Source: a virus (lineage: Duplodnaviria; Caudoviricetes). Taken from it: a stretch of DNA of 64,000 bases. Positions 1 through 64,000 of the stretch are shown one piece after another. How positions within the stretch are numbered: position 1 is the first letter of the stretch; each line of letters starts with the position of its first letter. The translations under genes and the position numbers were made by a program. The notes beneath the pieces are model-generated. The model ran no database searches. It saw nothing but the letters and a program-made list of their open reading frames with translations, and was not told the DNA's origin. The stretch is from positions 32,001 to 96,000 of the IMG/VR virus record IMGVR_UViG_3300014205_000170. One strand, written 5' to 3'.

Positions 1-35
1 CAACCAGGCTCCAGTTCTTTTTTAATTACAGGTAG

Positions 36-68
36 TGTAACACCATTAATATATTCATCGTATAGTAC
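36..68 (+). promoter_or_regulatory. ECF-type promoter, class I (TGTAAC-N17-CGTATAGTAC)
   Basis: TGTAAC 36-41, 17-nt spacer, CGTATAGTAC 59-68, upstream of ORF 86. Confidence 0.85.
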
Positions 69-85
69 CTTATAAAAACAAACAC

Positions 86-466
86 ATGGACAAATTCTTA
101 TATATTGACGAAGGACAAGATAACGGTACTCTTTTAGCCCAAGACGGCGGCATAGCTATTATATGGTATAATGAAGAACATATGGTTGCGCAATGTTATC
201 GCGAACGTCTTGAAGCAGCTCAAATCAAAATTGGATACGAACACGCCTTTCAATATATGGCTGGTCGCAGCTCTAATTCATCTTTAATGGATTATGAAGA
301 TGACGATGAAATTAAAGATGAACACCTAGAAGAAATGGCCAATTGGCTGGTATGTCCGAGAGAAGGAAACTTCTTAGAGAATGTAACAAGAATAGATTCT
401 ACCAAAATATCTTCGGAAGAATTAGATAAAATCGTTCAGGAATTTTTAAAAGATGTAACAGAATAA
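86..466 (+). CDS. hypothetical protein
   Basis: ORF track; downstream of class I promoter. Confidence 0.8.
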   Translation: MDKFLYIDEGQDNGTLLAQDGGIAIIWYNEEHMVAQCYRERLEAAQIKIGYEHAFQYMAGRSSNSSLMDYEDDDEIKDEHLEEMANWLVCPREGNFLENVTRIDSTKISSEELDKIVQEFLKDVTE

Positions 467-486
467 TAAATAAGCTCGTATAGTAC
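454..486 (+). promoter_or_regulatory. ECF-type promoter, class I
   Basis: TGTAAC 454-459, N17, CGTATAGTAC 477-486. Confidence 0.85.
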
Positions 487-489
487 ATT

Positions 490-639
490 ATGAAACACAA
501 TTATATGAATAAGAAAGTCATGTTAGGTATTAAAGCCGGTATTGTACTTATAGCTATCGTTGTGATTTTAATAATGGTAAAAACCAAAGTTGATGGCAAA
601 GATGTTGTAATAAGAAAAGGATATAACCACACAAAATAA
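490..639 (+). CDS. small membrane protein (49 aa, not in ORF track)
   Basis: ATG 490 to TAA 639, MKHNYMNKKVMLGIKAGIVLIAIVVILIMVK..., one hydrophobic helix; fills the gap behind a promoter. Confidence 0.6.
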   Translation: MKHNYMNKKVMLGIKAGIVLIAIVVILIMVKTKVDGKDVVIRKGYNHTK

Positions 640-648
640 ACCAATAAT

Positions 649-1614
649 ATGAAAATCATTTTATTTCAAAAACACATACATGCTACTAACAGCTCTTATG
701 CTAGTGGTGATGCTTGGCTTTCAGTGGAAACCACAGAAGATAAGCTGGATTTTAAAATTTCAGAAGGACGTAGAATTCTTTCTGAAAAATTTCCGATGAT
801 TAATAATGAGATGGTTGAAAGTTTAGAAGGAGATGAATTGTTTTTATGTGTGTCTCTTCAATCAGATAAAACATTTTATCATAAATCAGCAGGATTTGGT
901 CGGGATAATTTTAGTAAGACACCTGAATTTCAAGAACTTGTTCAATCTTACATGAAGAAAGGTTTTAAGCCAAAAGATTCAACAACATCATTAAATGAAT
1001 ACCTAGAACGCTACAAGACAAGAGAACGAGACAGAAAACAAGCTGAAGGTATTGTTTTATGGATGGATTATGATGAATACAAAACTAAGCCGGAGTTATA
1101 TCAAGGTGGATTTTCTACTATGGTGTTTAAATCTAAAGAATTAAAAAGATACGTTGAGAGTGGTGGCGCATTTGGCTGGATTGGAGACAGCAGTGTAAGA
1201 AAGAAATGGCATGACGAACTTATTGAGGCAGGTTTACATGAACGTGGTGTACCACCAAGCATAATGTATAATTGGATTTCTTCCGGAGACGGAAGACATT
1301 TTGCAGATAGTTTGGAGGGTCTTTCAGATGAAGAACAAAAAGAAAAAATTGAGGGTCATTTAAACTATATGTTTAACTTGTGTTTTATTTATGGTTGTCC
1401 AGCTCATGAAGGCACTTATTCTTCAACGGTAAAAATCTCAGAGAAATATTCAAAAGACGGCATACTTCTCCCTACGGATAAACCTTTTAATAAAAAAGCT
1501 CATACAAAAAAGTTATTGGCCTTATATGAAAAATTATCTCAACAAGATTCATTAGATAAAGATGAAAAATATGTTTTTGAATTTGCTAAGGAAGTTTTTT
1601 TAAATCAAGTGTAA
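649..1614 (+). CDS. hypothetical protein
   Basis: 321-aa ORF. Confidence 0.85.
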   Translation: MKIILFQKHIHATNSSYASGDAWLSVETTEDKLDFKISEGRRILSEKFPMINNEMVESLEGDELFLCVSLQSDKTFYHKSAGFGRDNFSKTPEFQELVQSYMKKGFKPKDSTTSLNEYLERYKTRERDRKQAEGIVLWMDYDEYKTKPELYQGGFSTMVFKSKELKRYVESGGAFGWIGDSSVRKKWHDELIEAGLHERGVPPSIMYNWISSGDGRHFADSLEGLSDEEQKEKIEGHLNYMFNLCFIYGCPAHEGTYSSTVKISEKYSKDGILLPTDKPFNKKAHTKKLLALYEKLSQQDSLDKDEKYVFEFAKEVFLNQV

Positions 1615-1642
1615 CAGTTCTCCCTTTTAATTCGTATAGTAC
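1610..1642 (+). promoter_or_regulatory. ECF-type promoter, class I
   Basis: TGTAAC 1610-1615, N17, CGTATAGTAC 1633-1642. Confidence 0.85.
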
Positions 1643-1665
1643 ATTAAATCAATAAATATAAAACC

Positions 1666-2292
1666 ATGAGTACAAGAGGAGCAGTATTAATCGCGCAAAA
1701 AGGTAAAATCAAAGGATTTTACAATCATTCAGATTCGTATCCAGGTGGACTTGGAGAACACATCATTAAAGCATTAAAAAACATTGAAAAGAGCAAAGGT
1801 GGTTGGGAACAGTTTAAAGAAAATTGCCTTAAAGTTAAATTGGTAAGAGAGGATGCTAAGCCATCAAAAGAATTACAAGAGCGCTATGTAGGCTATTCTG
1901 ATACCGGTGTAAGTACTGGTACATTAGAAGAATGGTATTGCCTCTTACGTAATCTACAAGGTGTACAATATCTCAAAGAGATACATAAAGGAAAGGTTGA
2001 ACATATGGTAGATTCAAGTAGCTTTCCTAAAGATTCTTTATTCTGTGAGTATGCTTATGTGATTGACCTTGATAAAATGGTTTTAGAATTTTACAAAGGC
2101 TTTCAAGAAGTTCCTCAAAAAGGAAACAGATTTGGCGTAAAACCAGATAAATCCGAACACAGAACAACGGTATATTATCCTTGTGCCAAAGTTGGAGAGA
2201 TACATTTAATAGGTATTTCAACAGACAGAAAGACTATTAAAACAATGCGAGAGCTTTATGCAAAGGTTGAAGAAGAAGAGGTAGAAAATTAA
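1666..2292 (+). CDS. conserved phage hypothetical protein
   Basis: MSTRG...YNHSDSYPGGLG and CEYAYVIDLD patterns resemble a widespread phage family. Confidence 0.8.
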   Translation: MSTRGAVLIAQKGKIKGFYNHSDSYPGGLGEHIIKALKNIEKSKGGWEQFKENCLKVKLVREDAKPSKELQERYVGYSDTGVSTGTLEEWYCLLRNLQGVQYLKEIHKGKVEHMVDSSSFPKDSLFCEYAYVIDLDKMVLEFYKGFQEVPQKGNRFGVKPDKSEHRTTVYYPCAKVGEIHLIGISTDRKTIKTMRELYAKVEEEEVEN

Positions 2293-2311
2293 TACATCAC
2301 TCTAGACATTT

Positions 2312-2345
2312 AAAATCCAGATATCAAAACATCTGGATTTTTTTT
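2312..2345 (+). terminator. rho-independent terminator
   Basis: AAAATCCAGAT/ATCTGGATTTT inverted repeat followed by T run. Confidence 0.85.
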
Positions 2346-2417
2346 ATTCGCAAAAGTTACTCACACTTCTTGGAATTGAGAAAATAATCTCTACCTTGCA
2401 CTAATTCTTACCAAAAG

Positions 2418-2450
2418 TGTAACAGGTTACAATGGTTTTACGTATAGTAC
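2418..2450 (+). promoter_or_regulatory. ECF-type promoter, class I
   Basis: TGTAAC 2418-2423, N17, CGTATAGTAC 2441-2450. Confidence 0.85.
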
Positions 2451-2479
2451 ATAAAGAAGAAGAGCAAGAATCATACTGT

Positions 2480-3484
2480 ATGAATAAAGACGATAATAAT
2501 CAAAACCTATATAGACAGTTTCCAAACTGGCTTGAATGGGCTACACATACAGATAAATTCAAATTCTTTGAAAAAAAATATGACAGCTATGACTTCTTAA
2601 TGGAATATGCTGATGTATTCAATATCTATCCGGCCAGAACAGAACAGCCAAATCCTTTCTCTCCTAAAGTAATGTACATCATCGACACCTTAAATAAGTT
2701 CGATGTAAAATACACAGTAGACATATTTGGATATGATGGATATAAAGTATTCTGGTCTAACACTGCTGATAGTCACAAGCTCGTTAACATCATAGTTGAA
2801 CCGAATCCAAACGCAACAGGACCAGCTATCGTATTCTGTGCACACCATGACGTAGCAAATCCTCGTTCGAACAATTGCCAAGATAATGGTGCTAGTGTTT
2901 GTAATTTACTTAAACTCACCAATTTAATAAAAGAATCTAAAGAAAACCTTCAACGTACAATTATTCTTTTCTCTGACTGTGAAGAGTCAGGTGCAAAAGG
3001 TGCTGGAAAATTCGCAAAGGATTCTACCAAAACAGATAATCCAAATATTATCAAACATAATAAGTTTGGTGAAATATCAGGAGTTGTAAATCTTGAATTA
3101 ACCGGCCTAGGAGACGTTATATGGACAGATTGCCATAATAATGAACAAGACATCACCTTACATCAAAAACTCGAAGCAACAAAGAAAGAAAAGCTTATTA
3201 AGCTGAGTACTCCTCCGAGCGATGTTATTGCTTTTAGAACAAGCAAGTTTCCGGCATTATGTATTGGAATTCTCCCTAAAGAAGATTTAAAAGACCGCAA
3301 AACTTGGAGACTATGTCATTCAATGGAAGACACCATTGAAAAATGTAACCGTAAAAACATGGAGGATTTTACCAACTTCCTTCTTGATTTGACCAAAATC
3401 GAAACCACAGAAAACCAAAATACCAACAAGGAACATGATACTGATAACGGAGCAAACAAAACCGCCGGGACTATGCAAACTTAA
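2480..3484 (+). CDS. M28 family metallopeptidase
   Basis: AHHD, QDNGAS, DCEESG and C-terminal HSMED zinc-ligand motifs; start moved from 2432 to ATG 2480 because a promoter overlaps 2432-2450. Confidence 0.85.
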   Translation: MNKDDNNQNLYRQFPNWLEWATHTDKFKFFEKKYDSYDFLMEYADVFNIYPARTEQPNPFSPKVMYIIDTLNKFDVKYTVDIFGYDGYKVFWSNTADSHKLVNIIVEPNPNATGPAIVFCAHHDVANPRSNNCQDNGASVCNLLKLTNLIKESKENLQRTIILFSDCEESGAKGAGKFAKDSTKTDNPNIIKHNKFGEISGVVNLELTGLGDVIWTDCHNNEQDITLHQKLEATKKEKLIKLSTPPSDVIAFRTSKFPALCIGILPKEDLKDRKTWRLCHSMEDTIEKCNRKNMEDFTNFLLDLTKIETTENQNTNKEHDTDNGANKTAGTMQT

Positions 3485-4319
3485 AGGATGTAACAACAAA
3501 GTAAAAAATAGCAAACGAGTATTCTGCTCAAGAGATTGTTGTAAAAAACATAAGGGAGAAAAAATACCCAAGTGTTCGAATCCAAGCTGCATTAAAAAAG
3601 TAAAAAGAGGACGAAATTTATATTGTTCTTGGACTTGCTATAAAGAACACAACGACGTTCATGCACATGAAAACTGTCAGAGACAGGGTTGTGAATCAAA
3701 ATTAATATCGCGTAAAAGCACACGGAAATACTGTTCTCAGAAGTGTTACCGGTTGGACCATCCAAATAGGCCAACAAGAAAAAAAATCCGCACCTGCACT
3801 CTCCCTGGATGTAATAAACAAATACGTCGTCGAGGTAATGGACGAAAATTCTGTTCAGTCGATTGTTCAGTAAAAGCCAGGAAGAAACTTAAATCAATAC
3901 TTTGCCCAACCTGTGATAACCAATTCTCCCCCAAGCGTTTTCGCCAGATATATTGCTCAGCAAAATGCAGAAAAGAAAATAAAGAATTTTGTCTTAAAAC
4001 GACCACTTTTGGTAACGTAAGAAGGTTCGTAAAGGTTAATAAAAAATGGAAGTTGGCTGCACTTGTTACATGGGAAACACACCATGGTGATGTTCCGCAA
4101 GGAAAGTCAATTTGGTTTAAAGATAATGAGTCATTTAATGATTTGGAAATCAGTAATTTATATCTGATAGAACACAAAGAATTTATCGCTCTTTCTAAGA
4201 AAAATTCACACAACCAGCTAGAAGAAGATGAAAATACATCAACTTACTCTCAAAGGATTGTTGAACCGGACCAAAATAATAAAGAAAAGTTCTTTGACCA
4301 CAAGCAAGAATTTTTCTAG
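3435..4319 (+). CDS. tandem Cys-rich zinc-finger protein with degenerate HNH-like C-terminal domain
   Basis: five Cx2-4C...[FY]CSxxC repeats; WETHHGDVPQGKSIWFKD...ISNLYLI resembles HNH. Confidence 0.7.
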   Translation: MILITEQTKPPGLCKLKGCNNKVKNSKRVFCSRDCCKKHKGEKIPKCSNPSCIKKVKRGRNLYCSWTCYKEHNDVHAHENCQRQGCESKLISRKSTRKYCSQKCYRLDHPNRPTRKKIRTCTLPGCNKQIRRRGNGRKFCSVDCSVKARKKLKSILCPTCDNQFSPKRFRQIYCSAKCRKENKEFCLKTTTFGNVRRFVKVNKKWKLAALVTWETHHGDVPQGKSIWFKDNESFNDLEISNLYLIEHKEFIALSKKNSHNQLEEDENTSTYSQRIVEPDQNNKEKFFDHKQEFF

Positions 4320-4323
4320 AAAA

Positions 4324-4356
4324 TGTAACAATTCTTATTAAAATTTCGTATAGTAT
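4324..4356 (+). promoter_or_regulatory. ECF-type promoter, class I
   Basis: TGTAAC 4324-4329, N17, CGTATAGTAT 4347-4356. Confidence 0.8.
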
Positions 4357-4373
4357 ATTATAGGCTTACACTT

Positions 4374-4616
4374 ATGAACACATACTTTATTGCCATTTTC
4401 AGTCATTATGATGCAGTTAACAAATTACATGTTATAATTGCAAAAAATCATGTTGATGCGGCAAAACAAGCGATTCTACTTAACACAGCAGAACAACATA
4501 GGACTGATACCTATAAAGAGTGGATAGATAAACTCGGAGACTCTGTTGGAGACATAACAAAGAACGCAGCATTAAGTGGTTTGGTTATAAGTGAAGCATT
4601 AGTAATTGAACCGTAA
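4374..4616 (+). CDS. hypothetical protein
   Basis: ORF behind promoter. Confidence 0.75.
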   Translation: MNTYFIAIFSHYDAVNKLHVIIAKNHVDAAKQAILLNTAEQHRTDTYKEWIDKLGDSVGDITKNAALSGLVISEALVIEP

Positions 4617-4619
4617 CTT

Positions 4620-5120
4620 ATGGAAGGAAAAGATTTTTATTTTCAAATGGTGAATGAAGCATCAGGAACTATTTTTTATATTACACCAAAAAAGTACTAT
4701 GATACCGAAGGTTGTTTATCTGATGAATCTGGAGTAGCTAATGCAATTGTACCGAAAGGATTTTACGAACTACAAGAATCAACCTATCAATTTGAAGGCA
4801 GTTCTGATACCGGTAAAAGCCTTCTTGTATCACTTGAAATGATTGAGATTGATTTTGGTCTTCATACACCAGCCACACCAATGAATGGTAATCAAAATAA
4901 TGACATTGAAGAAGAATATACAGAAGAACATGAATATGATGACCTGGATACACTTCTTGAAGATAAACTTCCCGGTGATGAAATTGACCCGTTAGATTAT
5001 AAGAACACTTCAACGGCAAAACTTTTACGACATATCAAAATGATGTTACGTACTGAAAGTTTTGAGGAAGCAGAAAAAATAAAAACAGAGTTACACAGCA
5101 GAGGTGTAACAGAATTTTAA
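4620..5120 (+). CDS. hypothetical protein with C-terminal UVR (UvrB/UvrC)-like helix
   Basis: acidic linker then MLRTESFEEAEKIKTEL. Confidence 0.7.
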   Translation: MEGKDFYFQMVNEASGTIFYITPKKYYDTEGCLSDESGVANAIVPKGFYELQESTYQFEGSSDTGKSLLVSLEMIEIDFGLHTPATPMNGNQNNDIEEEYTEEHEYDDLDTLLEDKLPGDEIDPLDYKNTSTAKLLRHIKMMLRTESFEEAEKIKTELHSRGVTEF

Positions 5121-5131
5121 AAAACAAAAAC

Positions 5132-5362
5132 ATGTCAAAAAACAAATTAGAATTAGCATTCAAACAAATGCTATCAAAGAAAAAAGTAGGTCTATCGAAA
5201 AAAGGTGTTCTAGTATTAGAAGCATCCAAAAAAGGAATTTCTAAAACCAAACCTACCATCATTTCAATTCACGCAAACGATAAAGTTGATTTATCATTTG
5301 ATGAAAAAAAAGGATTTAATATTTTCCACGGAGTATCTGTGGATTGTTTGAAATTAAAATAA
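5132..5362 (+). CDS. hypothetical protein
   Basis: ORF in operon spacing. Confidence 0.7.
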   Translation: MSKNKLELAFKQMLSKKKVGLSKKGVLVLEASKKGISKTKPTIISIHANDKVDLSFDEKKGFNIFHGVSVDCLKLK

Positions 5363-5374
5363 TTACAACACAAA

Positions 5375-5490
5375 ACCGACCCAATAAGAGGTGGATGGCG
5401 TAAAGTGAACCTTGTAACAACGGTGACCAAACCAGAGTTATAAGGGAAAACGGTGAAAGCTGAGGCGGGTGCTACCTTGAGTGCAAAATG
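5375..5490 (+). ncRNA. candidate structured RNA
   Basis: GC-richer intergenic stretch; CCTTGTAAC 5410-5418 pairs with GTTATAAGG 5437-5445, enclosing GGT/ACC. Confidence 0.35.
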
Positions 5491-5496
5491 TAATAC

Positions 5497-5585
5497 GGAG
5501 ATTTAGCTCAGTGGGTAGAGCGGCTTCATCAGGGATACGAAAGTTGACCGGGGGTGCGTCGGTGGTTCGAATCCATCAGTCTCTA
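5497..5585 (+). tRNA. tRNA-like RNA with abnormal anticodon arm (isotype undetermined)
   Basis: acceptor GGAGATT/AGTCTCT, D-arm GCTC-AGTGGGTA-GAGC, T-arm GGTGG-TTCGAAT-CCATC; anticodon loop 23 nt. Confidence 0.7.
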
Positions 5586-5591
5586 CAAAAG

Positions 5592-5624
5592 TGTAACACC
5601 TTTCTTTTTTAATTCGTATAGTAC
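5592..5624 (+). promoter_or_regulatory. ECF-type promoter, class I
   Basis: TGTAAC 5592-5597, N17, CGTATAGTAC 5615-5624. Confidence 0.85.
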
Positions 5625-5639
5625 CTAAAAATATAACAC

Positions 5640-6176
5640 ATGGGAAAAGAATATTTGGTACAACCAGCACTTTATGCTGAAAGACTCGCAGACTACAAAA
5701 AAGGAGAATCCATTAACAATAAATGGAAACCTATTTCACAGAAAGTAGCATATAAAGGATCTACTAATGGATTTTGCGGCAATATCGCGATGAATCTTGG
5801 AGTAAATTCCAAAACAAAAAAAATCAAATTTTTTACAAATTTGGATTTCGGGAAAGGATATGCTCATTTGTATGAGACTATCTCAGCAGCTCTTCTTTTA
5901 TATCGTCTCATTTGTTTAATAAAACAACCTATTGTAACTTCTGAAGGTGCAGAAGGTTATAAAGTGCCTTGGGTAATATTTTTAAAACATTTTGAAACTG
6001 GAGAAATACTTGGTATAAGCGAATGGAAAGGAGCAGTTACTTTGAAATCAAGATTTCATTCTGTTAAAGAATTACCGGAGTCTTACAAAAAAGACATGAC
6101 CGAATTACTCAATTTGGTTTTTAGTAATAAGTCTCCACATCCTTACGATGACACAACAGCAGGTTCAGTAGCATAA
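5640..6176 (+). CDS. hypothetical protein
   Basis: 178-aa ORF behind promoter. Confidence 0.8.
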   Translation: MGKEYLVQPALYAERLADYKKGESINNKWKPISQKVAYKGSTNGFCGNIAMNLGVNSKTKKIKFFTNLDFGKGYAHLYETISAALLLYRLICLIKQPIVTSEGAEGYKVPWVIFLKHFETGEILGISEWKGAVTLKSRFHSVKELPESYKKDMTELLNLVFSNKSPHPYDDTTAGSVA

Positions 6177-6177
6177 C

Positions 6178-6210
6178 CGTAACACCTTTCATATTTAATT
6201 CGTATAGTAC
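6178..6210 (+). promoter_or_regulatory. ECF-type promoter, class I
   Basis: CGTAAC 6178-6183, N17, CGTATAGTAC 6201-6210. Confidence 0.85.
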
Positions 6211-6213
6211 AAT

Positions 6214-6456
6214 ATGGGAAAGACAACTAAAAAATACAAAGGCAAAACCTATAAGGCTAAAGACCGAAAGAAGACCAAAGAAAAGAAATACTTTGGACAA
6301 ACAGATGGAGCACACTCAAGAAGTGAAAATCCTCAGCCAAAAAAAGGTGAAGATTTTATAAAATACGGTTGGCCTCTTGAACTTCGTAAAGGTAAAGTTC
6401 TAAAGAATCTTCAAAAGGAACGCGACGCTGATAAACAAATTAAAGAAGCAAAGTAA
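6214..6456 (+). CDS. small basic hypothetical protein
   Basis: Lys-rich ORF, ATG 3 nt after promoter -10 box. Confidence 0.75.
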   Translation: MGKTTKKYKGKTYKAKDRKKTKEKKYFGQTDGAHSRSENPQPKKGEDFIKYGWPLELRKGKVLKNLQKERDADKQIKEAK

Positions 6457-6878
6457 TGTCAAAACCTATTTTTCATGCAGAGTCAAGCGCTCGTAGATTC
6501 GGTGGTAAAGCCGAAGACTACATGGACATCCACAACTTAATGGATAGTTCAAAAGGCGCAATCGCTGATAATAGACACAGGGCTTTGACACATAACTCTT
6601 GGTTCATCAGTACTATTATAGAAAAGGTGTTTGGATTTTACATCATCAACTCAGCCGGTAACAAAGTATCTACCCGCGATGTGGCCGAGCAGCATGTATT
6701 AGAAGACTTTGGAGGACAGTACATCCCAACAGCTCAGGATTATCTTCAGGAGATTGAGATTCAACCCTGGATGAGCAATGGAATAGGAGAGAAACCGTCA
6801 TCAGCAAAGAAATTAAAAGGAGTTAAAGCATTACAAACAACAAAAATATCACGTTCTCTAATTCATATATCAGACTAA
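6456..6878 (+). CDS. DUF6915-like protein
   Basis: HAESSARRFGG..DY..IH...DSSK....DNRHRALTH and AEQHVLED patterns. Confidence 0.7.
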   Translation: MSKPIFHAESSARRFGGKAEDYMDIHNLMDSSKGAIADNRHRALTHNSWFISTIIEKVFGFYIINSAGNKVSTRDVAEQHVLEDFGGQYIPTAQDYLQEIEIQPWMSNGIGEKPSSAKKLKGVKALQTTKISRSLIHISD

Positions 6879-6885
6879 TAACACC

Positions 6886-7344
6886 ATGGCAAAGAAAGTA
6901 GCAAAAAAGAAACCGGTAAAGAAAACAACCAAGAAGGCAGCTCCAGCTCCAGAAACAATATTCGTGATTGTAGAAGGTAAATTTGAATATGATGATGAAG
7001 GTGGATATGATAAAAAAGACTCCGTGCAAATTAATGGATATAAGAAAAGAGAAAAAGCAGAAGAAGTTTGTGCAGCAAAGAATATTAAATGGTTAAGAGA
7101 AAATAATGTCCGTTCATATGCTTATAATTTAAAGTATGATGATAAAGGAAAAACTTTTTATAACCTAAAGTGGACAGTTGAAGATATAGCAAAGGGCACA
7201 ATTAAAGGAAATGAGGAAGACCGGTATTCTGAGGTTATAATTAAGCTTCCAGATAACACAAAATTTTCACATGTCCTTGAAGTGTTTAAAGCAATGGGAA
7301 TGGAACCATACTTTCAAGTTCAGGAACTAGAAATGGTGGATTGA
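6886..7344 (+). CDS. hypothetical protein with Lys/Ala-rich N-terminus
   Basis: MAKKVAKKKPVKKTTKKAAPA. Confidence 0.8.
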   Translation: MAKKVAKKKPVKKTTKKAAPAPETIFVIVEGKFEYDDEGGYDKKDSVQINGYKKREKAEEVCAAKNIKWLRENNVRSYAYNLKYDDKGKTFYNLKWTVEDIAKGTIKGNEEDRYSEVIIKLPDNTKFSHVLEVFKAMGMEPYFQVQELEMVD

Positions 7345-7362
7345 GAAAAATTTTCAACAAAG

Positions 7363-7391
7363 TGTAACAAATTGATACTGGTTCCGTTAAA
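7363..7391 (+). promoter_or_regulatory. ECF-type promoter, class II (GTAAC-N16-CGTT)
   Basis: TGTAAC 7363-7368, N16, CGTTAAA from 7385. Confidence 0.7.
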
Positions 7392-7402
7392 AAAATCGGA
7401 AC

Positions 7403-7645
7403 ATGTATTTAATAGGAGCAATATTAATCGTGGCGTGTATTCTTATATACTTCGCCATCAAACTAGCCTTCAAGTTTAATAGACTAAAAAAGGCCAGGGA
7501 GCGCTACAACGGCGTTCATCTTGGGGAGATGACACATCATGATTTACCAAAAAACATCTCTGGTAAATACACTGGTTATTACCAAGATAAAAGAAAACAA
7601 TTAAAGGGAAAAAGTACTTATGGAAAAGAAGAAAAAAGAACTTGA
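7403..7645 (+). CDS. membrane-anchored hypothetical protein
   Basis: N-terminal hydrophobic helix. Confidence 0.7.
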   Translation: MYLIGAILIVACILIYFAIKLAFKFNRLKKARERYNGVHLGEMTHHDLPKNISGKYTGYYQDKRKQLKGKSTYGKEEKRT

Positions 7646-7829
7646 TGTTAAGAAATTAAAAACTGACATCCGTAACGCTGAACTGTATTTTACAAAAACC
7701 GGCGAAGACGCAAAAAATGCTTATAAAGCCTTAGAAGAAGAAATCACCGAGAATGATGTGGTGACCCAGACGATTTTCTTATACATCCCAGGTACCATTA
7801 AAGATATCTACGAAATATTTAAAAACTAA
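7620..7829 (+). CDS. hypothetical protein
   Basis: ORF; RITFIEK lies in frame just after its stop. Confidence 0.65.
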   Translation: MEKKKKELDVKKLKTDIRNAELYFTKTGEDAKNAYKALEEEITENDVVTQTIFLYIPGTIKDIYEIFKN

Positions 7830-7854
7830 AAAAGTATCCGGATTACATTTATAG

Positions 7855-7883
7855 AAAAGTCTCCCTTAAGAAAGGAGACTTTT
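7855..7883. terminator. bidirectional terminator between convergent gene blocks
   Basis: AAAAGTCTCC/GGAGACTTTT inverted repeat. Confidence 0.8.
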
Positions 7884-8378
7884 TCTTTGTGTATGTTTTT
7901 CTATTAATGTTAGTCTGACAGAGCGTCCGGTAACAATACTCATATTAGTAATCTCTTCCTGCGAATCTATTTGATGCATACGTAGACCATATAGCCCTTT
8001 AGAAACGTCAGGAACAAATCCTGTCCAAATAATATATTGTATCGGCTCGTCATAAAAGAAACAAAACTTTAACATGATTACACAAGTATCGCCACACATT
8101 CGCAAATGACATCCACCAATATAAGATAACGATTTTATATCTTCTTTTATAAGATATTCTTTTTCAAAATCTTCATGATTGTCATTTGTTTTATAATTAA
8201 CCAATTCTTTGTGTTGTGAAATTTTAAGTACCTTATATAACAAATGTTCAAAGACCGGCATCTCTTTATTTAATTCAACTACATTAAGAGGTTTAAATAA
8301 TCTAAAATCATGCTTATGTTTCGTATTAGATTTAAATCTTTCAAAGATTCGCCTTATGAAATTAAAGTATTGATACAC
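7866..8378 (-). CDS. hypothetical protein with EK-tag
   Basis: C-terminal RLTLIEK. Confidence 0.75.
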   Translation of the reverse strand: MYQYFNFIRRIFERFKSNTKHKHDFRLFKPLNVVELNKEMPVFEHLLYKVLKISQHKELVNYKTNDNHEDFEKEYLIKEDIKSLSYIGGCHLRMCGDTCVIMLKFCFFYDEPIQYIIWTGFVPDVSKGLYGLRMHQIDSQEEITNMSIVTGRSVRLTLIEKHTQRKSLLS

Positions 8379-8382
8379 ACTT

Positions 8383-8390
8383 CAAAGATA
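8383..8390 (-). promoter_or_regulatory. Bacteroidota-type -7 promoter element (TAnnTTTG)
   Basis: TATCTTTG on minus strand 4 nt before start codon 8378. Confidence 0.55.
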
Positions 8391-8392
8391 TG

Positions 8393-8426
8393 AAAAACCC
8401 ACCAAAGATTTCTCTAAGATGGGTTT
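8393..8426 (-). terminator. rho-independent terminator
   Basis: minus strand AAACCCATC...GGTGGGTTT then T run. Confidence 0.65.
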
Positions 8427-8552
8427 AAGTACACGGCCAAGAATATTTTAAAGCAAAAGGCCCACCGAAGTAAGTAGGGTCTGGAACACGAATCGTAGGA
8501 GCAAACAAACAATGCGGGAAACCCTGGTATACTATCTAGTGAGCCTTTCTAT
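8393..8552 (-). ncRNA. candidate small RNA (~160 nt)
   Basis: own promoter (8560-8585) and terminator; stems AAAGGCTCAC/GTGGGCCTTT and AGGGTT/GACCCT pair fully only on minus strand; no ATG ORF. Confidence 0.55.
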
Positions 8553-8555
8553 TAT

Positions 8556-8585
8556 CTTTAACGAAAAACCTCAACCCAAAGTTAC
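8556..8585 (-). promoter_or_regulatory. ECF-type promoter GTAAC-N17-CGTTAAAG overlapping terminator
   Basis: plus strand gttac 8581-8585 and aacg 8560-8563. Confidence 0.6.
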
Positions 8586-8596
8586 TGAGTTGAGGT
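8564..8596 (-). terminator. terminator after sigma factor gene
   Basis: minus strand ACCTCAACTCA/TGGGTTGAGGT then TTTT. Confidence 0.75.
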
Positions 8597-8659
8597 GATT
8601 ATTTAAGTGAGTTTGTCTAACCAGTTGATATTCAAAAGAATAAAATTGTTAAGAACTTA

Positions 8660-9706
8660 TTATCCCTGCACGCAAACTAGCAAACCTTTGTGTTCTTCCA
8701 GATATGCTTTCATTTTCTTCTTTGCGCGATAAAGGTTTCCTTTCACAGTGCCTTCCGGAACGTTCAACGTTGCAGCAATGTCTTCATATGATTTATCTTC
8801 AATAAAACGCATTACAATCAAACGACGGCTGTTCTTATCAAGTCTAAGCAATGCTTTGTTTAAAGCAACAGTCTTATCGTTCTGTAAGATGATTTCTTCA
8901 CCATTCAACGAGTCTTCATCGCGAATAGATAGTTGAATTCCATTACCCTGGCCATTTAATAATTGTTGCCCATTATCAGATGTCAGATTACGGTCAATAG
9001 AAATCGTATTAAGTTTTCTTTTTCGAAGGTAATCAATAAAGAAGTTCTTCGCAATTTTTGTAATCCAACTGTTGAACGTATACGTTGGCTTGTATTCACC
9101 AATCTTTTCATATACTTTAATGAACAAGTCAGCTGTAAGGTCATCTGCTGCATCATCGTTAAACTGAAGATTCTTTGCATACATACGGTTAATAACCGGA
9201 TAGTAACGCTTATAAATTACAGCGAAAGCATTTATCTCACCGGCCATTATAGATTTAACTGCCTGGATGTCTTTTAAATCTTCACCAACGAACTTATCAC
9301 TATTACATGCATTCTCAATAGTTGCCAAAGATTCCTTGTTGAATTGTACAATCGTCTTAAGAGGTTTGATTGTTTCTACAACCACCGGTGTAGACATGTT
9401 TTTAATTTCTTCCGGATTCACAATTAATTTGCCACAACGGAATTCAATTTCACCAAACAATTCTTTAAGTTTTGTTTTATTACAATAAGCTCGTAATGTA
9501 GAATTAATAGAGAATTCTCTCGAATCAAGAATGTTAACCATTCTAATAGAAACATGTTTGTTTCCAGTATCCGATGGATAAATCCATTCGTTACCTTTGA
9601 TTTTTGCTTTCGTTAATGAAAACACACGAATAGAAATTTCTTTCTTCGTAGTAATACGACCAACTATCTGATAGAGTGGTGCTGATTTGATTTCTTTAAA
9701 ATTCAT
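8660..9706 (-). CDS. ECF (sigma-70 group 4) RNA polymerase sigma factor with long N-terminal extension
   Basis: region 2 (AFAVIYKRY, ADDLTADLFIKVY, FNSWITKIAKNFFIDYLRK) and region 4 (SYEDIAATLNVPEGTVKGNLYRAKKKM). Confidence 0.92.
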   Translation of the reverse strand: MNFKEIKSAPLYQIVGRITTKKEISIRVFSLTKAKIKGNEWIYPSDTGNKHVSIRMVNILDSREFSINSTLRAYCNKTKLKELFGEIEFRCGKLIVNPEEIKNMSTPVVVETIKPLKTIVQFNKESLATIENACNSDKFVGEDLKDIQAVKSIMAGEINAFAVIYKRYYPVINRMYAKNLQFNDDAADDLTADLFIKVYEKIGEYKPTYTFNSWITKIAKNFFIDYLRKRKLNTISIDRNLTSDNGQQLLNGQGNGIQLSIRDEDSLNGEEIILQNDKTVALNKALLRLDKNSRRLIVMRFIEDKSYEDIAATLNVPEGTVKGNLYRAKKKMKAYLEEHKGLLVCVQG

Positions 9707-9749
9707 GTTCCTTTTTTTTTATATTGTTTGTTTGCTCACTAATTACTTT

Positions 9750-9938
9750 TTAATATTCGACTTCACCTATTGTAGCGTCATCAATGTCATCTTTTTTATC
9801 AAGATGTTCTTTGATTTCTTTCTTCACTTTAGCGCGACGTATTCCAGATGTATTTTTCTTTTCACCTTTTCCTACATGTGCACCCCATTCACCGTTAAGT
9901 CCGGCATTCTTTTTATTTCCTGGTCTGATTTTTCCCAC
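9750..9938 (-). CDS. small basic hypothetical protein
   Basis: 62-aa ORF upstream of sigma. Confidence 0.6.
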   Translation of the reverse strand: MGKIRPGNKKNAGLNGEWGAHVGKGEKKNTSGIRRAKVKKEIKEHLDKKDDIDDATIGEVEY

Positions 9939-10070
9939 GTTAGATTTTATTTGCTCCCAGATTTTTACGTAAAATTATACAAAGAGTTGACATTATCTAC
10001 TTTTTTCTGTGTTAAATCTGGTAACTAACTGGGTATCAATTTAATTGTTTTTACAGTTGCCTGCGTGCAT

Positions 10071-10322
10071 TTAATCAACGGGCAAGTTTGTATAAGCAAA
10101 ATGTGTAACCCAATCTTTTGGTGCGCCAGTTACTCCTTCTATTAAGAAACTGTTAGCGAACCCATGAACATAGCGACCGAATCTCATTTGACCATCCTTG
10201 CAAAAAAGCAATAATTTATCACTTGCTCCTTGTATAAATGTCTCCTTTGCAGCTTTTGGAGATGCTGGAGGTAACACCACATTTTTGGTTACTTTAATCC
10301 AGTTAATTAGTTTTTTATTCAT
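10071..10322 (-). CDS. DUF551-like hypothetical protein
   Basis: NWIKV...LP and C-terminal VTHF pattern. Confidence 0.6.
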   Translation of the reverse strand: MNKKLINWIKVTKNVVLPPASPKAAKETFIQGASDKLLLFCKDGQMRFGRYVHGFANSFLIEGVTGAPKDWVTHFAYTNLPVD

Positions 10323-10779
10323 GGGATTTTACTTTTTCTATTAAAACATGTTTGGTATTTTCTTCAACAAATTTCATCATAAATTTATCTGGTGGTGTAA
10401 TACGTTTTAAACTCTTCGTATATACCTTTCTGTTGTCTACTGTGTATACAATACATCTATAAAATATTGTTGCAAGATTACCATCAATCCAACATCCTTT
10501 TTTTGATACAACTCTTTTCCAAGGACCATATCCATAAGTTGTCCCGCCGTAAGCTAAAACAACTGCTTGAGGAGCTTTAGATGTATCAATATATCTTACT
10601 CTACCATTTGGTGATGTCCTACCGGTATCTTTACAGTCCTTTACGCGAACAATCACAACATAATTCCATTCAACCGGATTGCCTTCATCATTTACATCGG
10701 TAGTTCCATTACCATCACGATAAGTAAACTCTCGTCTACGAGTACCTATTTGTTTTGTTTGTGTTACTCTTCGTATCAT
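10315..10779 (-). CDS. EK-tag protein, paralog of 10825-11301
   Basis: YGPWKRVV; C-terminal ENTKHVLIEK. Confidence 0.8.
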   Translation of the reverse strand: MIRRVTQTKQIGTRRREFTYRDGNGTTDVNDEGNPVEWNYVVIVRVKDCKDTGRTSPNGRVRYIDTSKAPQAVVLAYGGTTYGYGPWKRVVSKKGCWIDGNLATIFYRCIVYTVDNRKVYTKSLKRITPPDKFMMKFVEENTKHVLIEKVKSHE

Positions 10780-10796
10780 GTGTGTTGTTTCTTAAG

Positions 10797-10829
10797 GTAC
10801 TATACGAAATAAAAAAGAAAGGTGTTACA
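10797..10829 (-). promoter_or_regulatory. ECF-type promoter, class I
   Basis: minus strand TGTAAC-N17-CGTATAGTAC, nearly identical to the 5592 copy. Confidence 0.85.
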
Positions 10830-11301
10830 CTTCACCCGTTTCAAATTCCATATAAGATGGAACTTTGGTTTTAAATTTAACTTTTTCGGTTAACACAGTT
10901 TTTGTGTTTTCCATTTTTAAAATCTTTTGAAATGTATTTGGCTCATCAAGAACTCTGTGAACCTGGGTAATTACTTCACCATTATTTCCTAAAGAATAAA
11001 AATTTGATTGATAATATACGGTTGTATATTTATCTTTATAAATACTGTCTTTGTATTTAATGGGGGTTTTTAAGACAATTTTTTTCCAACGACCATATCC
11101 TGAATTTCTATCTTTATAAGCCAAAAAAACTACTTGTTGTTTAGTTTTCTTATCTATTATTACGATACACTCAGGATTGGTGATTATAGTATGAGCAAAA
11201 GATATATCAGAAATTAAATTGGCTTTTCTATAAGTTAAATTATTTCTTATAATAGGAAAGTCACAAAACCTTAATTCTTTTTCTTTTTTAGACTTGGTCA
11301 T
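10825..11301 (-). CDS. EK-tag protein, paralog of 10315-10779
   Basis: YGRWKKIV; ENTKTVLTEK. Confidence 0.8.
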   Translation of the reverse strand: MTKSKKEKELRFCDFPIIRNNLTYRKANLISDISFAHTIITNPECIVIIDKKTKQQVVFLAYKDRNSGYGRWKKIVLKTPIKYKDSIYKDKYTTVYYQSNFYSLGNNGEVITQVHRVLDEPNTFQKILKMENTKTVLTEKVKFKTKVPSYMEFETGEV

Positions 11302-11788
11302 CTAAATATTGTATGGGCTTACAAATTTTGCTTTTTAATTCTTTATAGGACTTTTTGAAAGGTGAATAAAAAATTCCTCTAACAATCAAACCTACAATTG
11401 CTGCATATAATAAAGTAGAAGGATATATAATAACACACATTAAAGCAGAAGATATAGTTGTGTGGAACATATTGGCAATACCAATGTTTATCCAAAAGGC
11501 AATGAATATAATAAAAATAAAGAACACAGAAGAAAGACGAACATGTTCCCACTTTGTATCGTTAACTATTTCATTACTTTGTTTATTATCCTCTTTTTTC
11601 TTAAAATTCATATCCAAACAACCACATCTAAATATTAACTCTAATGCACCTAACATAGGAAATAACATTATAGATAAAAATAAATTCCAATAGAAACTAC
11701 AAGTGTTTGTTGGTTTATAAAATGTCCTTGATTCAAACGTATACATGATAAGTTTGTACATCCAGTTATTTTTGTTTATAGTTTTCAT
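11288..11788 (-). CDS. membrane protein
   Basis: three hydrophobic segments. Confidence 0.75.
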   Translation of the reverse strand: MKTINKNNWMYKLIMYTFESRTFYKPTNTCSFYWNLFLSIMLFPMLGALELIFRCGCLDMNFKKKEDNKQSNEIVNDTKWEHVRLSSVFFIFIIFIAFWINIGIANMFHTTISSALMCVIIYPSTLLYAAIVGLIVRGIFYSPFKKSYKELKSKICKPIQYLDDQV

Positions 11789-11952
11789 TATGCTATAATT
11801 AAAAGATTAAGAACAAAAAGAAATGCAGCAATACCAAGAATACATACACCAAGAGAAGACCCTGAAAGAAATACAATAACAGCAGTAAGAACTGCACAAA
11901 ACAAAACTACTCCAAAAGTTAGCTTCCAATATTTTTTAAAAAATGATTTCAT
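11788..11952 (-). CDS. small membrane protein (54 aa, not in ORF track)
   Basis: ATG 11952 to TAA 11788, MKSFFKKYWKLTFGVVL..., two hydrophobic helices; stop overlaps next ATG. Confidence 0.55.
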   Translation of the reverse strand: MKSFFKKYWKLTFGVVLFCAVLTAVIVFLSGSSLGVCILGIAAFLFVLNLLIIA

Positions 11953-11954
11953 CG

Positions 11955-12173
11955 TTAATCTATTTTTTCTTTAATTAGAATCGACGAACTAGGCATTGGA
12001 GTAATATTAAGTTGAACTCCTGGTTCAGATACAGAGTGAATTTGTAAACTATCTTTACCAACCACCACACGGAATTTTTGTCCATGCTTGGTGGTTATTA
12101 ACACCACCGGCTCATTTGAATCTCCTTCTGTTTCAACTTTAGGCGAACCTAAACTATAAATTTTTTTTGCCAT
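11955..12173 (-). CDS. hypothetical protein
   Basis: ORF in operon spacing. Confidence 0.7.
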   Translation of the reverse strand: MAKKIYSLGSPKVETEGDSNEPVVLITTKHGQKFRVVVGKDSLQIHSVSEPGVQLNITPMPSSSILIKEKID

Positions 12174-12191
12174 ATCGTTTGGATTTTACAA

Positions 12192-12551
12192 TTAATCTTC
12201 AAATCTTTTTGGAGAATTTTCCAACAATTCCATCACGGCATCAAAAACCGACTTATCTTCTTTCTTTGCGCGTTTACCCCATCCTCTGTCATAAGCCACA
12301 ATGAGACTGTCATCATAGTTTTTCTTTGCTTCGCGAACAACTGTGTCAGATATGGCAAGACATGAAACACGGCCTTTTTTAATGCCATACTCTGAACCGG
12401 TATCAAAGAGCTTTGATTCAAATGTAAATTGCTTTCCATTAAGTCCAGTAACTGTACCGGCTACCCAATTAGTTTTATTATTAAATTCTGTAAAAACCGC
12501 TACTGGTTTTTTATTTACAATAACCTCTCTTTTTTCAGCTTGCTTTGCCAT
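12192..12551 (-). CDS. conserved phage hypothetical protein
   Basis: FDTGSEYGI..GRVS.L and YDRGW pattern. Confidence 0.75.
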   Translation of the reverse strand: MAKQAEKREVIVNKKPVAVFTEFNNKTNWVAGTVTGLNGKQFTFESKLFDTGSEYGIKKGRVSCLAISDTVVREAKKNYDDSLIVAYDRGWGKRAKKEDKSVFDAVMELLENSPKRFED

Positions 12552-12570
12552 GTACTTAATGTTTTATAAT

Positions 12571-12603
12571 GTACTATCCGAAATTTAAATCTTAGGTGTT
12601 ACA
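12571..12603 (-). promoter_or_regulatory. ECF-type promoter, class I
   Basis: minus strand TGTAAC-N17-CGGATAGTAC. Confidence 0.8.
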
Positions 12604-12604
12604 C

Positions 12605-13666
12605 TTAATCTTCTTCTTCAGAACCTTCCTTATAAATAAGTTGACTCGTCAAACACTCGCGAAAATCTACGTCATCTCTCTTTTCTTTAAAGGTTGGTTG
12701 GAAAATTGCTCCACCCAAATAAGCATAAAGATATCGAACCTCAACCACATCACCAATCGCCGGAATTTCTTTATTTGGAGGAATTGTACATTTACCCATG
12801 AATACGCGTTCCTTATTCTCATTTAACAATTCTAATCCAACACTCCTCTTACCTTTTGTAAAATCCTTTACTATAAAGCTTGCTTCTTTATAAAACTTAA
12901 ACTTCAAATGAGCGCCACCTGAGTTTGGTCGACCAGCAACATACTCACTATCCTTACGTTTAAAAACAATACCCTCAGCATTACGAGCTTTTAACTCATT
13001 ATACAACTTTCTCTTTTCAGAGGTAGTATAGGCGGTTTTTACTTTTTCAATTGAGTTGGTATGATTTAAAGACTCAAGTAACTTAAGTCTATGGTCTAAT
13101 CTATGTTCCTTTATACTTATTGTGTCCAAAAAAAGAACATCAAATACGTACAATTTATTACCAATAATTTCTCCATCAAGAGTACACTTGTTATATACAC
13201 AACCTTCAAAAGAATCTGGTAACTGTACTTCCTGGCCCTTTTTATTTAAACCCGTAATTTTTTCGTCCTTTGAAATAACCATACGACGCTGCCCATCAAA
13301 TTTCTCCTGAGCTACATAAGCATCATTTTGAATAAGACGCTCCACTTCAGACTCTTCAATAGAATTTAACAATTGAGGAAAAATCCCATGAGTCTTCTTT
13401 TCAGTAACTGCTGGGCCGGAAAATCCTGAACCTTTACCCTCCTTTTCAGCGTAACCCTTAGCCATCTTTTCCTTTACAAGCTTATCATATATCTTCAAAG
13501 CAGAAGCCTCATCAACCGGTTTAGGAGTTTTGGAACCACTCTGTAAAGCATTCCCAACTCGGCCATATTGAAAGTTAACCAAATAACCGGGCCCAGACTT
13601 TTCCATCTGAACATGATACTCCTTATCCGAGGAGCCTTCTTGAAAGTATAATGAGATTTTATTCAT
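12605..13666 (-). CDS. ATP-dependent DNA ligase with N-terminal WGR domain
   Basis: SDKEY..FQYGRVG..KEKMAKGY (WGR); motifs QEKFDG, LDGEI, YVFDVL, EGIVFK, KFK; C-terminal OB fold. Confidence 0.88.
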   Translation of the reverse strand: MNKISLYFQEGSSDKEYHVQMEKSGPGYLVNFQYGRVGNALQSGSKTPKPVDEASALKIYDKLVKEKMAKGYAEKEGKGSGFSGPAVTEKKTHGIFPQLLNSIEESEVERLIQNDAYVAQEKFDGQRRMVISKDEKITGLNKKGQEVQLPDSFEGCVYNKCTLDGEIIGNKLYVFDVLFLDTISIKEHRLDHRLKLLESLNHTNSIEKVKTAYTTSEKRKLYNELKARNAEGIVFKRKDSEYVAGRPNSGGAHLKFKFYKEASFIVKDFTKGKRSVGLELLNENKERVFMGKCTIPPNKEIPAIGDVVEVRYLYAYLGGAIFQPTFKEKRDDVDFRECLTSQLIYKEGSEEED

Positions 13667-13691
13667 CTTTTATAAGGTTTTTACGTTTAAG

Positions 13692-13724
13692 GTACTATAC
13701 GAGATTTAAATCTTAGGTGTTACA
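13692..13724 (-). promoter_or_regulatory. ECF-type promoter, class I
   Basis: minus strand TGTAAC-N17-CGTATAGTAC. Confidence 0.85.
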
Positions 13725-13728
13725 CTTT

Positions 13729-14100
13729 TTACCCTTCAACATCAACCATAACCGGAATTAAAGTACCATCCTCTAATTGGTCATGGAATTTGATTACTTC
13801 CAAAAGTAAAAGTTTATCCAAAGAAAGAATCGGAACATATTTTTCAATCAGGACTTTACGCTTCTGTTCTGCCAATTTTAATCTAAAAGTAAAAGTTTCA
13901 TAACCTACAACATCTTCAACCCATCTCCTGGTTCTATACATTCCATAGGTAGCAGAATCGCGAGTACACAAAGGATTCTTACAAATATCAAGCCTATGAG
14001 CTAATTTATAATCCACACCCTTCTGATAATTATGAATACCAACATAACACCTGAATTTTACAACCCATGCCTTAAATCTTATCTTTATACTTTTACTCAT
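13729..14100 (-). CDS. EK-tag protein
   Basis: RKVLIEK. Confidence 0.75.
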   Translation of the reverse strand: MSKSIKIRFKAWVVKFRCYVGIHNYQKGVDYKLAHRLDICKNPLCTRDSATYGMYRTRRWVEDVVGYETFTFRLKLAEQKRKVLIEKYVPILSLDKLLLLEVIKFHDQLEDGTLIPVMVDVEG

Positions 14101-14103
14101 ACA

Positions 14104-14136
14104 GTACTATACGAAATTAAAACTCTTGGTGTTACA
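14104..14136 (-). promoter_or_regulatory. ECF-type promoter, class I (inside end of upstream ORF)
   Basis: minus strand TGTAAC-N17-CGTATAGTAC, 3 nt before ATG 14100. Confidence 0.85.
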
Positions 14137-14445
14137 CTTCTCAATTAGGATTTTACGGGTATTTTGCTCTAAATTCCACCACACCTTCTCATATTCATAT
14201 TTAGGAATCCAATCCAAAAGTTCACCTTTAAACCTGAGTTTTAATTGAGCTAAGGCAAACTGACCAGTAGAAAAACATTTAAACTTCTCTTCTTTATTTT
14301 TACTTACAGACTCAGTCATAAATTTATGATACCAATAAATATTTGACCAATGAGATTGTGTGACCATATGATATGGAATCCGATTGCCATCCGCAGTCAT
14401 CCAATCACCATATTGTAAGTCTGCTTCTGTAAAATATCTGACCAT
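14107..14445 (-). CDS. EK-tag protein
   Basis: C-terminal TRKILIEK. Confidence 0.75.
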   Translation of the reverse strand: MVRYFTEADLQYGDWMTADGNRIPYHMVTQSHWSNIYWYHKFMTESVSKNKEEKFKCFSTGQFALAQLKLRFKGELLDWIPKYEYEKVWWNLEQNTRKILIEKCNTKSFNFV

Positions 14446-14449
14446 GTCA

Positions 14450-14480
14450 GTTTAAACGTAAAATCCTAAATTACGTTGCA
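14450..14480 (-). promoter_or_regulatory. ECF-type promoter, class II variant
   Basis: minus strand TGCAAC-N16-CGTTTAAAC, then ATG 14445. Confidence 0.55.
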
Positions 14481-14911
14481 ATGGTATTAGGGGTTCTAAT
14501 AACAAATACTCTATTTGTCCAAGCGTTGCAAATCATAGCAGAAAAATCGGTGGGGTCCATAAAAATGTGCACATCCAAATCTATTCTAAATTGTATCTCA
14601 TTTAAATGCTCATCATAAAAAACAACGTTCTTTGGAGCGTAAGAGTAATTATAATCCGAAACAGTAATTTGATAGTTCCTTAACTTTAATAATTTGGCTA
14701 ATATACATTTTGCGATAAAATCTGCCATCAAGTCATACCCACCAGGAGCATCTCGAAATAACTGATACCAGTATTTTTTTGAAATAGAATAAGGCTCATT
14801 ATAAGGAGAAAGTCCATAGCTCTTTTCTAAAATAACTTCTCTAGTTAAAAGTCCTTCCGGAGTATAATTTGAGCCGGAGTAACCGGTGCCTATGGTGATA
14901 AGTCGAGCCAT
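14471..14911 (-). CDS. EK-tag protein
   Basis: TREVILEK. Confidence 0.75.
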   Translation of the reverse strand: MARLITIGTGYSGSNYTPEGLLTREVILEKSYGLSPYNEPYSISKKYWYQLFRDAPGGYDLMADFIAKCILAKLLKLRNYQITVSDYNYSYAPKNVVFYDEHLNEIQFRIDLDVHIFMDPTDFSAMICNAWTNRVFVIRTPNTIAT

Positions 14912-14915
14912 ACTG

Positions 14916-14923
14916 CAAAGTTA
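14916..14923 (-). promoter_or_regulatory. Bacteroidota-type -7 promoter element
   Basis: TAACTTTG on minus strand 4 nt before ATG 14911. Confidence 0.55.
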
Positions 14924-14941
14924 GGTTATTTCTTGATATAC

Positions 14942-15896
14942 GTAAAATCCAATTACACTTCTACCAAACGACAAAATATAATAAAAATACAGTGCACCAA
15001 AAATCGATTGGCAGATTTTGTAATTGAAAAATCGTATATCATTTTAAAGTTTTTTTATACCAAAAAATGAGGTCCAGAAATCACCGGAATTCCTGGCAAA
15101 ATTTAATACGATTTTACCAGCATAAAAATAACCGGAATAACCACCGGAATTTTATGTAAAATCCTCAATAGATAATCGGTTTTTTTCCGATTGTTTATAT
15201 ATATTTTTACAAAGGTAAAATCCTACTCAAAAAATATAAAATTAGATTTACCACTTTCTACCACTTTATCCCACCACAACATTAAAAATTTTTATTTTTT
15301 CATCTTAGATAAAAGTAGATACTATTGGATTTTACATAGGCAAGGGCTGGATTTTACCATGACACCACAAGGAGAAAAGTAGATGGAAGTTATTAACACA
15401 ACTAATTTCGTTGGTTGAAAACTTTTGACCCCTTAGAACGTCAAATATTTATAGAATCGTCCACTTTTTTCTTTACCCTAAATTCGCCATTTATCTACTT
15501 TTCTCCTATCTGCACCATTAACTGCTTGATTATCAACATAATAAACCTAAATTTGTTTAGTAAACCTATTGAGTTTATTACCACTTTATACCACTACACT
15601 AGGTAAAATCCTTAATATTTCCCCAACAAAATACTCCCTTTCTACGTTCAAAAAATACTCTCCATAAAATGAGATATAGTCCCAGTAAAAACCCTCTATA
15701 AAATTAATAAAAATTTACTATCTTGTTTAGAGTATTTTAATAGGATTTTACCATAGCAAAACAACGTTATTTTTTAAGCCTTTTTTCTCACAGTTTTTTA
15801 TGTGAAAATATAAGCTCAAAAAGTGTAACAAAAAAACCATTTTTTCCGTTGTATATAAAAGGGGCAAATAAGCATAAAAATAATACAGTAAAATCC
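14942..15896. repeat. dispersed GTAAAATCC repeats in 1-kb non-coding gap (candidate origin)
   Basis: + copies at 14942, 15156, 15215, 15603, 15888; - copies at 15327, 15349, 15743; also ACCGGAAT and TACCACT repeats. Confidence 0.7.
15824..15855 (+). promoter_or_regulatory. ECF-type promoter TGTAAC-N17-CGTTGTATA
   Basis: TGTAAC 15824-15829, CGTT 15847; heads the long + strand block. Confidence 0.7.
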
Positions 15897-15949
15897 TACC
15901 AAAAGAACAGAAGAACCAACCAAACCGATTCAAAGAATATTCAAAGAAC

Positions 15950-16969
15950 ATGGCACAAATTAGACCAAATAAGAGAACTAAAATCATACGTAAAAGGAGA
16001 CCAACGCCCACCATAATAAAAAAGAAAGGCGCAAGGAAAAAACCTCTAACACGTACCGAATTTTTAGAGAGTTGTTCAGATGAAATACAGAAGCACATTA
16101 ACGGGTACGAAAACACTATAATTGACCTAGGTCAAGAACCTGTTAATTGTACTTTAAATCACATTAACGGCACAGACGGCACACAAAAATGGAATGTTGT
16201 AGAAACAAGAGATGATTTTGGTAACGAATATTATTCAGAAACAAGAGATAATTTTGGTAACATCATATCAAGAAAAAGAATTAAAGGTTTTAAAGAAAAA
16301 AAGAGCAAACCTTGTTCGATAGATGAAATGAAACAAACATATACACAGACTTGTCAAATGTGTAAGTATCCAATGAGAGTTAGTTATAAAGGACTTGCAT
16401 TTTGTAGTATCTGTAAAACCCAAACAAAAAATGAGATTTTTAAATCCATTAAAAAAATCAGTTCAGAGATAATGAATTTAGAGATGGACGAAAGAGATAT
16501 AAGACACAGATTTCAACAGACAAGCGATGGGCGAGAAAAACAAAGATTAAGGGTAGAGTTAGCAAATAAAAAAATAGAAAAACAAAACAAAATGAAACTA
16601 TACGATTCTAAATACGAACCGGCCTCAAGAAGAAGCAATGACAATTCAAAGTCTAGTGGTTGGTCTGGTATCACAGACGCAGATTCTAAGGCTTATTCTT
16701 ACTTTAGGGAGAAAGAAAAACAAGCTCAAAAAGAACTCGAATTCGAAAAGGCCGAACTAAAGCAACCTATCGTAGTAAAAAACCCTTTGGCCAACATGAC
16801 CATCTATTCTTTTAGAATTCCACCTAGCAATGGTGGACCTTTTGCTTTTTATATCCTTCAGGATAATGGAGAGCATGAGGGAAAGTATCTAAGAACAGAT
16901 GGGAGTGGGGAGACCAAGACATTAGACCAAATGTTCTATATGATGAATGAAATCAATAAAAAGAAATAA
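15950..16969 (+). CDS. hypothetical protein with CxxC-CxxC zinc ribbon and coiled coil
   Basis: CQMC...CSIC; short internal repeat ETRD[DN]FGN twice. Confidence 0.8.
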   Translation: MAQIRPNKRTKIIRKRRPTPTIIKKKGARKKPLTRTEFLESCSDEIQKHINGYENTIIDLGQEPVNCTLNHINGTDGTQKWNVVETRDDFGNEYYSETRDNFGNIISRKRIKGFKEKKSKPCSIDEMKQTYTQTCQMCKYPMRVSYKGLAFCSICKTQTKNEIFKSIKKISSEIMNLEMDERDIRHRFQQTSDGREKQRLRVELANKKIEKQNKMKLYDSKYEPASRRSNDNSKSSGWSGITDADSKAYSYFREKEKQAQKELEFEKAELKQPIVVKNPLANMTIYSFRIPPSNGGPFAFYILQDNGEHEGKYLRTDGSGETKTLDQMFYMMNEINKKK

Positions 16970-16991
16970 GGGATAATCATAAGAATCAAAA

Positions 16992-17678
16992 ATGGGAGTG
17001 GGTCGTAAAATAAAAACTAAAGAACTTTATGGAGCTTTACAAGATGATAATCTTCCCTTGTTGTCTGAGGCTTGTCATAGTATGTATGATTCCATTAAGT
17101 CTTTAAAAAATATAAAGAATAGACACTTAGAGACAAGTGTGTGTCCTCAAAAATCTGCTTGCCGTTTCTGTAAAACCATGTTTCTCCCTAAAGTAGAAAG
17201 TTATCATAGTGGGGTATCGGAATGTCCTAAATGTATTGAGAAAGCCGGTGGAGGATTTTACACCTTGGAGGTAAAAGCCTATATATATTTAAAAGGATAT
17301 GTGGAGGGAGAAACGGATATATACGGGGAGAACAATAATGTTCATGTGGAAACAAGATACTTATGGGTTCCATTCAATGTGTTTAAAACGAGTCATGTTT
17401 TAACGGAGAAGTTTAGTATCAAGATACACAAGAACAGTAATATTAAAATAATCTTTAATGAAGCTGTAAAAGCCTCAAAACTTACAAAGAGGTTTGATAA
17501 GATTCGTTTGTTGGAAATCTTAATAAGAGGAGAACGCGGAGAATTGGAGCCTTGGGAGTTTATATTTTCTAAAGAAGAGATACGTTGGACCTTATATATG
17601 GATAAAACAAGAATACGACCATTGGGGTTAGAACATGAAAAATTAAGCGTATGGAGGAGTGATGATAACAGAGATTGA
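16992..17678 (+). CDS. EK-tag zinc-finger protein, family A
   Basis: CRFC..CPKCIEKAGGGF..SHVLTEK. Confidence 0.85.
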   Translation: MGVGRKIKTKELYGALQDDNLPLLSEACHSMYDSIKSLKNIKNRHLETSVCPQKSACRFCKTMFLPKVESYHSGVSECPKCIEKAGGGFYTLEVKAYIYLKGYVEGETDIYGENNNVHVETRYLWVPFNVFKTSHVLTEKFSIKIHKNSNIKIIFNEAVKASKLTKRFDKIRLLEILIRGERGELEPWEFIFSKEEIRWTLYMDKTRIRPLGLEHEKLSVWRSDDNRD

Positions 17679-18141
17679 TACTTATCCTCCTGATGGATAT
17701 ACTCGCAGTGTAACTTGTAGATTTTGTCGTACTAAGTTCTTTGAGCATTTCACATATGATGAACGTATAAGTGAATGTGATGACTGTACAAACAAGGCTG
17801 GTGGTAAATTCCATATAGTAAACATTTATGCCAAGAATGAAAAGACTAAGATGTCTATTGATTCCTTTATGTGGGTATTTCATAGTATCTTATTGAATAG
17901 GCATGTACTTGTTGAGAAGTTTAGTAGAGACGCAGAAAGAAACTCTGTGGCTACAATAATAAAGAAAGAGGCTTTAAGGAGGTTTTCTACTGATGATGAA
18001 ACAAAGGATTATACCAGTAAAGATTGTCATATAGTTCACATAAGGTATTATGAGAAAAGGGCTATGGGGAATTTACGTCCGGTGAGTAATTGGGATTTTA
18101 TAATTAAGAAAGAACTTCTTGTGGAAGGTTATATGTTTTAA
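17659..18141 (+). CDS. EK-tag zinc-finger protein, family A
   Basis: CRFC..CDDC..AGGKF..RHVLVEK. Confidence 0.85.
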   Translation: MMITEIDTYPPDGYTRSVTCRFCRTKFFEHFTYDERISECDDCTNKAGGKFHIVNIYAKNEKTKMSIDSFMWVFHSILLNRHVLVEKFSRDAERNSVATIIKKEALRRFSTDDETKDYTSKDCHIVHIRYYEKRAMGNLRPVSNWDFIIKKELLVEGYMF

Positions 18142-18167
18142 AATAATATTTTAAACTTAAAAAACAA

Positions 18168-18686
18168 ATGCATGTGTGCAATTCCCATTTAATTGATTAT
18201 AGTAAGATGAAACCAAAATTTTCAACTGCTTGGTGTAGGATATGTGAAACGACCTTTACTTATAATTCAGGTAAGAAACACTATCAATATAACATGTCTG
18301 AATGTGAAGAGTGTATAAAGGAAGCCGGAAATGGGTTTTATGCAGTAAGAGTAGGCATTCCAAAAGATGAAGATAAGGTATTTGGTGGTCTTCTTCGTTT
18401 TAAAACACTAAAGGTGCCATTTAAAGTATTATGGTATCAAAATGTATTAGTTGAAAAATACAGCAGTGAGCCTTCTAAGAATACATTATATAAACTCTTA
18501 TTCAAATACACCACAAAAGAGTTATTAAACTTAAAGAATAAAGACTATGTCTCAGAAGAAGAATTTAACAATAGAGAAGTAATAAGTGTCTTTATTGACC
18601 GGTCAGATTCTGGTTTTTTGGAAGACTTAAATGAATGGCATAGAAAAGAGAATAAAACAAAAGAAGAAAAGGAAATCATATTTTAA
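18168..18686 (+). CDS. EK-tag zinc-finger protein, family A
   Basis: CRIC..CEEC..AGNGF..QNVLVEK. Confidence 0.85.
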   Translation: MHVCNSHLIDYSKMKPKFSTAWCRICETTFTYNSGKKHYQYNMSECEECIKEAGNGFYAVRVGIPKDEDKVFGGLLRFKTLKVPFKVLWYQNVLVEKYSSEPSKNTLYKLLFKYTTKELLNLKNKDYVSEEEFNNREVISVFIDRSDSGFLEDLNEWHRKENKTKEEKEIIF

Positions 18687-18707
18687 ACACTTTAAAAGTC
18701 AAATATA

Positions 18708-19154
18708 ATGGGAAATATATCATTTATAATACCAAAAGAGAATATCAAGGATTTAACTGTTGAGAATATAGTTAAATTGATTACGGAGCATTTTCGTAAT
18801 AAGTTAAAGATTCAGGTGGAGTTACATCATACCGGTCAAATCATTGTTAGAGACAATAATGAAAGAACAGTATGCGAACTATGGATTCGCAAGGATGGCT
18901 GTTATTTGTTAACTGAAACTGAGGAGAGCAATTCTGGGTCTCAAGGTTGGTGGAAAAAGCTAAATGATTTGAATTTAAGTAGTACTGAGCCTTGTATTGG
19001 AAGTAGCTATGGCGACCATTCTCTTACGAAGGAGCGTAGTAAAATCCTAACCTTCCTTACCAAGCATTTTAAGGGGTATTGGTTGGATGAAGGTATTCAC
19101 CCGGAATTCATTACTTACAATGAACAATTTTTGGAAAAATACGTTATAAAATAG
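18708..19154 (+). CDS. hypothetical protein
   Basis: loosely similar to split gene 56929-57503 (KHFKGYWLDEG vs KHYNAQMWDDG). Confidence 0.8.
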   Translation: MGNISFIIPKENIKDLTVENIVKLITEHFRNKLKIQVELHHTGQIIVRDNNERTVCELWIRKDGCYLLTETEESNSGSQGWWKKLNDLNLSSTEPCIGSSYGDHSLTKERSKILTFLTKHFKGYWLDEGIHPEFITYNEQFLEKYVIK

Positions 19155-19156
19155 AA

Positions 19157-19480
19157 GTGGATAAAAGACCAGAAGGCATAGATTTTATAAAGGCCAATTT
19201 AAGCCAGATGCATAAGACACGAGTTGTTCTTACGGAAAAGGTTGGTTGTCCTAATGTTTTAATGACAGATGAAGAGATAAGTAAATTTTCAGAGTGGGTT
19301 AATACATTTGAAGAATATGCTCATTCTGGACCTTCTGTAAAACGTGTTATCTCATTTTGTAAAGCACATTATGGAGATAAGTTCAATAAATTGTTTGATG
19401 AGGAAGCTTTAAAAAAACTAAACGATAATTGGATGGAGATAGCTCTTTGGGAAATGGAACAAAATATAGCTTGCGATTAA
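19157..19480 (+). CDS. EK-tag protein
   Basis: TRVVLTEK. Confidence 0.75.
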   Translation: MDKRPEGIDFIKANLSQMHKTRVVLTEKVGCPNVLMTDEEISKFSEWVNTFEEYAHSGPSVKRVISFCKAHYGDKFNKLFDEEALKKLNDNWMEIALWEMEQNIACD

Positions 19481-19726
19481 ATGAAAAAGACAAAAAAGAT
19501 AGAAGAAGGGGTAAAATCCAGGATTATTGAATCACTTACACCAACTAAGAGTAATGATAATTATGTTAGGAATGAGATTTTAGACCGGATTAAGTATTTG
19601 ACAATAGATTGTCCAGAGTGTGAGAATATCATCCATGACGATGAGCAATACTCATGTGGTACATGTAATGGTGGGCAGATATTTGCTTTCGAATGGGTAA
19701 AACAACAAATTAAAACAACAAAATAA
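19481..19726 (+). CDS. zinc-ribbon hypothetical protein
   Basis: CPEC..CGTC. Confidence 0.75.
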   Translation: MKKTKKIEEGVKSRIIESLTPTKSNDNYVRNEILDRIKYLTIDCPECENIIHDDEQYSCGTCNGGQIFAFEWVKQQIKTTK

Positions 19727-19734
19727 TATACAAA

Positions 19735-21057
19735 ATGAAATCTACCTCAAAATACTCAAAGAGCCTAACAAAAGAAATTAACGCATTTCTTAAGGCTTAT
19801 AAGGAATACTATAAACCTGGAATGCATCCTGTGGAAGGAATTCAGTTGACAGATGTTATTAATAACATTAAGGGTACTAAATATAAAATTACAAAGTTAT
19901 CTGATGAGCAGTTGAATATTGATAATTTTGATAAGGATGAACGTTTGTTTGAAAACACGTTTACGGTTATGAATGAATTGAAGTTATATCCGTCTATTGA
20001 GTTTATAAAAACCTTTCATGAAAAATTGCCAATACCTCAGATTTTTTGGTATGAGCAATCCAAAGAGACAACAGACTATGTATTAGAGAACTTTAGGATT
20101 CTTGGTGGATTTAAACACAATGTAGCCGGATTTTTCAGAATGGTCATTTTAACTGAAAAACAGTTAGATAAAATAATAAAGGAGTATAATGAGGTAAGGA
20201 GTAATAAAATTGAATTAAATGATTTTAATGATAAACAACAGTTTTCAGAACGGATATTAGAGAAATATTTTAAACCAGAGAATGTATTTTTTAATGGTCG
20301 CTCAAAGAATATACCTTTATCTTATACCAAAAAATATATAAAAGAATCATTAAATAGAGGTAATTTTTGGTCAAATAATGATGGTGGTGAGCTCTTATCT
20401 CAATGTATCAGCAAGGCGGAATATCAAAAATTATACAAAGAAAGACATGGGAAGATAGCGTATTGTTCAAAATACATTACAAAGAAATTCTTCTTGGAAT
20501 TATTAAATTTAAAAGACATAACTTCAAGGGTTTGGGATGATTTTAGTCATATCAATCTTAATTGGCATCAACAAAATCCAAATTTTGATTTGGAGGTTTT
20601 TGAAAAAATGCAAAAGAAATTCCCAAACAATTGGGGATTGGAACAATATCTTAATAGAGGAATTTTCCACAAAGATATCTGTAAAAAATACAGAAAGAAG
20701 ATAGCTCCGTTTTTAGAAAGAGGTTTCTATAACGAAAAGAATATACTTAAACAATTAAAAGAGATAGATAAATCCTTACATGACATTCTTATGTTAAGTT
20801 CAACAAAAAGGGAGTTAAAGAACTTTATTCAATATGAAAATAATAAAAACAATCCAGAATTTTTTGGTCGTATGTTTTCACCGGTCATTACCCATATGCC
20901 TATACATATTGATAGTTTGTGTCAATCAACTCTTTTAAAAGAGTTTACTGAAAAAAAGAATGAATTAAAGCAACAATATATTGTAAGAGCCGAAAAAGAA
21001 ATAAAGGATTTAGACAACCAGATAAAGAAAATTGAAACAACAATGACGCATGAATAG
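19735..21057 (+). CDS. hypothetical protein (possible internal EK-tag)
   Basis: 440 aa; RMVILTEK. Confidence 0.85.
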   Translation: MKSTSKYSKSLTKEINAFLKAYKEYYKPGMHPVEGIQLTDVINNIKGTKYKITKLSDEQLNIDNFDKDERLFENTFTVMNELKLYPSIEFIKTFHEKLPIPQIFWYEQSKETTDYVLENFRILGGFKHNVAGFFRMVILTEKQLDKIIKEYNEVRSNKIELNDFNDKQQFSERILEKYFKPENVFFNGRSKNIPLSYTKKYIKESLNRGNFWSNNDGGELLSQCISKAEYQKLYKERHGKIAYCSKYITKKFFLELLNLKDITSRVWDDFSHINLNWHQQNPNFDLEVFEKMQKKFPNNWGLEQYLNRGIFHKDICKKYRKKIAPFLERGFYNEKNILKQLKEIDKSLHDILMLSSTKRELKNFIQYENNKNNPEFFGRMFSPVITHMPIHIDSLCQSTLLKEFTEKKNELKQQYIVRAEKEIKDLDNQIKKIETTMTHE

Positions 21058-21910
21058 ATTAAAGAAAAAAACTAAGCAATTACAAGAAAATAACTTATTT
21101 TTTATTGTTTTTGGAAAGCCACATTTGTACTTTAAAAAGTTGATGATAAGTACAATTTCAATTGGAATAATAACGTTGATTTTAAATTATATATACATAA
21201 ATACTGGTTTACATTCTTTTAGAATTCCATCAACCATGCATAGTTTGATTGGAATTGTTATTGGATTGTTACTTGTATTTAGAACAAATACTGCCTATGA
21301 CAGGTGGTGGGAAGGAAGAAAGCGAATATCAGAAATATCAGCATCAATATATTTTATTATGGTGAAAATTAATTCGTGTCTTCAAAAAGAATCCAATGAA
21401 TATAAAAAAGGACTTGATGTAATACGAATAAATTTAATAAGTTTCATGAATAACATGAAAAACTATCTAAAAGAAGAAATAGAAACTAAAGAGATTTTTG
21501 TATCTGAAACGTTTATTGACCAGCAAAATGTGCACATAGAGAAAGTTATGCAAGCAATTAAAAAATTAGAAATGGAAAAAACAATAGATGGAAGAGACGC
21601 AACAATTATTGAAATTTCCATCAAATCTTTAATTGAAGGTTCTGTTGCTTGTGAAAGAATTAAAAACACTCCAATACCAATAGCATATGCTTTACATATA
21701 AAAATTTCAATTTTAATTTATCTTATAACCCTACCATTTGGTTTATTTTATGATTTGGGTATTTGGTCCTCATTAATGGTAATGCTTGTATATTATTTAA
21801 TAGCCGGAATAGAGATAATAAGCAGCGAGATAGAAAATCCATTTGCAGGAGAACCAAATGATTTACCTGTGGTAGAACTTATTGATAATATTATAAAATC
21901 TATAAAATAA
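21050..21910 (+). CDS. bestrophin family (YneE-like) ion channel
   Basis: LLLVFRTNTAYDRWWEGRK, CERIKNTPIP, EIENPF..NDLP; hydrophobic helices. Confidence 0.9.
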   Translation: MNRLKKKTKQLQENNLFFIVFGKPHLYFKKLMISTISIGIITLILNYIYINTGLHSFRIPSTMHSLIGIVIGLLLVFRTNTAYDRWWEGRKRISEISASIYFIMVKINSCLQKESNEYKKGLDVIRINLISFMNNMKNYLKEEIETKEIFVSETFIDQQNVHIEKVMQAIKKLEMEKTIDGRDATIIEISIKSLIEGSVACERIKNTPIPIAYALHIKISILIYLITLPFGLFYDLGIWSSLMVMLVYYLIAGIEIISSEIENPFAGEPNDLPVVELIDNIIKSIK

Positions 21911-21926
21911 AAACAACACACACAAA

Positions 21927-22460
21927 GTGGAACTTACAACAACGCAAATAATAGATTTAACCAAGCAAATTTCAACGCCTGAAAAACGTAGTTATAGAGC
22001 CGGTTGTCGTATGTGTGGACATATTTTTTATAACCCTATGGAATTCAGCATAGGTGAATGTCCAAAATGTATAGACAAAGCCGGAGGTTCGTTTATTGTT
22101 GTAAGGACAAATTATGGATTTTCCAATCTTAGTTTAAGAAATCGTACAAACAAAAGAGATTATTGGGTTCCGATAAACTTTACAAGAAGGCGTTATGTTT
22201 GTGTTGAAAAATATAGTGCCAAATTTACAAGTCTCTTATTAATTAAAATCTGCACAAAATATATTAAAGAAAAAATAGCGGGTAAAATTCTAGAAAACAG
22301 TTTACAGGAACAGTACTATAAAGGTATGAGTATTGAAATAGAAGATGTTTATATGGTAAAATACGATAACGAATATAAAGGACCATTTGAACTTTTGTTT
22401 AAACTTAGTGATGAAGAAATGGAAGAGACAAGATTTCATGTATCTAATATTAAAAATTAA
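21927..22460 (+). CDS. EK-tag zinc-finger protein, family A
   Basis: CRMC..CPKCIDKAGGSF..RYVCVEK. Confidence 0.85.
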   Translation: MELTTTQIIDLTKQISTPEKRSYRAGCRMCGHIFYNPMEFSIGECPKCIDKAGGSFIVVRTNYGFSNLSLRNRTNKRDYWVPINFTRRRYVCVEKYSAKFTSLLLIKICTKYIKEKIAGKILENSLQEQYYKGMSIEIEDVYMVKYDNEYKGPFELLFKLSDEEMEETRFHVSNIKN

Positions 22461-22463
22461 ATC

Positions 22464-22742
22464 ATGGGCTTACACTTATTAAATAAAGACACACAAGTAC
22501 TTGTTGAAAAAGCGCCATTCTTAATAGAAATAAAAAGAGGTGATTATATATTTTTTGATGTGTGGTACAAACACAATCAAGGACAGCATTTTATGGTTCG
22601 ACAATGTACGAGGGAAGATATAGCTGAAGTAAAAAACAGCCAAAATATAAGTCCTAAAGATTTATATATTGTATGTACTGATGGTAAAGGTTATAAAGCT
22701 GGTGCAGCAATTTATAAAAAACATTGTATAAAATTAAAATAA
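22464..22742 (+). CDS. EK-tag protein, family B
   Basis: TQVLVEK then WY..F.VR.CT. Confidence 0.8.
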   Translation: MGLHLLNKDTQVLVEKAPFLIEIKRGDYIFFDVWYKHNQGQHFMVRQCTREDIAEVKNSQNISPKDLYIVCTDGKGYKAGAAIYKKHCIKLK

Positions 22743-22799
22743 CGACAGCGCCAATTAGTTGTTCTTGGTTTTTAGAAGTATCGAAGGAAAAATTAAAAA

Positions 22800-23057
22800 A
22801 TGGAAGATTACACGTTATACATAGTTAGTGGTTACAAACTTGATTTGTATTGTAATAAATGCAAAGACAAAAAGTGGCCAGAAAGAAGGAATGGTGATGG
22901 TGTCACTAACCCTGTAAGTTTTCATGCAGACGGAAAAGACTGTTATTCCAGAGTGAGAAAATTTGCAAGGAAAGCAGGCTGGATTCTCAAAAAGGATGGA
23001 ACAGCTATATGTCCGAGGTGTACGAGTAAACGTGCGGCTGGGCAAATTGAAACATAA
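22800..23057 (+). CDS. zinc-binding hypothetical protein
   Basis: LYCNKC..ARKAGW..CPRC. Confidence 0.75.
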   Translation: MEDYTLYIVSGYKLDLYCNKCKDKKWPERRNGDGVTNPVSFHADGKDCYSRVRKFARKAGWILKKDGTAICPRCTSKRAAGQIET

Positions 23058-23059
23058 CA

Positions 23060-23323
23060 ATGGATATAATTAAAAGAATAGTATTAATTGAAAAGTCTGA
23101 ATTCACAATTATGTCTAATGATGGAAGAAGATTTTGGGCAAGACAATGCAATAAGAAAGATTTAGAAAGAGCTCATGATGAATATGAAGAAGAATATAAA
23201 GAATACAAAGACAGACAAATATATAGACTTTCAAATAATCCGAGTGATTATTATGTTATTCTAGAAAGGAATGTATTTCTGGCTAACATAATCAGCGTAG
23301 ATATATGTGAACGAATAAAATGA
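23060..23323 (+). CDS. EK-tag protein, family B
   Basis: N-terminal KRIVLIEK. Confidence 0.8.
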   Translation: MDIIKRIVLIEKSEFTIMSNDGRRFWARQCNKKDLERAHDEYEEEYKEYKDRQIYRLSNNPSDYYVILERNVFLANIISVDICERIK

Positions 23324-23688
23324 ATAGTAACGTAAAAATAGTATTAGTAGAGAAGAAACAAAGACCTATTTTGTTTGGTGGTCATAATTTGGATGAAAAA
23401 GAAGAATACAATTTAGAAGATGCTATTGTTATAATATCTAAACTTATAAACATTAATCGTGAAAAAGGTGGTAATATTGTGTATGTTTCAAATTACGCTT
23501 TAACCAAAGAGGTAATAAGTGTATTGATAAAAAACGGAGTTACGATGACAGAAAATTCTATTGGAGATGGTAAATACATTCACATAAGTAAGTTTAATAC
23601 AGATTGCAGAACTAAAGGATGTGTGTATAATGTTTATGGAAATTGCAAATGCAATGGTATTGGAACTGAGTGTAAAAGTTATAGTTAA
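23320..23688 (+). CDS. EK-tag protein, family E
   Basis: KIVLVEK; paralog of 27270-27713. Confidence 0.8.
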   Translation: MNSNVKIVLVEKKQRPILFGGHNLDEKEEYNLEDAIVIISKLININREKGGNIVYVSNYALTKEVISVLIKNGVTMTENSIGDGKYIHISKFNTDCRTKGCVYNVYGNCKCNGIGTECKSYS

Positions 23689-23996
23689 TGGCTGTGGTTA
23701 TTCAATGTTCATATTGTGAAAATAGTTTTGTGTGGCTTTCAGAAACAAAGTGGATTGATGGCAAATTGGTACATAAACCTTTTTTAAGAGAATGCTTTGA
23801 TACTACGAATGCTTGCGCTGATTGTTCTGAATGTATTGAAAATGAAAAAACCGTTTTAATAGAGAAAAACCCTACTGAAAATGGTGTAATAAAAAGAAGA
23901 TATAATATTAAAATGAAATTAGCTGAATGTGGTTTTTATAAAGTTGTTGCAATGATTGAAAGAAAAAAAGAAATACGAAAATATATTAATGTATAA
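23688..23996 (+). CDS. EK-tag zinc-finger protein (family A related)
   Basis: CSYC..CSEC..KTVLIEK. Confidence 0.8.
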   Translation: MAVVIQCSYCENSFVWLSETKWIDGKLVHKPFLRECFDTTNACADCSECIENEKTVLIEKNPTENGVIKRRYNIKMKLAECGFYKVVAMIERKKEIRKYINV

Positions 23997-24603
23997 CACC
24001 AGTAACATATCTACTAATTTCAAGGCTCAATTTGAGCCTTTAAAACGTTTTGTTGTGGAGGGTGGTAAAAACCTACAAAAATTTATAAATGTAAAGCGTG
24101 GCAAGATAGAACAAGAGCCTATATACTTTTCATCACATTGTCGTTTTTGTAAAACGTTGTTTAATGCTAATTCAATATATCGTTTAGGATTATCCCAGTG
24201 TGATACTTGTTATGATAATGCCGGAGGAGGATTTTATTTTATAAGAACAGAATACATTTTTAAGACCGTAGCAGGATACCGTACTGAGCAGAAGCTTTTT
24301 TGGATTCCGTACAATATATATAGAACGCGTTTTGTTCAAACGGAGAAGTACAGTCCAAAAATTTCAAAGAATTTCATTATTAAAACGACAATACAATATG
24401 TAAAATCAAAAGCAGAGGAAATAAACAGAGAAGATATTTTAAAAACACCAATGGAAATTGCCATTCAAGAGGTTTGTATGTTAGAAAAAGATGGTATATG
24501 TAAAACAATTATGATTTTTGATAAAATTGACTTTATAAAACATTCTGATTTGATGGTTGATATTTCTTCTCCCAAACGATATAGTAATCCTTTAAACGCA
24601 TGA
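23989..24603 (+). CDS. EK-tag zinc-finger protein, family A
   Basis: CRFC..CDTC..AGGGF..RFVQTEK; start set to ATG 23989. Confidence 0.8.
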   Translation: MYNTSNISTNFKAQFEPLKRFVVEGGKNLQKFINVKRGKIEQEPIYFSSHCRFCKTLFNANSIYRLGLSQCDTCYDNAGGGFYFIRTEYIFKTVAGYRTEQKLFWIPYNIYRTRFVQTEKYSPKISKNFIIKTTIQYVKSKAEEINREDILKTPMEIAIQEVCMLEKDGICKTIMIFDKIDFIKHSDLMVDISSPKRYSNPLNA

Positions 24604-25124
24604 GTTATTTATTGTTGCATTCAGACCCACATCTTGATTCTTTACCTAAAGAGATTGATTCGAACGTAGGTAAAACTTGGTGTCGCATATGTAATACTTT
24701 TTATAATAAACAAGGTTTTTTAAACAATAAAACAAGGGAAGGGTTTTATAATAAAGGAAGAATAGCAGAGTGTCCAAAATGCATCGAGAAAGCTGGTGGT
24801 GGATTTTATCTTGTAAGGATAATGAATCTTACTTCTGAAGGCTCTGTTAGTATAATGTATACTCCTTTTAATGTTTTGTGGAATAGAAATGTTTTGACAG
24901 AGAAGTTTAGTGCAAATGAACGTAAAAACACCGTATATAAGACAATATCTAAATACGGATTTAAGAAGTTATACAGTATATATCCGGACTTATATGATAG
25001 TATTCTTGAATTTCATCATATGGATGTATGTGTTGAATCACCTATAACAGGCTTTGTTTATTCTTTAAATGAGTGGCATTTTAGAAAATTAAAGACAGCT
25101 GAGGAATGGGCTATAAAGTTTTGA
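24600..25124 (+). CDS. EK-tag zinc-finger protein, family A
   Basis: CRIC..CPKCIEKAGGGF..RNVLTEK. Confidence 0.85.
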   Translation: MSYLLLHSDPHLDSLPKEIDSNVGKTWCRICNTFYNKQGFLNNKTREGFYNKGRIAECPKCIEKAGGGFYLVRIMNLTSEGSVSIMYTPFNVLWNRNVLTEKFSANERKNTVYKTISKYGFKKLYSIYPDLYDSILEFHHMDVCVESPITGFVYSLNEWHFRKLKTAEEWAIKF

Positions 25125-25125
25125 T

Positions 25126-25440
25126 ATGAGTAGTGATTTAATAGTTAAAAAAAGCATATATAAAGAAGATAAAAGGATGGTCCTTATTGAAAAGACTGAG
25201 ATTCATTATTATGGAATGAGTCCAACAGGTGCTTGTATAGAACAGTGTGCTGTATATGAACGTGATGTTTGGATTGGAAGTTCATGGTGTATTCATTGCA
25301 AACACTCTTTAGGTTATAACAGTATTGATTCCTTTATTATGTGTAAAAAACTTTCGAGGGCTTTAGGAAAAACTGACCAAGATAAGTCCAAAGAAACCTA
25401 TATGGTCCCACATTCAATAAACCCTGATGAATTATTTTGA
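25126..25440 (+). CDS. EK-tag Cys-rich protein, family D
   Basis: KRMVLIEK; C...C..IGS..C..C. Confidence 0.8.
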   Translation: MSSDLIVKKSIYKEDKRMVLIEKTEIHYYGMSPTGACIEQCAVYERDVWIGSSWCIHCKHSLGYNSIDSFIMCKKLSRALGKTDQDKSKETYMVPHSINPDELF

Positions 25441-25790
25441 TGAGTATTACTAAAGGACATAAATATAGTTTTAGAGACTTTAATGATATGTGGGATAAAG
25501 CTGGTAATTTTGCTTATACCATTACTTTTCAAAATCTAAGAAAAGCTCATGAATTGGAGGAGCAATTATTAAAGCTTGGATACCAACGGTCAGCCTATAG
25601 TGCAATGATAAACTGGGGTGATGGTCGAAGAATACGGTTTTACTTAAGAGTTGCTCCAAGACAAAAATTTTTTTATAGAATAAACAAAAAAGAAATCACC
25701 AAGACATCGTATTTTAAAGATAGATATACTGAAGATTTCTTTGATAGTATTTGTTTTAAATTTATAATGATTGAAAAGAGTATAAAATAA
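25437..25790 (+). CDS. EK-tag protein, family C
   Basis: C-terminal CFKFIMIEK. Confidence 0.8.
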   Translation: MMSITKGHKYSFRDFNDMWDKAGNFAYTITFQNLRKAHELEEQLLKLGYQRSAYSAMINWGDGRRIRFYLRVAPRQKFFYRINKKEITKTSYFKDRYTEDFFDSICFKFIMIEKSIK

Positions 25791-26098
25791 TGACGTTGGA
25801 AAGCCTAGAGAGAATTGTTTTGTTTGAGAAGACACCTTATAAAGTTAAAATCAAAAGTAATATTGATTTTGGAGGATGGTGGTGCGAAAAGTATCAAGGA
25901 GAATTTTTTTATATAAAAGAAGCCTCTTTAGCAGAATTAATTGCAGCAGGTTATAATATACAGGCTTTCAATTCACTGAACATAAAAAACAATATGAATA
26001 TATATGATTATTTTTTAACTAATGAACCTAAGCAGCACCCAAAATTTGGTTTGGCTTTGCCTAAGAAATTTTGTACAACAATATCGGGAAGTAAATAA
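25790..26098 (+). CDS. EK-tag protein, family B
   Basis: RIVLFEK; KSNIDFGGWWCE. Confidence 0.8.
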   Translation: MTLESLERIVLFEKTPYKVKIKSNIDFGGWWCEKYQGEFFYIKEASLAELIAAGYNIQAFNSLNIKNNMNIYDYFLTNEPKQHPKFGLALPKKFCTTISGSK

Positions 26099-26407
26099 AT
26101 GTCAGAAGTTAAAGATGATATAAAAGAACAAATGTTTCCAACAACCAGAAGTGTTATATTTGAAAAACGAGTGGACACCATAAAAGTTAAAAGTCATATT
26201 GACTTCCAAGGTTGGTGGTGCGAGGAACATCAAGGACAAACATTTCAAGTAAGACACACAACCATTAAAGAACTAGAAGAATTTGGATTTGATACTAGAG
26301 AAATGTTAGATGAAGATGAAATATATGATGTATATCTAATTGTTGGACCAGAAGAGAAACATTGGGTTATACCTAAAAAATTTTGCATACCAGTATCAAG
26401 ATATTAA
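26099..26407 (+). CDS. EK-tag protein, family B
   Basis: TRSVIFEK; KSHIDFQGWWCE. Confidence 0.8.
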   Translation: MSEVKDDIKEQMFPTTRSVIFEKRVDTIKVKSHIDFQGWWCEEHQGQTFQVRHTTIKELEEFGFDTREMLDEDEIYDVYLIVGPEEKHWVIPKKFCIPVSRY

Positions 26408-26421
26408 TAAAACCGAAAAGA

Positions 26422-26904
26422 ATGAATTCAATGTTAGATAAAATAAAAGATTTAAAAGACTTAGAACCTTTTCAGAGAAATTTTACTCATCAACCTGAAG
26501 TTAGAGAAGGGTATGAGAAATTCAAAAAAGGTGAATTTAATTCTATTGAAGAATGTAAGGATTGGATATTAAAACAAAAACTAACTTGTTTTAGAGATGA
26601 CCCATTTATAGAACATTTAAACATATTGAATTATTTCGATACCGGAAAGTTTCACTTCAAGCAATTTGAACATTTAAATGAACAATTCAATCACTTACAA
26701 GGACAATTATTAACTTTTAAGTTTTACAGAAATGCACCCAAGAGGCAAATAGTGTTACTTACCAGTGCTTTTGGATGTGTAAATGCCTTATGTCATGACC
26801 TTACAGAAAATAAGCTTGTTTGGATAAGTTGGGATGTATTTGATAATGTGAAAAAACCAAAGGTGAATAGAATTAAAAAGAATATCATACAACAATTATT
26901 TTAA
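26422..26904 (+). CDS. hypothetical protein
   Basis: ORF; start set to second ATG. Confidence 0.75.
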   Translation: MNSMLDKIKDLKDLEPFQRNFTHQPEVREGYEKFKKGEFNSIEECKDWILKQKLTCFRDDPFIEHLNILNYFDTGKFHFKQFEHLNEQFNHLQGQLLTFKFYRNAPKRQIVLLTSAFGCVNALCHDLTENKLVWISWDVFDNVKKPKVNRIKKNIIQQLF

Positions 26905-26911
26905 AATAAAA

Positions 26912-27286
26912 ATGAACAGGGTTGCACAACATAGAAATATAAACTTTCAACAGTTTACTAAAAAATGGAATTTAGCAGAAACTAAGCCTTTCACTGTTCA
27001 TTTTACTTGCAGAAACAGAGCTTTTAGTTTTGAGCACAAGCTATTAAATGAAGGATATGCGGAAATTGAAAGGGTGCAACATTTTAATTGGTATCATGGT
27101 TCAAGAAAAAATTATTATATAATTGTGTATTCTCAAAGTCGTGGTTATCTTAGAGCTGCTAAGTTTACATCAAAACATTCTAATATATACAACACATTAT
27201 TATCAGAAGAATTTTGTAGTAAATTTTGTTTTAGAGAAGTGATGATTGAAAAACGTAATAAAACACAGAATGAAAACAGATATTAG
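26912..27286 (+). CDS. EK-tag protein, family C
   Basis: CFREVMIEK. Confidence 0.8.
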   Translation: MNRVAQHRNINFQQFTKKWNLAETKPFTVHFTCRNRAFSFEHKLLNEGYAEIERVQHFNWYHGSRKNYYIIVYSQSRGYLRAAKFTSKHSNIYNTLLSEEFCSKFCFREVMIEKRNKTQNENRY

Positions 27287-27713
27287 AATAGTGCTTTTTG
27301 AAAAGAAGGAAAAACCTATTACAGTTGGTGGTGCTCTTCCGGAAGAAAGAGTTGAATATAGTGTTGAAAGCGCTCTTCATATTTTGGCAACATGTATGAT
27401 AAGCAACAGAAGTCAAGGTCGTAATGAATATTTTATACCAAAAGAATTTTTAAATCAAACTTCTCTGAAACTTCTCCATCTTAATGGATATGATATTGTA
27501 GGAAGGCATCCAAACGGTATTAGTGTAGAAATAAGCAGATTTCAAAAACCTTGTAAAAAAGTTGATTGTATACATAATATAGTTGGTGTTTGTCAAGCAA
27601 AAGGAGTAAAACAAATATGTAATGCTTATAACCCTATGGAATTTTATGAAGTTACAATTAATGGACAAAAAGAAACAAGAGTGAAATTTAAATACAACCA
27701 TGAAAATACTTAA
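27270..27713 (+). CDS. EK-tag protein, family E
   Basis: RIVLFEK; paralog of 23320-23688. Confidence 0.8.
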   Translation: MKTDIRIVLFEKKEKPITVGGALPEERVEYSVESALHILATCMISNRSQGRNEYFIPKEFLNQTSLKLLHLNGYDIVGRHPNGISVEISRFQKPCKKVDCIHNIVGVCQAKGVKQICNAYNPMEFYEVTINGQKETRVKFKYNHENT

Positions 27714-28053
27714 AAAAAATAAAATAATTGAGAAAGGTTCTAAAAAGATAGATACAGATAAAATTTTAGAAAAGATTGCCAAACAAATACAATTTCAGAA
27801 GCAACGAATGAAGGCTGAAGAAAATAGTTACGGACTCAGTAAAAACCAGCGAAAGAAACTGTATGAAAGTATAATAAGTAGTATTGGTAAAGTTACTAAG
27901 CTCCGAGAACAACTTGGTATTAAATCAGAAGAAAGTTCAATTTGTACTTATTATAAACACAAGCTTAAAAACGTGAATGAAGCCATAAAAAGGTCACAAA
28001 TTGTCGGAAAGAGAATTATATTACTTGAAAAAGTTTATAAGAATAAAATATAA
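27700..28053 (+). CDS. EK-tag protein
   Basis: C-terminal KRIILLEK. Confidence 0.75.
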   Translation: MKILKKNKIIEKGSKKIDTDKILEKIAKQIQFQKQRMKAEENSYGLSKNQRKKLYESIISSIGKVTKLREQLGIKSEESSICTYYKHKLKNVNEAIKRSQIVGKRIILLEKVYKNKI

Positions 28054-28084
28054 AAACTATAAAAGTCTAATTAAAAAATAAGAC

Positions 28085-28357
28085 ATGGAACATTGGGAAT
28101 TGGAAGCTCAAAGGGCAAAAGAAAAAAAGGAACTACTAAGTAAGTTTCCTCATTTGGGCAAAAAAGCACGAAGAAAAGGAAGGGGAAATAAATGGGAGTA
28201 CGGTACAATCATACTTGATAAATTTAATGATGACACCGAAAATTATGAATTTATTAAATACGATGATGGCACTTCGGAACAATTAATGTGTCTTCCTTAT
28301 GAGATATGGGATGAACAAAAAGAAACCTGGGTTAATGGTTGGGATGAAACAAATTAA
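28085..28357 (+). CDS. hypothetical protein
   Basis: ORF. Confidence 0.75.
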   Translation: MEHWELEAQRAKEKKELLSKFPHLGKKARRKGRGNKWEYGTIILDKFNDDTENYEFIKYDDGTSEQLMCLPYEIWDEQKETWVNGWDETN

Positions 28358-28757
28358 GAATATAGCTATATCTGTTCGCGACTGGGCCGAAACATATGCT
28401 CAAGAAAACAATAAATTTCCTTCAGACCTTGAGGGTATGTGTGCTATATGCTCTGTGAAAATATTCAATCAACTTAAAGAATTTGGTTATTCACCGGTTC
28501 TTTGCATGAGTTATTATACTGAGAGTCAAAGAGATGGTGCTCATGTATTTATTATTGTGAATGGTTTATTGGTAGATGTTACGGCTACCCAGTTTTCGTT
28601 AAAACACCAGAAAGTCATTGTGCGTGAGAAACTTAAGAAAGAAGATGAGTGGTATTGGAGTAAATTTCATAAATTTAGAACTAGTAACGGATTGATTAAA
28701 AAACAACATAAAGATGGGTGGTCGATGCATCAAATTAAAACAACAGAGTTAGAGTAA
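28344..28757 (+). CDS. hypothetical protein with transglutaminase/papain-like Cys-His-Asp pattern
   Basis: GMCAICS..AHVF..VDVTATQF. Confidence 0.6.
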   Translation: MKQIKNIAISVRDWAETYAQENNKFPSDLEGMCAICSVKIFNQLKEFGYSPVLCMSYYTESQRDGAHVFIIVNGLLVDVTATQFSLKHQKVIVREKLKKEDEWYWSKFHKFRTSNGLIKKQHKDGWSMHQIKTTELE

Positions 28758-29047
28758 TGGAAGTAATAACAAAAGCTGTATTGATTGAAAAGAGTCCTTT
28801 TTTTGTTTCTATTATTTTACGTAATAGTAATAAGGAAAAATTATTAGTAAGACCATGTGTAAGTGAAGATGATTTGCAAATAGCACGACAAGAATACAGG
28901 AACATGCAAGGTGTAGAATATAAAAATATTCTTTCATTCAATCCATCTCCATATTATCTTGTACTTAAGGGAGGTGCGTTTGTTGGTAATATTGTAAGTA
29001 AAAGCATATGTCAAAAAATAAAATATAACAATGCACATTCAGTATAA
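28757..29047 (+). CDS. EK-tag protein, family B
   Basis: TKAVLIEK; paralog of 23060-23323. Confidence 0.8.
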   Translation: MEVITKAVLIEKSPFFVSIILRNSNKEKLLVRPCVSEDDLQIARQEYRNMQGVEYKNILSFNPSPYYLVLKGGAFVGNIVSKSICQKIKYNNAHSV

Positions 29048-29438
29048 ACAAGAAATTTTTGTTGTAACTATTCCATCTGGAGATGAATATTTTACAAAAC
29101 TTTATATGGATGGTTTTAGTTTTGCTAGAGTAAACGGAGTGTGGAAACATTACACTGGCGGAAATTTGTCTGAGACAAACCCAATTGACAATGAAGAGTT
29201 TTGTAATGTACTTGAAGAAAGATTTCAAAATATACAAAAAAGATATATCATAATTGAGAAGGCTATTAATATTGCGACAGAATTATTTCCAACAGATATT
29301 GAAATTGAAGCGGAAGCAGAATCTCGGTATCCGGTAAATACACATATGACTCCGAATAATAGTCCTTATGTTGGAAGCAAGATAACTTTTACTCATGGGA
29401 TTAATTGGTTGAAACTCTACATGACAAACAAACAATAA
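29031..29438 (+). CDS. EK-tag protein
   Basis: KRYIIIEK. Confidence 0.75.
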   Translation: MHIQYKQEIFVVTIPSGDEYFTKLYMDGFSFARVNGVWKHYTGGNLSETNPIDNEEFCNVLEERFQNIQKRYIIIEKAINIATELFPTDIEIEAEAESRYPVNTHMTPNNSPYVGSKITFTHGINWLKLYMTNKQ

Positions 29439-29439
29439 T

Positions 29440-29874
29440 ATGGATTTTGAATATATAAATGTAAATCAAATTTGTTCTTTGAAGGTAAGTACTTTTTCAA
29501 AAAGTAATTATTATGAATATAAAAAAACAAAAAAAACATTCTTTGGAAAAATGACAAAAGAAGGATTTTATGATTATGATGATTATTGCTCTGTTCAGCA
29601 AATTGAAGCTCGTGGAGAATACATTTGTAAAGGCGAAGAAGTATTTCTTAAACCATACATTGTTATTAGAATGAGCAATAACGACAATCATAAAAAAATT
29701 TTTCATACAAACGAGGAAATGTTTAAGTTTATATGGAATAGTCAACTTTCAACCCTTAAGTGGATTAATAAGAAGGATATACTAGAAAGCAGACAAGTAT
29801 TGTTGGAACTATATAAGGGTTATCCAGATGAATACCGGATACTTTCAAAAAGAACTTTAGAAACAAATTATTAA
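29440..29874 (+). CDS. hypothetical protein with tag variant
   Basis: SRQVLLEL. Confidence 0.75.
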   Translation: MDFEYINVNQICSLKVSTFSKSNYYEYKKTKKTFFGKMTKEGFYDYDDYCSVQQIEARGEYICKGEEVFLKPYIVIRMSNNDNHKKIFHTNEEMFKFIWNSQLSTLKWINKKDILESRQVLLELYKGYPDEYRILSKRTLETNY

Positions 29875-29878
29875 AATT

Positions 29879-30091
29879 ATGACATACTTAGGTGTTAAAT
29901 ATGAAATAATGTGTTATCTATTGTTACTTGTAACAGTAGATGATGTCAAAAAATGCATAACTCCTAAGTGCAATAATATGACTGGTATTATTGCTGTAAA
30001 TTTTTGTAAAAAATGTTATATTGATAAAAAGAAAAAACGTAATAAGTTAAGTAGATTTATAATTCTAGAAAAAACAACAGAAAATTGTTAG
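29879..30091 (+). CDS. EK-tag Cys-rich protein
   Basis: SRFIILEK. Confidence 0.65.
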   Translation: MTYLGVKYEIMCYLLLLVTVDDVKKCITPKCNNMTGIIAVNFCKKCYIDKKKKRNKLSRFIILEKTTENC

Positions 30092-30378
30092 AAGAAATTT
30101 CATATAGAGTAGTGTTGACAGAAAAGGTTGATAGAAACTTTTGGGTAGAACTTCTTGAAGAAGAAGTTGGACAAACTATTAATGGAAGAAGATTATATAC
30201 TTGGTATTCTAAATGTGAAATTGAGAGACACAATTCTAATAAATTTCAGTCAAAATACAAAGTAAAATTCGCATCAAATCACCAATATTTTTTAGTAGTA
30301 AATTTTGAAGATGTTAACTTATCTCCTAATCACGTTTATGGAATAGCATTTAACCATTGTAAAAGACTAGGATATTAA
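30085..30378 (+). CDS. EK-tag protein (family B related)
   Basis: YRVVLTEK. Confidence 0.75.
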   Translation: MLEEISYRVVLTEKVDRNFWVELLEEEVGQTINGRRLYTWYSKCEIERHNSNKFQSKYKVKFASNHQYFLVVNFEDVNLSPNHVYGIAFNHCKRLGY

Positions 30379-30379
30379 A

Positions 30380-30616
30380 ATGAGCATAAAAAACATAAGA
30401 ATGCCAATGACAGAGAAAAAAATGAATGTCATTTTGAGAGCACGTATAGAAAATAGAATTAAAGAACTAAAATCTGGTTTAAGAGATTATCAGGGATTTA
30501 ACGAAGATGGTAGTAGAAAAATACAATATATTTCTACTACATTTAGTGCTGGTGCTCATTCTTTTTGGAGAAGTGCCGCCGATAGAATTGAAGAATTAGA
30601 ACGATTATTAAGATAA
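30380..30616 (+). CDS. hypothetical protein with tag variant
   Basis: RMPMTEK; C-terminal AADRIEELE. Confidence 0.75.
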   Translation: MSIKNIRMPMTEKKMNVILRARIENRIKELKSGLRDYQGFNEDGSRKIQYISTTFSAGAHSFWRSAADRIEELERLLR

Positions 30617-30963
30617 TGAATAGAACGCTTAAAAACAAAGAATTTATTGCGCCAAATCCAGATTTAAATTCTCGTGATGTTTTGATTGAAAAGAATTTCT
30701 TAATTCGTATCAAAATTAATGAAGAGGATTTATTTATGAATGATGAGGTATGGTATTTTAGATTTGCGAATAAACGAATTTTAGTAAGATGTTCTACAAA
30801 CTCAGAGAGAGAAAGTATTAGAGTTAACATTAATGATTATGGTGATATGTTCGTAGACAGATGTAGGAAAAAAGGATTTTATGTAGTTGCAAATTATACT
30901 TGGGTCTACAATGGTTGTTTAATTGGAAAATGTGATACAGAAAAATTTAAAACAATTGGATAA
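30616..30963 (+). CDS. EK-tag protein, family B
   Basis: SRDVLIEKNF; close paralog of 31727-32032. Confidence 0.85.
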   Translation: MNRTLKNKEFIAPNPDLNSRDVLIEKNFLIRIKINEEDLFMNDEVWYFRFANKRILVRCSTNSERESIRVNINDYGDMFVDRCRKKGFYVVANYTWVYNGCLIGKCDTEKFKTIG

Positions 30964-31387
30964 AAATAACACAAATATTCTTCAAAGAGTAATTTTATTT
31001 GAAAAAACTCAAAAATCATTAGTTACCTGGATTTCTGATTATGATAAAGGAACTATAGTTAAATCCATTGAAATGGGTGGTATGGGCGAAGGTTATGAAT
31101 TGGCAATACAAGAATGTTTAATTGAAATATTGAGAAGTTTACAACATTTAAAACCTTCAGAAGAACCTGAAAGTTTTACTGTTGAAGTAAAGGATGCAAC
31201 GAACAAAGCTGTTGCAAAATTAGATGAAACTTTTGGGTTTTCAGGAGCACAAGTTTCGGCAGCGCAAAGTCTTGCTTCTTTTATTTGGAGAAACACACTA
31301 GAAAAAGCATTTAAAGAAATTTCAGAAGAACGTATTATTAAAATTTTTAAGAGTAAAAATGGGACGGCTCGATTAATTAAAGAATAA
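30923..31387 (+). CDS. EK-tag protein
   Basis: QRVILFEK; SIEMGGMGEGYE..GFSGAQ; true start may be TTG 30956. Confidence 0.8.
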   Translation: MENVIQKNLKQLDKNNTNILQRVILFEKTQKSLVTWISDYDKGTIVKSIEMGGMGEGYELAIQECLIEILRSLQHLKPSEEPESFTVEVKDATNKAVAKLDETFGFSGAQVSAAQSLASFIWRNTLEKAFKEISEERIIKIFKSKNGTARLIKE

Positions 31388-31388
31388 A

Positions 31389-31616
31389 ATGAGTATAGCA
31401 AAAATTAAAAGTATATTGATAGACAAAGGTTATTATTCAGATGACCATGCTATTTCAAGTAGATGTATAAGAGATATTATTTCTGCATATAAAAAAGTAG
31501 AAAGACAATCTATAAATAAAAAAGCGAAGAAGATAGCAATAGCTAATCTAGAAAGAACAAGAAATGTACTACTCGAAAAGAAAAATTTAAAAAAAGTACG
31601 TAAAAGAAAAACTTGA
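31389..31616 (+). CDS. EK-tag protein (possibly frameshifted C-terminus)
   Basis: TRNVLLEK; +1 frame stays open to 31725. Confidence 0.7.
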   Translation: MSIAKIKSILIDKGYYSDDHAISSRCIRDIISAYKKVERQSINKKAKKIAIANLERTRNVLLEKKNLKKVRKRKT

Positions 31617-31726
31617 GACGAAGCGTAAAAAGGAACAAGAAGAGTTGAAAAAAAATATTACTCCAGCACAAAGAGAAGAATTTAAAAGAATTGCCGAACA
31701 AATGAAAGACACAAACAACACATAAC

Positions 31727-32032
31727 ATGCAAGATATTTTAAATACGCATTATGGTTCGAGAGATGTTTTGATTGAAAAGAATTTTATAATTAAAATAAT
31801 TCCTGCTGAATATGTAAGTCCTGATTTGGTATGGTATTTTAAATATATAAATGAGAAATTTAGTGTTAGACATGCTACAAAAAAAGAAAAGGAAGATATA
31901 ATTAATGATAGAAATTATTTTGGTATGTCATTTAGAGAAAGATGTAAACTTAATGGAATTTATGTGTCAACAAATGAATCTTGGATGCTTAATAAATGTT
32001 TTATCGGCAAATGTGATTCTATAAAAATTTAA
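31727..32032 (+). CDS. EK-tag protein, family B
   Basis: SRDVLIEKNF. Confidence 0.85.
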   Translation: MQDILNTHYGSRDVLIEKNFIIKIIPAEYVSPDLVWYFKYINEKFSVRHATKKEKEDIINDRNYFGMSFRERCKLNGIYVSTNESWMLNKCFIGKCDSIKI

Positions 32033-32036
32033 AATT

Positions 32037-32228
32037 ATGAAAGATATTATTGAAGAGTTGTTTTCTTGTCACGAATTAATTATTACCAAAGAAGGTTTTA
32101 ATGCTTCTTTAACTTTGAAGAATAATGAAACCAACAAAAAATGGACATCCACATTGCCTTGTGACCATCACTTGGATAAAGAACGAATACAAGATTGTAT
32201 TAGATTTATGAAAGACAAAACCAAATAA
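32037..32228 (+). CDS. hypothetical protein
   Basis: ORF in operon spacing. Confidence 0.65.
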   Translation: MKDIIEELFSCHELIITKEGFNASLTLKNNETNKKWTSTLPCDHHLDKERIQDCIRFMKDKTK

Positions 32229-32233
32229 TTAGA

Positions 32234-32494
32234 ATGAGTGAACAAATAAACATTCATCTTTCTGTAAATGGTAAGAATGCTCTTGGGTGTCAACGTCATG
32301 ATAAACATATTATGATTTCTTATTACGATAGAGGCCAACAGGACTTTGTTGACCTTTTTATGAATCAATTGGAAGCAAAGAATTTTTTAAAAGATTTGCA
32401 ACAATGCATTGAAGAAAATGATGATGAAACTATAGCTCCAGCAAAAAGGCATATGTTAATTGAAAAAACAAATTACAAAATGAGGTGGTCATAA
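32234..32494 (+). CDS. EK-tag protein
   Basis: KRHMLIEK. Confidence 0.75.
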   Translation: MSEQINIHLSVNGKNALGCQRHDKHIMISYYDRGQQDFVDLFMNQLEAKNFLKDLQQCIEENDDETIAPAKRHMLIEKTNYKMRWS

Positions 32495-32499
32495 TTGGT

Positions 32500-32832
32500 A
32501 TGAAAAAACGTAAAATATCTGAAACTAGAGTTGTAATAATAGAAAAATTCGATACCAAGGATGGGTGGATTGATATTAAAACCAATCTACCAAAACCTAT
32601 AAGTACAGTATTGATTTGGACAAACATTTCATTTGCAGCTACAATTGGTTATTATACCGGTAGGGACTGGATGTATTTATCTGTTAATGAAAATTTATGG
32701 TTAAATAAACATCCACATATAAAAGTATTATATTGGAAACCTTTACCAAATGTTCCAACAGCATATTGTAGACAAATTATGAAAAGCGTAAACGAAGACC
32801 AAGATAATGTTGAAGTACTTGATAATGAATAA
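32500..32832 (+). CDS. DUF551-like protein with N-terminal EK-tag
   Basis: TRVVIIEK then WIDIKTNLP..VLYWKPLP. Confidence 0.75.
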   Translation: MKKRKISETRVVIIEKFDTKDGWIDIKTNLPKPISTVLIWTNISFAATIGYYTGRDWMYLSVNENLWLNKHPHIKVLYWKPLPNVPTAYCRQIMKSVNEDQDNVEVLDNE

Positions 32833-33055
32833 AGATTATTGTATATATACAAATTTTGAATTCGGTGTCAGTGATATTAATAAGAGGATAGTTTTGTTTG
32901 AAAAACACAATGATTTAATTGTTGAAAAAAAACAAGAAAAATTAAATAAAAAACTGTTTAGTATACTTATGGAGGCAGCTTCTACAATAGAAAGAAATCC
33001 AAAACAGTTCGTTATGTATTTTGATTATCCAACATTTTCTAAAAAAAGAGAATAA
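32825..33055 (+). CDS. EK-tag protein
   Basis: KRIVLFEK. Confidence 0.7.
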   Translation: MNKDYCIYTNFEFGVSDINKRIVLFEKHNDLIVEKKQEKLNKKLFSILMEAASTIERNPKQFVMYFDYPTFSKKRE

Positions 33056-33059
33056 ATTT

Positions 33060-33212
33060 ATGAATCGTTTTTTGTTTATATTCAGTCTTATTACAACTGT
33101 AGTGACAATAATAGTTCCGGTACATCCTTTTTGGGTAGGATGGATATTGTCTGGAGTAAGCGGATTTATGACAGGAAAATTTTTGGTTACTTTATTAACA
33201 GAAAAAATTTAA
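33060..33212 (+). CDS. small membrane protein
   Basis: two hydrophobic segments; ends LLTEKI. Confidence 0.6.
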   Translation: MNRFLFIFSLITTVVTIIVPVHPFWVGWILSGVSGFMTGKFLVTLLTEKI

Positions 33213-33213
33213 A

Positions 33214-33462
33214 ATGAGTTTAACATTTGATATAGTTGGCTATAAAGAAAGCACTAGAATGGTAATGTTTGAAAAAAATCAAAGTTATTATTTTAAATTA
33301 GACCCTAAAGGAGCTTGTGAAAAAAGGTGTCACTTACTTTTAAATGGAACTCGTGTTGGTAGTGGTGCTTGTGGAAGATGTATGTTCAATAAAGGTTATG
33401 GTCCAACAGAGAAGTATATAGTCTGTTCTAAATTAAAAGAAGCTTTAACTGAAAAGAATTAA
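33214..33462 (+). CDS. EK-tag Cys-rich protein, family D
   Basis: TRMVMFEK. Confidence 0.8.
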   Translation: MSLTFDIVGYKESTRMVMFEKNQSYYFKLDPKGACEKRCHLLLNGTRVGSGACGRCMFNKGYGPTEKYIVCSKLKEALTEKN

Positions 33463-33465
33463 GAC

Positions 33466-33738
33466 GTGAATAAAAACAAAAAAGACTTTGGTAGTCACAA
33501 CAATACTAGACATGTTATGTTTGAAAAAGCACAAGTTTATTACTACAACACAACTCAGGTACATGGTGTGTCAGGTATGATTCATGTATGTATTGAAACT
33601 TGTCATATCTCTAAAGTTTGGTGTAAAATTGGTAGTGATTTTTGTAAAGAATGCCGATTCAATGTAGGATTTCATATTAAAGAACAATATATTATTTGTA
33701 AAAAGATTAAACAGATTCAACAAAGAAGTGAAAAATAA
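33466..33738 (+). CDS. EK-tag Cys-rich protein, family D
   Basis: TRHVMFEK. Confidence 0.8.
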   Translation: MNKNKKDFGSHNNTRHVMFEKAQVYYYNTTQVHGVSGMIHVCIETCHISKVWCKIGSDFCKECRFNVGFHIKEQYIICKKIKQIQQRSEK

Positions 33739-34210
33739 AATCTACGAAATAATTTGTGTTGTTAAAGTGTGCAATACTGGAAACTTGTCTATGCATAATA
33801 TTCTATGGAGTTTCAATAGTTCAGTTAGTTCAGTTAATACTTCGAGATTTAAAAATGTGAAAACAACAACATTGAGTTTACAATATAACAACCTCGCTTT
33901 TCGTGAAATACAAATATTTAAAAAAATAATAAGGCAATGTGAATGGTTAGAGATTAGTAAGGCTTACCCACCAACATTATTAACTAAAAAGTCATATAAA
34001 ACTTTTAAACAATTTTGGTTAGAGATTGGAGTCAACCCAGTAGATATAAAATTTTTACAGAAGATAGGAAGAATAAGAAGTCTTGTAAATCACAATTTTT
34101 ACAAAAATGGTATTACAATTCAAATATGCCGACCATATAAAATACAAATCTTAACACAAACCAGAAAGGTTATAATTGAAAAACGTAAAAAAAGGAAATT
34201 AACAAATTAA
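33728..34210 (+). CDS. EK-tag protein
   Basis: C-terminal TRKVIIEK. Confidence 0.75.
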   Translation: MKNKIYEIICVVKVCNTGNLSMHNILWSFNSSVSSVNTSRFKNVKTTTLSLQYNNLAFREIQIFKKIIRQCEWLEISKAYPPTLLTKKSYKTFKQFWLEIGVNPVDIKFLQKIGRIRSLVNHNFYKNGITIQICRPYKIQILTQTRKVIIEKRKKRKLTN

Positions 34211-34222
34211 CTAAAAAATAAA

Positions 34223-34525
34223 ATGGAAACAGAAAAACGCATAAAAAGACTGGAGAGAATTGTAATAATATTATCAATACTCTTCATTGTATCAGTATTA
34301 ACATCAATTTATAGTGCCATACAAATTAAAACAGTGGCCAACAAAGTGCCTAGCTATCAAGAACTTAAGAAAGATATTCAAGCACTTAATCAATTATGTA
34401 AGATTTCTGAGGTAAAAGTACCTCAAGCTTATAACTTTACCAAGGATAAAGCCGTTAAAGGTTATGAGTACAGCAAAGAAAAGACAAACGAACTGATTGA
34501 TTACATAAAGAAAAAGAGCAAGTAA
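34223..34525 (+). CDS. membrane-anchored hypothetical protein
   Basis: N-terminal TM helix. Confidence 0.75.
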   Translation: METEKRIKRLERIVIILSILFIVSVLTSIYSAIQIKTVANKVPSYQELKKDIQALNQLCKISEVKVPQAYNFTKDKAVKGYEYSKEKTNELIDYIKKKSK

Positions 34526-34807
34526 GTGGAGAACGACTACGTTGAATATATACCAGTTAAGAAGTTAACCAAACGTCAAAGAGAGGTTTTAACCATTTTA
34601 TCAAGTGGAGAAGAGCTTGTTTTTGAAAAGGGTGCCGGATGGTGGCTTGGGCTTGATAGAGTTGGAGGAAAGTTGCCTATAACACTTTTAAGACATATGA
34701 CCATAAGGGCAGATGATTACTCATCTTCTGTTCAACGTTATACTATTAATGAAACCGGGAGAAAATCTTTAACCGATAACTGCTTGTATCTTATTAGAAA
34801 AAAATGA
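34526..34807 (+). CDS. hypothetical protein (winged-helix-like pattern)
   Basis: LTKRQREVL..YTINETGR. Confidence 0.7.
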   Translation: MENDYVEYIPVKKLTKRQREVLTILSSGEELVFEKGAGWWLGLDRVGGKLPITLLRHMTIRADDYSSSVQRYTINETGRKSLTDNCLYLIRKK

Positions 34808-35181
34808 GCTTTACCAAACAACATAAAGTAAATTTTAAAGAATTATTAAATCAATGGACCTTAAAAAGTCCACTTGCCAATCATTATACTATTCACTTTA
34901 AAGACAAACAAAAGGCTTTAGAATTGGAGGAATATTTACTTGGATTAAACTTTACAGGTAAACCAAGAAGTCAGTCTGATGATAAAAATATTTTTGTTGA
35001 TTGGAATAATACTCGCAGAAAAACATTTTCTATTATAATTTTTCCTAAATTAAACTCTTTTATGAGAACAAAAAGAGTCACTAAAAACTCAAGAGGTTAT
35101 TATAATGTATTATCTGGAGATTCAGTAGAAAAATTTTGTTTTAAATTTGTAATGGTTGAAAAAGCAATTGAATATTTATGA
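34804..35181 (+). CDS. EK-tag protein, family C
   Basis: CFKFVMVEK. Confidence 0.8.
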   Translation: MSFTKQHKVNFKELLNQWTLKSPLANHYTIHFKDKQKALELEEYLLGLNFTGKPRSQSDDKNIFVDWNNTRRKTFSIIIFPKLNSFMRTKRVTKNSRGYYNVLSGDSVEKFCFKFVMVEKAIEYL

Positions 35182-35636
35182 AAAGTAAACAATTCAAACA
35201 ATTTAATAAAGATGAATATGTTTGTCGTTTTTTTGATATTAACCTTACAAGGATAACGAATTTTTCTTTTAAATTCAAACACAAATTAACGTCAGAAGAA
35301 AAAAAAATTATAAAAAAAATTCTAAAAATAAGTGATGGCTATTGCGTTTATAATGTAGTAGAAAAAAGAACATTAGTTTTTAGAATGAAGCACACTTATC
35401 GTTCTTATAAAGATTTGTATATTGATAACGACATTGATAAAAACATTATACAAACTTTAAAAAATAAAAAAATAATTATTCATATGCTTAACGGGTGGAA
35501 TAGAAACACCAGAAAGAGAGACTATAGTATTTATTTTTATTTTGATGTTGAATATTTTCACAATTTAACATCAACAAGAAAGGTGTTGTTGGAAAAACAT
35601 AAAAGTAGAGGACGAAAAAAGAAGGTACTTGCATAA
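35178..35636 (+). CDS. EK-tag protein
   Basis: C-terminal TRKVLLEK. Confidence 0.75.
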   Translation: MKSKQFKQFNKDEYVCRFFDINLTRITNFSFKFKHKLTSEEKKIIKKILKISDGYCVYNVVEKRTLVFRMKHTYRSYKDLYIDNDIDKNIIQTLKNKKIIIHMLNGWNRNTRKRDYSIYFYFDVEYFHNLTSTRKVLLEKHKSRGRKKKVLA

Positions 35637-35673
35637 TATTACAAATTATATATAATGAACTTTATTTTATACA

Positions 35674-36012
35674 ATGGCCAAATTAATAGGTGATAGATAT
35701 GATTTAAAGGCTATGAAATGCAGATTTTGCGGATGTGCTTTTTTGATTGGCATGTCTGTGGTAGGTCAACATGCACAAGCCTGCCATCAGTGCTTAGAAA
35801 GATTTGGAGGTGGTTTTTTAAGCATTAGAATTCCTGAAATTTCTCAGGGAAGTATGAGAAATATGGAATATTTGATTCCGTATTATGTTTTAGCATTTCG
35901 TAATGTACTAACTGAAAAACATGTGAATAATAAAAATACATCTTTAATACAAATTGCAAAAAAATATCCAAATAACGTAAGTAAACATATATTAGTATCT
36001 TTAAGAAGATAA
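35674..36012 (+). CDS. EK-tag zinc-finger protein, family A
   Basis: CRFC..CHQC..GGGF..RNVLTEK. Confidence 0.85.
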   Translation: MAKLIGDRYDLKAMKCRFCGCAFLIGMSVVGQHAQACHQCLERFGGGFLSIRIPEISQGSMRNMEYLIPYYVLAFRNVLTEKHVNNKNTSLIQIAKKYPNNVSKHILVSLRR

Positions 36013-36420
36013 ATGGACACTACTGGCATAGAAGAAATAACAACAGAACATCAAAAGAGATTAGAAGAGAAGTTCTACCCAATTACTTATTGTAAAATGT
36101 GTGGGGATAAATTTTTCATCAACAGATATGGTAGTAATGAGCGTTTTTGTCTTGGTTGTTTAAAAGAAGCAGAAGGTGGTTATTGTGAAATAAGAATAGA
36201 GTTTAAAGAGTATCTCACTAAGAAAATTAGAGAAAATTTTTTTTTAGACAACCGAAATATTTTGGTACCATATAAAAGTTTTATGATTCACAGAAATGTA
36301 CTAACAGAAAAATTTTACATTAATAATCAGAGAAAAAATTCTATAAATAAATTACTCATTAAGTATCTCGAAAATTCTAAGGGCATAACACAAGAAGAGG
36401 TAATATTTGAAAGAGTTTGA
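36013..36420 (+). CDS. EK-tag zinc-finger protein, family A
   Basis: CKMC..CLGC..EGGY..RNVLTEK. Confidence 0.85.
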   Translation: MDTTGIEEITTEHQKRLEEKFYPITYCKMCGDKFFINRYGSNERFCLGCLKEAEGGYCEIRIEFKEYLTKKIRENFFLDNRNILVPYKSFMIHRNVLTEKFYINNQRKNSINKLLIKYLENSKGITQEEVIFERV

Positions 36421-36899
36421 AAAACAGCAGATATACATATAATAAACGCACTACTATTGGTAATAACAAAAACATTAAGCCTAAGCAAAAGTCTATGGCT
36501 AAACGTTTGGAATGCCCTATAAAAAATGTAAAACCAAAATCAAAAAGTTCAAAAATGGATTTTTGTGTAACGGGTTTATGTAGTTTATGTAAATCTATGT
36601 TTCCAGAAGCATATGAGAAAAAAGGTAAAAACACAAGGCGACATTTCATTGGATGGGACCGTTCAATTTGTTCTTCATGTTTTGAGAAATCTGGTGGTGG
36701 ATTTTATGAAATTGAAATACGTACTCAAATAGATACCAACACTGTTAATTTACAACTTTATATTATTCCGTACAAAATATTGGAATCAAGAAATGTATTA
36801 TTGGAAAAAAACAAAAATGACAGAGATGTATCCTTGGTGAAAATTGCTATAAAACACGGAATACAACCTACCGAAAGTTTAATGTATACATTAAGTTGA
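36417..36899 (+). CDS. EK-tag zinc-finger protein, family A
   Basis: CSLC..CSSC..GGGF..RNVLLEK. Confidence 0.85.
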   Translation: MKNSRYTYNKRTTIGNNKNIKPKQKSMAKRLECPIKNVKPKSKSSKMDFCVTGLCSLCKSMFPEAYEKKGKNTRRHFIGWDRSICSSCFEKSGGGFYEIEIRTQIDTNTVNLQLYIIPYKILESRNVLLEKNKNDRDVSLVKIAIKHGIQPTESLMYTLS

Positions 36900-37282
36900 A
36901 AAAGATTAAAAAAAATACCACGAGTATTCCAGCAATATCAAATTTAGATAATGGCTGGACTTATACTAATCCAGCACTGTTACATAAGTTAAAAAAATGT
37001 ACAATTTGTTTTGATTTGTATGAACCATCAAAAAAATTAAAAAAAGGAACATTAATTATTTGTCCAGGATGTATTGAAAAATTAGGTGGAGGCTTATTGC
37101 GAATAGAAGTTTTTGTTAAAGAGTATGGTATAATCGAATATCATATACCTTTTAAAGTTCTAAATTATAAAAACGTTTTAATTGAAAAATATACTAATTC
37201 GCTAAATTCCCCAATGTTACAATTGGGTAAAAAATACAATTTAGGAAGTACTGTGCATTTTGTTAGTCCATTACCAGAATGA
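36896..37282 (+). CDS. EK-tag zinc-finger protein, family A
   Basis: CTIC..CPGC..GGGL..KNVLIEK. Confidence 0.85.
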   Translation: MKKIKKNTTSIPAISNLDNGWTYTNPALLHKLKKCTICFDLYEPSKKLKKGTLIICPGCIEKLGGGLLRIEVFVKEYGIIEYHIPFKVLNYKNVLIEKYTNSLNSPMLQLGKKYNLGSTVHFVSPLPE

Positions 37283-37653
37283 GTTTTGTAGAAAAATACA
37301 TAATGTCTTCTGATGTTGCTGCTAATAACAAAAAACCAACAGTATTTTTCAGTATAGTATGTACTGTATGTAAAACTGTTTATAGTTATAATACTATATG
37401 TGGCACAGAAGGTGAAATTTGTTCTTCATGTATTGAAAGAGCTGGAGGTGGATTCATTAAAACGGAAGTTATATTTTTTGAAGAGGTTCTTTGTTTTGAA
37501 TGGGTGAAATGTTTTTATATAACATACACTTCTCTTCAAACAAGAAATGTATTAACAGAAAAACACATCAACTCAATGAACACTTCTCTTGTACAGATAG
37601 CACAAAAGCACAAAGCTGTAATGACTGAAAAAAGAGGAGAACAGTTATGGTGA
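37279..37653 (+). CDS. EK-tag zinc-finger protein, family A
   Basis: CTVC..CSSC..AGGGF..RNVLTEK, second copy KAVMTEK. Confidence 0.85.
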   Translation: MSFVEKYIMSSDVAANNKKPTVFFSIVCTVCKTVYSYNTICGTEGEICSSCIERAGGGFIKTEVIFFEEVLCFEWVKCFYITYTSLQTRNVLTEKHINSMNTSLVQIAQKHKAVMTEKRGEQLW

Positions 37654-38000
37654 TGTTTGTTGAAAAAATATTAAAGAAAATTTATAGTAAACACAATTAT
37701 AAAAGAGATATTTTTTGTTCATATTGCGATTCAATGTTTGCTTGTAAGCGTATTGTGAATTATCATTATTGGGCTTGTAATGAATGTTTAAAAGAAACCG
37801 GTGGCTTTTTAATAGAAACAAGAACAGTACACACATCAGAATACACAACAGAAGAGTGTTCTTCAACCATAAGCTTTTTTATTACAAATAAAATTTTGGC
37901 AAACAGAAATGTATTAACAGAAAAACATAGGAATACTATTAATGACTCTTTAATAAGAATAGCTATCAAAAATGACGCAAAATTTGTTGTTTCTCCTTAG
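37647..38000 (+). CDS. EK-tag zinc-finger protein, family A
   Basis: CSYC..CNEC..GGF..RNVLTEK. Confidence 0.85.
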   Translation: MVMFVEKILKKIYSKHNYKRDIFCSYCDSMFACKRIVNYHYWACNECLKETGGFLIETRTVHTSEYTTEECSSTISFFITNKILANRNVLTEKHRNTINDSLIRIAIKNDAKFVVSP

Positions 38001-38013
38001 TTATCTTGAAGAG

Positions 38014-38044
38014 TGTAACAATTTTAACAATTTTTCGTTTAATT
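38014..38044 (+). promoter_or_regulatory. ECF-type promoter, class II
   Basis: TGTAAC 38014-38019, N16, CGTTTAATT from 38036. Confidence 0.75.
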
Positions 38045-38052
38045 AAAAGACT

Positions 38053-38295
38053 ATGCATATTGTTAAAAATGAACATAATTCTCTTGGATTAAATCAAGAG
38101 AGTGTAAGAAGATGTTCTTCTTGTCTTACTCCTAATCCAGATAAAGGAAGGGCGTTTGACGGAAGACGTGCTTATCGTTGTAAATGTTGTAGTAATGTAT
38201 GGTCAGAAGGAATGCAGGGTCGAAAGAAGACCTTTAGTATTCAACGATACGGATTTCAATTTGCAGATAGTAAAGGCATTGGACACGTTGCTTAA
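38053..38295 (+). CDS. zinc-ribbon hypothetical protein
   Basis: CSSC..CKCC. Confidence 0.75.
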   Translation: MHIVKNEHNSLGLNQESVRRCSSCLTPNPDKGRAFDGRRAYRCKCCSNVWSEGMQGRKKTFSIQRYGFQFADSKGIGHVA

Positions 38296-38304
38296 TCTAG
38301 TCAC

Positions 38305-38559
38305 ATGTTCAGCTTTGGAATAATGGATGGCGAAGAGTGTGGACGAAATGGCTGTAAAGGCATTTTGGAAGAAAAACCACAAGAATTGGAAGGATGTTCT
38401 TGTCATCTTCATCCACCATGTGCTTATTGTGTAAACAAAGTTGGATGCTGTCCAATTTGTGAATGGAATACATTGGACAGTTTAAACACAAGAGTAATGT
38501 TGTTTGAAAAATATGAAACCATTAAAAAAGAAAAGAACAAGCGGCGAAATACGCGTTAA
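38305..38559 (+). CDS. Cys-rich protein with C-terminal EK-tag
   Basis: CGRNGCKG..CSCHLHPPC..C; TRVMLFEK. Confidence 0.8.
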   Translation: MFSFGIMDGEECGRNGCKGILEEKPQELEGCSCHLHPPCAYCVNKVGCCPICEWNTLDSLNTRVMLFEKYETIKKEKNKRRNTR

Positions 38560-38647
38560 GAAACATGCGAAAGAAATTCGTAAATTACTTAAGAACTCTC
38601 GTCAAAAAGTTTCAGCAAAAAGAATTTCTAATTTATAAAAATACCAA

Positions 38648-39682
38648 ATGAGAAAACTAGCTTCCATACAAAGAGTAGATAAAATCAGACCGATTGAGAA
38701 TGCCGATAGTATCTGTTGTGCTAATATTTTAGGTTGGCAAATTGTATGTAGAATAGGAGATGTGAAAGAAAGTGATTTGGTTGTTTATTGCGAAATAGAC
38801 AGTTTATTGCCGGATATTGATTTATTTCAAGATGTCAAAAAAATCACTAGCGGAACTATGCGTATACGCACCGTTAGAATGAGAGGACAGGTATCACAAG
38901 GAATTTGTTTTCCAATAAGTATTGTTGAGAATTTTGGTTTATCAGTTACAAACATGACTATTGGCCAGGATGTAACCGATGCGATGGGTATAAAAAAATA
39001 TGAAGATGTGTTACCAGCCGAATTATTGGGTAAATCAAAAGGATATATGCCATCTGTAATACCTAAATCAGACTTATACCGTGTGCAAACAATGCAAGAT
39101 GTTCTTGATAAATACCAAGGAACTCTTTGTTATGAAACTGAAAAGTTAGACGGAGAAAGCATTACTTTTTATTTAAAAGATAATGTGTTTGGTGTTTGTT
39201 CTAAAGTTGTGGATTTTATTGAATCTGAAGATTCTGTACATTGGCGAATTGCAAAACAATTTAAAGTTGAAGAGAAATTAAGATTATATTCCAAAACCAA
39301 AGGAGCTAACTTGGGGTATAATTATTCAATGCAGGGCGAAATCATTGGAGAGGGAATCAAAAAAAATAAATACAAAATAAAGGGCCAAAAAGTATTTTTA
39401 TATAACATTTTCAACATTGATAAACATTGTTATTTAAACTACGATGAATTTGTTATGGCTACTACTGTATTAGATTTAGAAAGAGTACCTTTAATCAACG
39501 ATAGGCTCATTTTAAGTAATGATATTAATGAACTTGTTGCTTTATCAAATGGCAGGTCTATGCTATATGATACCAAACGTGAGGGAATTGTGATTACTCC
39601 GTTAATTGAAATAAATGATATTATTGGTCGCATAACCTTTAAGGTAATAAGTCCTGAATTTTTAATTAAACATGGTGAATAA
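38648..39682 (+). CDS. RNA ligase, DRB0094-like family
   Basis: MRKLASIQR N-terminus, RGQVSQG, motif I EKLDG, QGE, REGIV, FKVIS. Confidence 0.88.
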   Translation: MRKLASIQRVDKIRPIENADSICCANILGWQIVCRIGDVKESDLVVYCEIDSLLPDIDLFQDVKKITSGTMRIRTVRMRGQVSQGICFPISIVENFGLSVTNMTIGQDVTDAMGIKKYEDVLPAELLGKSKGYMPSVIPKSDLYRVQTMQDVLDKYQGTLCYETEKLDGESITFYLKDNVFGVCSKVVDFIESEDSVHWRIAKQFKVEEKLRLYSKTKGANLGYNYSMQGEIIGEGIKKNKYKIKGQKVFLYNIFNIDKHCYLNYDEFVMATTVLDLERVPLINDRLILSNDINELVALSNGRSMLYDTKREGIVITPLIEINDIIGRITFKVISPEFLIKHGE

Positions 39683-39953
39683 AATGGATAAATCAATAAC
39701 AAATTTTATTGGGTGCACTTTTTTAAAAACAAATGATAGAGTAAAATTATCACAAAGATGTGGTGATTTTAAAATGTTAAACAAAATAACTCCTCAATAT
39801 ATTTCAGATGGACTACAAAAAGAAAAAGAATATATTATAACAGATGCCACACCAATTCTTAAAGTAGTAGATGCGGACCAACAGTTTGTAAGTGTGAATG
39901 GAGCTCCTTCCATGTCTTATCCTTGTTGGTGTTTTGAAAAAATCAATAATTAA
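39672..39953 (+). CDS. hypothetical protein
   Basis: ORF. Confidence 0.7.
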   Translation: MVNKMDKSITNFIGCTFLKTNDRVKLSQRCGDFKMLNKITPQYISDGLQKEKEYIITDATPILKVVDADQQFVSVNGAPSMSYPCWCFEKINN

Positions 39954-39971
39954 TTCATTTAAACATCAATT

Positions 39972-40457
39972 ATGTTATGTATAGGCTTGTTTGGTACGTG
40001 TGGTGGTAGTTCGTGGAGAACTGCTTTTATTGAAGCGTATCAAAAGCTTGGTATTGAACATTATAATCCACAAGTGGAGGATTGGAGACCAGAATTAGCC
40101 CAAATAGAAGCAGAGCATTTATTAAATGATGAAATCATTCTATTTCCAGTTACTGACGAAACTTATGGAACCGGTAGTCTGGCCGAAACAGGCTTTTCAA
40201 TCCTTCAAACGGTTAATTCTAGTGAAAATAGGTCTGTTGTCATTTTAATACATAAAGATGTCAAGGAAGAGCTTAAAATAGCCAATCCAGCCCTTGCCAA
40301 AGAAAGTATGAGGTCACGAGCTCTCGTAAATGCTCACCTCTCTAAAATCAAGAAAAACAATGTATACATTGTGGATACGCTTGAGGACATGCTTAATGTC
40401 AGTTTAAAACTTTATGAAGTCCATTCGATTTTAAGAGAATTAAAATTAAAAAGCTGA
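39972..40457 (+). CDS. nucleoside 2-deoxyribosyltransferase-like protein
   Basis: IGLFGTCGGSSWR..YNPQVEDW..SLAETG. Confidence 0.7.
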   Translation: MLCIGLFGTCGGSSWRTAFIEAYQKLGIEHYNPQVEDWRPELAQIEAEHLLNDEIILFPVTDETYGTGSLAETGFSILQTVNSSENRSVVILIHKDVKEELKIANPALAKESMRSRALVNAHLSKIKKNNVYIVDTLEDMLNVSLKLYEVHSILRELKLKS

Positions 40458-40468
40458 AATAAATTTAT

Positions 40469-40476
40469 TAAATTTG
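40469..40476 (+). promoter_or_regulatory. Bacteroidota-type -7 promoter element
   Basis: TAAATTTG 4 nt before ATG 40481. Confidence 0.5.
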
Positions 40477-40480
40477 ACAC

Positions 40481-40933
40481 ATGCAAATCCCTGTAATTCC
40501 AAAATATAAAACGGTTCTTATTGAAAAACAATTATCAAAATTTGAAATTGATTTTTTTGATGTGATTAACGATGGAGTTTGGTTGGAGGATTTTAATCAT
40601 TGGCCAGATAACTATTTCTTTTTTAAGTTTTTCCAAAAAGAAAAACAAGAATGTATTTTTAGATTTAGTGCAATTGGAAATGCTTTTTATTGCGATATGG
40701 ATTTGTGGAATTATTACGAAAAGCAATATAGTATTTATTCTGAAAATGTTTTTTTGAATACATTTACAAAAACTTTAAAAAAGTTTTTTAATTTATCTAA
40801 CATACATTTTTTATATCCAACAAAACTTGATAAACAAGCTGATTTACTTCCTTGGTATGAGTGGTTAAATGTATACAATAATAGAATTACATTTTATGAA
40901 AAAGAAACAAGAACTTTAACTTATATAAAATGA
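40481..40933 (+). CDS. EK-tag protein
   Basis: KTVLIEK. Confidence 0.8.
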   Translation: MQIPVIPKYKTVLIEKQLSKFEIDFFDVINDGVWLEDFNHWPDNYFFFKFFQKEKQECIFRFSAIGNAFYCDMDLWNYYEKQYSIYSENVFLNTFTKTLKKFFNLSNIHFLYPTKLDKQADLLPWYEWLNVYNNRITFYEKETRTLTYIK

Positions 40934-41232
40934 GTAAATATTATTGTTCAGGCTGTCAACAAATCATTGAGCGAGATTGGAATGGGAAAACTTACAGTAG
41001 TTATTGCGATACTATTGAAAAAAAAGTGGTCTTAAAAAAATTAGAACTCATTCCTATTTCTGAATTATCAATATTCAAACCAAAGAAACATATAGATTTT
41101 GTTTGGACGGATAAATTAGTATTAGAATTTAATAAAATATCAACCTCTGGTTCTTATGGTATTTATTCAGATTGTAAAAGCATTAAATCAAAATTGAAAA
41201 AATTTAAAGAAATAAACAAATCTTTGAAATAA
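40930..41232 (+). CDS. hypothetical protein
   Basis: ORF. Confidence 0.7.
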   Translation: MSKYYCSGCQQIIERDWNGKTYSSYCDTIEKKVVLKKLELIPISELSIFKPKKHIDFVWTDKLVLEFNKISTSGSYGIYSDCKSIKSKLKKFKEINKSLK

Positions 41233-41645
41233 TGATAGAACTGATTGAAAATACTATTATAGAAGAATTTAAACCTCTACAAAATGATTGGGAAGCCAAA
41301 TATAAACATATCATTAATATAGGCAAGAGTCTACCAACACTGGATAACAAGCATAAAATCAAAGAGAATTTAATTAAGGGCTGTCAAACTCAAGTGTGGT
41401 TACATGCTAGGATAAGTGATGATGATAAAATAATTTATACGGCAGATAGTGATGCAGCTATAACTAAAGGAATGATAGCTTTAATTATTCGTGTACTTTC
41501 AAATCAACTTCCTCAAGATATTATACAGGCCGATTTAAAATTTATAGATACAATAAATCTAAAAGAGCAATTGTCTCCGACACGTTCTAATGGTTTATTA
41601 AGTATGATTAAACAAATGAAAGAAGAAGCTCAAAGATTTTTATGA
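41232..41645 (+). CDS. sufE: SufE family Fe-S cluster sulfur-acceptor protein
   Basis: IKGCQTQVWL (active Cys), ADSDAAITKG, LSPTRSNGL. Confidence 0.93.
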   Translation: MIELIENTIIEEFKPLQNDWEAKYKHIINIGKSLPTLDNKHKIKENLIKGCQTQVWLHARISDDDKIIYTADSDAAITKGMIALIIRVLSNQLPQDIIQADLKFIDTINLKEQLSPTRSNGLLSMIKQMKEEAQRFL

Positions 41646-41851
41646 GCTCATTAGAAGAATATATAGCCATAACTTCAATTCCAGTATCTATCTGGATGTT
41701 AAATTACGTATTGGAATATGCGATTAAAAAACATGATAAAAAAAAGTCTCAACGTTTGCATGACCACTTACACAATACGACAAGAAGACGTGTTTTGTTG
41801 GAAAAAATTAAAAAAGAAAAATTTGAAACAAATAATATTAGCATGATTTAA
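41642..41851 (+). CDS. EK-tag protein
   Basis: RRVLLEK. Confidence 0.7.
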   Translation: MSSLEEYIAITSIPVSIWMLNYVLEYAIKKHDKKKSQRLHDHLHNTTRRRVLLEKIKKEKFETNNISMI

Positions 41852-41852
41852 A

Positions 41853-42116
41853 ATGAAACAATTTCAAGAAGAAGGACCTCAACAAATAATAATTCCGGAA
41901 CAAAAATTCATGTCTTGTTCGCGTTGTAAATATTTTAGTAATGATTTACTAAAATCTGGTAAAAACCCAAAGTATAAATCCAATTGCAATCATCCTTCTA
42001 TAGCGGAAAATAAATCATTGAATTTATTTTGTGGCAATCTTCATGAAAATCTTAATAGAATTGTGGAAACTCCAACATGGTGTCCTTTTTTAAAAACTGA
42101 ATCGAAAGAAAAATAA
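41853..42116 (+). CDS. Cys-rich hypothetical protein
   Basis: CSRCKY..CNHP..TPTWCP. Confidence 0.75.
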   Translation: MKQFQEEGPQQIIIPEQKFMSCSRCKYFSNDLLKSGKNPKYKSNCNHPSIAENKSLNLFCGNLHENLNRIVETPTWCPFLKTESKEK

Positions 42117-42767
42117 GTGCCGAAGGTAGTTCAATCTTTAAATAAACCAGGCAAGAAGACCAAAAAGCCTATAAAAAAGATTGATTATGATTTTTCTTCG
42201 AGAATAGTCATAACTGAAAAATCCAATAAACAACTTGAAAGAATTCTTTCTTCTTTAGATAATAGTCAATATACTACTGAGATAATCCCTTTAAACAACA
42301 ACGATATTGCTATTTATCAAACTTGTGAAAAATTATCCAAACAAATTTTTGGAAAAGCATCAAAAAAAATAGATGTTGTACGTTTAATGATTTTTGACAC
42401 ACATACATTTAAAAACATTGTTCTACAATATTCTTTGGAAAGATATTTTGAAATGCAACGTGACTGTCAATTTACAACCAGTTCTTCATGGAAAGATTTT
42501 ATTATGACTGGATTAATAGCTATACCAACACAAGCAAAACATTCTCTCATAAAATATGCTGTACAAAATAGACTTGATAGGTTAAAAAAAGAAATAGAAT
42601 TTAATTTTCCTTATTTTCTAATAACAAGAGCTTTAATTCTTCCGTCAGCAATTAAAATTGAAAACATATATAAAGACTTTAAAAGACAAGATTCACGCTT
42701 TATTAAAAAAGAAATTAATAATTTTTGTGATAAAGTAAAAGCATTTGAAATAGCAACACCACAATAA
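42117..42767 (+). CDS. EK-tag protein
   Basis: SRIVITEK. Confidence 0.8.
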   Translation: MPKVVQSLNKPGKKTKKPIKKIDYDFSSRIVITEKSNKQLERILSSLDNSQYTTEIIPLNNNDIAIYQTCEKLSKQIFGKASKKIDVVRLMIFDTHTFKNIVLQYSLERYFEMQRDCQFTTSSSWKDFIMTGLIAIPTQAKHSLIKYAVQNRLDRLKKEIEFNFPYFLITRALILPSAIKIENIYKDFKRQDSRFIKKEINNFCDKVKAFEIATPQ

Positions 42768-43225
42768 TGGACCCATTAAGAAAAGACATATACGAAGAAT
42801 TAGAATCTGCTTTTGACGTTGGAGGTCATAGAAATTTTGGTGGTTGTGTTGAAAACATTCTTGATGTGTTCGAAAAACACAACAACACTATTACGTTGGA
42901 GATTTTATTAAGGAAAACAGAAAACACAGTTATTCAATATGCGCGACCCAAATTAAGCATTAAACAAGTAGAAGATTTTTATTTAATGTTACAAGGGAAA
43001 GATATAGATTCTGATGGTTTTTCTTTAGGACATAAATTTAATTTAACTCCAAACAAAGCGTTTACTATTATTTGGTACTTACAAGAAATATTAAAAATTA
43101 TTCCTGACCGGTTTGAAAAGTGTGATGTTTGCAAAGAACTATATAATTCTTATAGTAGTGGACATTATTCAGAAAAAAAAGGAAAACATTATTGTGATTC
43201 TTGCGACACTTTTGAAGATGAGTAA
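42767..43225 (+). CDS. hypothetical protein with C-terminal zinc ribbon
   Basis: AFTIIWYLQE..CDVC..CDSC. Confidence 0.8.
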   Translation: MDPLRKDIYEELESAFDVGGHRNFGGCVENILDVFEKHNNTITLEILLRKTENTVIQYARPKLSIKQVEDFYLMLQGKDIDSDGFSLGHKFNLTPNKAFTIIWYLQEILKIIPDRFEKCDVCKELYNSYSSGHYSEKKGKHYCDSCDTFEDE

Positions 43226-43466
43226 TAATGAAACGCATATAGTAGATGAAAATTCTCTTAAAAGAATTGTGCTGTTTGAAAAAAGCAATTTATATGTTAA
43301 GATTTTTCCAATGCTTAAACGTTGGTATTATTTTCAACAAACAAATCAAGAAGTGGAATCCATAGATGAGTTTATTGCAATTAACAGAACGCTACAAGAA
43401 CATAATATAACGATTGAGGAGTTTTTAATAAGTAGAATACTATATAAATCGAAAGCTAAAACATGA
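43218..43466 (+). CDS. EK-tag protein
   Basis: KRIVLFEK; start set to ATG 43218. Confidence 0.75.
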   Translation: MSNNETHIVDENSLKRIVLFEKSNLYVKIFPMLKRWYYFQQTNQEVESIDEFIAINRTLQEHNITIEEFLISRILYKSKAKT

Positions 43467-43720
43467 AAAAAGCAGAAATAATAAAAAATGGCAATGTTAA
43501 TCTGAAGGGGATTGATTTAAAAGAAAAAGATAAGGTTTATGTTACAAACATCCCAGATATTGGAAATGTGTACGTTGGCGATAAAATCCCCGTTAAAACC
43601 TGGACTTGGATAAAAGTAATGGCTTATGTAGATGGTTATGTTATGGGTAGATATAAGGGTTGTATGGCTTTTGCGGACTCCCTAGAAGCATTCAAAAAAA
43701 GAGTTCAATCAGAAAAATAA
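43463..43720 (+). CDS. hypothetical protein
   Basis: ORF. Confidence 0.7.
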   Translation: MKKAEIIKNGNVNLKGIDLKEKDKVYVTNIPDIGNVYVGDKIPVKTWTWIKVMAYVDGYVMGRYKGCMAFADSLEAFKKRVQSEK

Positions 43721-43747
43721 CCTATTGATAACAAGATAGTTGTAAAA

Positions 43748-43776
43748 GTAACAAAATGGGATTTTTTCCGTTCAAT
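43748..43776 (+). promoter_or_regulatory. ECF-type promoter, class II
   Basis: GTAAC 43748-43752, N16, CGTTCAAT from 43769. Confidence 0.65.
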
Positions 43777-43791
43777 AATTTAGTGTTAACT

Positions 43792-44061
43792 ATGGACTTA
43801 AAAGAGATTTTACAAGACCCTATCTGGATGAATCATAAAATCGGAGATACCTATTCTATGGTTAATGTAGGAGGTAAAAGTGATGGCAAGGTTTGGAAAA
43901 TAGCTTATTATCCTTTGTTTGGAACATATAAAGGTGAAGGAGATAATACGAAGTGGGTTGAATTTGATGAACCAAGAGCATTAGTAGAAACACCGCTGGA
44001 CAAAGGAACAGACTTCAGAGAAGTACCGTTAAGATATTTGAGTAAAAATGGAAAAAATTAA
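43792..44061 (+). CDS. hypothetical protein
   Basis: start moved to ATG 43792, behind promoter. Confidence 0.75.
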   Translation: MDLKEILQDPIWMNHKIGDTYSMVNVGGKSDGKVWKIAYYPLFGTYKGEGDNTKWVEFDEPRALVETPLDKGTDFREVPLRYLSKNGKN

Positions 44062-44629
44062 AATTACCGATACGATGTTGCAATTGGCCGGATTTCAAAA
44101 ATTTGAAACGGTTATTGTTAAAACACATAATTACATTAAAGGTGACTTTAAAATGAATACTGCATTGCCTTTAATCTTTTTTTATAAAGAAGAAAATTTG
44201 GGAAAAATTGAATACATGGATGAACTTTTAAAAATTTATCTTGATAAGACTGGAGAACCATTAGAATTTAAATACATACCTATCGATAAAGAAAAAAAAC
44301 AAACACTTATAGCTTGGTATGAGGCCCACAAACAAACAAGCACAAATAGCAGTTTATTATTGTTGAACCATACAAAATTTTCAGATTTATGTGCTTCTCG
44401 CATGAATGTTTCTCAAATAGCAGACAATATGTTATATGCTATTTCTCTTGAAGATGAAGATAATCCAAAAGAATTAACAAGACATTTAAAGGCAAATCAA
44501 GATAAAAGTTGTTGTTCTCATATTTCTATTTTAAAAGATAAACATCCAGAGTGTATTGAAAAATCTAATGAATGGTTTGAATCTCAAAAAAATCTGTTAC
44601 AACACATTCAAAAATACTTGCTTAAATAA
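44048..44629 (+). CDS. hypothetical protein
   Basis: ORF. Confidence 0.8.
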   Translation: MEKIKITDTMLQLAGFQKFETVIVKTHNYIKGDFKMNTALPLIFFYKEENLGKIEYMDELLKIYLDKTGEPLEFKYIPIDKEKKQTLIAWYEAHKQTSTNSSLLLLNHTKFSDLCASRMNVSQIADNMLYAISLEDEDNPKELTRHLKANQDKSCCSHISILKDKHPECIEKSNEWFESQKNLLQHIQKYLLK

Positions 44630-44995
44630 ATGATAGATATTTTAAATAATAAAAGACAAGTATTGGTTGAAAAGCATAATTTTCAGTTTTTAGCCTGTTA
44701 CATCAACAATTGGAAAAACACAATAGTGCGAAATCAATTTTATGAAGCAGCTGCTATATTAAGAGAGTGTGCAAAATTATTAGAAATGGACTTTGAATCG
44801 AAAGGAAATAAGTTCAGTTGTGCTGATACAGATTTTTGGTTTCAAGTAATTACAAAATACATGGAGCCAAGAATTTTAGAAAAAATAAAAGAGTCACAAA
44901 AAGATGAAAATAAAACTTTAAAATATGCTAAAAAGTTTGAAGCTTTGGTGAAAAAATTTAAAGAATTAGAAAGAGAAGAAAACAAACAAGAATAA
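44630..44995 (+). CDS. EK-tag protein with UVR-like motif
   Basis: KRQVLVEK; NQFYEAAAILRE. Confidence 0.75.
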   Translation: MIDILNNKRQVLVEKHNFQFLACYINNWKNTIVRNQFYEAAAILRECAKLLEMDFESKGNKFSCADTDFWFQVITKYMEPRILEKIKESQKDENKTLKYAKKFEALVKKFKELEREENKQE

Positions 44996-45001
44996 ATTAT
45001 A

Positions 45002-47656
45002 ATGGAAAAAGTAAGACAAGCAAAAAAATCTGAATTAGTAAAAGGCAGTTATGTACTAGTCGATTATAAAGGTGGTGGTATTGAAGCTGGTTTATTAAAT
45101 TATAATCCAAAAATTTATGGCATACAAGAAATAACATCTATTGATGAAAAAGGACACTATTGGCTTTCTTGTGGAAGTGGAATGACTCTCAAAGGGTTAA
45201 TGATACCAACTTCTGAAATGATTGAAGATTATGAAATTTTTATGCAATTTTGTGCTGTTGAGGAGAAAAAAAATCCTTCAGATTATAAAACTGCAGACGA
45301 ACAAGTTGACTATGTTACCAAAATCAGGAAAGCTGCAAGTAAAAAATTTCTTAAATTAAAAAGTTATCCTAACATTGAAAAAGAATGTAATAAGATTTTA
45401 GAGATAATGAAAGAAAACCAGGATTTCTTATGTAAAAAGGCTAACAGACCATTGTTGGCATATATAATGCTAAGATGGCAAAATTTATATTATGCTGGTC
45501 GTATTGTTTATGGTGAAGAAAAATATGGTTATCAATGTCAAAACAACCCGAAATATGAATTTGAGGGTATGGAAAACAACGAAACAAACGAAAGGTTTAT
45601 TTATGATGCATGGGGTGCTGGAATTGAAATGGAAAAAATGCTACCGGCAGAATTTCTAAAGAAGCATAAGCGTTCGCGCTCATCAAGTATGGAACAATTT
45701 AATGAAGCTGATTTTGACGAACTTTCTTCTTATTACAATCAGAATGATGAATTCACTAAGTTGTTATACAAAAAGAATAAAACCATGAATGATTGGTATT
45801 CTCTTCTTGGAAACAAAAATCATCGCTATCATTCTTTATATCAAACGAAACACTCCATTGATAATCACTTGCTATGTGTTATAGGAAATGGTTACAGCTG
45901 GAATAAAGATGGTTTTATTTCTAACAATGGTCCTTCTGGCGAAGATGAAGTGGATTTTGGGAAATTTCCAATGTTAAAAGGAAATTCTAAAGGTGAAGGT
46001 TTAAAAATTGAACAAAAAGTAAATAAAATTCTTACACAAAGTTTTGTGCAGGATTGTTTAAACAATGCTAAGAAAAAACATTTAGAGACAATAGCTCAAA
46101 ATACAAAAAAAGATTTATCTAGTTCTTTAGATTTAGGACATCATATGATTGACTTAGTGTTTGGTAAAAAAAGCAAATCAAAAACTTTTTTCAAACCACA
46201 TAAAATTATTGTAGAACTTGAAAATAAAACATTCAACACTTTCAAAAAGAAAAAAGAAATACAAAAACTTTCTAAACGATTCAATGAATTGCGTACAAAT
46301 TTATTGAAACGTATGCCAAAAAATTTAAATACTGTTGAACAAGGAAAGTGGCAATCTAAAAATTCTACTCCAGAATACAAAGAACTCACAACAAAGCTTT
46401 CTCAATTTTATAGTCAATTAACAAAATTGGTAAAAGAAAAATTTTCCACATTAAAACTTAGTGGCGAACAAATAAGAGACATTGAGGTTTTCAACAAGAA
46501 AGCTATGAGTGATTTTTTAAATTCCGCAGAATATAAAAAAATGTTTGGAGACAGAAAGAAAACCAAACAAGTAGATTCTGAGTCTGGTAACTACTATCCT
46601 TTGTCTAGGTATTCTGCAATGCTTAAAATGCCAAAAAATGTACATTCTTCTTATGTTAAAGCTGCAATAAATATTTGTTTAAACATAGTTAAATATTCTA
46701 AAGTAGAAGCAGAACAAAGCGAAGACAACAAAGAGAGAACGCTCGACAATATTGCAATAGCAAAAAAATTCTTGAGTGAAAATGGATATTCAGAATATAA
46801 AAAGGATTTACCAAAAACAGTAAACAAGTACTCTATTTTAAAACAAATACAAATACAATTTAAACCTATATTAAAACTTTATCCGGCAGCAAAAAAAACA
46901 AATGTATATGAACAAGAATTAAATAGTTCTAATCTCTATTTAAATGATACTAAAAAAAATGAATATGCTGATGATAATATTTATTGTAACATCAAAATAC
47001 CATCCTCAGATGTTGTTAATGGAATTTCAAATAATGTTGAGTTTTTAACAGGAACTAAAATATACACGCCAATTAAACAATTTTTAGAAAATTTAAAAAA
47101 CATCAAAGATATTAAAGCAATCTTTTTCTATGTTGATAATATAAAAAACAACAACAAAGAATCTTGTCAAATAACAATTGAAATAAAAATTACCGGCAAA
47201 CAATATCATTTCGATGATAACCTAAAGTGTGAAAAAGAATTTGTTGAGCAAGGATTTTTGCTTGGCCACCACACAATGGCGTTAGAATTAGAAGATTATT
47301 TCTTAACTACTCAAAAATCAATAACGCTTGGAAGTACACATCCACACAACATAGATGGTAAACAATATTTTAGTAATTCCCAATCTTTTGATGTATATGA
47401 TAAAAATTGGATTTTACTAGATTCTTATCGAATCGATGAACGTAAGTGTAATCTATTTTATGGCGGAAGCAAAAGCGAATTAACCACATGGTTAACAGAA
47501 CAACATGCAACTATGAAAGGTAGCGATAAAGATTATGGCACATATGATTCAACTAAAACAAATAATAATGGTAAAGACGGTAAGAAATGTCTTTACTCAC
47601 ACGATTTTATGTTGTGGTTAAAAGAACATCAACCAGTATCTCAAAAAAATGGATAG
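45002..47656 (+). CDS. large hypothetical protein (884 aa)
   Basis: long ORF, no motif recognised. Confidence 0.9.
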   Translation: MEKVRQAKKSELVKGSYVLVDYKGGGIEAGLLNYNPKIYGIQEITSIDEKGHYWLSCGSGMTLKGLMIPTSEMIEDYEIFMQFCAVEEKKNPSDYKTADEQVDYVTKIRKAASKKFLKLKSYPNIEKECNKILEIMKENQDFLCKKANRPLLAYIMLRWQNLYYAGRIVYGEEKYGYQCQNNPKYEFEGMENNETNERFIYDAWGAGIEMEKMLPAEFLKKHKRSRSSSMEQFNEADFDELSSYYNQNDEFTKLLYKKNKTMNDWYSLLGNKNHRYHSLYQTKHSIDNHLLCVIGNGYSWNKDGFISNNGPSGEDEVDFGKFPMLKGNSKGEGLKIEQKVNKILTQSFVQDCLNNAKKKHLETIAQNTKKDLSSSLDLGHHMIDLVFGKKSKSKTFFKPHKIIVELENKTFNTFKKKKEIQKLSKRFNELRTNLLKRMPKNLNTVEQGKWQSKNSTPEYKELTTKLSQFYSQLTKLVKEKFSTLKLSGEQIRDIEVFNKKAMSDFLNSAEYKKMFGDRKKTKQVDSESGNYYPLSRYSAMLKMPKNVHSSYVKAAINICLNIVKYSKVEAEQSEDNKERTLDNIAIAKKFLSENGYSEYKKDLPKTVNKYSILKQIQIQFKPILKLYPAAKKTNVYEQELNSSNLYLNDTKKNEYADDNIYCNIKIPSSDVVNGISNNVEFLTGTKIYTPIKQFLENLKNIKDIKAIFFYVDNIKNNNKESCQITIEIKITGKQYHFDDNLKCEKEFVEQGFLLGHHTMALELEDYFLTTQKSITLGSTHPHNIDGKQYFSNSQSFDVYDKNWILLDSYRIDERKCNLFYGGSKSELTTWLTEQHATMKGSDKDYGTYDSTKTNNNGKDGKKCLYSHDFMLWLKEHQPVSQKNG

Positions 47657-47897
47657 AAGCAAACTTATTGATAGAGCAAGGGAGTTAGGTGATAATTTAA
47701 ACCCTAAGTCATTATATGGATTTTTGTTTAAACAAAATCAGACACAACTTGAAGCGCTTTTGTTTGAAATAGCTCAACAAGCTAACACGAATGAAATTAC
47801 AAAAAAAGGAATGATTAAAACAGTTGGTTCTGAAATAGTAGAAATTTCACTATATTTGTTTCCTAATTTAACATTGGAAGATAAATACGAATCATAA
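47649..47897 (+). CDS. hypothetical protein
   Basis: ORF. Confidence 0.7.
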   Translation: MDRSKLIDRARELGDNLNPKSLYGFLFKQNQTQLEALLFEIAQQANTNEITKKGMIKTVGSEIVEISLYLFPNLTLEDKYES

Positions 47898-48166
47898 TGT
47901 CTTTTATATTACAACGACATATTTTTATAGAGAAATTTCCACATCCAGGATTAAAAAGTATTTTAGAAAACGAAAAGAAAGCTATTCTTGAACAAGATTA
48001 TGAAGCAGAGGCAACATATAGCGCTTTGGAAAGAAATTTTTACCGGCTCAAATTTGGATATGAAATTGCAAATGAACCAAAACCTTATAATATTTGTTGG
48101 GAGTTACAATCAATCTTAGAATTACTTAATAAAATTCAGAAAAAAATCAAATTTAGAAAAACATAA
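47897..48166 (+). CDS. EK-tag protein with UVR-like motif
   Basis: QRHIFIEK; KAILEQDYEAEA. Confidence 0.8.
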   Translation: MSFILQRHIFIEKFPHPGLKSILENEKKAILEQDYEAEATYSALERNFYRLKFGYEIANEPKPYNICWELQSILELLNKIQKKIKFRKT

Positions 48167-48168
48167 CC

Positions 48169-48432
48169 ATGGAAACAATAGCAATTAATGAAAAACTTAA
48201 ATGTTTAAATGACAAACCTTTAAAAGGTAATGATGTAGCGCCTCCCTTAAAAGAAGGTGAAAAATATTCAGCAAAAAATGTTATTAAATGTTCTTGTGGA
48301 AAAGAACACATTGATGTTGGCTTAGTGTCTGATTATAATTACATCACTTGTTATGATTGTAGTGAACAATTACCAGATGGAAATAAGATTCACTGGTGTC
48401 ATCCAAGTAGATTTGAAAAAGACACTGCATAA
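48169..48432 (+). CDS. zinc-binding hypothetical protein
   Basis: CSCG..CYDC..WCHPSRF. Confidence 0.75.
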   Translation: METIAINEKLKCLNDKPLKGNDVAPPLKEGEKYSAKNVIKCSCGKEHIDVGLVSDYNYITCYDCSEQLPDGNKIHWCHPSRFEKDTA

Positions 48433-48438
48433 TTAAAA

Positions 48439-48717
48439 ATGAGTACTACTGTTAAACGACAAGTGTTTGCCGAAAAATATCCACCTTTTGGTTTAAAACG
48501 CATTATAACACAGAAATTTGAAGCTGTTCGTTGTAAGAACTATGAATCTGCTGCAAAATACAGAGATGAAGAGGTTGATTATTATAAAAATAAATATGGC
48601 TACGACATAAGTCACACAACAGTAAGACCAAAGATTTCAATATGTGAACCTGAATTTATTGAAATGAGTCAGGAACTACAGGATTTTATTTTAAACCTTT
48701 TAAAAACAAACGAATAA
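48439..48717 (+). CDS. EK-tag protein with UVR-like motif
   Basis: KRQVFAEK; EAVRCKNYESAAKYRDEE. Confidence 0.8.
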   Translation: MSTTVKRQVFAEKYPPFGLKRIITQKFEAVRCKNYESAAKYRDEEVDYYKNKYGYDISHTTVRPKISICEPEFIEMSQELQDFILNLLKTNE

Positions 48718-49616
48718 TGAAAAAACTAAAACCAAATCTTTTTGATTTAACTCCGGCAGAAATAGAAACTTCCATTGCTATGTATGGTAAAGTAATTAAA
48801 TGCTTAATTGCTCCTTATCACAATATTACCAACATACCATTAGAGTCAAATGATGTGGTATATGTTTATCCGGAAAGGGATTTAACTATTCAACAAAGAA
48901 AGGAAATTGTTAGTGTGATGGCAAATTCTGACAAAACAGAAATTTGTTTTGTTACATCTGATGTTTTTATTATTCGCGACATGGTTGATTCTTGTACTCG
49001 CATTCTAACTCCAGATGGTGAATTGGCAGAAACTCCTGAAAAAACGTTTGCAGCCAATCATCATACAGTTTTACATAGTGTTTTATCAGATAAACATTAT
49101 GTAAAAAGAGCAAATGACGAAAAAGAAAAATCAATGAAAATTATTAATAAAGTTATTACAGATATAAATAAAGGTTCAATGACTAGGGCTGAATATGCAA
49201 AAACTAACACCATTATTGATAATATTGGAGAACAAATCATTAGTGGTAAATTAAAAGAAATGTTACGTGATGTAAATATCATCCAAGATGATTTCAAAAA
49301 AGACAGTTCCGGAGCAGTTGAATTTAACAAAGAAGAACTAAAATATTTAAAAGACCGTAGTTGGTTTAAAGAAAACTTATCAGTCAAAGAATGTTTAAAA
49401 CAACTTAGAGATACTACTCAGCAAGAAGAAAAAAAATTATCTTTGCTGGATGAATTGATTGGATTGTTATTAAAGACCCCCGAAGATAAAGAAGGTCTTA
49501 AAAAGCATAAAGAAGACAAGGAAACCCTTGAGGCTCAACTAAAACTAAGGCACAAGATAGAATATTGGCTTACAGAGCAAAAAGATAATGCAAAAATTCA
49601 AAATGTACTAAAGTAG
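48717..49616 (+). CDS. hypothetical protein with coiled-coil C-terminus
   Basis: 299-aa ORF. Confidence 0.8.
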   Translation: MKKLKPNLFDLTPAEIETSIAMYGKVIKCLIAPYHNITNIPLESNDVVYVYPERDLTIQQRKEIVSVMANSDKTEICFVTSDVFIIRDMVDSCTRILTPDGELAETPEKTFAANHHTVLHSVLSDKHYVKRANDEKEKSMKIINKVITDINKGSMTRAEYAKTNTIIDNIGEQIISGKLKEMLRDVNIIQDDFKKDSSGAVEFNKEELKYLKDRSWFKENLSVKECLKQLRDTTQQEEKKLSLLDELIGLLLKTPEDKEGLKKHKEDKETLEAQLKLRHKIEYWLTEQKDNAKIQNVLK

Positions 49617-49625
49617 GAACACTAT

Positions 49626-50237
49626 ATGAAAATATCAAAAGGAGCAAAACAATTCTTAAATTACGCAAAAAAAGAATGTGATAAAAATGGCATTGACCTT
49701 GTAGTTTATGATGGTAAAGAAATACCAAACTTAAGATGTTTAGGTTTCTTTAGTGAGTATGAAATGCAATTGGGTGTTGCTATGGGTGTTCCGGAAAACA
49801 ATTGGGTTTCCACTTTAGCTCACGAATTGTGTCATACAAAGCAATTTCTAGAAAACACAAAAGTTTGGAGAAATATTAAAATTGGCAACTATGATAAGGG
49901 CGAAATGTTTGATATGTGGATTGAGAAAAAGGTTGAACTTACCGAAATTCAGCGCAAAAAATACGTTAAAGCAATTATAGACCTTGAATATGATTGTGAA
50001 AAACGCACTGTGCAGCTCATAAAGCGTTTAAAACTTCCTGTTGATACCAAGGCTTATATAAGAGGTGCTGTCTCTTATCTTTGGTCTTATAAGGTTATGA
50101 GCGAAGTTCGTAAAGAACCCAAGGTATTCACCTATGAAATACCTCAATTATTAAAACAAATGCCTACTCAATTTCCAAAAAACCCTCACATTTTAACAAA
50201 AAAGACATTTGATATTTTAAAACAATACATGTATTAA
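49626..50237 (+). CDS. putative HExxH zinc metallopeptidase
   Basis: STLAHELCH and downstream LEYDCE. Confidence 0.7.
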   Translation: MKISKGAKQFLNYAKKECDKNGIDLVVYDGKEIPNLRCLGFFSEYEMQLGVAMGVPENNWVSTLAHELCHTKQFLENTKVWRNIKIGNYDKGEMFDMWIEKKVELTEIQRKKYVKAIIDLEYDCEKRTVQLIKRLKLPVDTKAYIRGAVSYLWSYKVMSEVRKEPKVFTYEIPQLLKQMPTQFPKNPHILTKKTFDILKQYMY

Positions 50238-50241
50238 GCCG

Positions 50242-50631
50242 ATGTTTAAAAAATTTAACATATCTTTTTTTAACAATAAAACCACTGTAAAGGTTAAAAC
50301 TTTTTTACACTTAATGCCAAAAGTAGAAAAGGCTCAAACCATACATGTTATAAGAACAAATAAAGCTGTTTACTATATATACAACATTGACTATTTACCT
50401 GGAACTAACGTAAATATTTGGATTGAGAGAAATGGAATTCCGATTTTAAGAGAAGAAATCATTGAAGAATCATGGGGTACTTTAGGAGGAGATTCTTTTA
50501 CTTCTTTTGTAATGAGTTGTTTGAACGAAACCAGATGGTATATTGGAAAATCCTACGAACATATTTTAGAGGACAGAAGAATATATGAACTTGACTATGT
50601 GGTATTAACTGAAAAATACCTACTTTTGTAA
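50242..50631 (+). CDS. EK-tag protein
   Basis: C-terminal YVVLTEK. Confidence 0.75.
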   Translation: MFKKFNISFFNNKTTVKVKTFLHLMPKVEKAQTIHVIRTNKAVYYIYNIDYLPGTNVNIWIERNGIPILREEIIEESWGTLGGDSFTSFVMSCLNETRWYIGKSYEHILEDRRIYELDYVVLTEKYLLL

Positions 50632-50657
50632 CAATTATAATAACAAAACGTTTAATT
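50627..50657 (+). promoter_or_regulatory. ECF-type promoter, class II
   Basis: TGTAAC 50627-50632, N16, CGTTTAATT from 50649. Confidence 0.75.
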
Positions 50658-50665
50658 TAAACCTC

Positions 50666-50884
50666 ATGAAAACTAAAAAAAGCAAGGAGCTTATTGATAT
50701 TGAAAAAGAAATCAATATTAAACAAAATGAGTTAGATGATATTATTGTTGAATTCAACCGGAACAACACTGAAGATGGTGAACTTTTAATAAAAAAATAT
50801 CGTGGGGAAATCAAAAAGTTAAACATCAAGAAATATGAAATTGAACAGAAAGACAATACTACTTACGACTTAGTTCAAGTTTAA
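50666..50884 (+). CDS. coiled-coil hypothetical protein
   Basis: ORF behind promoter. Confidence 0.7.
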   Translation: MKTKKSKELIDIEKEINIKQNELDDIIVEFNRNNTEDGELLIKKYRGEIKKLNIKKYEIEQKDNTTYDLVQV

Positions 50885-50897
50885 CACATTTCCAAGT

Positions 50898-52352
50898 ATG
50901 ACGCTAAATAAAAAGATATTTATAACAACAACATTGCCCTATGTGAATTCTATTCCGCACATTGGACATTCTCTTGAATTTATACAAGCAGATACTTTAA
51001 AGCGTTATCATAAAAGCATTTTAAATAGTGATGTTATTCTAAATGTTGGTTTGGATGAACATGGTTTAAAAGTTTTTACTAAAGCAAAGGAATTGGAAAA
51101 AACACCACAAGAATATTGTGATGAGCAAAGTAAAAATTGGATAGAATTCTGTGAAAAATTTAAAATTACTTACGATATATTTTATAGAACATCTTCTGAG
51201 GAACACAAAGTAAAAGTTCATACATTTTGGAATGAATGTTTAAATCGTGGTGATTTATATAAAAGAGAATATTCAGGGAAATATTGTGTAGGGTGTGAAT
51301 CTTTCAAAACCGATTCAGACCTTATCAACGGACGTTGCCCTGACCACAATGTAGAACCGGTTTATACAGCAGAAGAGAATTGGTTTTTTCGCATATCAAA
51401 ATACACAGAACATTTAACTCAATGGATTGAAAAAGAAGGAAAAAACTTTTTGACTCCACACTTGAAATTAAATGAATTAAAAAACATCATTGAAGGTGGT
51501 GTTGATATTTCAGTTTCAAGAAATAAAGATAATGTGCCTTGGGGTATACCAGTACCAAATGATAACACTCAAGTAATTTACGTATGGTTTGAAGCTTTGT
51601 GCAATTATTTGTTTGCATCTAATTATCTTGCTGGTGATGATGAAAATTATTGGAATGGTACAACTATTCAATTGTGTGGTCCGGACAATACTCGTTTTCA
51701 AGGTCACATTTTTCAAACACTTATTGCTTCTGCTCAAATAAAGCATACCACAAAACTTTTAGTTCATGGTACCATTTTAGATACCAATGGAAAAAAAATG
51801 TCAAAAACTTTAGGAAACGTTGTTGACCCAATAGAACAATTGAATAAATATGGACTGGATGCAGTTCGTTATTATACAATCAAAGGCATACATACTTGTT
51901 TAAATCACAATTGGAGTGAGCGCGAACTTGTAGATTTATACAATTCAGAACTGGCTGATGATTATGGGAATTTAATTGCAAGGACTTTACATTTAGTTGA
52001 TATAAAACGTTGTCCAATTGATGCGAGGTATGTAGAACCAAGTTTTAAAGAGGACATTGACAACAGATTGAGTGAAGTTAAAAACGAATGGCACAACCTC
52101 AACATAAACAAAGCCATTGAACTTACAATTTCTACTTTAAAATTTGGAAACAAATATTTAAACAATGCTCAGCCTTGGAATGAACCACATCTGTATACTC
52201 TTAATAATCTTTTTTATTTGTTGGAACAATGCACAAATTATTTAGAGCCGGTTATTCCGGATGGATGTGCATTAGCTCGTAAGTCTTTAAAAAACAAGAA
52301 AAAAGCAATAGTTTTTCCTAAAATAGTTGAAGAGTTAAAAGTTAATGTTTGA
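50898..52352 (+). CDS. metG: methionyl-tRNA synthetase
   Basis: ITTTLPYVNSIPHIGH, GLDEHG, YCVGCE knuckle, YVWFEAL, KMSKTLGN, DDYGNLIAR. Confidence 0.95.
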   Translation: MTLNKKIFITTTLPYVNSIPHIGHSLEFIQADTLKRYHKSILNSDVILNVGLDEHGLKVFTKAKELEKTPQEYCDEQSKNWIEFCEKFKITYDIFYRTSSEEHKVKVHTFWNECLNRGDLYKREYSGKYCVGCESFKTDSDLINGRCPDHNVEPVYTAEENWFFRISKYTEHLTQWIEKEGKNFLTPHLKLNELKNIIEGGVDISVSRNKDNVPWGIPVPNDNTQVIYVWFEALCNYLFASNYLAGDDENYWNGTTIQLCGPDNTRFQGHIFQTLIASAQIKHTTKLLVHGTILDTNGKKMSKTLGNVVDPIEQLNKYGLDAVRYYTIKGIHTCLNHNWSERELVDLYNSELADDYGNLIARTLHLVDIKRCPIDARYVEPSFKEDIDNRLSEVKNEWHNLNINKAIELTISTLKFGNKYLNNAQPWNEPHLYTLNNLFYLLEQCTNYLEPVIPDGCALARKSLKNKKKAIVFPKIVEELKVNV

Positions 52353-53049
52353 TAATTCATCTACAATAACAGATTCCACTAGAATGGTTTTGTTTGAAAA
52401 ATTTCATCCATTCATATCCACGATTTTAAAAAGCTTAGATTGTCCTTTAATGAATATGGAATTGTTTTTTTATAAAAATGATTTTATAGTTTATCAAGAA
52501 TCTCCTTATGCTGGAGAAAAGATATATGGTATCGATATGGTTTTGGTAAGAATTTTATATTTTGATATGTCTCGATTAAAATGGTTAGAAAATGAAGCCA
52601 CTTTTCCTGGAATAATATCAAGAAGCAATTGGCATTGGTTAGCAATGAATTATGCAGACCATTACATTGGAGAAAGAGGTGGTTACATTACAACTACCGG
52701 TTTATTATTTATTCATAAATCTTGTAAAAGTGAACTAATAAATGCTTTAATAAGTTTTAAAAAATATATAACTCATTACGGTACCACATTTAAAAGCATG
52801 AAAGATGTACTTATTTCAAGCCATTTACCCGTAAGAAAATGCAAAACACTTTATCATTTAAATAATAAAGAAGATAAAAATTTTATTTACAAAGTGGCGG
52901 ATGATGAACAATATAGATTTAATCAAACAAAAATAGAAGATTTTAAACGAGATGTTTTTAAATGGCAAGATGGTAAAAAAAATGTTATGATTGATTATGT
53001 GAATTTTGACCAGAAATCAAAATCTTTCACCAGAGGAATGTATGCTTAA
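52345..53049 (+). CDS. EK-tag protein
   Basis: TRMVLFEK. Confidence 0.8.
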   Translation: MFDNSSTITDSTRMVLFEKFHPFISTILKSLDCPLMNMELFFYKNDFIVYQESPYAGEKIYGIDMVLVRILYFDMSRLKWLENEATFPGIISRSNWHWLAMNYADHYIGERGGYITTTGLLFIHKSCKSELINALISFKKYITHYGTTFKSMKDVLISSHLPVRKCKTLYHLNNKEDKNFIYKVADDEQYRFNQTKIEDFKRDVFKWQDGKKNVMIDYVNFDQKSKSFTRGMYA

Positions 53050-53323
53050 ATTTATAAAAAAAATATTTTCTTTTAGTTGGATTAAGAAACTCAATAAAAC
53101 TATCATTGAAATACGACACATTGATAATAATGGAAGAAAATTATTGGCAACATTAGAGGCAATAGATAATATAGAGACTAGAGGCGTTTTAATTGAAAAA
53201 TGTAATTTCACAACTCCACTTCCTCCACACAATACCATATTAAGCTCTCAAGCTATTTTTACTTTTATTTTTAAAACTATTCCGGTTCATAATTACGTTT
53301 TAGGTCAACAAAAAAATGAATAA
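53042..53323 (+). CDS. EK-tag protein
   Basis: TRGVLIEK. Confidence 0.7.
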   Translation: MLKFIKKIFSFSWIKKLNKTIIEIRHIDNNGRKLLATLEAIDNIETRGVLIEKCNFTTPLPPHNTILSSQAIFTFIFKTIPVHNYVLGQQKNE

Positions 53324-53579
53324 TTATGATGAGAAAATATATAAATTACTTTCAACAGGAGATATACATAATAAAGTGCTGATTGAGAAAAAATTAGAAT
53401 TTCAAAAATACTGGATAAAAAGAGCTATCATTGAATATGATTCTCCAAAAAACCAAATATTAGGAGCAAGATGTATAAAAAATGCTTTTCCAAAATTAGG
53501 TTTGTTTTATATTAAACAATTTTTGGATAATCACACAAATATTAATTTATTGAAATTTATACAAGAAAATATTGAGTAA
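53316..53579 (+). CDS. EK-tag protein
   Basis: NKVLIEK. Confidence 0.75.
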   Translation: MNNYDEKIYKLLSTGDIHNKVLIEKKLEFQKYWIKRAIIEYDSPKNQILGARCIKNAFPKLGLFYIKQFLDNHTNINLLKFIQENIE

Positions 53580-53997
53580 AGTAAATTTCATACAAGAAAT
53601 TGTAGAACAACAAGAAAACATTCAAACACGTTCTATATTGTTGGAATTTAAAAAACAAAAGTTTCTTATTCAACCTCTTTCTGTTTGGCTTCAAAGCAAC
53701 TTTGATTATTTATCTGGGACTTTACGCAAAAAATATTTTACACATATAAATAAAAATGGCAAAAAGTCAACAAAAAAAGAAACCATAAAGCCACTCTTAG
53801 AAAGATATGGTTATACAGAATTAGAATTAGATTTTGTTGATTTACAAAGAATAAATCTTTCATCTTTAAGAGGTAATGGGAAAAAATTTGTCATTGATAT
53901 GATTGTCAAATATAAAATAGACCCTCCACAAAAGAAAATAGTTTATAGATTTCAAGGGAGTCAATCAACACGTTGGATTAGAATTTTTTATAAATGA
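53572..53997 (+). CDS. hypothetical protein with tag variant
   Basis: TRSILLEF. Confidence 0.7.
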   Translation: MSKVNFIQEIVEQQENIQTRSILLEFKKQKFLIQPLSVWLQSNFDYLSGTLRKKYFTHINKNGKKSTKKETIKPLLERYGYTELELDFVDLQRINLSSLRGNGKKFVIDMIVKYKIDPPQKKIVYRFQGSQSTRWIRIFYK

Positions 53998-54437
53998 TAA
54001 AAAACGATATAAATAAAAATCTATTTAAAGGCGTATTAATTGAAAAAAAATCTATTCATAATTCCGTTAAACATTTCGTATTATCATTATTTAATGACTG
54101 TACTTTATATAAATTTAAGGAGAAATCTGAAATGGACCCATCTATTTTCCTTTTAAAGGATAAAAATATATTTGCTCAAATAGAAATTTATGATAATGCG
54201 ATGTATTTTAATTATTCTTTAATAAGAGAGCATTTTAATCGTTATGATACACAAAAATATAATATCAAAATTATAACAAATGAAGTTATTCGATATTATC
54301 TCCAGAAACCAAACTTAACTATTATTCCTATCTCAACAATAAAAGGTTGGAAAAGAAATCAAAAATACATATTTCCAGAAGACTGCCTAATACATAGAGA
54401 CCTTCTTAAAAAAAGAATTGGTATATTTGATTTGTAA
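53994..54437 (+). CDS. EK-tag protein
   Basis: KGVLIEK; loosely similar to 40481-40933. Confidence 0.8.
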   Translation: MIKNDINKNLFKGVLIEKKSIHNSVKHFVLSLFNDCTLYKFKEKSEMDPSIFLLKDKNIFAQIEIYDNAMYFNYSLIREHFNRYDTQKYNIKIITNEVIRYYLQKPNLTIIPISTIKGWKRNQKYIFPEDCLIHRDLLKKRIGIFDL

Positions 54438-54463
54438 CAAAAAAGCTATAAATTCGTTTAAAT
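54433..54463 (+). promoter_or_regulatory. ECF-type promoter, class II
   Basis: TGTAAC 54433-54438, N16, CGTTTAAAT from 54455. Confidence 0.75.
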
Positions 54464-54466
54464 ATA

Positions 54467-54901
54467 GTGAGTCAAAAAGTCCAAAATATTAACACGAAAA
54501 CACCTCAGAATCAACCGGTTCAAAGAGGACCGCAATCAAAAATTCCATATGCTCTGAAGGTACTAGAAGATGCTTTAAGAAAAAATGAAGAAGAATTAAG
54601 GTTTTGGAAAAAGCATGTTCGCGTTTTTAGCTGGATGCGCTCTAGAAAAAAAGGTTTAGATAATCAAACAGTTAGTGTTGTTATTGCTTATAAGGATGGT
54701 TTTGGAAAGGAATTTTTATCTAAAGAATTTTTATTTCTAACTGCTCCAGATTTTTGTGAAAATTCTTTAGAATATTGTAAACACAATTTCATGGATTCTA
54801 TAACAAATATTCAGGCAGAAGGAAATGTTGGACCATGTGAAGATAGAATAAAACAAATTAAACAAGTTTTGGAAAAATTAAAAAATGTTGAAAGTTTATA
54901 A
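54467..54901 (+). CDS. hypothetical protein
   Basis: GTG start behind promoter. Confidence 0.75.
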   Translation: MSQKVQNINTKTPQNQPVQRGPQSKIPYALKVLEDALRKNEEELRFWKKHVRVFSWMRSRKKGLDNQTVSVVIAYKDGFGKEFLSKEFLFLTAPDFCENSLEYCKHNFMDSITNIQAEGNVGPCEDRIKQIKQVLEKLKNVESL

Positions 54902-55172
54902 AGATTGTTGTAAAAATTGTTTGTTAAGCCCAGACAGTATTGTAAGTCCTAAAAGACGTAAAGAAATAATCAATACTTGTGCTAAGAAACAATCATACTT
55001 TATTTGCCACAAAGCAAGCATGGATAACAAAGAAGTTGTGTGTAAAACATTTTATGATACTTTAGGACACATTTCTCAAATGGTTCGCATTGCACAACGG
55101 TTAAATGCTATTGAAGAAGTTGAACAACCAGAAGCAGAGAAATTACCTACTTATAAAGAAATGCAAAAATGA
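54885..55172 (+). CDS. Cys-rich hypothetical protein
   Basis: CKNC..FICHK..VCKTF. Confidence 0.75.
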   Translation: MLKVYKDCCKNCLLSPDSIVSPKRRKEIINTCAKKQSYFICHKASMDNKEVVCKTFYDTLGHISQMVRIAQRLNAIEEVEQPEAEKLPTYKEMQK

Positions 55173-55639
55173 AAAAATTAAAGTCCGGTCACGAAATAGA
55201 AAAGAAGATTCTTTTAAAGAAGCTTCCCAAAATCACATTTGATGAAATTCAGAACATAACTCAATACTATACCCCTAAAGGTCGCTTTAGAAGCGTTCAT
55301 ACTGTAAAGGGTATCAAGTTCATCAAAACAATTAAAAAACACATTACAATTGGTGTAAACGATGAACAAGAATGGGAGTTGACACAAGCTGAGTTTAACA
55401 AAGCAATTAAAACTGCTACTAGGAAAATCATCAAAACCAGGTTTATCAAAAAAACCAAAACAGTAAAGTGGGAAATTGATGTATTTGCTTTCATAAAATT
55501 GATAATCGCAGAAGTGGAAGTGAAAAATCAAAAACAACTTTCAAGCATTAAGCTTCCAAAATTCATAAAAAATGAAATGATTTTGGATGTAACCGGTATT
55601 AAAGCTTTAAACAACTTTAGTTTAGCAGAAGAATTATAA
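55169..55639 (+). CDS. CYTH domain (triphosphate tunnel) protein
   Basis: HEIEKK (ExExK), ITQYY, IIKTR, WEIDVF, IAEVE, DVTG. Confidence 0.85.
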   Translation: MKKLKSGHEIEKKILLKKLPKITFDEIQNITQYYTPKGRFRSVHTVKGIKFIKTIKKHITIGVNDEQEWELTQAEFNKAIKTATRKIIKTRFIKKTKTVKWEIDVFAFIKLIIAEVEVKNQKQLSSIKLPKFIKNEMILDVTGIKALNNFSLAEEL

Positions 55640-55650
55640 TTTATTACAAC

Positions 55651-56088
55651 ATGGCTAAAAAAGAAACAAGTGTTTCACAGAAAACGGTTATGACAGAAAA
55701 AATTTCTGAAAGACCTTTATTGAAATTACATGTTCCCGGAGAAAGTTTTTGGGCATATAAAATTTCTGAAAATACTGCTGAAATTGGAAATATACTTATG
55801 AATCCAGATTATTGTTTGGGTGACATTGTATCATTTAATCCAAACAACAATGAAGTTATAAAATTAATAGAGAAAAAAACCACCACTTTAGCTATGAGCT
55901 ATTCTAAAGATGGTGATGTTAAAGAAAAATATAGTAAAATTTATACTTATTTTGAAGATAAAAACATTAAAGTAGAAGGTATGTTTGCTGGAGTTTTCTT
56001 ATTGGCTATTCCTATTAATATTCCAGAAAAAGCCATTGAACAAATTATAGCAGAGTGTCCTGAAAAAATAGATTTTATTGTTGATTAA
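55651..56088 (+). CDS. EK-tag protein
   Basis: KTVMTEK; GESFWA..IGNI. Confidence 0.8.
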   Translation: MAKKETSVSQKTVMTEKISERPLLKLHVPGESFWAYKISENTAEIGNILMNPDYCLGDIVSFNPNNNEVIKLIEKKTTTLAMSYSKDGDVKEKYSKIYTYFEDKNIKVEGMFAGVFLLAIPINIPEKAIEQIIAECPEKIDFIVD

Positions 56089-56092
56089 AAAA

Positions 56093-56574
56093 TTCGTTCT
56101 TTGAATTGGTACTTAAAGTTAATTCAAAATTTTTATGTGGTTAAACCTACGGGGATTTGCCATGACGAGCCGGTTTAAAACCAATGAACCGTTTAACTTA
56201 TGAGCATCTTATATAGATAAGTGCTGCATAAAGAAATTGAATTAGCCTGAACCTTCATTTGCATTATTTATGAAGTAAAGAGCTGCCTTAAAAACAGGTC
56301 AAGAATAATGTAAGTTTTACTATTAACATCTTTATAGTATTACGGCTGCTGTACGTCTTCAGCAAAGCTTAGTAAGCAATTTTACAGGCATGACAGACAA
56401 AGAAAGATGTGAGTGATATTCAATAAATAATACTTATTGAAGAAACAAGAAGTTTCAGAAGGGATGATTGCTATGCCTTAATTCTTCTTAGGGATATTTC
56501 TGAAAATTATAAAATCCTCTTTAACTAAAAAAGAGTACCAAACCAGTGGAGGCTGGAACGAAGAGTTGGTACTT
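56093..56574 (+). ncRNA. candidate large structured ncRNA (~480 nt)
   Basis: ORF-free 515-bp gap with about ten hairpins and 5'/3' long-range pairing; strand assumed from context and G-U pairs. Confidence 0.7.
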
Positions 56575-56603
56575 ATTTTGAAAAAGAAGAATATACGATA
56601 ATA

Positions 56604-56927
56604 ATGAAAAAAACATATACCACAAAACAAGCATTGACTCTTTTCAAAAAAAATCTCAAAAAAAAGAGGCCAGTTATAAATGCTTATTTGAAAAAATATT
56701 TACAAAAAATCATTAATAAAGAACTAGGGAAGGAATACAGAATTGAGGCTATGAAAATACTGTTAAAAGCAAAAAGAGAAGAAGTGGCTGAATTTCTCAT
56801 ATCTTATCATTCTGATGGAGTAAATGCTGGTATTTGCTGTCTTGCTTTGGATTTTATAAAAGACCGTCTTGTAAAAGACAAAGAGGTCGGAGAAAATTTT
56901 TGTAAAAAATTCGGTAATAAATTTTAA
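56604..56927 (+). CDS. hypothetical protein
   Basis: ORF. Confidence 0.75.
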   Translation: MKKTYTTKQALTLFKKNLKKKRPVINAYLKKYLQKIINKELGKEYRIEAMKILLKAKREEVAEFLISYHSDGVNAGICCLALDFIKDRLVKDKEVGENFCKKFGNKF

Positions 56928-56928
56928 C

Positions 56929-57503
56929 ATGGCAAATCACGCAAGAATTTGTTCAAAGAAAAAGATTGACCCCAAAGAGGTTACAAAAATCATTAAAGGT
57001 CTTAATGAAGATATATTAGCTGGAGTTTTTACTATTGAATATCAACACAAACAAGAAAACGGATGGGGGAACATCAATGGTATGTACGTTATAAACAAAA
57101 CGAGAGGATTGCCTTAATGTTTTGGTTGACAGATGATGTTCGATATGGAACAGGTGATGAATATGGTTCTCAAAAGGAATATAAAGAATATAAAAAACCC
57201 AAGACTCTATCCAAACAAAGTTGCATTGAATTTCGACATGGTCATGCTTTTCAATTCATGTGGTGGGTAGAAGGGGTATTTAGAGAAAATCTGGGTAAAC
57301 ATTATAATGCTCAAATGTGGGATGATGGTACAGGTTGGTTAGAAAAAGCCAAACCTGAGCTTTATAAAACATTAGAAAGTTATGTTACCGGCATTGGTTG
57401 TAAAACTAAAGAACAAATTAAAGCTTGGAAAAAACTTCATTTTGATTGGCAGAAAGATGAAATTCCAAAAGAATTAATTAAAAAATTAAAATTAGATTTT
57501 TAA
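56929..57503 (+). pseudogene. hypothetical gene split by frameshift in G5 run
   Basis: ORFs 56929-57117 and 57063-57503 fuse if one G is added at 57065-57069. Confidence 0.55.
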
Positions 57504-57505
57504 AT

Positions 57506-57682
57506 ATGAACGACAATAAAGCATTTGCAATAATAGTAACAACAGGAATAGTGTGTGGAGCAATATTCCTTTCTATTGTGTCAATAACATCTAAAGATGT
57601 TGATATAAGCAAAGAAAAAACAGAACAATTAAAATATCAATTCAAAATTGATTCCTTAGCAAAAGTTTCTTCTGCAAAATAA
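57506..57682 (+). CDS. small membrane protein (58 aa, not in ORF track)
   Basis: MNDNKAFAIIVTTGIVCGAIFLSIVSI...; ATG 57506 to TAA 57682. Confidence 0.6.
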   Translation: MNDNKAFAIIVTTGIVCGAIFLSIVSITSKDVDISKEKTEQLKYQFKIDSLAKVSSAK

Positions 57683-57710
57683 AGAACATATTCAACTTCG
57701 AAAGGTTTTA

Positions 57711-58037
57711 TTGGAGTTTAATAAAAACCTTAATATACAAACATATCGAACTTGGTTAAAAAACTACACAGGCGAAAAACTCCATAGTTTTAGTTACATC
57801 TCTCCTCTTGGCTATTTAACTAAACTTCCAACTTTAAAATATAATGGTTTTAAAATTATTTATGATAGAGTCTGGGGTGAAGTTCTAAAATGGAAAAATC
57901 AAGATATTATTATATACACAATGTCTAAACATCATATTGATAAAAAATCAGAGGTTGTATATATCATTGAAAATGAATATAGTAACAATGGAAAGTTGAA
58001 TGGTAAACGTATTCAACTTTTTCACAAAAAAAAGTAA
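57711..58037 (+). CDS. hypothetical protein
   Basis: TTG-start ORF. Confidence 0.65.
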   Translation: MEFNKNLNIQTYRTWLKNYTGEKLHSFSYISPLGYLTKLPTLKYNGFKIIYDRVWGEVLKWKNQDIIIYTMSKHHIDKKSEVVYIIENEYSNNGKLNGKRIQLFHKKK

Positions 58038-58063
58038 CAAATTGACCTTCTTTTCGTTGAAAT
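58034..58063 (+). promoter_or_regulatory. ECF-type promoter, class II
   Basis: GTAAC 58034-58038, N16, CGTTGAAAT from 58055. Confidence 0.7.
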
Positions 58064-58067
58064 CTAG

Positions 58068-58820
58068 ATGCCTCCCATGGACACAATATTGGAACAAGCC
58101 ATAAAATCACATAAAACTTTATCCCTAGATACAGATAAACGCTATGTGTTTGAAGATTTTATACATTCATATAGTATGAAATGTGCATTTGATATTTTCA
58201 GTTGCAATGAAAAAAAATTAGCAAAACACTTACCAGATATTTTACATCATATAAGCGAAGCTGTTACATATACTAAACCTCGTATTGTTTTTCATGAAAG
58301 AACAATGACATTAGAAAAAATGATTGACAAAATAATACAGCGTATAGAAGAAAGATTTGAAGTAGAAGATTTATTAATAAACAAAGTTAAAGAAATTCAA
58401 AAAAATAATACAAATTCTATTATTAATTTTAATCAGCTTTTATTAAGACAACTAAGAAGTTTTGTTCATGGCTTTCATACGTGTGGTAGATTTTATAAAT
58501 TCAAAATAACTTCTCATCACAATAATGCTACCACTTTATATTATGTGTCTACTTTAGATTCTTTTAGTAATAAAAAATCTAAAAAAATTTTTGATGACCG
58601 TTTTAACATAACAATATCAAAAGAAGTTCGAAGTGCATATTGGGAATTAAATAAAAAAACTAAAGATTTTTTTTCTTTTAAAGAAGGTGATAAAACAATT
58701 TTACAAAAAAAAGAATTAGAACAATTTTTAAAATTATTATTTCAAGGTTTATTGCAACCAGCAATCGATTATAATGATAGTAATAGTAAATTTGGAAAAA
58801 GTAGAATAAACGCATTTTAA
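58068..58820 (+). CDS. hypothetical protein
   Basis: 250-aa ORF. Confidence 0.8.
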   Translation: MPPMDTILEQAIKSHKTLSLDTDKRYVFEDFIHSYSMKCAFDIFSCNEKKLAKHLPDILHHISEAVTYTKPRIVFHERTMTLEKMIDKIIQRIEERFEVEDLLINKVKEIQKNNTNSIINFNQLLLRQLRSFVHGFHTCGRFYKFKITSHHNNATTLYYVSTLDSFSNKKSKKIFDDRFNITISKEVRSAYWELNKKTKDFFSFKEGDKTILQKKELEQFLKLLFQGLLQPAIDYNDSNSKFGKSRINAF

Positions 58821-58832
58821 AAAATAAAAATC

Positions 58833-59204
58833 ATGAAAACAATTACATTAACACTCTTGACATTAGTTTTATTAACTTCATGTGGAGAACCCTCTAAAAT
58901 TTCAGAAATCCCAGTTATTGAACAGGTTGAATTGTTAGATTCTCCAAATACATACGCTAAAAGATATGCTGTGAAACTCAAAACATCAACAGCTGAAAAA
59001 CAAACTTTCATGTACACAAACTTTAAATATGAAGTTGGTGATACTTTAGTGAGTTTCAATACTTATGTTAGATACAAAACCAAACCGGCAGATAGCCTGA
59101 AAATTTATCAAGACAGATATAGAGAACTTAAACAAGAAAATGATGCTTTAAAAAATTACGTTAAATTTTTAGAGAAAAAAATAATTAAAAGTTATACTGA
59201 ATAA
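58833..59204 (+). CDS. putative lipoprotein
   Basis: MKTITLTLLTLVLLTSC signal peptide with lipobox. Confidence 0.8.
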   Translation: MKTITLTLLTLVLLTSCGEPSKISEIPVIEQVELLDSPNTYAKRYAVKLKTSTAEKQTFMYTNFKYEVGDTLVSFNTYVRYKTKPADSLKIYQDRYRELKQENDALKNYVKFLEKKIIKSYTE

Positions 59205-59650
59205 TGATAACTTTCAAATCGAAACGAGAACTGTTCTCATTTGTTGTTGGAGATAAAGAAAGAGTGCCTGATTTTTATGTAAAACATAAATATAAAGGTT
59301 ATGGCATTTATGATTCTGAGTGCATAATAAAAATTTGGACAAAGCAAAAATACACAGTTGTTCTACTGATTGATATTGGTGTAGGCACTTCTGTTATAAA
59401 CAGTGCTGAGCAATTAATAAGTGATTTATGGAAAATGTGTTTAGGACATGTGGGTATAAAAAGAGAAGATTGTTTATTTTTAGAAACATCTCTTGAGCGA
59501 GGAGAATATGAAGCTGATGAAATTGAGCCTGTGTGGTCAAAATTCAGTGTCTTGCATGGTCCGGTAGAATATAAACGAAGTGAATTGTCAGAAACAACAA
59601 TATATGAATGTAAAAAAGTTAATTTTAAACCATTTGGAAAATTACCTTAA
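59204..59650 (+). CDS. hypothetical protein
   Basis: GTSVINSAE pattern. Confidence 0.75.
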   Translation: MITFKSKRELFSFVVGDKERVPDFYVKHKYKGYGIYDSECIIKIWTKQKYTVVLLIDIGVGTSVINSAEQLISDLWKMCLGHVGIKREDCLFLETSLERGEYEADEIEPVWSKFSVLHGPVEYKRSELSETTIYECKKVNFKPFGKLP

Positions 59651-59938
59651 GTGATGAAGAAAAAAAATGAAACTTTTCAACAAGGCTTAAAGCGAATTTT
59701 ATCCAAAAAAGTTTACGAACTTGCCTTAAAAAACACTCATCACAAAAGACGTAAAAGAATACATAATTTTATAAGAAATCATGATATTCTTACTGGGGCT
59801 TTTTATTGGGGCAACACAAAACAAGGATTAGATTTTTGGCATACTGAGTGGTTGAAAATAGAATACAAACAACGTACTGGTAAAACATTATTTATTTTAA
59901 AAACATGGAAGAAAATTTATACAACAAAAACGGTCTAA
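59651..59938 (+). CDS. hypothetical protein
   Basis: AFYWGNTKQGLDFW pattern. Confidence 0.75.
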   Translation: MMKKKNETFQQGLKRILSKKVYELALKNTHHKRRKRIHNFIRNHDILTGAFYWGNTKQGLDFWHTEWLKIEYKQRTGKTLFILKTWKKIYTTKTV

Positions 59939-60585
59939 TGTTTTGGACCCAGGAAGAAATTAAATTAAGAAGAATGTTTGAAGACTATTTTTCTACCGAA
60001 ATACTTTCTTCTTTGCGTAAACAAAATGCGGCATTTCAACTCATTCAAGTAGAAGCTCCATTGTTAACGCCACAAGAATTAATAAACAAAAACTATACAC
60101 AGGACGATATATGGTCCTTTGGAGAACTTTGCTTAAGACCAGAGACTACTATGGGTTCCTTTATTTATGCAAAACATATTTTATCAGGTCATAATGAAAT
60201 AAAACAAAAACCTCCAATTGTTGTTTTTCAACATGGAAAGTCGTTTCGTCAAGAACAAGACCAACCTACAAAATTTATGCGTCTTAAAGAATTTTATCAA
60301 TTGGAATTTCAAATTATTTTTGGAGAAAATACTGCTAATGATTACTCTCTTAAATTGTATCCAGATGTTCTTAAAGCAATTTCTAATATGATTGGAGAAT
60401 GTAGAATGGAAGCCAGTGATAGGTTGCCGGATTATTCTGAAGAAACCATGGATGTTGTGTGGGTGAAATCAAATATGGAAGTTTGTTCTATGAGTAAACG
60501 TAAAGATTTACTAGGATATAAAGTAATTGAGATTGCAATAGGTACTGATAGATGTCTTTACTGTTTTAATAGTAAAAATTGCTAA
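59905..60585 (+). CDS. class II aminoacyl-tRNA synthetase catalytic core (GlyRS-like), no anticodon-binding domain
   Basis: LRPETT, motif 2 GKSFRQE..MRLKEFYQLE, motif 3 IEIAIGTDR; only 226 aa. Confidence 0.8.
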   Translation: MEENLYNKNGLMFWTQEEIKLRRMFEDYFSTEILSSLRKQNAAFQLIQVEAPLLTPQELINKNYTQDDIWSFGELCLRPETTMGSFIYAKHILSGHNEIKQKPPIVVFQHGKSFRQEQDQPTKFMRLKEFYQLEFQIIFGENTANDYSLKLYPDVLKAISNMIGECRMEASDRLPDYSEETMDVVWVKSNMEVCSMSKRKDLLGYKVIEIAIGTDRCLYCFNSKNC

Positions 60586-60639
60586 AGGAGCAAAAGGGTA
60601 CTTAGAACTTTTCTTGTTTATTTATATTAAAATAGATAA

Positions 60640-61368
60640 ATGGCAAGAAAAGAAAAGAAGTATCATTTCATTTACAAAACAACAAATTTACTTAATGATA
60701 AGTATTATATTGAAATGCATTCAACTAATGATTTGAATGATAGATATTTAGGCTCTGGTAAATATTTAAAACGTTCCATAAAAAGATATGGAAAAAATAA
60801 TTTTAAATTTGAAAAACTTAAATTTTTTTCTAGCAGAAAAGAATTAATAGAAGGTGAAAAAGAATATGTGAATGATATAGTTTTACAAGACCAATTGTGT
60901 ATGAATTTACGTGAAGGCGGAGGAGGTACAGTTGTAGACTTCAAACATTCAGAAGAAACAAAAAGAAGAAGGTCCATCGAGAGTTCAAAAACATATGAGG
61001 AAAGAGTTGGAGATAAAAGAGCAAAGATTTGGAGTAATAGGATTTCTAAATCTCTAATTAAATATAATAAAGAAATTGGTATTTCTGATGAAACCAGGAA
61101 AAAACTTTCAAATTCTCATAAAGGACAAATTCCTTGGAATAAAAATCAAAAAACTGGTTTTATTCCTTGGAATAAAGGAGTGGTTGGTTCAATGATAGGA
61201 AAAGGAAGTGGTGTGCAAAAAGGAAATGTACCTTGGAATAAAGGGAAAATTAATGACAAGATTTTGATTTATAATAACTTTGAAAAAAAGACTAAACAAA
61301 TAAAACCGGATGAATTACAAAAATGGATAAATCTTGGTTGGATAAAAGGAAGAAAAATAAAATGGTGA
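60640..61368 (+). CDS. GIY-YIG homing endonuclease with NUMOD3-like repeats
   Basis: FIYKTTN..KYYIEMH..YLGSG; HSEETK, SDETRKKLS, PWNK x3. Confidence 0.85.
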   Translation: MARKEKKYHFIYKTTNLLNDKYYIEMHSTNDLNDRYLGSGKYLKRSIKRYGKNNFKFEKLKFFSSRKELIEGEKEYVNDIVLQDQLCMNLREGGGGTVVDFKHSEETKRRRSIESSKTYEERVGDKRAKIWSNRISKSLIKYNKEIGISDETRKKLSNSHKGQIPWNKNQKTGFIPWNKGVVGSMIGKGSGVQKGNVPWNKGKINDKILIYNNFEKKTKQIKPDELQKWINLGWIKGRKIKW

Positions 61369-61709
61369 AAAAAACAACTACTGATATAACAAAAATTGTA
61401 AAAAACAAAAGTTTAATTTTACCTTCACAAGTAAAAATAGTTCTTGATTATTTAAAAGAGCATAAAATCAACGAATTAGATATGAAAAAGGTCGAAAATT
61501 TTTCTTCTGGATTCGCTGTTTGTTTGATTCATGAATATAATAAATCTGTAAAATTTCGAAGATTTGAAAAGTTGTTATTTTTCAATGTAAAAAATCCTAT
61601 TTGGGTATATAAAATACAAGAAGCTCAATTTAATTTTTTTGATAAAGAAACAGCAAAAAAATACATTAAGATTCACGATAAAATTTTGAATAACATAATT
61701 AATTCTTAA
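61362..61709 (+). CDS. hypothetical protein
   Basis: ORF. Confidence 0.7.
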   Translation: MVKKTTTDITKIVKNKSLILPSQVKIVLDYLKEHKINELDMKKVENFSSGFAVCLIHEYNKSVKFRRFEKLLFFNVKNPIWVYKIQEAQFNFFDKETAKKYIKIHDKILNNIINS

Positions 61710-61710
61710 G

Positions 61711-61980
61711 GTGAAATCAGAAGCCATTAAATTAAGTGATGACCAAGTACGAGTTCAGATAGCAAAATGTCCAGCTTGTAAAAAAATAGTTTTAATGGCT
61801 ATTGCTCATCTTATGGAGAGAAAAGATGAAATGGATTTTGTAAAATTAATGAGAAAAGAATGTAAAATTAGTCGGATTAGTCTTGAGGAAGCTAGAAATT
61901 TAGAGAGATGTTTTCTTGATTGTGATAGACCTTTGGTGGTACCTCGACAATTATTAATAGAAAAAACAATAAACACATGA
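61711..61980 (+). CDS. EK-tag protein
   Basis: C-terminal PRQLLIEK. Confidence 0.75.
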   Translation: MKSEAIKLSDDQVRVQIAKCPACKKIVLMAIAHLMERKDEMDFVKLMRKECKISRISLEEARNLERCFLDCDRPLVVPRQLLIEKTINT

Positions 61981-62735
61981 GAGCATTTTTAGAAACAGTT
62001 GAAGGTGATTATCTAGATGATTTTGTGTTTATTGCAAAATACGCTTTACAAAACTTAGGTGTTGAAATTATTGATTTTGACGGAAACAAACTTAAAGAGT
62101 TTAAAGATAAATATGTATTCAATCTCAAAAATGATATTATTATAGGTTCAGTAGAAGCCTCATGTGTTTTTTTTAAAGCTTGTAAAATAGAAGAACCAAA
62201 ATATTTAGGTTATCCCGAAGAATTAAAATCATTTTTAAATAGAGAAATTTTAGAAACTACATTTGGAGAAATTAATTATCCATACCCATACTTCATTAAG
62301 CCTCGTACACACGTAAAGTTATTTACCGGCTCTCTCATTAAAACCGAGAAGAGTTATAATTTTATGAGAGATTTCTACAAAGAGGTTCAGAGTGATACTG
62401 CTTTATTTTTAAGCTCTCCTATTGACTTTATTACGGAATATCGTTGTTTTGTACATAAAGGAGTTTTAAAGGGCATACAATGGTATTGTGGAGACTTTAC
62501 GGTGTTTCCTAACATTCAAAAGATAAACGATATGATTGAAGCCTATAAGTCTGCGCCTATTTCATATACCTTAGACGTAGGTGTTCATTTAAGTGAAAAC
62601 GGAGCAGCAGAAACTAGTTTGGTAGAAGTAAATGATATGTGGGCTATTGGCAGTTATGGATTTAACGGAGAAGATTATGTTCGCATGACCATTGACAGAT
62701 TCCAAGAAATATATAAAAAAACATTATTTAAATAA
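61977..62735 (+). CDS. ATP-grasp domain protein (DUF4343/R2K-like)
   Basis: YPEEL..FL.R, FIKP..KLFTG, EYRCFV, YTLDVG, LVEVND. Confidence 0.82.
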   Translation: MRAFLETVEGDYLDDFVFIAKYALQNLGVEIIDFDGNKLKEFKDKYVFNLKNDIIIGSVEASCVFFKACKIEEPKYLGYPEELKSFLNREILETTFGEINYPYPYFIKPRTHVKLFTGSLIKTEKSYNFMRDFYKEVQSDTALFLSSPIDFITEYRCFVHKGVLKGIQWYCGDFTVFPNIQKINDMIEAYKSAPISYTLDVGVHLSENGAAETSLVEVNDMWAIGSYGFNGEDYVRMTIDRFQEIYKKTLFK

Positions 62736-63238
62736 TGGAAAATTTGAATATTATACAAGCAAAGTTTTATTTAGATAATAAAAATGGTGAACTTAATGCT
62801 CATGTAGATATTTGGTTTGACAAAGCTCGTTTCAATAAAAGAATTGTTCGTCTTGAAAAAACTCAAAAAATTCATCCGATTGCTTTTGAAGTTATTAAAG
62901 ATGATATTATGACATTTATGCAGTATTTTATATATACTGAAAAAGATTTAGATAGAAGTCGACAAAAAAAAGAAGGAAATTTCAGTGATTATTTTACAAC
63001 TGGGCCAATTGCATTTTTTGGTGGTCTTTTAAATCAACAAAGAGATGTTTATTTGCCTCCAAATTTACTTTATTTTAAACAAAAATATATTTCTAATAGT
63101 TACCCTCCAAACGAGGTTCAAAATTTTATAGCATTAAAATTACCAGACTACATAGAATATGATTTAGAAAACTATCAAGCACAAAAGGCTAGAGAAGAGA
63201 AAAATCATAAAACATGGTTTGATATTCCAGGCTGCTAA
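62735..63238 (+). CDS. hypothetical protein with tag variant
   Basis: KRIVRLEK. Confidence 0.75.
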   Translation: MENLNIIQAKFYLDNKNGELNAHVDIWFDKARFNKRIVRLEKTQKIHPIAFEVIKDDIMTFMQYFIYTEKDLDRSRQKKEGNFSDYFTTGPIAFFGGLLNQQRDVYLPPNLLYFKQKYISNSYPPNEVQNFIALKLPDYIEYDLENYQAQKAREEKNHKTWFDIPGC

Positions 63239-63270
63239 GTCAGGAATTTTTTATATCTTTACATGGTTAA

Positions 63271-63954
63271 GTGGCTAAAGATATCGAAATAACTTTTGGA
63301 AAGTTCGTAATTATCGAAAAAATCTCTAATGATTTTATAGACTTTATTTCTCCTGTGTGCAAAGTAGTACCCAATAGTGCTTTACACATGTGTATATGTG
63401 GTACATATACAGCAACAATAATCCGTTATGCACCATTAACTCCAGAATCAAACATTTTTATAATTAGAGCATTAAGAATAAGTAAGGTAAGAAAAGAATA
63501 TCTTTATATTAATGATACCTTACCATCAACTGATAACAATTTTCTTAGAGAAACACTATATGCAGTTGCCAATGCTAAGCATACTGTAAAGATAATGCTA
63601 CAAGGAAAGATGAAAATTCAACTACTTGATAGTACCGTATATGCTTGTCACAAAGAATCTCTTGGAGAGCTCATAATAAAATTTTCTAAAGATTTTAATA
63701 ATGTTCAGAAAATTAAATATCAATTTCAATTGTCAGATTGTGAAGAAATTGTTGCACCTTATCACAAAATACTTTTAGATGAATGTGTACTTTTATATGG
63801 ACAATACAATACAGAACATCAACTCATTAGACATACTACTCACATAAGTGACCATCATTTAAAAGCCCTTAAACGTGATATAAACAATTATTTAAAAACT
63901 TTAAAAAGAAAAGGTAGGAGATTACTATCAAAATCTATACATTTGAATGTATAA
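63271..63954 (+). CDS. EK-tag protein
   Basis: N-terminal KFVIIEK. Confidence 0.75.
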   Translation: MAKDIEITFGKFVIIEKISNDFIDFISPVCKVVPNSALHMCICGTYTATIIRYAPLTPESNIFIIRALRISKVRKEYLYINDTLPSTDNNFLRETLYAVANAKHTVKIMLQGKMKIQLLDSTVYACHKESLGELIIKFSKDFNNVQKIKYQFQLSDCEEIVAPYHKILLDECVLLYGQYNTEHQLIRHTTHISDHHLKALKRDINNYLKTLKRKGRRLLSKSIHLNV

Positions 63955-64000
63955 AATATTATGAAAAGAATAGAAGTTATCACAGAAGCAAATGGTTTAC

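Follow-up and report, generated by a model that had tools for sequence, protein, structure and literature searches.

Here we describe a seven-residue peptide tag, with the consensus (T)-R-x-V-[LI]-x-E-K, encoded by roughly one gene in four of an uncultured giant phage (519 kb, T4-like), the host of which is probably a member of the Bacteroidota. The bearers are small, fast-evolving proteins, and the motif, to which one further upstream residue belongs (T, K or S), is selected as protein. We see an even chance that the tag is a docking peptide which routes counter-defence binders and mimics to one putative cytoplasmic partner, plausibly a protease machine. The window discussed below is the whole stretch of 64,000 nucleotides from this genome for which a preliminary description had proposed an address label read by one factor, a proposal now supported by codon tests, single copy number, loop insertion and conservation. 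The only sequencing run listed, with no RNA record beside it, was a landfill metagenome of 2018, which may be the source. In the literature searched, we found neither the motif nor DUF6642 described, and no phage system of comparable scale; a landfill megaphage paper makes no mention of the tag.

Definition and distribution of the tag

Sites were called with a position-weight matrix at an FDR of about 5%, using greedy ORF calls made for this analysis, in which start positions are approximate. Genome-wide, this gave 234 sites in 228 of 862 genes. In the window 65 genes were tagged, the same number as the approximate hand count in the preliminary description, whose motif examples are all in frame within their named ORFs and whose three RIVLFEK codon strings are exact. 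That description had also asked for a comparison with shuffles and other reading frames. A strict pattern matched 31 sites among the 141 window genes, compared with 0.03 in shuffles (maximum 1), and a loose pattern 50 window sites, compared with 0.5; the motif is enriched about 47-fold over shuffles. Off-frame, there were 10 loose matches in 823,000 residues, and the reversed motif occurred at chance level. A few of the matrix hits, those in large enzymes, are probably false positives. Where at least six paralog families and many singletons had been claimed, the 65 genes form nine paralog families and 35 singletons.

The immediate-early genes at 1..7645 (plus strand), which sit behind GTGTAAC-N17-CGTATAGT promoters, provide an internal negative control. 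They are nearly tag-free, with one borderline site in 16 genes; since this site lies in ORF 649-1614, the reported absence of the motif from ORFs at 1-7.8 kb holds nearly, not wholly. In a minus-strand block at 7866..14911, seven small ORFs out of 18 genes are tagged (7866, 10315, 10825, 12192, 13729, 14107 and 14471), and an untagged sigma factor (8660-9706) and an untagged ligase (12605-13666) lie among them. The plus-strand stretch at 16992..38559 is a dense tag array in which 42 of 57 genes (70-230 aa) are tagged, once each except for one tagged twice. Between 40481 and 63954 (plus strand), 15 tagged ORFs out of 51 genes are mixed with the untagged enzymes SufE, MetRS and an R2K ATP-grasp ligase. 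Six tandem genes at 35674..38000 (plus strand) belong to a 12-member Cys-pair family, the remaining members of which are at 16992, 17659, 18168, 21927, 23956 and 24600; the family layout is a Cys-pair domain, an internal tag and a short C-terminal helix, and the ESM Atlas returned no named family for it. Also, in a 92-aa ORF at 48439..48717 (plus strand), which has a paralog at 47897-48166, the tag (residue 7) precedes a UVR coiled-coil motif similar to the middle domain of ClpC.

Protein-level selection and placement of the tag

The preliminary description had argued for selection on the protein rather than on the DNA, and the codons bear this out. Codon usage at tag sites equals the genome average, and across 57 ortholog pairs the tag codons are randomised, with identical codons no commoner than chance. 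The tag itself is kept across one phage clade, ortholog identity within it being 96% for E, 93% for K and 75% for R, as against about 37-38% elsewhere. Position 6 is E in 228 of 234 sites, and position 4 is L or I in 199 of 234 (about 85%). E is the most invariant residue (181 versus at most 1 for any other residue), and K is retained in 181 of 191 otherwise perfect sites, with F (four) and R (two) as rare substitutes; by sequence statistics, D for E and R for K are nearly excluded. F replaces K throughout one ortholog group, where it is kept in three genomes, and R replaces K in the tube copy of one relative. We give next to no credence to the motif being a by-product of composition or of some DNA- or RNA-level element, such as an insertion element, a promoter or a frameshift site; this explanation is largely refuted. 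Tags do enter genes as short insertions that keep the frame, and local duplications of them occur, but they are frame-specific, their codons behave as described and they far exceed the shuffles; nucleotide-level conservation of the kind seen in RPE-like in-frame insertion elements was not found.

The tag was said to occur nearly always once per protein, and only five proteins have more than one copy, versus 32 expected. N-terminal, C-terminal and internal positions were all found, as reported earlier, and loop sites as well. Near-terminus sites make up 73% versus 47% expected; out of 225 sites, 99 are C-proximal and 61 internal, and only two start within three residues of the N-terminus, while at 14 sites the C-terminus is no more than two residues away. 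Examples in the window are a tag at residue 8, near the N-terminus (25811..25831, plus strand), an internal tag at residue 81 of 123 (13840..13860, minus strand) and a tag four residues ahead of the stop (61945..61965, plus strand). At 27233..27305 (plus strand), the C-terminal tag of one gene and the N-terminal tag of the next are 52 bases apart in different frames. Membrane and signal-peptide proteins are depleted among the bearers, most of which are soluble; one bearer is a membrane protein with four helices.

Tagged immune inhibitors and copies of virion proteins

Two tagged proteins belong, above the Pfam cut-off, to known inhibitor families, one to Acb3 (PF25187) and one to Tad3 (PF25185); Tad3 binds ThsB (PMC13728456). 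As these are the only 2 of 215 tagged proteins that match a named anti-defence family above the family cut-off, it is an extrapolation to speak of a counter-defence library. PADLOC returned three single matches, all of them weak. A 107-aa window ORF (19157..19480, plus strand) carries the tag at residue 22, ahead of a weak match to a Tad3-like domain (E 0.004, under the family cut-off). In Acb3, the tag is an addition to the inhibitors as described: it lies within a loop insertion of 21-27 residues in 21 of 120 homologs, whereas the other 99 lack it and have a two-residue turn. Structure prediction modelled the tagged loop as a lower-confidence coil on a well-folded body, and the Acb3 model had no significant fold match in the PDB. 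On the Acb3 tree, made with a quick method only, the tag needs four changes, and a single origin is therefore not claimed.

Furthermore, some tagged bodies are copies, either dead or partial, of the phage's own capsid, portal, terminase, tail tube and prohead protease. The terminase copy has no Walker B acid pair, the prohead protease copy has neither His nor Ser, and capsid-derived sequence is interrupted by an inserted tag. Prohead proteases activate CBASS (PMC12991175). Tagless relatives also have capsid and portal fragments, which are untagged, so mimic and tag are separable. In a distant relative, G018, the phage's own capsid, terminase and tube copies bear another tag, M-R-K-x-F-Y, which contains no Glu. 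That an unrelated tag marks like mimics in so distant a phage suggests that this design is general among huge phages. No comparable tag emerged from de novo motif searches in G007, G012, G013, G019, G020 and G021.

Candidate partners and possible purpose of the tag

As a portable, non-covalent docking peptide, the tag would bind as an extended strand to one putative cytoplasmic partner, and over 200 variable bodies could thereby be handled as one class. These bodies would be binders of host defence proteins and baits imitating immune triggers; with known inhibitors and dead virion-protein copies sharing one peptide, it looks like an undescribed address label. The likeliest purpose, taking up about half of this reading, would be delivery to a protein-disposal machine, either the host Clp protease or the phage ClpC/ClpP, which may destroy a captured host sensor or clear the mimics before assembly. 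Docking is favoured by the tolerance of the tag at both termini and in a surface loop, its grafting onto Acb3, Tad3 and virion-protein copies, the parallel arrangement in G018 (where the tag is another one), the mainly soluble, middle-phase bearers, and a phage ClpC that has no N-domain and adjoins ClpP. Against it, ClpC and ClpP occur in the tagless G007 and G019, and G018 has no ClpC. To our knowledge, the tag sequence matches no known ClpX degron or SspB tail.

Several candidates were rejected as readers. ClpC, ClpP and DnaJ do not track the tag, being found also in tagless relatives (ClpC/ClpP in the two just named), and the phage genome has no free Clp_N or ClpS gene. A peptide tag read by MoxR/vWA was set aside because the complete genome gave no MoxR AAA+ or vWA match (PF07726, PF13519). 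An AAA+/M41 protease (genome 484139) is present in three loci without tags among 130 genes, and the syntenic region of G051, a tag-rich record, lacks it. The tag profile gave a single, non-significant match among PDB sequences, 3GF8 (E 0.71).

The best phage-encoded candidate reader is a clade-restricted DUF6642 protein of caspase/CHAT fold (genome 471940-472509), with an invariant His-Gly and a near-invariant Cys forming a His-Cys dyad. The tag might then be the P6-P1' site of a Glu-specific protease, serving processing, ligation or turnover marking, which we think fairly unlikely. The invariance of E would suit such a site, as would the substitutes for K: a cut would leave Lys, Phe or Arg at the new N-terminus, each of them an N-degron residue. 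Four tagged relatives have DUF6642 at 65-78% identity and 22 tagless phage records lack it, but kinship explains this tracking as well, two of the four having been found via DUF6642 itself, and the homologs with 48% identity are encoded by ordinary genes on Bacteroidota chromosomes, with no tags nearby. Moreover, at the 14 sites nearest the C-terminus cleavage would remove almost nothing, and G018 has neither DUF6642 nor a Glu in its tag. Capsid targeting with prohead cleavage at E|K, the lead option of the preliminary description, is disfavoured and in our view quite unlikely. The bearers would be packed into proheads, cut by a gp21-type protease after L/I-x-E and injected, like the T4 internal proteins (IPI-III), small variable bodies with a common 10-residue peptide, some of them anti-defence (IPI is anti-restriction), in which gp21 cuts after L/I-X-E (PMC9026906). 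The phage encodes a gp21-type prohead protease, and L/I and E stand at the matching tag positions in the proportions given above. However, the T4 peptide is the extreme N-terminal 10 residues of a handful of proteins and is cut off, whereas the present tag is position-free on 228 proteins, including the four-helix membrane protein; mostly C-terminal or internal, it would be left in place by cleavage. The scaffold and nine other proteins, among them late head proteins, share a separate tag, R-[ML]-x-x-[LM]-[AS]-G-[ILV]; frequently next to an L-x-E site and downstream of late promoters, that tag is already a good fit for head loading. Tagged genes, mostly behind middle promoters, comprise 43% of small middle genes versus 16% of late genes (p=2e-4); early synthesis is also known for the T4 internal proteins, and timing by itself is therefore not decisive against capsid targeting.

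We consider it very unlikely that the tag accepts a covalent modification, attached to its Lys (or Glu) by an enzyme of the phage or the host. Retention of K, with Arg rarely replacing it, and the R2K ATP-grasp ligase in the window are compatible with this, but the conserved K-to-F and K-to-R variants weaken the earlier option of Lys conjugation, none of the enzymes tested tracks the tag, and the G018 tag is chemically different. It is also highly improbable that the strand needs no separate reader and self-pairs as an antiparallel sheet, with R opposite E, co-assembling its bearers into a scaffold or condensate. A charge-complementary pattern does flank a hydrophobic core, and position independence would be expected; yet the strictness of E and K suggests a pocket, a single copy per protein means low valency, and the G018 tag is not self-complementary.

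A docking peptide would resemble AAA+ adaptors and tethering tails (the SspB XB tail on the ClpX N-domain; engineered CLIPPERs, PMC12373786), in which a variable binder is joined to a short basic-hydrophobic strand for one machine; by family membership, Acb3 and Tad3 join the tag to a target-binding domain. Unlike the tagged set, such adaptors are few in a cell, not hundreds, and their known tails show no sequence match. The five ClpX degron classes (N-motifs 1-3 and C-motifs 1-2; PMC12723719) likewise do not match in sequence and have a free terminus, whereas the present tag is also internal, as in the Acb3 loop.

Tentatively, and with more doubt than confidence, we propose that huge phages may run a modular counter-immunity platform in which a clade-specific peptide plugs each of more than 200 binders and baits into one machine for proteolysis or sorting. 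If so, it would be a prokaryotic counterpart of viral E3-adaptor libraries. In Plasmodium PEXEL, oomycete RxLR and viral F-box/BC-box adaptors, hundreds of fast-evolving bodies share one short motif for one machine; those systems need signal peptides or cullin ligases and have no homology to the present one, the likeness being an analogy only. The small genes of huge phages are mostly without assigned function, and here one peptide places a quarter of a genome of 519 kb in one functional class, which includes two validated immune-inhibitor families and mimics of phage proteins sensed by bacterial immunity. This grouping yields about 220 ranked candidate new anti-defence proteins. Should the modular platform exist, the tag would be a genome-wide marker for finding anti-defence proteins.

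A seven-residue motif selected at the protein level

Among the 141 genes of the window, a strict pattern for the tag had 31 matches where shuffles gave 0.03, and a looser one had 50 where they gave 0.5. Over the whole genome, the corresponding counts were 89 against 0.2 and 162 against 3.4. When these genes were read in the other five frames, only 10 matches turned up in 823,000 residues, and the reversed motif and variants with D for E or R for K were near chance. The motif is thus far more frequent than in shuffled controls, in the window and genome-wide, and is specific to the reading frame. Sites were collected with an iterated weight matrix at a false discovery rate of about 5%, which located 234 sites across the genome, spread over 228 of its 862 genes, with the consensus [TKS]-R-x-V-[LI]-[IFLTV]-E-K. 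In the window the matrix returned 65 tagged genes, the same number as the approximate hand count of the preliminary description. Because their products form 44 unrelated groups, ancestry of whole genes does not explain the tag, as had been argued there.

The tag is selected as protein rather than as a DNA site, a view first drawn from the codon strings of RIVLFEK; these strings and the other examples named with them were all correct on re-checking. Codons at each motif position match genome-average usage, and the members of 57 pairs of orthologs from related phages share a codon no more often than random draws would, which makes it extremely improbable that the tag is a by-product of a nucleic-acid element. 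Divergence is faster in tagged orthologs than in small genes without the tag (median identity 37% vs 60%, p = 2e-8), and the tag residues are conserved, with E, K and R identical in 96%, 93% and 75% of orthologs vs 38% elsewhere. The earlier impression that the tag occurs nearly always once per protein, at ends as well as internally, also held: 5 small proteins carry more than one copy vs 32 expected, and 73% of sites are near an end vs 47% expected, with 61 sites internal. Furthermore, membrane-helix proteins are depleted among tagged proteins (6/219 vs 57/476, p = 3e-5).

Immune inhibitors, mimics and the limits of the clade

Family searches gave no match for about 90% of the tagged proteins. 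Two known immune inhibitors are in the tagged set: Acb3 (genome 341232, E = 6e-37) and, with the tag at its extreme C-terminus, Tad3 (genome 268856, E = 3e-27); a tagged ORF at window 19157 is a weak match to Tad3. The tag was found in 21 of 120 Acb3 homologs, always within an insertion of 21-27 residues where the remainder have a two-residue turn. In the Acb3 model (mean pLDDT 93) this insertion is predicted to be coil (pLDDT ~70), leaving the fold intact.

Capsid, portal, terminase and tube are triggers of bacterial immune systems other than CBASS. The phage is T4-like, with a gp23 capsid protein (genome 355857-357416), a gp21-type prohead protease and T4 portal and terminase. Its genuine structural proteins are untagged; tags sit on copies of its morphogenesis proteins, namely of capsid (three fragments), portal (one fragment), tail tube (two copies), prohead protease (one copy), the ATPase domain of terminase and a segment of tail fibre. 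In two of the capsid fragments the tag is inserted within capsid-derived sequence. The terminase copy has lost its Walker B acid pair, and the His and Ser are gone from the copy of the prohead protease, a class of enzyme that triggers CBASS (PMC12991175).

The tag is clade-wide and clade-limited. It is present in all records with 89-90% capsid identity, with 82-86% terminase identity or with synteny around the gene for a soluble, FtsH-like AAA+/M41 protease (genome 484139-486160), which has many homologs in phage-like contigs. In G051, a related record of 213 kb, 63 of 437 genes are tagged vs 3 in shuffles, and where a tagged gene has a homolog there, that homolog carries the tag in 16 of 17 cases. 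Relatives at or below 82% capsid identity do not exceed chance, except for single degenerate copies in orthologs. One of the records without the tag, G018 (67% capsid identity), has its own motif, M-R-K-x-F-Y, mostly N-terminal and found in about 40 small genes, with arrays at 222859-229700 and 371573-373612 (loci L109-L128). Its bearers include that phage's own capsid fragments, one terminase copy and one tube copy, and it is an independent parallel. Also, untagged portal or capsid fragments occur in tagless relatives (G007:153681, G012:48864, G018:12104, G019:73409, G021:57659 and 37707), so the mimic genes are older than the tag or independent of it.

Candidate readers and competing explanations

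What is shown is a motif on inhibitors and mimics that is under selection as protein; the further steps are ones that we infer. Ranked first, with moderate confidence, is a non-covalent docking peptide for one cytoplasmic partner. It would be held as an extended peptide in a groove of that partner, which fits the basic residue, the three hydrophobics, the invariant E-K, the free position, the single copy and the exposed loop; in about half of the docking reading, tagged proteins would be delivered to a protease machine. The tag works like a short address motif, and fails the positional tests that define ClpX degrons and the T4 capsid targeting sequence (CTS). A Glu-specific cleavage site is unlikely. 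Capsid loading, an option of the preliminary description, is less likely again: the T4-CTS reading stays in the ranking, lowered because the tag is often non-terminal, because one bearer is a four-helix membrane protein, and because a second motif, R-[ML]-x-x-[LM]-[AS]-G-[ILV], fits head loading better. This motif is common to the scaffold C-terminus (genome 357450-358925) and a terminus of nine other proteins (genome 160945, 179342, 294795, 402935, 408432, 410209, 410792, 442709 and 451862). Five of the nine are late-class, and in several an L-x-E site adjoins the motif. The motif is also enriched in the related record G013 and is likely the better candidate for a head-loading signal. A site of covalent modification is improbable, and an element for self-assembly highly so. 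Tentatively, the tag system may be a new class of modular counter-immunity system; the literature searched held no description of the motif or of this design, just as none had been known at the outset.

The best candidate reader encoded by the phage is DUF6642 (genome 471940-472509; L024:3940-4506), whose gene adjoins the terminase copy. Its predicted fold is that of a stand-alone caspase/CHAT protease, resembling SAVED-CHAT and caspases, and its catalytic His-Cys pair is intact. It is present in four tagged relatives and missing from 22 tagless records, a co-occurrence that kinship and ascertainment could explain. DUF6642 homologs are chromosomal in Bacteroidota, and the family went unmentioned in the literature searched. 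Comparison with tagged relatives covered about half of the genome, and a host-encoded reader is equally possible.

Other candidates were also considered. ClpP is encoded beside a ClpC without its N-terminal domain, in a cluster with DnaJ (genome 170427-175938), and such ClpC proteins occur in many huge-phage contigs; tagless relatives encode ClpC/ClpP too. The AAA+/M41 protease is found at tagless loci and is missing from the syntenic region of the tag-rich G051. No MoxR, vWA or ClpS was found in the complete genome.

Promoter classes and setting of the phage

Three promoter classes were recognized: early, GTGTAAC-N17-CGTATAGT; middle, TAnnTTTG; and late, CTATTTAT. The tagged share of small genes was 6/89 for early, 121/284 for middle and 9/55 for late, counts that leave out 236 small genes without a class. 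The consensus TAnnTTTG is one that we take to be of Bacteroidota type, which suggests that the host belongs to the Bacteroidota. Among cultured phages, the nearest capsid proteins are those of Flavobacterium phages (35% identity). The virus record is complete (518,809 bp, 30% GC, with terminal repeats), the window spans its bases 32,001-96,000, and a landfill metagenome is the sole sequencing run containing the window sequence.

About 50 near-identical early promoters lie in window 1-14100 and genome 516000-46200. Many stand 13 bases upstream of the start codon, implying that early mRNAs may be leaderless. A sigma-70/ECF-like gene (window 8660-9706) falls within this region, and two RpoD-like sigma factors are encoded at genome 305507 and 306453. 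Additionally, the genome encodes four PcfJ proteins, an atypical tRNA-like gene of undetermined anticodon (window 5497-5586, one ARAGORN call) and numerous aminoacyl-tRNA synthetase-like genes (window 50898-52352 and 59905-60585, with more across the genome).

Follow-up and report, generated by a model that had tools for sequence, protein, structure and literature searches.

What is encoded in a stretch of 515 bases that lies between two genes of a giant phage and holds no open reading frame (ORF)? The stretch (Table 1) belongs to a 64,000-nt piece of DNA (hereafter the window), taken from a virus record of 518,809 bp (bases 32001-96000) that has direct terminal repeats and an estimated completeness of 100%. 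The genome has a G+C content of 30% and contains 51 tRNA or tRNA-like genes as called by ARAGORN (a MetRS and an RNA ligase are also encoded in the window). Gaps of at least 300 bp without an ORF of at least 60 aa are few: there are only 22 in the 518,809-bp genome, several of which are tRNA arrays or the tmRNA (G000 475621-475985; 104.7 bits in a whole-genome Rfam search). A sequence-only reading of the window had described the gap as ORF-free and full of stems, and had proposed that it encodes a large structured RNA, either of a known class such as GOLLD or ROOL or of a new one. The gap is indeed non-coding under any genetic code: each of the six frames of 56089-56603 contains 8-16 stops, and because TAA is found in every one of them, no stop-codon reassignment (TAG and TGA included) opens a frame. 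The longest frame starting with ATG, GTG or TTG has 25 aa, and no reading frame is common to the stretch and the two homologues described below. The stretch is single-copy in its own genome. Among sequencing runs it is best represented in the DNA of a landfill metagenome, probably the source sample; two freshwater runs hold one 151-nt piece each (97-99% identical), which we take to come from the same or a near-identical phage and hence to add no independent covariation. None of the sequencing runs listed as holding the stretch is on record as RNA.

Two homologues of the stretch were reached through the neighbouring genes. The 145-aa protein encoded immediately upstream has a homologue (P0002, 54% identical) on L002, a Logan contig of 12 kb; with 27.3 bits, P0002 lies just above the 27-bit cut-off of PF14085 (DUF4265), and Atlas features and structure searches agree with this assignment. 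Just upstream of the P0002 gene is a 700-bp gene-free gap, which matches the window stretch by blastn with 70% identity over 352 nt (E 1e-34). A covariance model of the central domain (R1; 150 positions, 36 pairs) was made from the window and L002 sequences. A two-protein DUF4265 profile gave 16 further homologues, and the contig of the homologue P0080 (L049) has a 650-bp gap upstream of its DUF4265 gene; R1, which predates the discovery of L049, scores 127.6 bits on this gap (E 6e-28). The L002 and L049 sequences are 73% identical to each other, and the proposed RNA is conserved at ∼70% DNA identity in three related phages.

Other collections gave no further member. Among 50,697 GenBank phages there is no blastn match to the stretch and no tblastn match to its 185-aa neighbour; exact patterns of the conserved blocks have 0 matches in IMG/VR viral contigs, 13 in JGI metagenomes (all chance), and chance matches or none in GTDB genomes. 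The flanking proteins and the MetRS, used as queries, have no relatives among IMG/VR viral contigs, and the DUF4265 profile has none among GTDB genome contigs. A profile of the 185-aa protein found one IMG/VR relative (G001; 508 kb, 97% complete), in which the RNA is absent both by DNA search and by model R1. It is also absent from the contigs L003-L005 and L030-L035, which were reached via neighbour proteins (by blastn for L003-L005 and L030-L033), and the P0077 contig has no gene-free gap. Since G001 and several related contigs are without it, the RNA is dispensable in this clade.

The sequence-only reading had named folding no better than shuffled sequence, together with a lack of covariation and of a transcript, as grounds for giving up the proposal. 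The + strand of the stretch folds at -119.8 kcal/mol as compared to -98.4 ± 5.0 for dinucleotide shuffles (z -4.24), with 0/100 shuffles as good, and the - strand has a z of -3.05; folded singly, the homologues are unremarkable, with a z of -0.93 for L002 and of -2.0 for L049. The comparative signal is stronger. For the core of the window and L002 sequences, RNAalifold predicts a fold of -48.1 kcal/mol with 61 pairs, of which 16 are compensatory; 200 column shuffles average -18.6 ± 3.6 kcal/mol (z -8.3) and 5.9 ± 2.3 compensatory pairs, none reaching 16. With three sequences the energy is -46.4 kcal/mol (shuffled, -20.9 ± 3.6; z -7.0), and the 16 compensatory pairs compare with 8.4 ± 3.0 in shuffles (0/200). 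The reverse strand folds less well in both cases (-31.7 versus -48.1 and -32.7 versus -46.4 kcal/mol), and G.U is common among the conserved pairs, either throughout or as the outcome of a change; these two observations indicate that the + strand is the RNA strand.

Eight helices (P4, P5, P6, P7, P8 with both its parts taken as one, P10, PK1 and PK2) make up what we call the named core structure. In a plain MAFFT alignment of the three sequences, 97.8% of its 180 cells are standard pairs and 15 pairs are changed on both sides, whereas sliding the 3' partners by 1-3 columns leaves 37-49% paired with 0-2 both-side-changed pairs, and 0/500 shuffles match the observed values; the helices were chosen with two of the three sequences in view, and the covariation events are few and not phylogenetically independent, as there are only three members, two of which (L002 and L049) are 73% identical. 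L049 served as a hold-out: of the 61 pairs that the two-sequence model predicts, it keeps 51, versus 24-29 when slid. Its new pair states are less telling, 7/17 being standard while the slid controls (6-12 of 18-23) do no worse; the failures are in part due to a mis-registered MAFFT alignment of P10 and the terminator. The comparative model, computed without pseudoknot energy, lies 20 kcal/mol above the unconstrained minimum free energy. In all, thirteen helices are common to the three sequences. The sequence-only reading had called for homologues and a covariation analysis; the comparison made here gave two homologues and the 15 both-side-changed pairs, and with three members the locus has what a new RNA family requires, namely homologues and a common covarying secondary structure.

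Table 1. Position of the gap, the proposed RNA, its predicted helices and the adjoining genes in the window
Feature	Position	Strand	Description
Gap	56089-56603		515 bases, between the 145-aa ORF 55651-56088 (+) and the 107-aa ORF 56604-56927 (+)
DUF4265 gene	55651..56088	+	145 aa; adjoins the RNA in all three loci
185-aa-family gene	56929..57503	+	starts MANHA; in the window split into two overlapping ORFs
Candidate promoter block	56060..56091	+	GA(T/G)TTTA, 8-14 nt, A/T-rich TATAAAAT-like box
Proposed RNA	56092-56579	+	∼488 nt; in the homologues L002:1665-2245 (∼580 nt) and L049:1325-1945 (∼620 nt)
P1 hairpin	56101-07/56121-27 (hairpin 56101..56127)	+	UUGAAUU/AAUUCAA in the window
P2	56140-46/56191-97	+	closes variable sub-domain
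P3 hairpin	56198-202/56227-31 (56198..56231)	+	bears conserved word AUAAGUGCU
P4	56245-49/56385-89	+	closes central multi-helix domain 56245..56389; 3 both-side-changed pairs
P5	56257-68/56304-15	+	encloses P6; 2 both-side-changed pairs
P6	56280-85/56295-300	+	2 both-side-changed pairs
P7	56318-23/56334-39	+	conserved loop UAACAUCUUU; 3 both-side-changed pairs
P8	56344-51/56360-69	+	AA bulge; 1 both-side-changed pair
PK1	56326-33 x 56403-10	+	P7 loop ACAUCUUU x AAAGAUGU, outside P4
Candidate PK2	56375-81 x 56466-72	+	AGCAAUU (in invariant GUAAGCAAUUUUA) x GAUUGCU (in invariant GGAUGAUUGCUAUG, P10 loop)
P10	56453-60/56498-505	+	UUUCAGAA/UUCUGAAA; encloses invariant 14-nt word
P12	56533-41/56566-74	+	GAGUACCAA/UUGGUACUU; encloses P13
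P13 hairpin	56543-46/56553-56	+	CCAG/CUGG in window, GCUG/CAGC in L002, GUCG/CGAC in L049
3' element	56533..56579	+	P12 around P13, then AUUUU; terminator-like

All 12 word pairs that the sequence-only reading had listed as stems are present where it placed them, except that its 15-nt stem at 56198/56217 pairs at 11/15 positions when ungapped. Seven of the pairings are conserved with covariation in the homologues: GCCTG/CAGGC, ACATCTTT/AAAGATGT, TGCTG/CAGCA, TTTCAGAA/TTCTGAAA, GAGTACCAA/TTGGTACTT, GGTTAAAC/GTTTAACT and TTTGAATT/AATTCAAA. Others fared less well. The TTCAATAA/TTATTGAA hairpin lies in a variable region and has no clear counterpart in L002 or L049, and the TTCGTTC/GAACGAA helix, thought to join the ends of the RNA, is specific to the window, with no counterpart in either homologue. 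The CTTCAT/ATGAAG stem is invariant in all copies and hence uninformative in the comparison; it overlaps, and competes with, the covarying P5, so that the CUUCAU/AUGAAG helix would be either an alternative state or not formed.

Outside the core alignment, all three copies retain P1, P2, P3, P12 and P13, though with sequences that differ. The P1 pairing is UUGAAAA/UUUUCAA in L049 (two compensatory pairs, and a ∼75-nt insertion in the loop) and UUGA+AUUUAA/UUAAAU+UCAA in L002. P2 is GGUUAAAC/GUUUAACU in the window and GGUUAA/UUGACC in both L002 and L049, and the sub-domain that it closes has an interior of 43 nt in the window (56147-56190), ∼130 nt in L002 and ∼110 nt in L049; the closing stem of P3 is CUUAUG/CAUAAAG (bulged) in the window, CUUCUA/UAGAAG in L002 and CUUCU/AGAAG in L049. 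This 5' domain (P1-P3) would thus be a variable one that tolerates lineage-specific insertions. In the central domain (P4-P8), 93-100% of the cells are paired, and this junction domain is predicted to dock the P7 loop on the strand 3' of P4. The counterparts of P10 are UUCCGGCA/UGCCGGAA in L002 and UUCCAAGCA/UGCUUGGAA in L049, and its top competes with a 4-bp helix (GAAG 56458/CUUC 56484) that covaries too (GCAU/AUGC in L002 and L049); a conserved mini-frame, MIAM(P/L), is also seen in the P10 loop. P12 is represented by AAAUACCA/UGGUAUUU in L002 and by AAACACCAAA/UUUGGUGUUU in L049. The 3' domain (P10-P13) may present an invariant loop able to pair with the invariant J8/4 strand (candidate PK2).

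The crossing of GCCTG/CAGGC with ACATCTTT/AAAGATGT had been put forward as a possible pseudoknot. The second of these is the loop-to-strand pairing PK1, of which 8/8 pairs are kept in all three sequences: L049 has ACAUUUUU x AAAAAUGU, with a C-G pair replaced by U-A, and L002 has AAAGGUGU, with U-A changed to U.G. By sequence comparison PK1 covaries, one of its two strands being backed by compensatory change. PK2 is a possible pairing: it comprises 7 pairs, and because both its strands are invariant in the three sequences, the comparison speaks neither for nor against it.

Conserved elements adjoin both predicted ends of the RNA. An upstream block aligns in all three loci ∼30 nt before the first RNA block, despite the unrelated upstream genes (in the window the DUF4265 ORF extends with its 3' end into the block), and this conservation suggests that it may be a promoter; a scan with the sigma-70 consensus found nothing convincing at this block, and the Bacteroidota consensus is also a poor fit. 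A sigma-70 or Bacteroidota promoter within the invariant word GTTCTTTGA was considered and dropped, as the fit is poor and the word lies inside the covarying P1. At the other end, a U run follows the P12/P13 hairpin in 3/3 copies, so the RNA would end at its own hairpin and U run. Intrinsic terminators do not typically have an A/U-rich hairpin with so large an interior, and a simple terminator scan did not call this one, its loop being too long.

The neighbourhood of the RNA is only partly conserved. The RNA, the DUF4265 gene and the 185-aa gene (homologues at L002:3489-4046 and L049:2366-2932; the protein has invariant EFRHGH and WW-EG motifs) are the only parts conserved among the three loci, each with ∼70% DNA identity; other flanking DNA cannot be aligned, and the upstream genes are unrelated. 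The gene order is DUF4265, RNA, 107-aa and 185-aa in the window, and RNA, DUF4265, (0-3 genes) and 185-aa in L002 and L049, so that the gene directly 3' of the RNA is the 107-aa ORF in the former and DUF4265 in the latter two. G001 and related contigs have DUF4265 and 185-aa genes too, but not the RNA.

Rfam 15 has no match in the stretch, either by cmscan of the window at gathering scores or by a search of 55900-56800 at E<=10, where only chance-level rows were obtained (13-17 bits, to eukaryotic microRNA and snoRNA models). None of the cis-regulatory families of Rfam matches, the GOLLD and ROOL models have no match in L002-L005 either, and ARAGORN calls nothing in the stretch. This excludes, as far as the models see, GOLLD, ROOL, tmRNA, RNase P, group I/II introns and riboswitches, and it bears out the earlier remark that hallmarks of tmRNA, RNase P and introns are absent. 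Of the two options that the sequence-only reading had left, a known class such as GOLLD or ROOL falls away for want of an Rfam match, and a new one is favoured by the three covarying members; its novelty survives the cmscan check, with no match at gathering score or at E<10. No known RNA family having matched, this is probably a new RNA class. We conclude, with a probability of about 0.6, that the RNA encoded in the gap belongs to a family of large structured megaphage RNAs, 490-620 nt in length, that has not been described before. The lack of any Rfam 15 match places the RNA with neither GOLLD nor ROOL but in this undescribed family.

The RNA would be transcribed from the + strand, which is the direction of all its neighbours, and made as its own unit. 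At least three of its invariant blocks would be taken up by internal long-range pairings (PK1 and the candidate PK2) rather than being free as antisense segments. Its most likely mode of action is therefore one in trans that depends on a compact tertiary fold, the RNA serving as a scaffold, as part of a ribonucleoprotein or as a catalyst, much like other orphan 'ornate' RNAs; a base-pairing regulator is unlikely.

A hairpin and U run immediately before a start codon, as found in 3/3 loci, would also be expected of a very long cis-acting leader or attenuator, in which a signal decides whether transcription stops at P12/P13 or reads through into the gene ∼25-30 nt downstream. Two mutually exclusive helix sites (P10 top versus GAAG/CUUC, both covarying, and P5 versus CUUCAU/AUGAAG) and the mini-frame of the P10 loop would suit such a device, and so would the second copy of TTGGTACTT in the window, which could compete for the 5' strand of the terminator; this candidate antiterminator, on which the sequence-only reading had based an alternative pairing, is however absent from L002 and L049. 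The gene that follows the RNA differs as well, no riboswitch or T-box model matches, and to our knowledge no known leader is as long as 490-620 nt. The swapped order of the DUF4265 gene and the RNA in the window, together with the differing downstream gene, favours a stand-alone RNA over a gene-specific leader, and we regard the latter as unlikely. It is also doubtful that the RNA is the partner of the DUF4265 protein and/or the 185-aa EFRHGH-motif protein in an accessory ribonucleoprotein or RNA-antidote module, even though these three are the sole conserved parts of the neighbourhood, the RNA stays beside DUF4265 despite the swapped order, and the layout of L002 and L049 (RNA, terminator, gene) is that of type III toxin-antitoxin loci. 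Both genes are found without the RNA, the tandem repeats of type III antitoxins are missing from it, no RNA-binding role is known for DUF4265, and with three related genomes a functional link cannot be told apart from a gene order that was simply inherited.

The stretch might instead have no function, being an intergenic remnant of recent common descent in which covariation arises from chance and from the choice of helices. The sequences number only three, the homologues have weak z-scores when folded singly and the clade can do without the RNA; but conservation of the stretch equals that of the coding genes next to it, whereas other flanks cannot be aligned, neither column shuffles nor slid partners reproduce the compensatory excess, and the third sequence, found later, keeps 51/61 of the predicted pairs, which makes this explanation very improbable. 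We give even less credence to an element acting as DNA (a replication origin, a packaging site or an inverted-repeat recombination site). In its favour, the stretch is free of genes, rich in A/T and filled with inverted repeats, and its - strand beats shuffles too. However, the conserved G.U pairs would turn into A.C mismatches if the opposite strand or a duplex cruciform were to fold, the consensus fold of the + strand is the better one by ∼15 kcal/mol, protein-binding repeats are not marked by long-range nested helices or a loop pseudoknot, and there are no direct or tandem repeats (iterons) in the stretch.

An undescribed family of structured RNAs remains the preferred reading. In a more ambitious and more tentative version of it, a new class of large pseudoknotted megaphage RNAs, with a biochemical function of its own, would begin with this RNA, carried within a small accessory module that moves from one giant phage to another; it may then act as a ribozyme, assemble with itself, or form a particle with the adjacent DUF4265 and EFRHGH-motif proteins as its RNA subunit.

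Apart from those of ribosomes, RNase P, introns and tmRNA, large RNAs with complex folds are rarely met, and new classes such as OLE, GOLLD, ROOL and raiA have each raised questions about what RNA can do without protein. Megaphages have hundreds of genes without known function, and a conserved 0.5-kb RNA with a covarying pseudoknot would be a new kind of player in giant-phage biology. It also offers a compact structural target, of a size suited to in-vitro transcription, chemical probing and cryo-EM. Unexpected RNA-only assemblies have been seen by cryo-EM for some large RNA classes (10.1101/2024.12.08.627333), and the paper on landfill megaphages does not mention non-coding RNAs (PMC12607003).

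Compared with known systems, the RNA resembles tmRNA (RF00023) in being a several-hundred-nt RNA with multiple pseudoknots encoded by a huge phage, but it has no tRNA-like ends, no ARAGORN call and no conserved tag frame (a tag-like frame after AUAAGUGCU is not kept in L049); the real tmRNA of the genome lies elsewhere, and the end-pairing helix is not conserved. A group I/II intron was rejected as well, with no Rfam match, with flanking ORFs that are complete and unrelated, and with flanks that differ among the three loci. RNase P RNAs are recognized by the conserved blocks CR-I to CR-V; here no RNase P model matches at E<=10, and a CR-I-like GAGGAAA is present only in L002 and L049 and absent from the window. 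Type III antitoxins (ToxI-like) are tandem direct repeats upstream of a toxin gene, with a terminator between the two; the present RNA has no such repeats, and the gene order is reversed in the window. With riboswitch and T-box leaders it shares a structured RNA, a hairpin with a U run directly upstream of a gene, and possible alternative helices, but it is two to three times longer, the class of the downstream gene differs among the loci, and the candidate antiterminator word is limited to the window.

The closest resemblance is to the large ornate RNAs of phages. A location next to tRNA genes is typical of ROOL and GOLLD, though not defining; the tRNA arrays of the present genome are located at G000 344-347 kb and 420-431 kb, and the stretch itself lies in phage DNA. 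GOLLD (RF01998) is a giant ornate RNA of prophages and phages that is found near tRNAs and is longer than ROOL (PMC5737381). The present RNA is shorter than GOLLD, is not beside tRNAs and does not match the GOLLD model, but both are large ornate phage RNAs without an assigned biochemical function. ROOL (RF03087) is 581 nt long on average, with multistem junctions and pseudoknots, and is often borne by phages or prophages; its function could not be deduced from gene context (PMC5737381), and it has been reported to form homo-oligomeric cages (10.1101/2024.12.08.627333). ROOL is typically near tRNA genes and comes from the rumen and Lactobacillales, whereas the present RNA is ∼50 kb from the nearest tRNA-like gene (window 5497), comes from landfill and freshwater megaphages, and does not match the ROOL covariance model even at E<10; the two are nevertheless comparable in length (490-620 nt for the present RNA), and the present RNA likewise has several junctions and one or two pseudoknots.

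Within the loop of helix P10 of the structured RNA lies a mini-frame that spells MIAMP before its stop codon in the window. On L002 and L049, contigs of related phages that carry copies of the RNA, the mini-frame spells MIAML and MIAMLQCSL, respectively, again followed by a stop. The 14-nt word with which it begins is probably conserved at the RNA level, through the candidate pseudoknot PK2, though the mini-frame could conceivably encode a leader peptide. Directly 3' of the U run of the RNA is a sigma-70-like site, which overlaps the start codon of the downstream 107-aa gene and, because of this position, is unlikely to be the promoter of that gene. A conserved gene that follows, encoding a 185-aa protein, is unbroken in L002, L049 and ∼30 relatives and is found as two ORFs in different frames in the window; the split may stem from a frameshift, from programmed recoding or from an error in the assembly.

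Features in and beyond the window (G000, whole genome; L004, related contig)
Feature	Location	Details
Mini-frame AUG AUU GCU AUG CCU UAA (MIAMP)	window 56464-56481	inside P10 loop; begins with invariant 14-nt word
Sigma-70-like TTGAAA-16-AATAAT	window 56578-56605	10/12 matches
Two overlapping ORFs, different frames	window 56929-57117 (62 aa); 57063-57503 (146 aa)	pieces of 185-aa conserved protein
Gene-free gap	L004:12-666	650 bp
Further gene-free gaps	G000:C1:19128-19786; 31607-32085; 327070-327521; 500000-500426; 514609-515226	430-660 bp range
Standard tmRNA	G000:C1:475621-475985	outside window; Rfam, 104.7 bits
tRNA-like genes, anticodon loop unassignable	window 5497-5586	ARAGORN '(ca)'
	G000:C1:4818-4892	ARAGORN four-base '(agaa)'
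	G000:C1:17799-17873	ARAGORN four-base '(agaa)'

A gene-free gap is also found in L004 (JGI 3300037524), a contig from a related megaphage that encodes a homologue of the 107-aa gene. This gap, not homologous to the RNA of the window, may be another structured RNA of unknown type; Rfam gave no match to it, and Tandem Repeats Finder called no repeat there. It contains about four loosely repeated units (pattern GGCCAC..GT...CUACUUCUA...GCAAAAUUUCC) and is closed by a strong hairpin and a U run. The five further gaps in G000 had no Rfam match at E<=0.01.

ARAGORN places a permuted tmRNA at G000:C1:17780-18274 instead of the tmRNA found by Rfam, which did not confirm this call and matched a tRNA alone there. 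The tRNA-like genes with unassignable anticodon loops score 43-51 bits with the Rfam tRNA model where checked, and may be intron-containing or quadruplet-decoding tRNAs.
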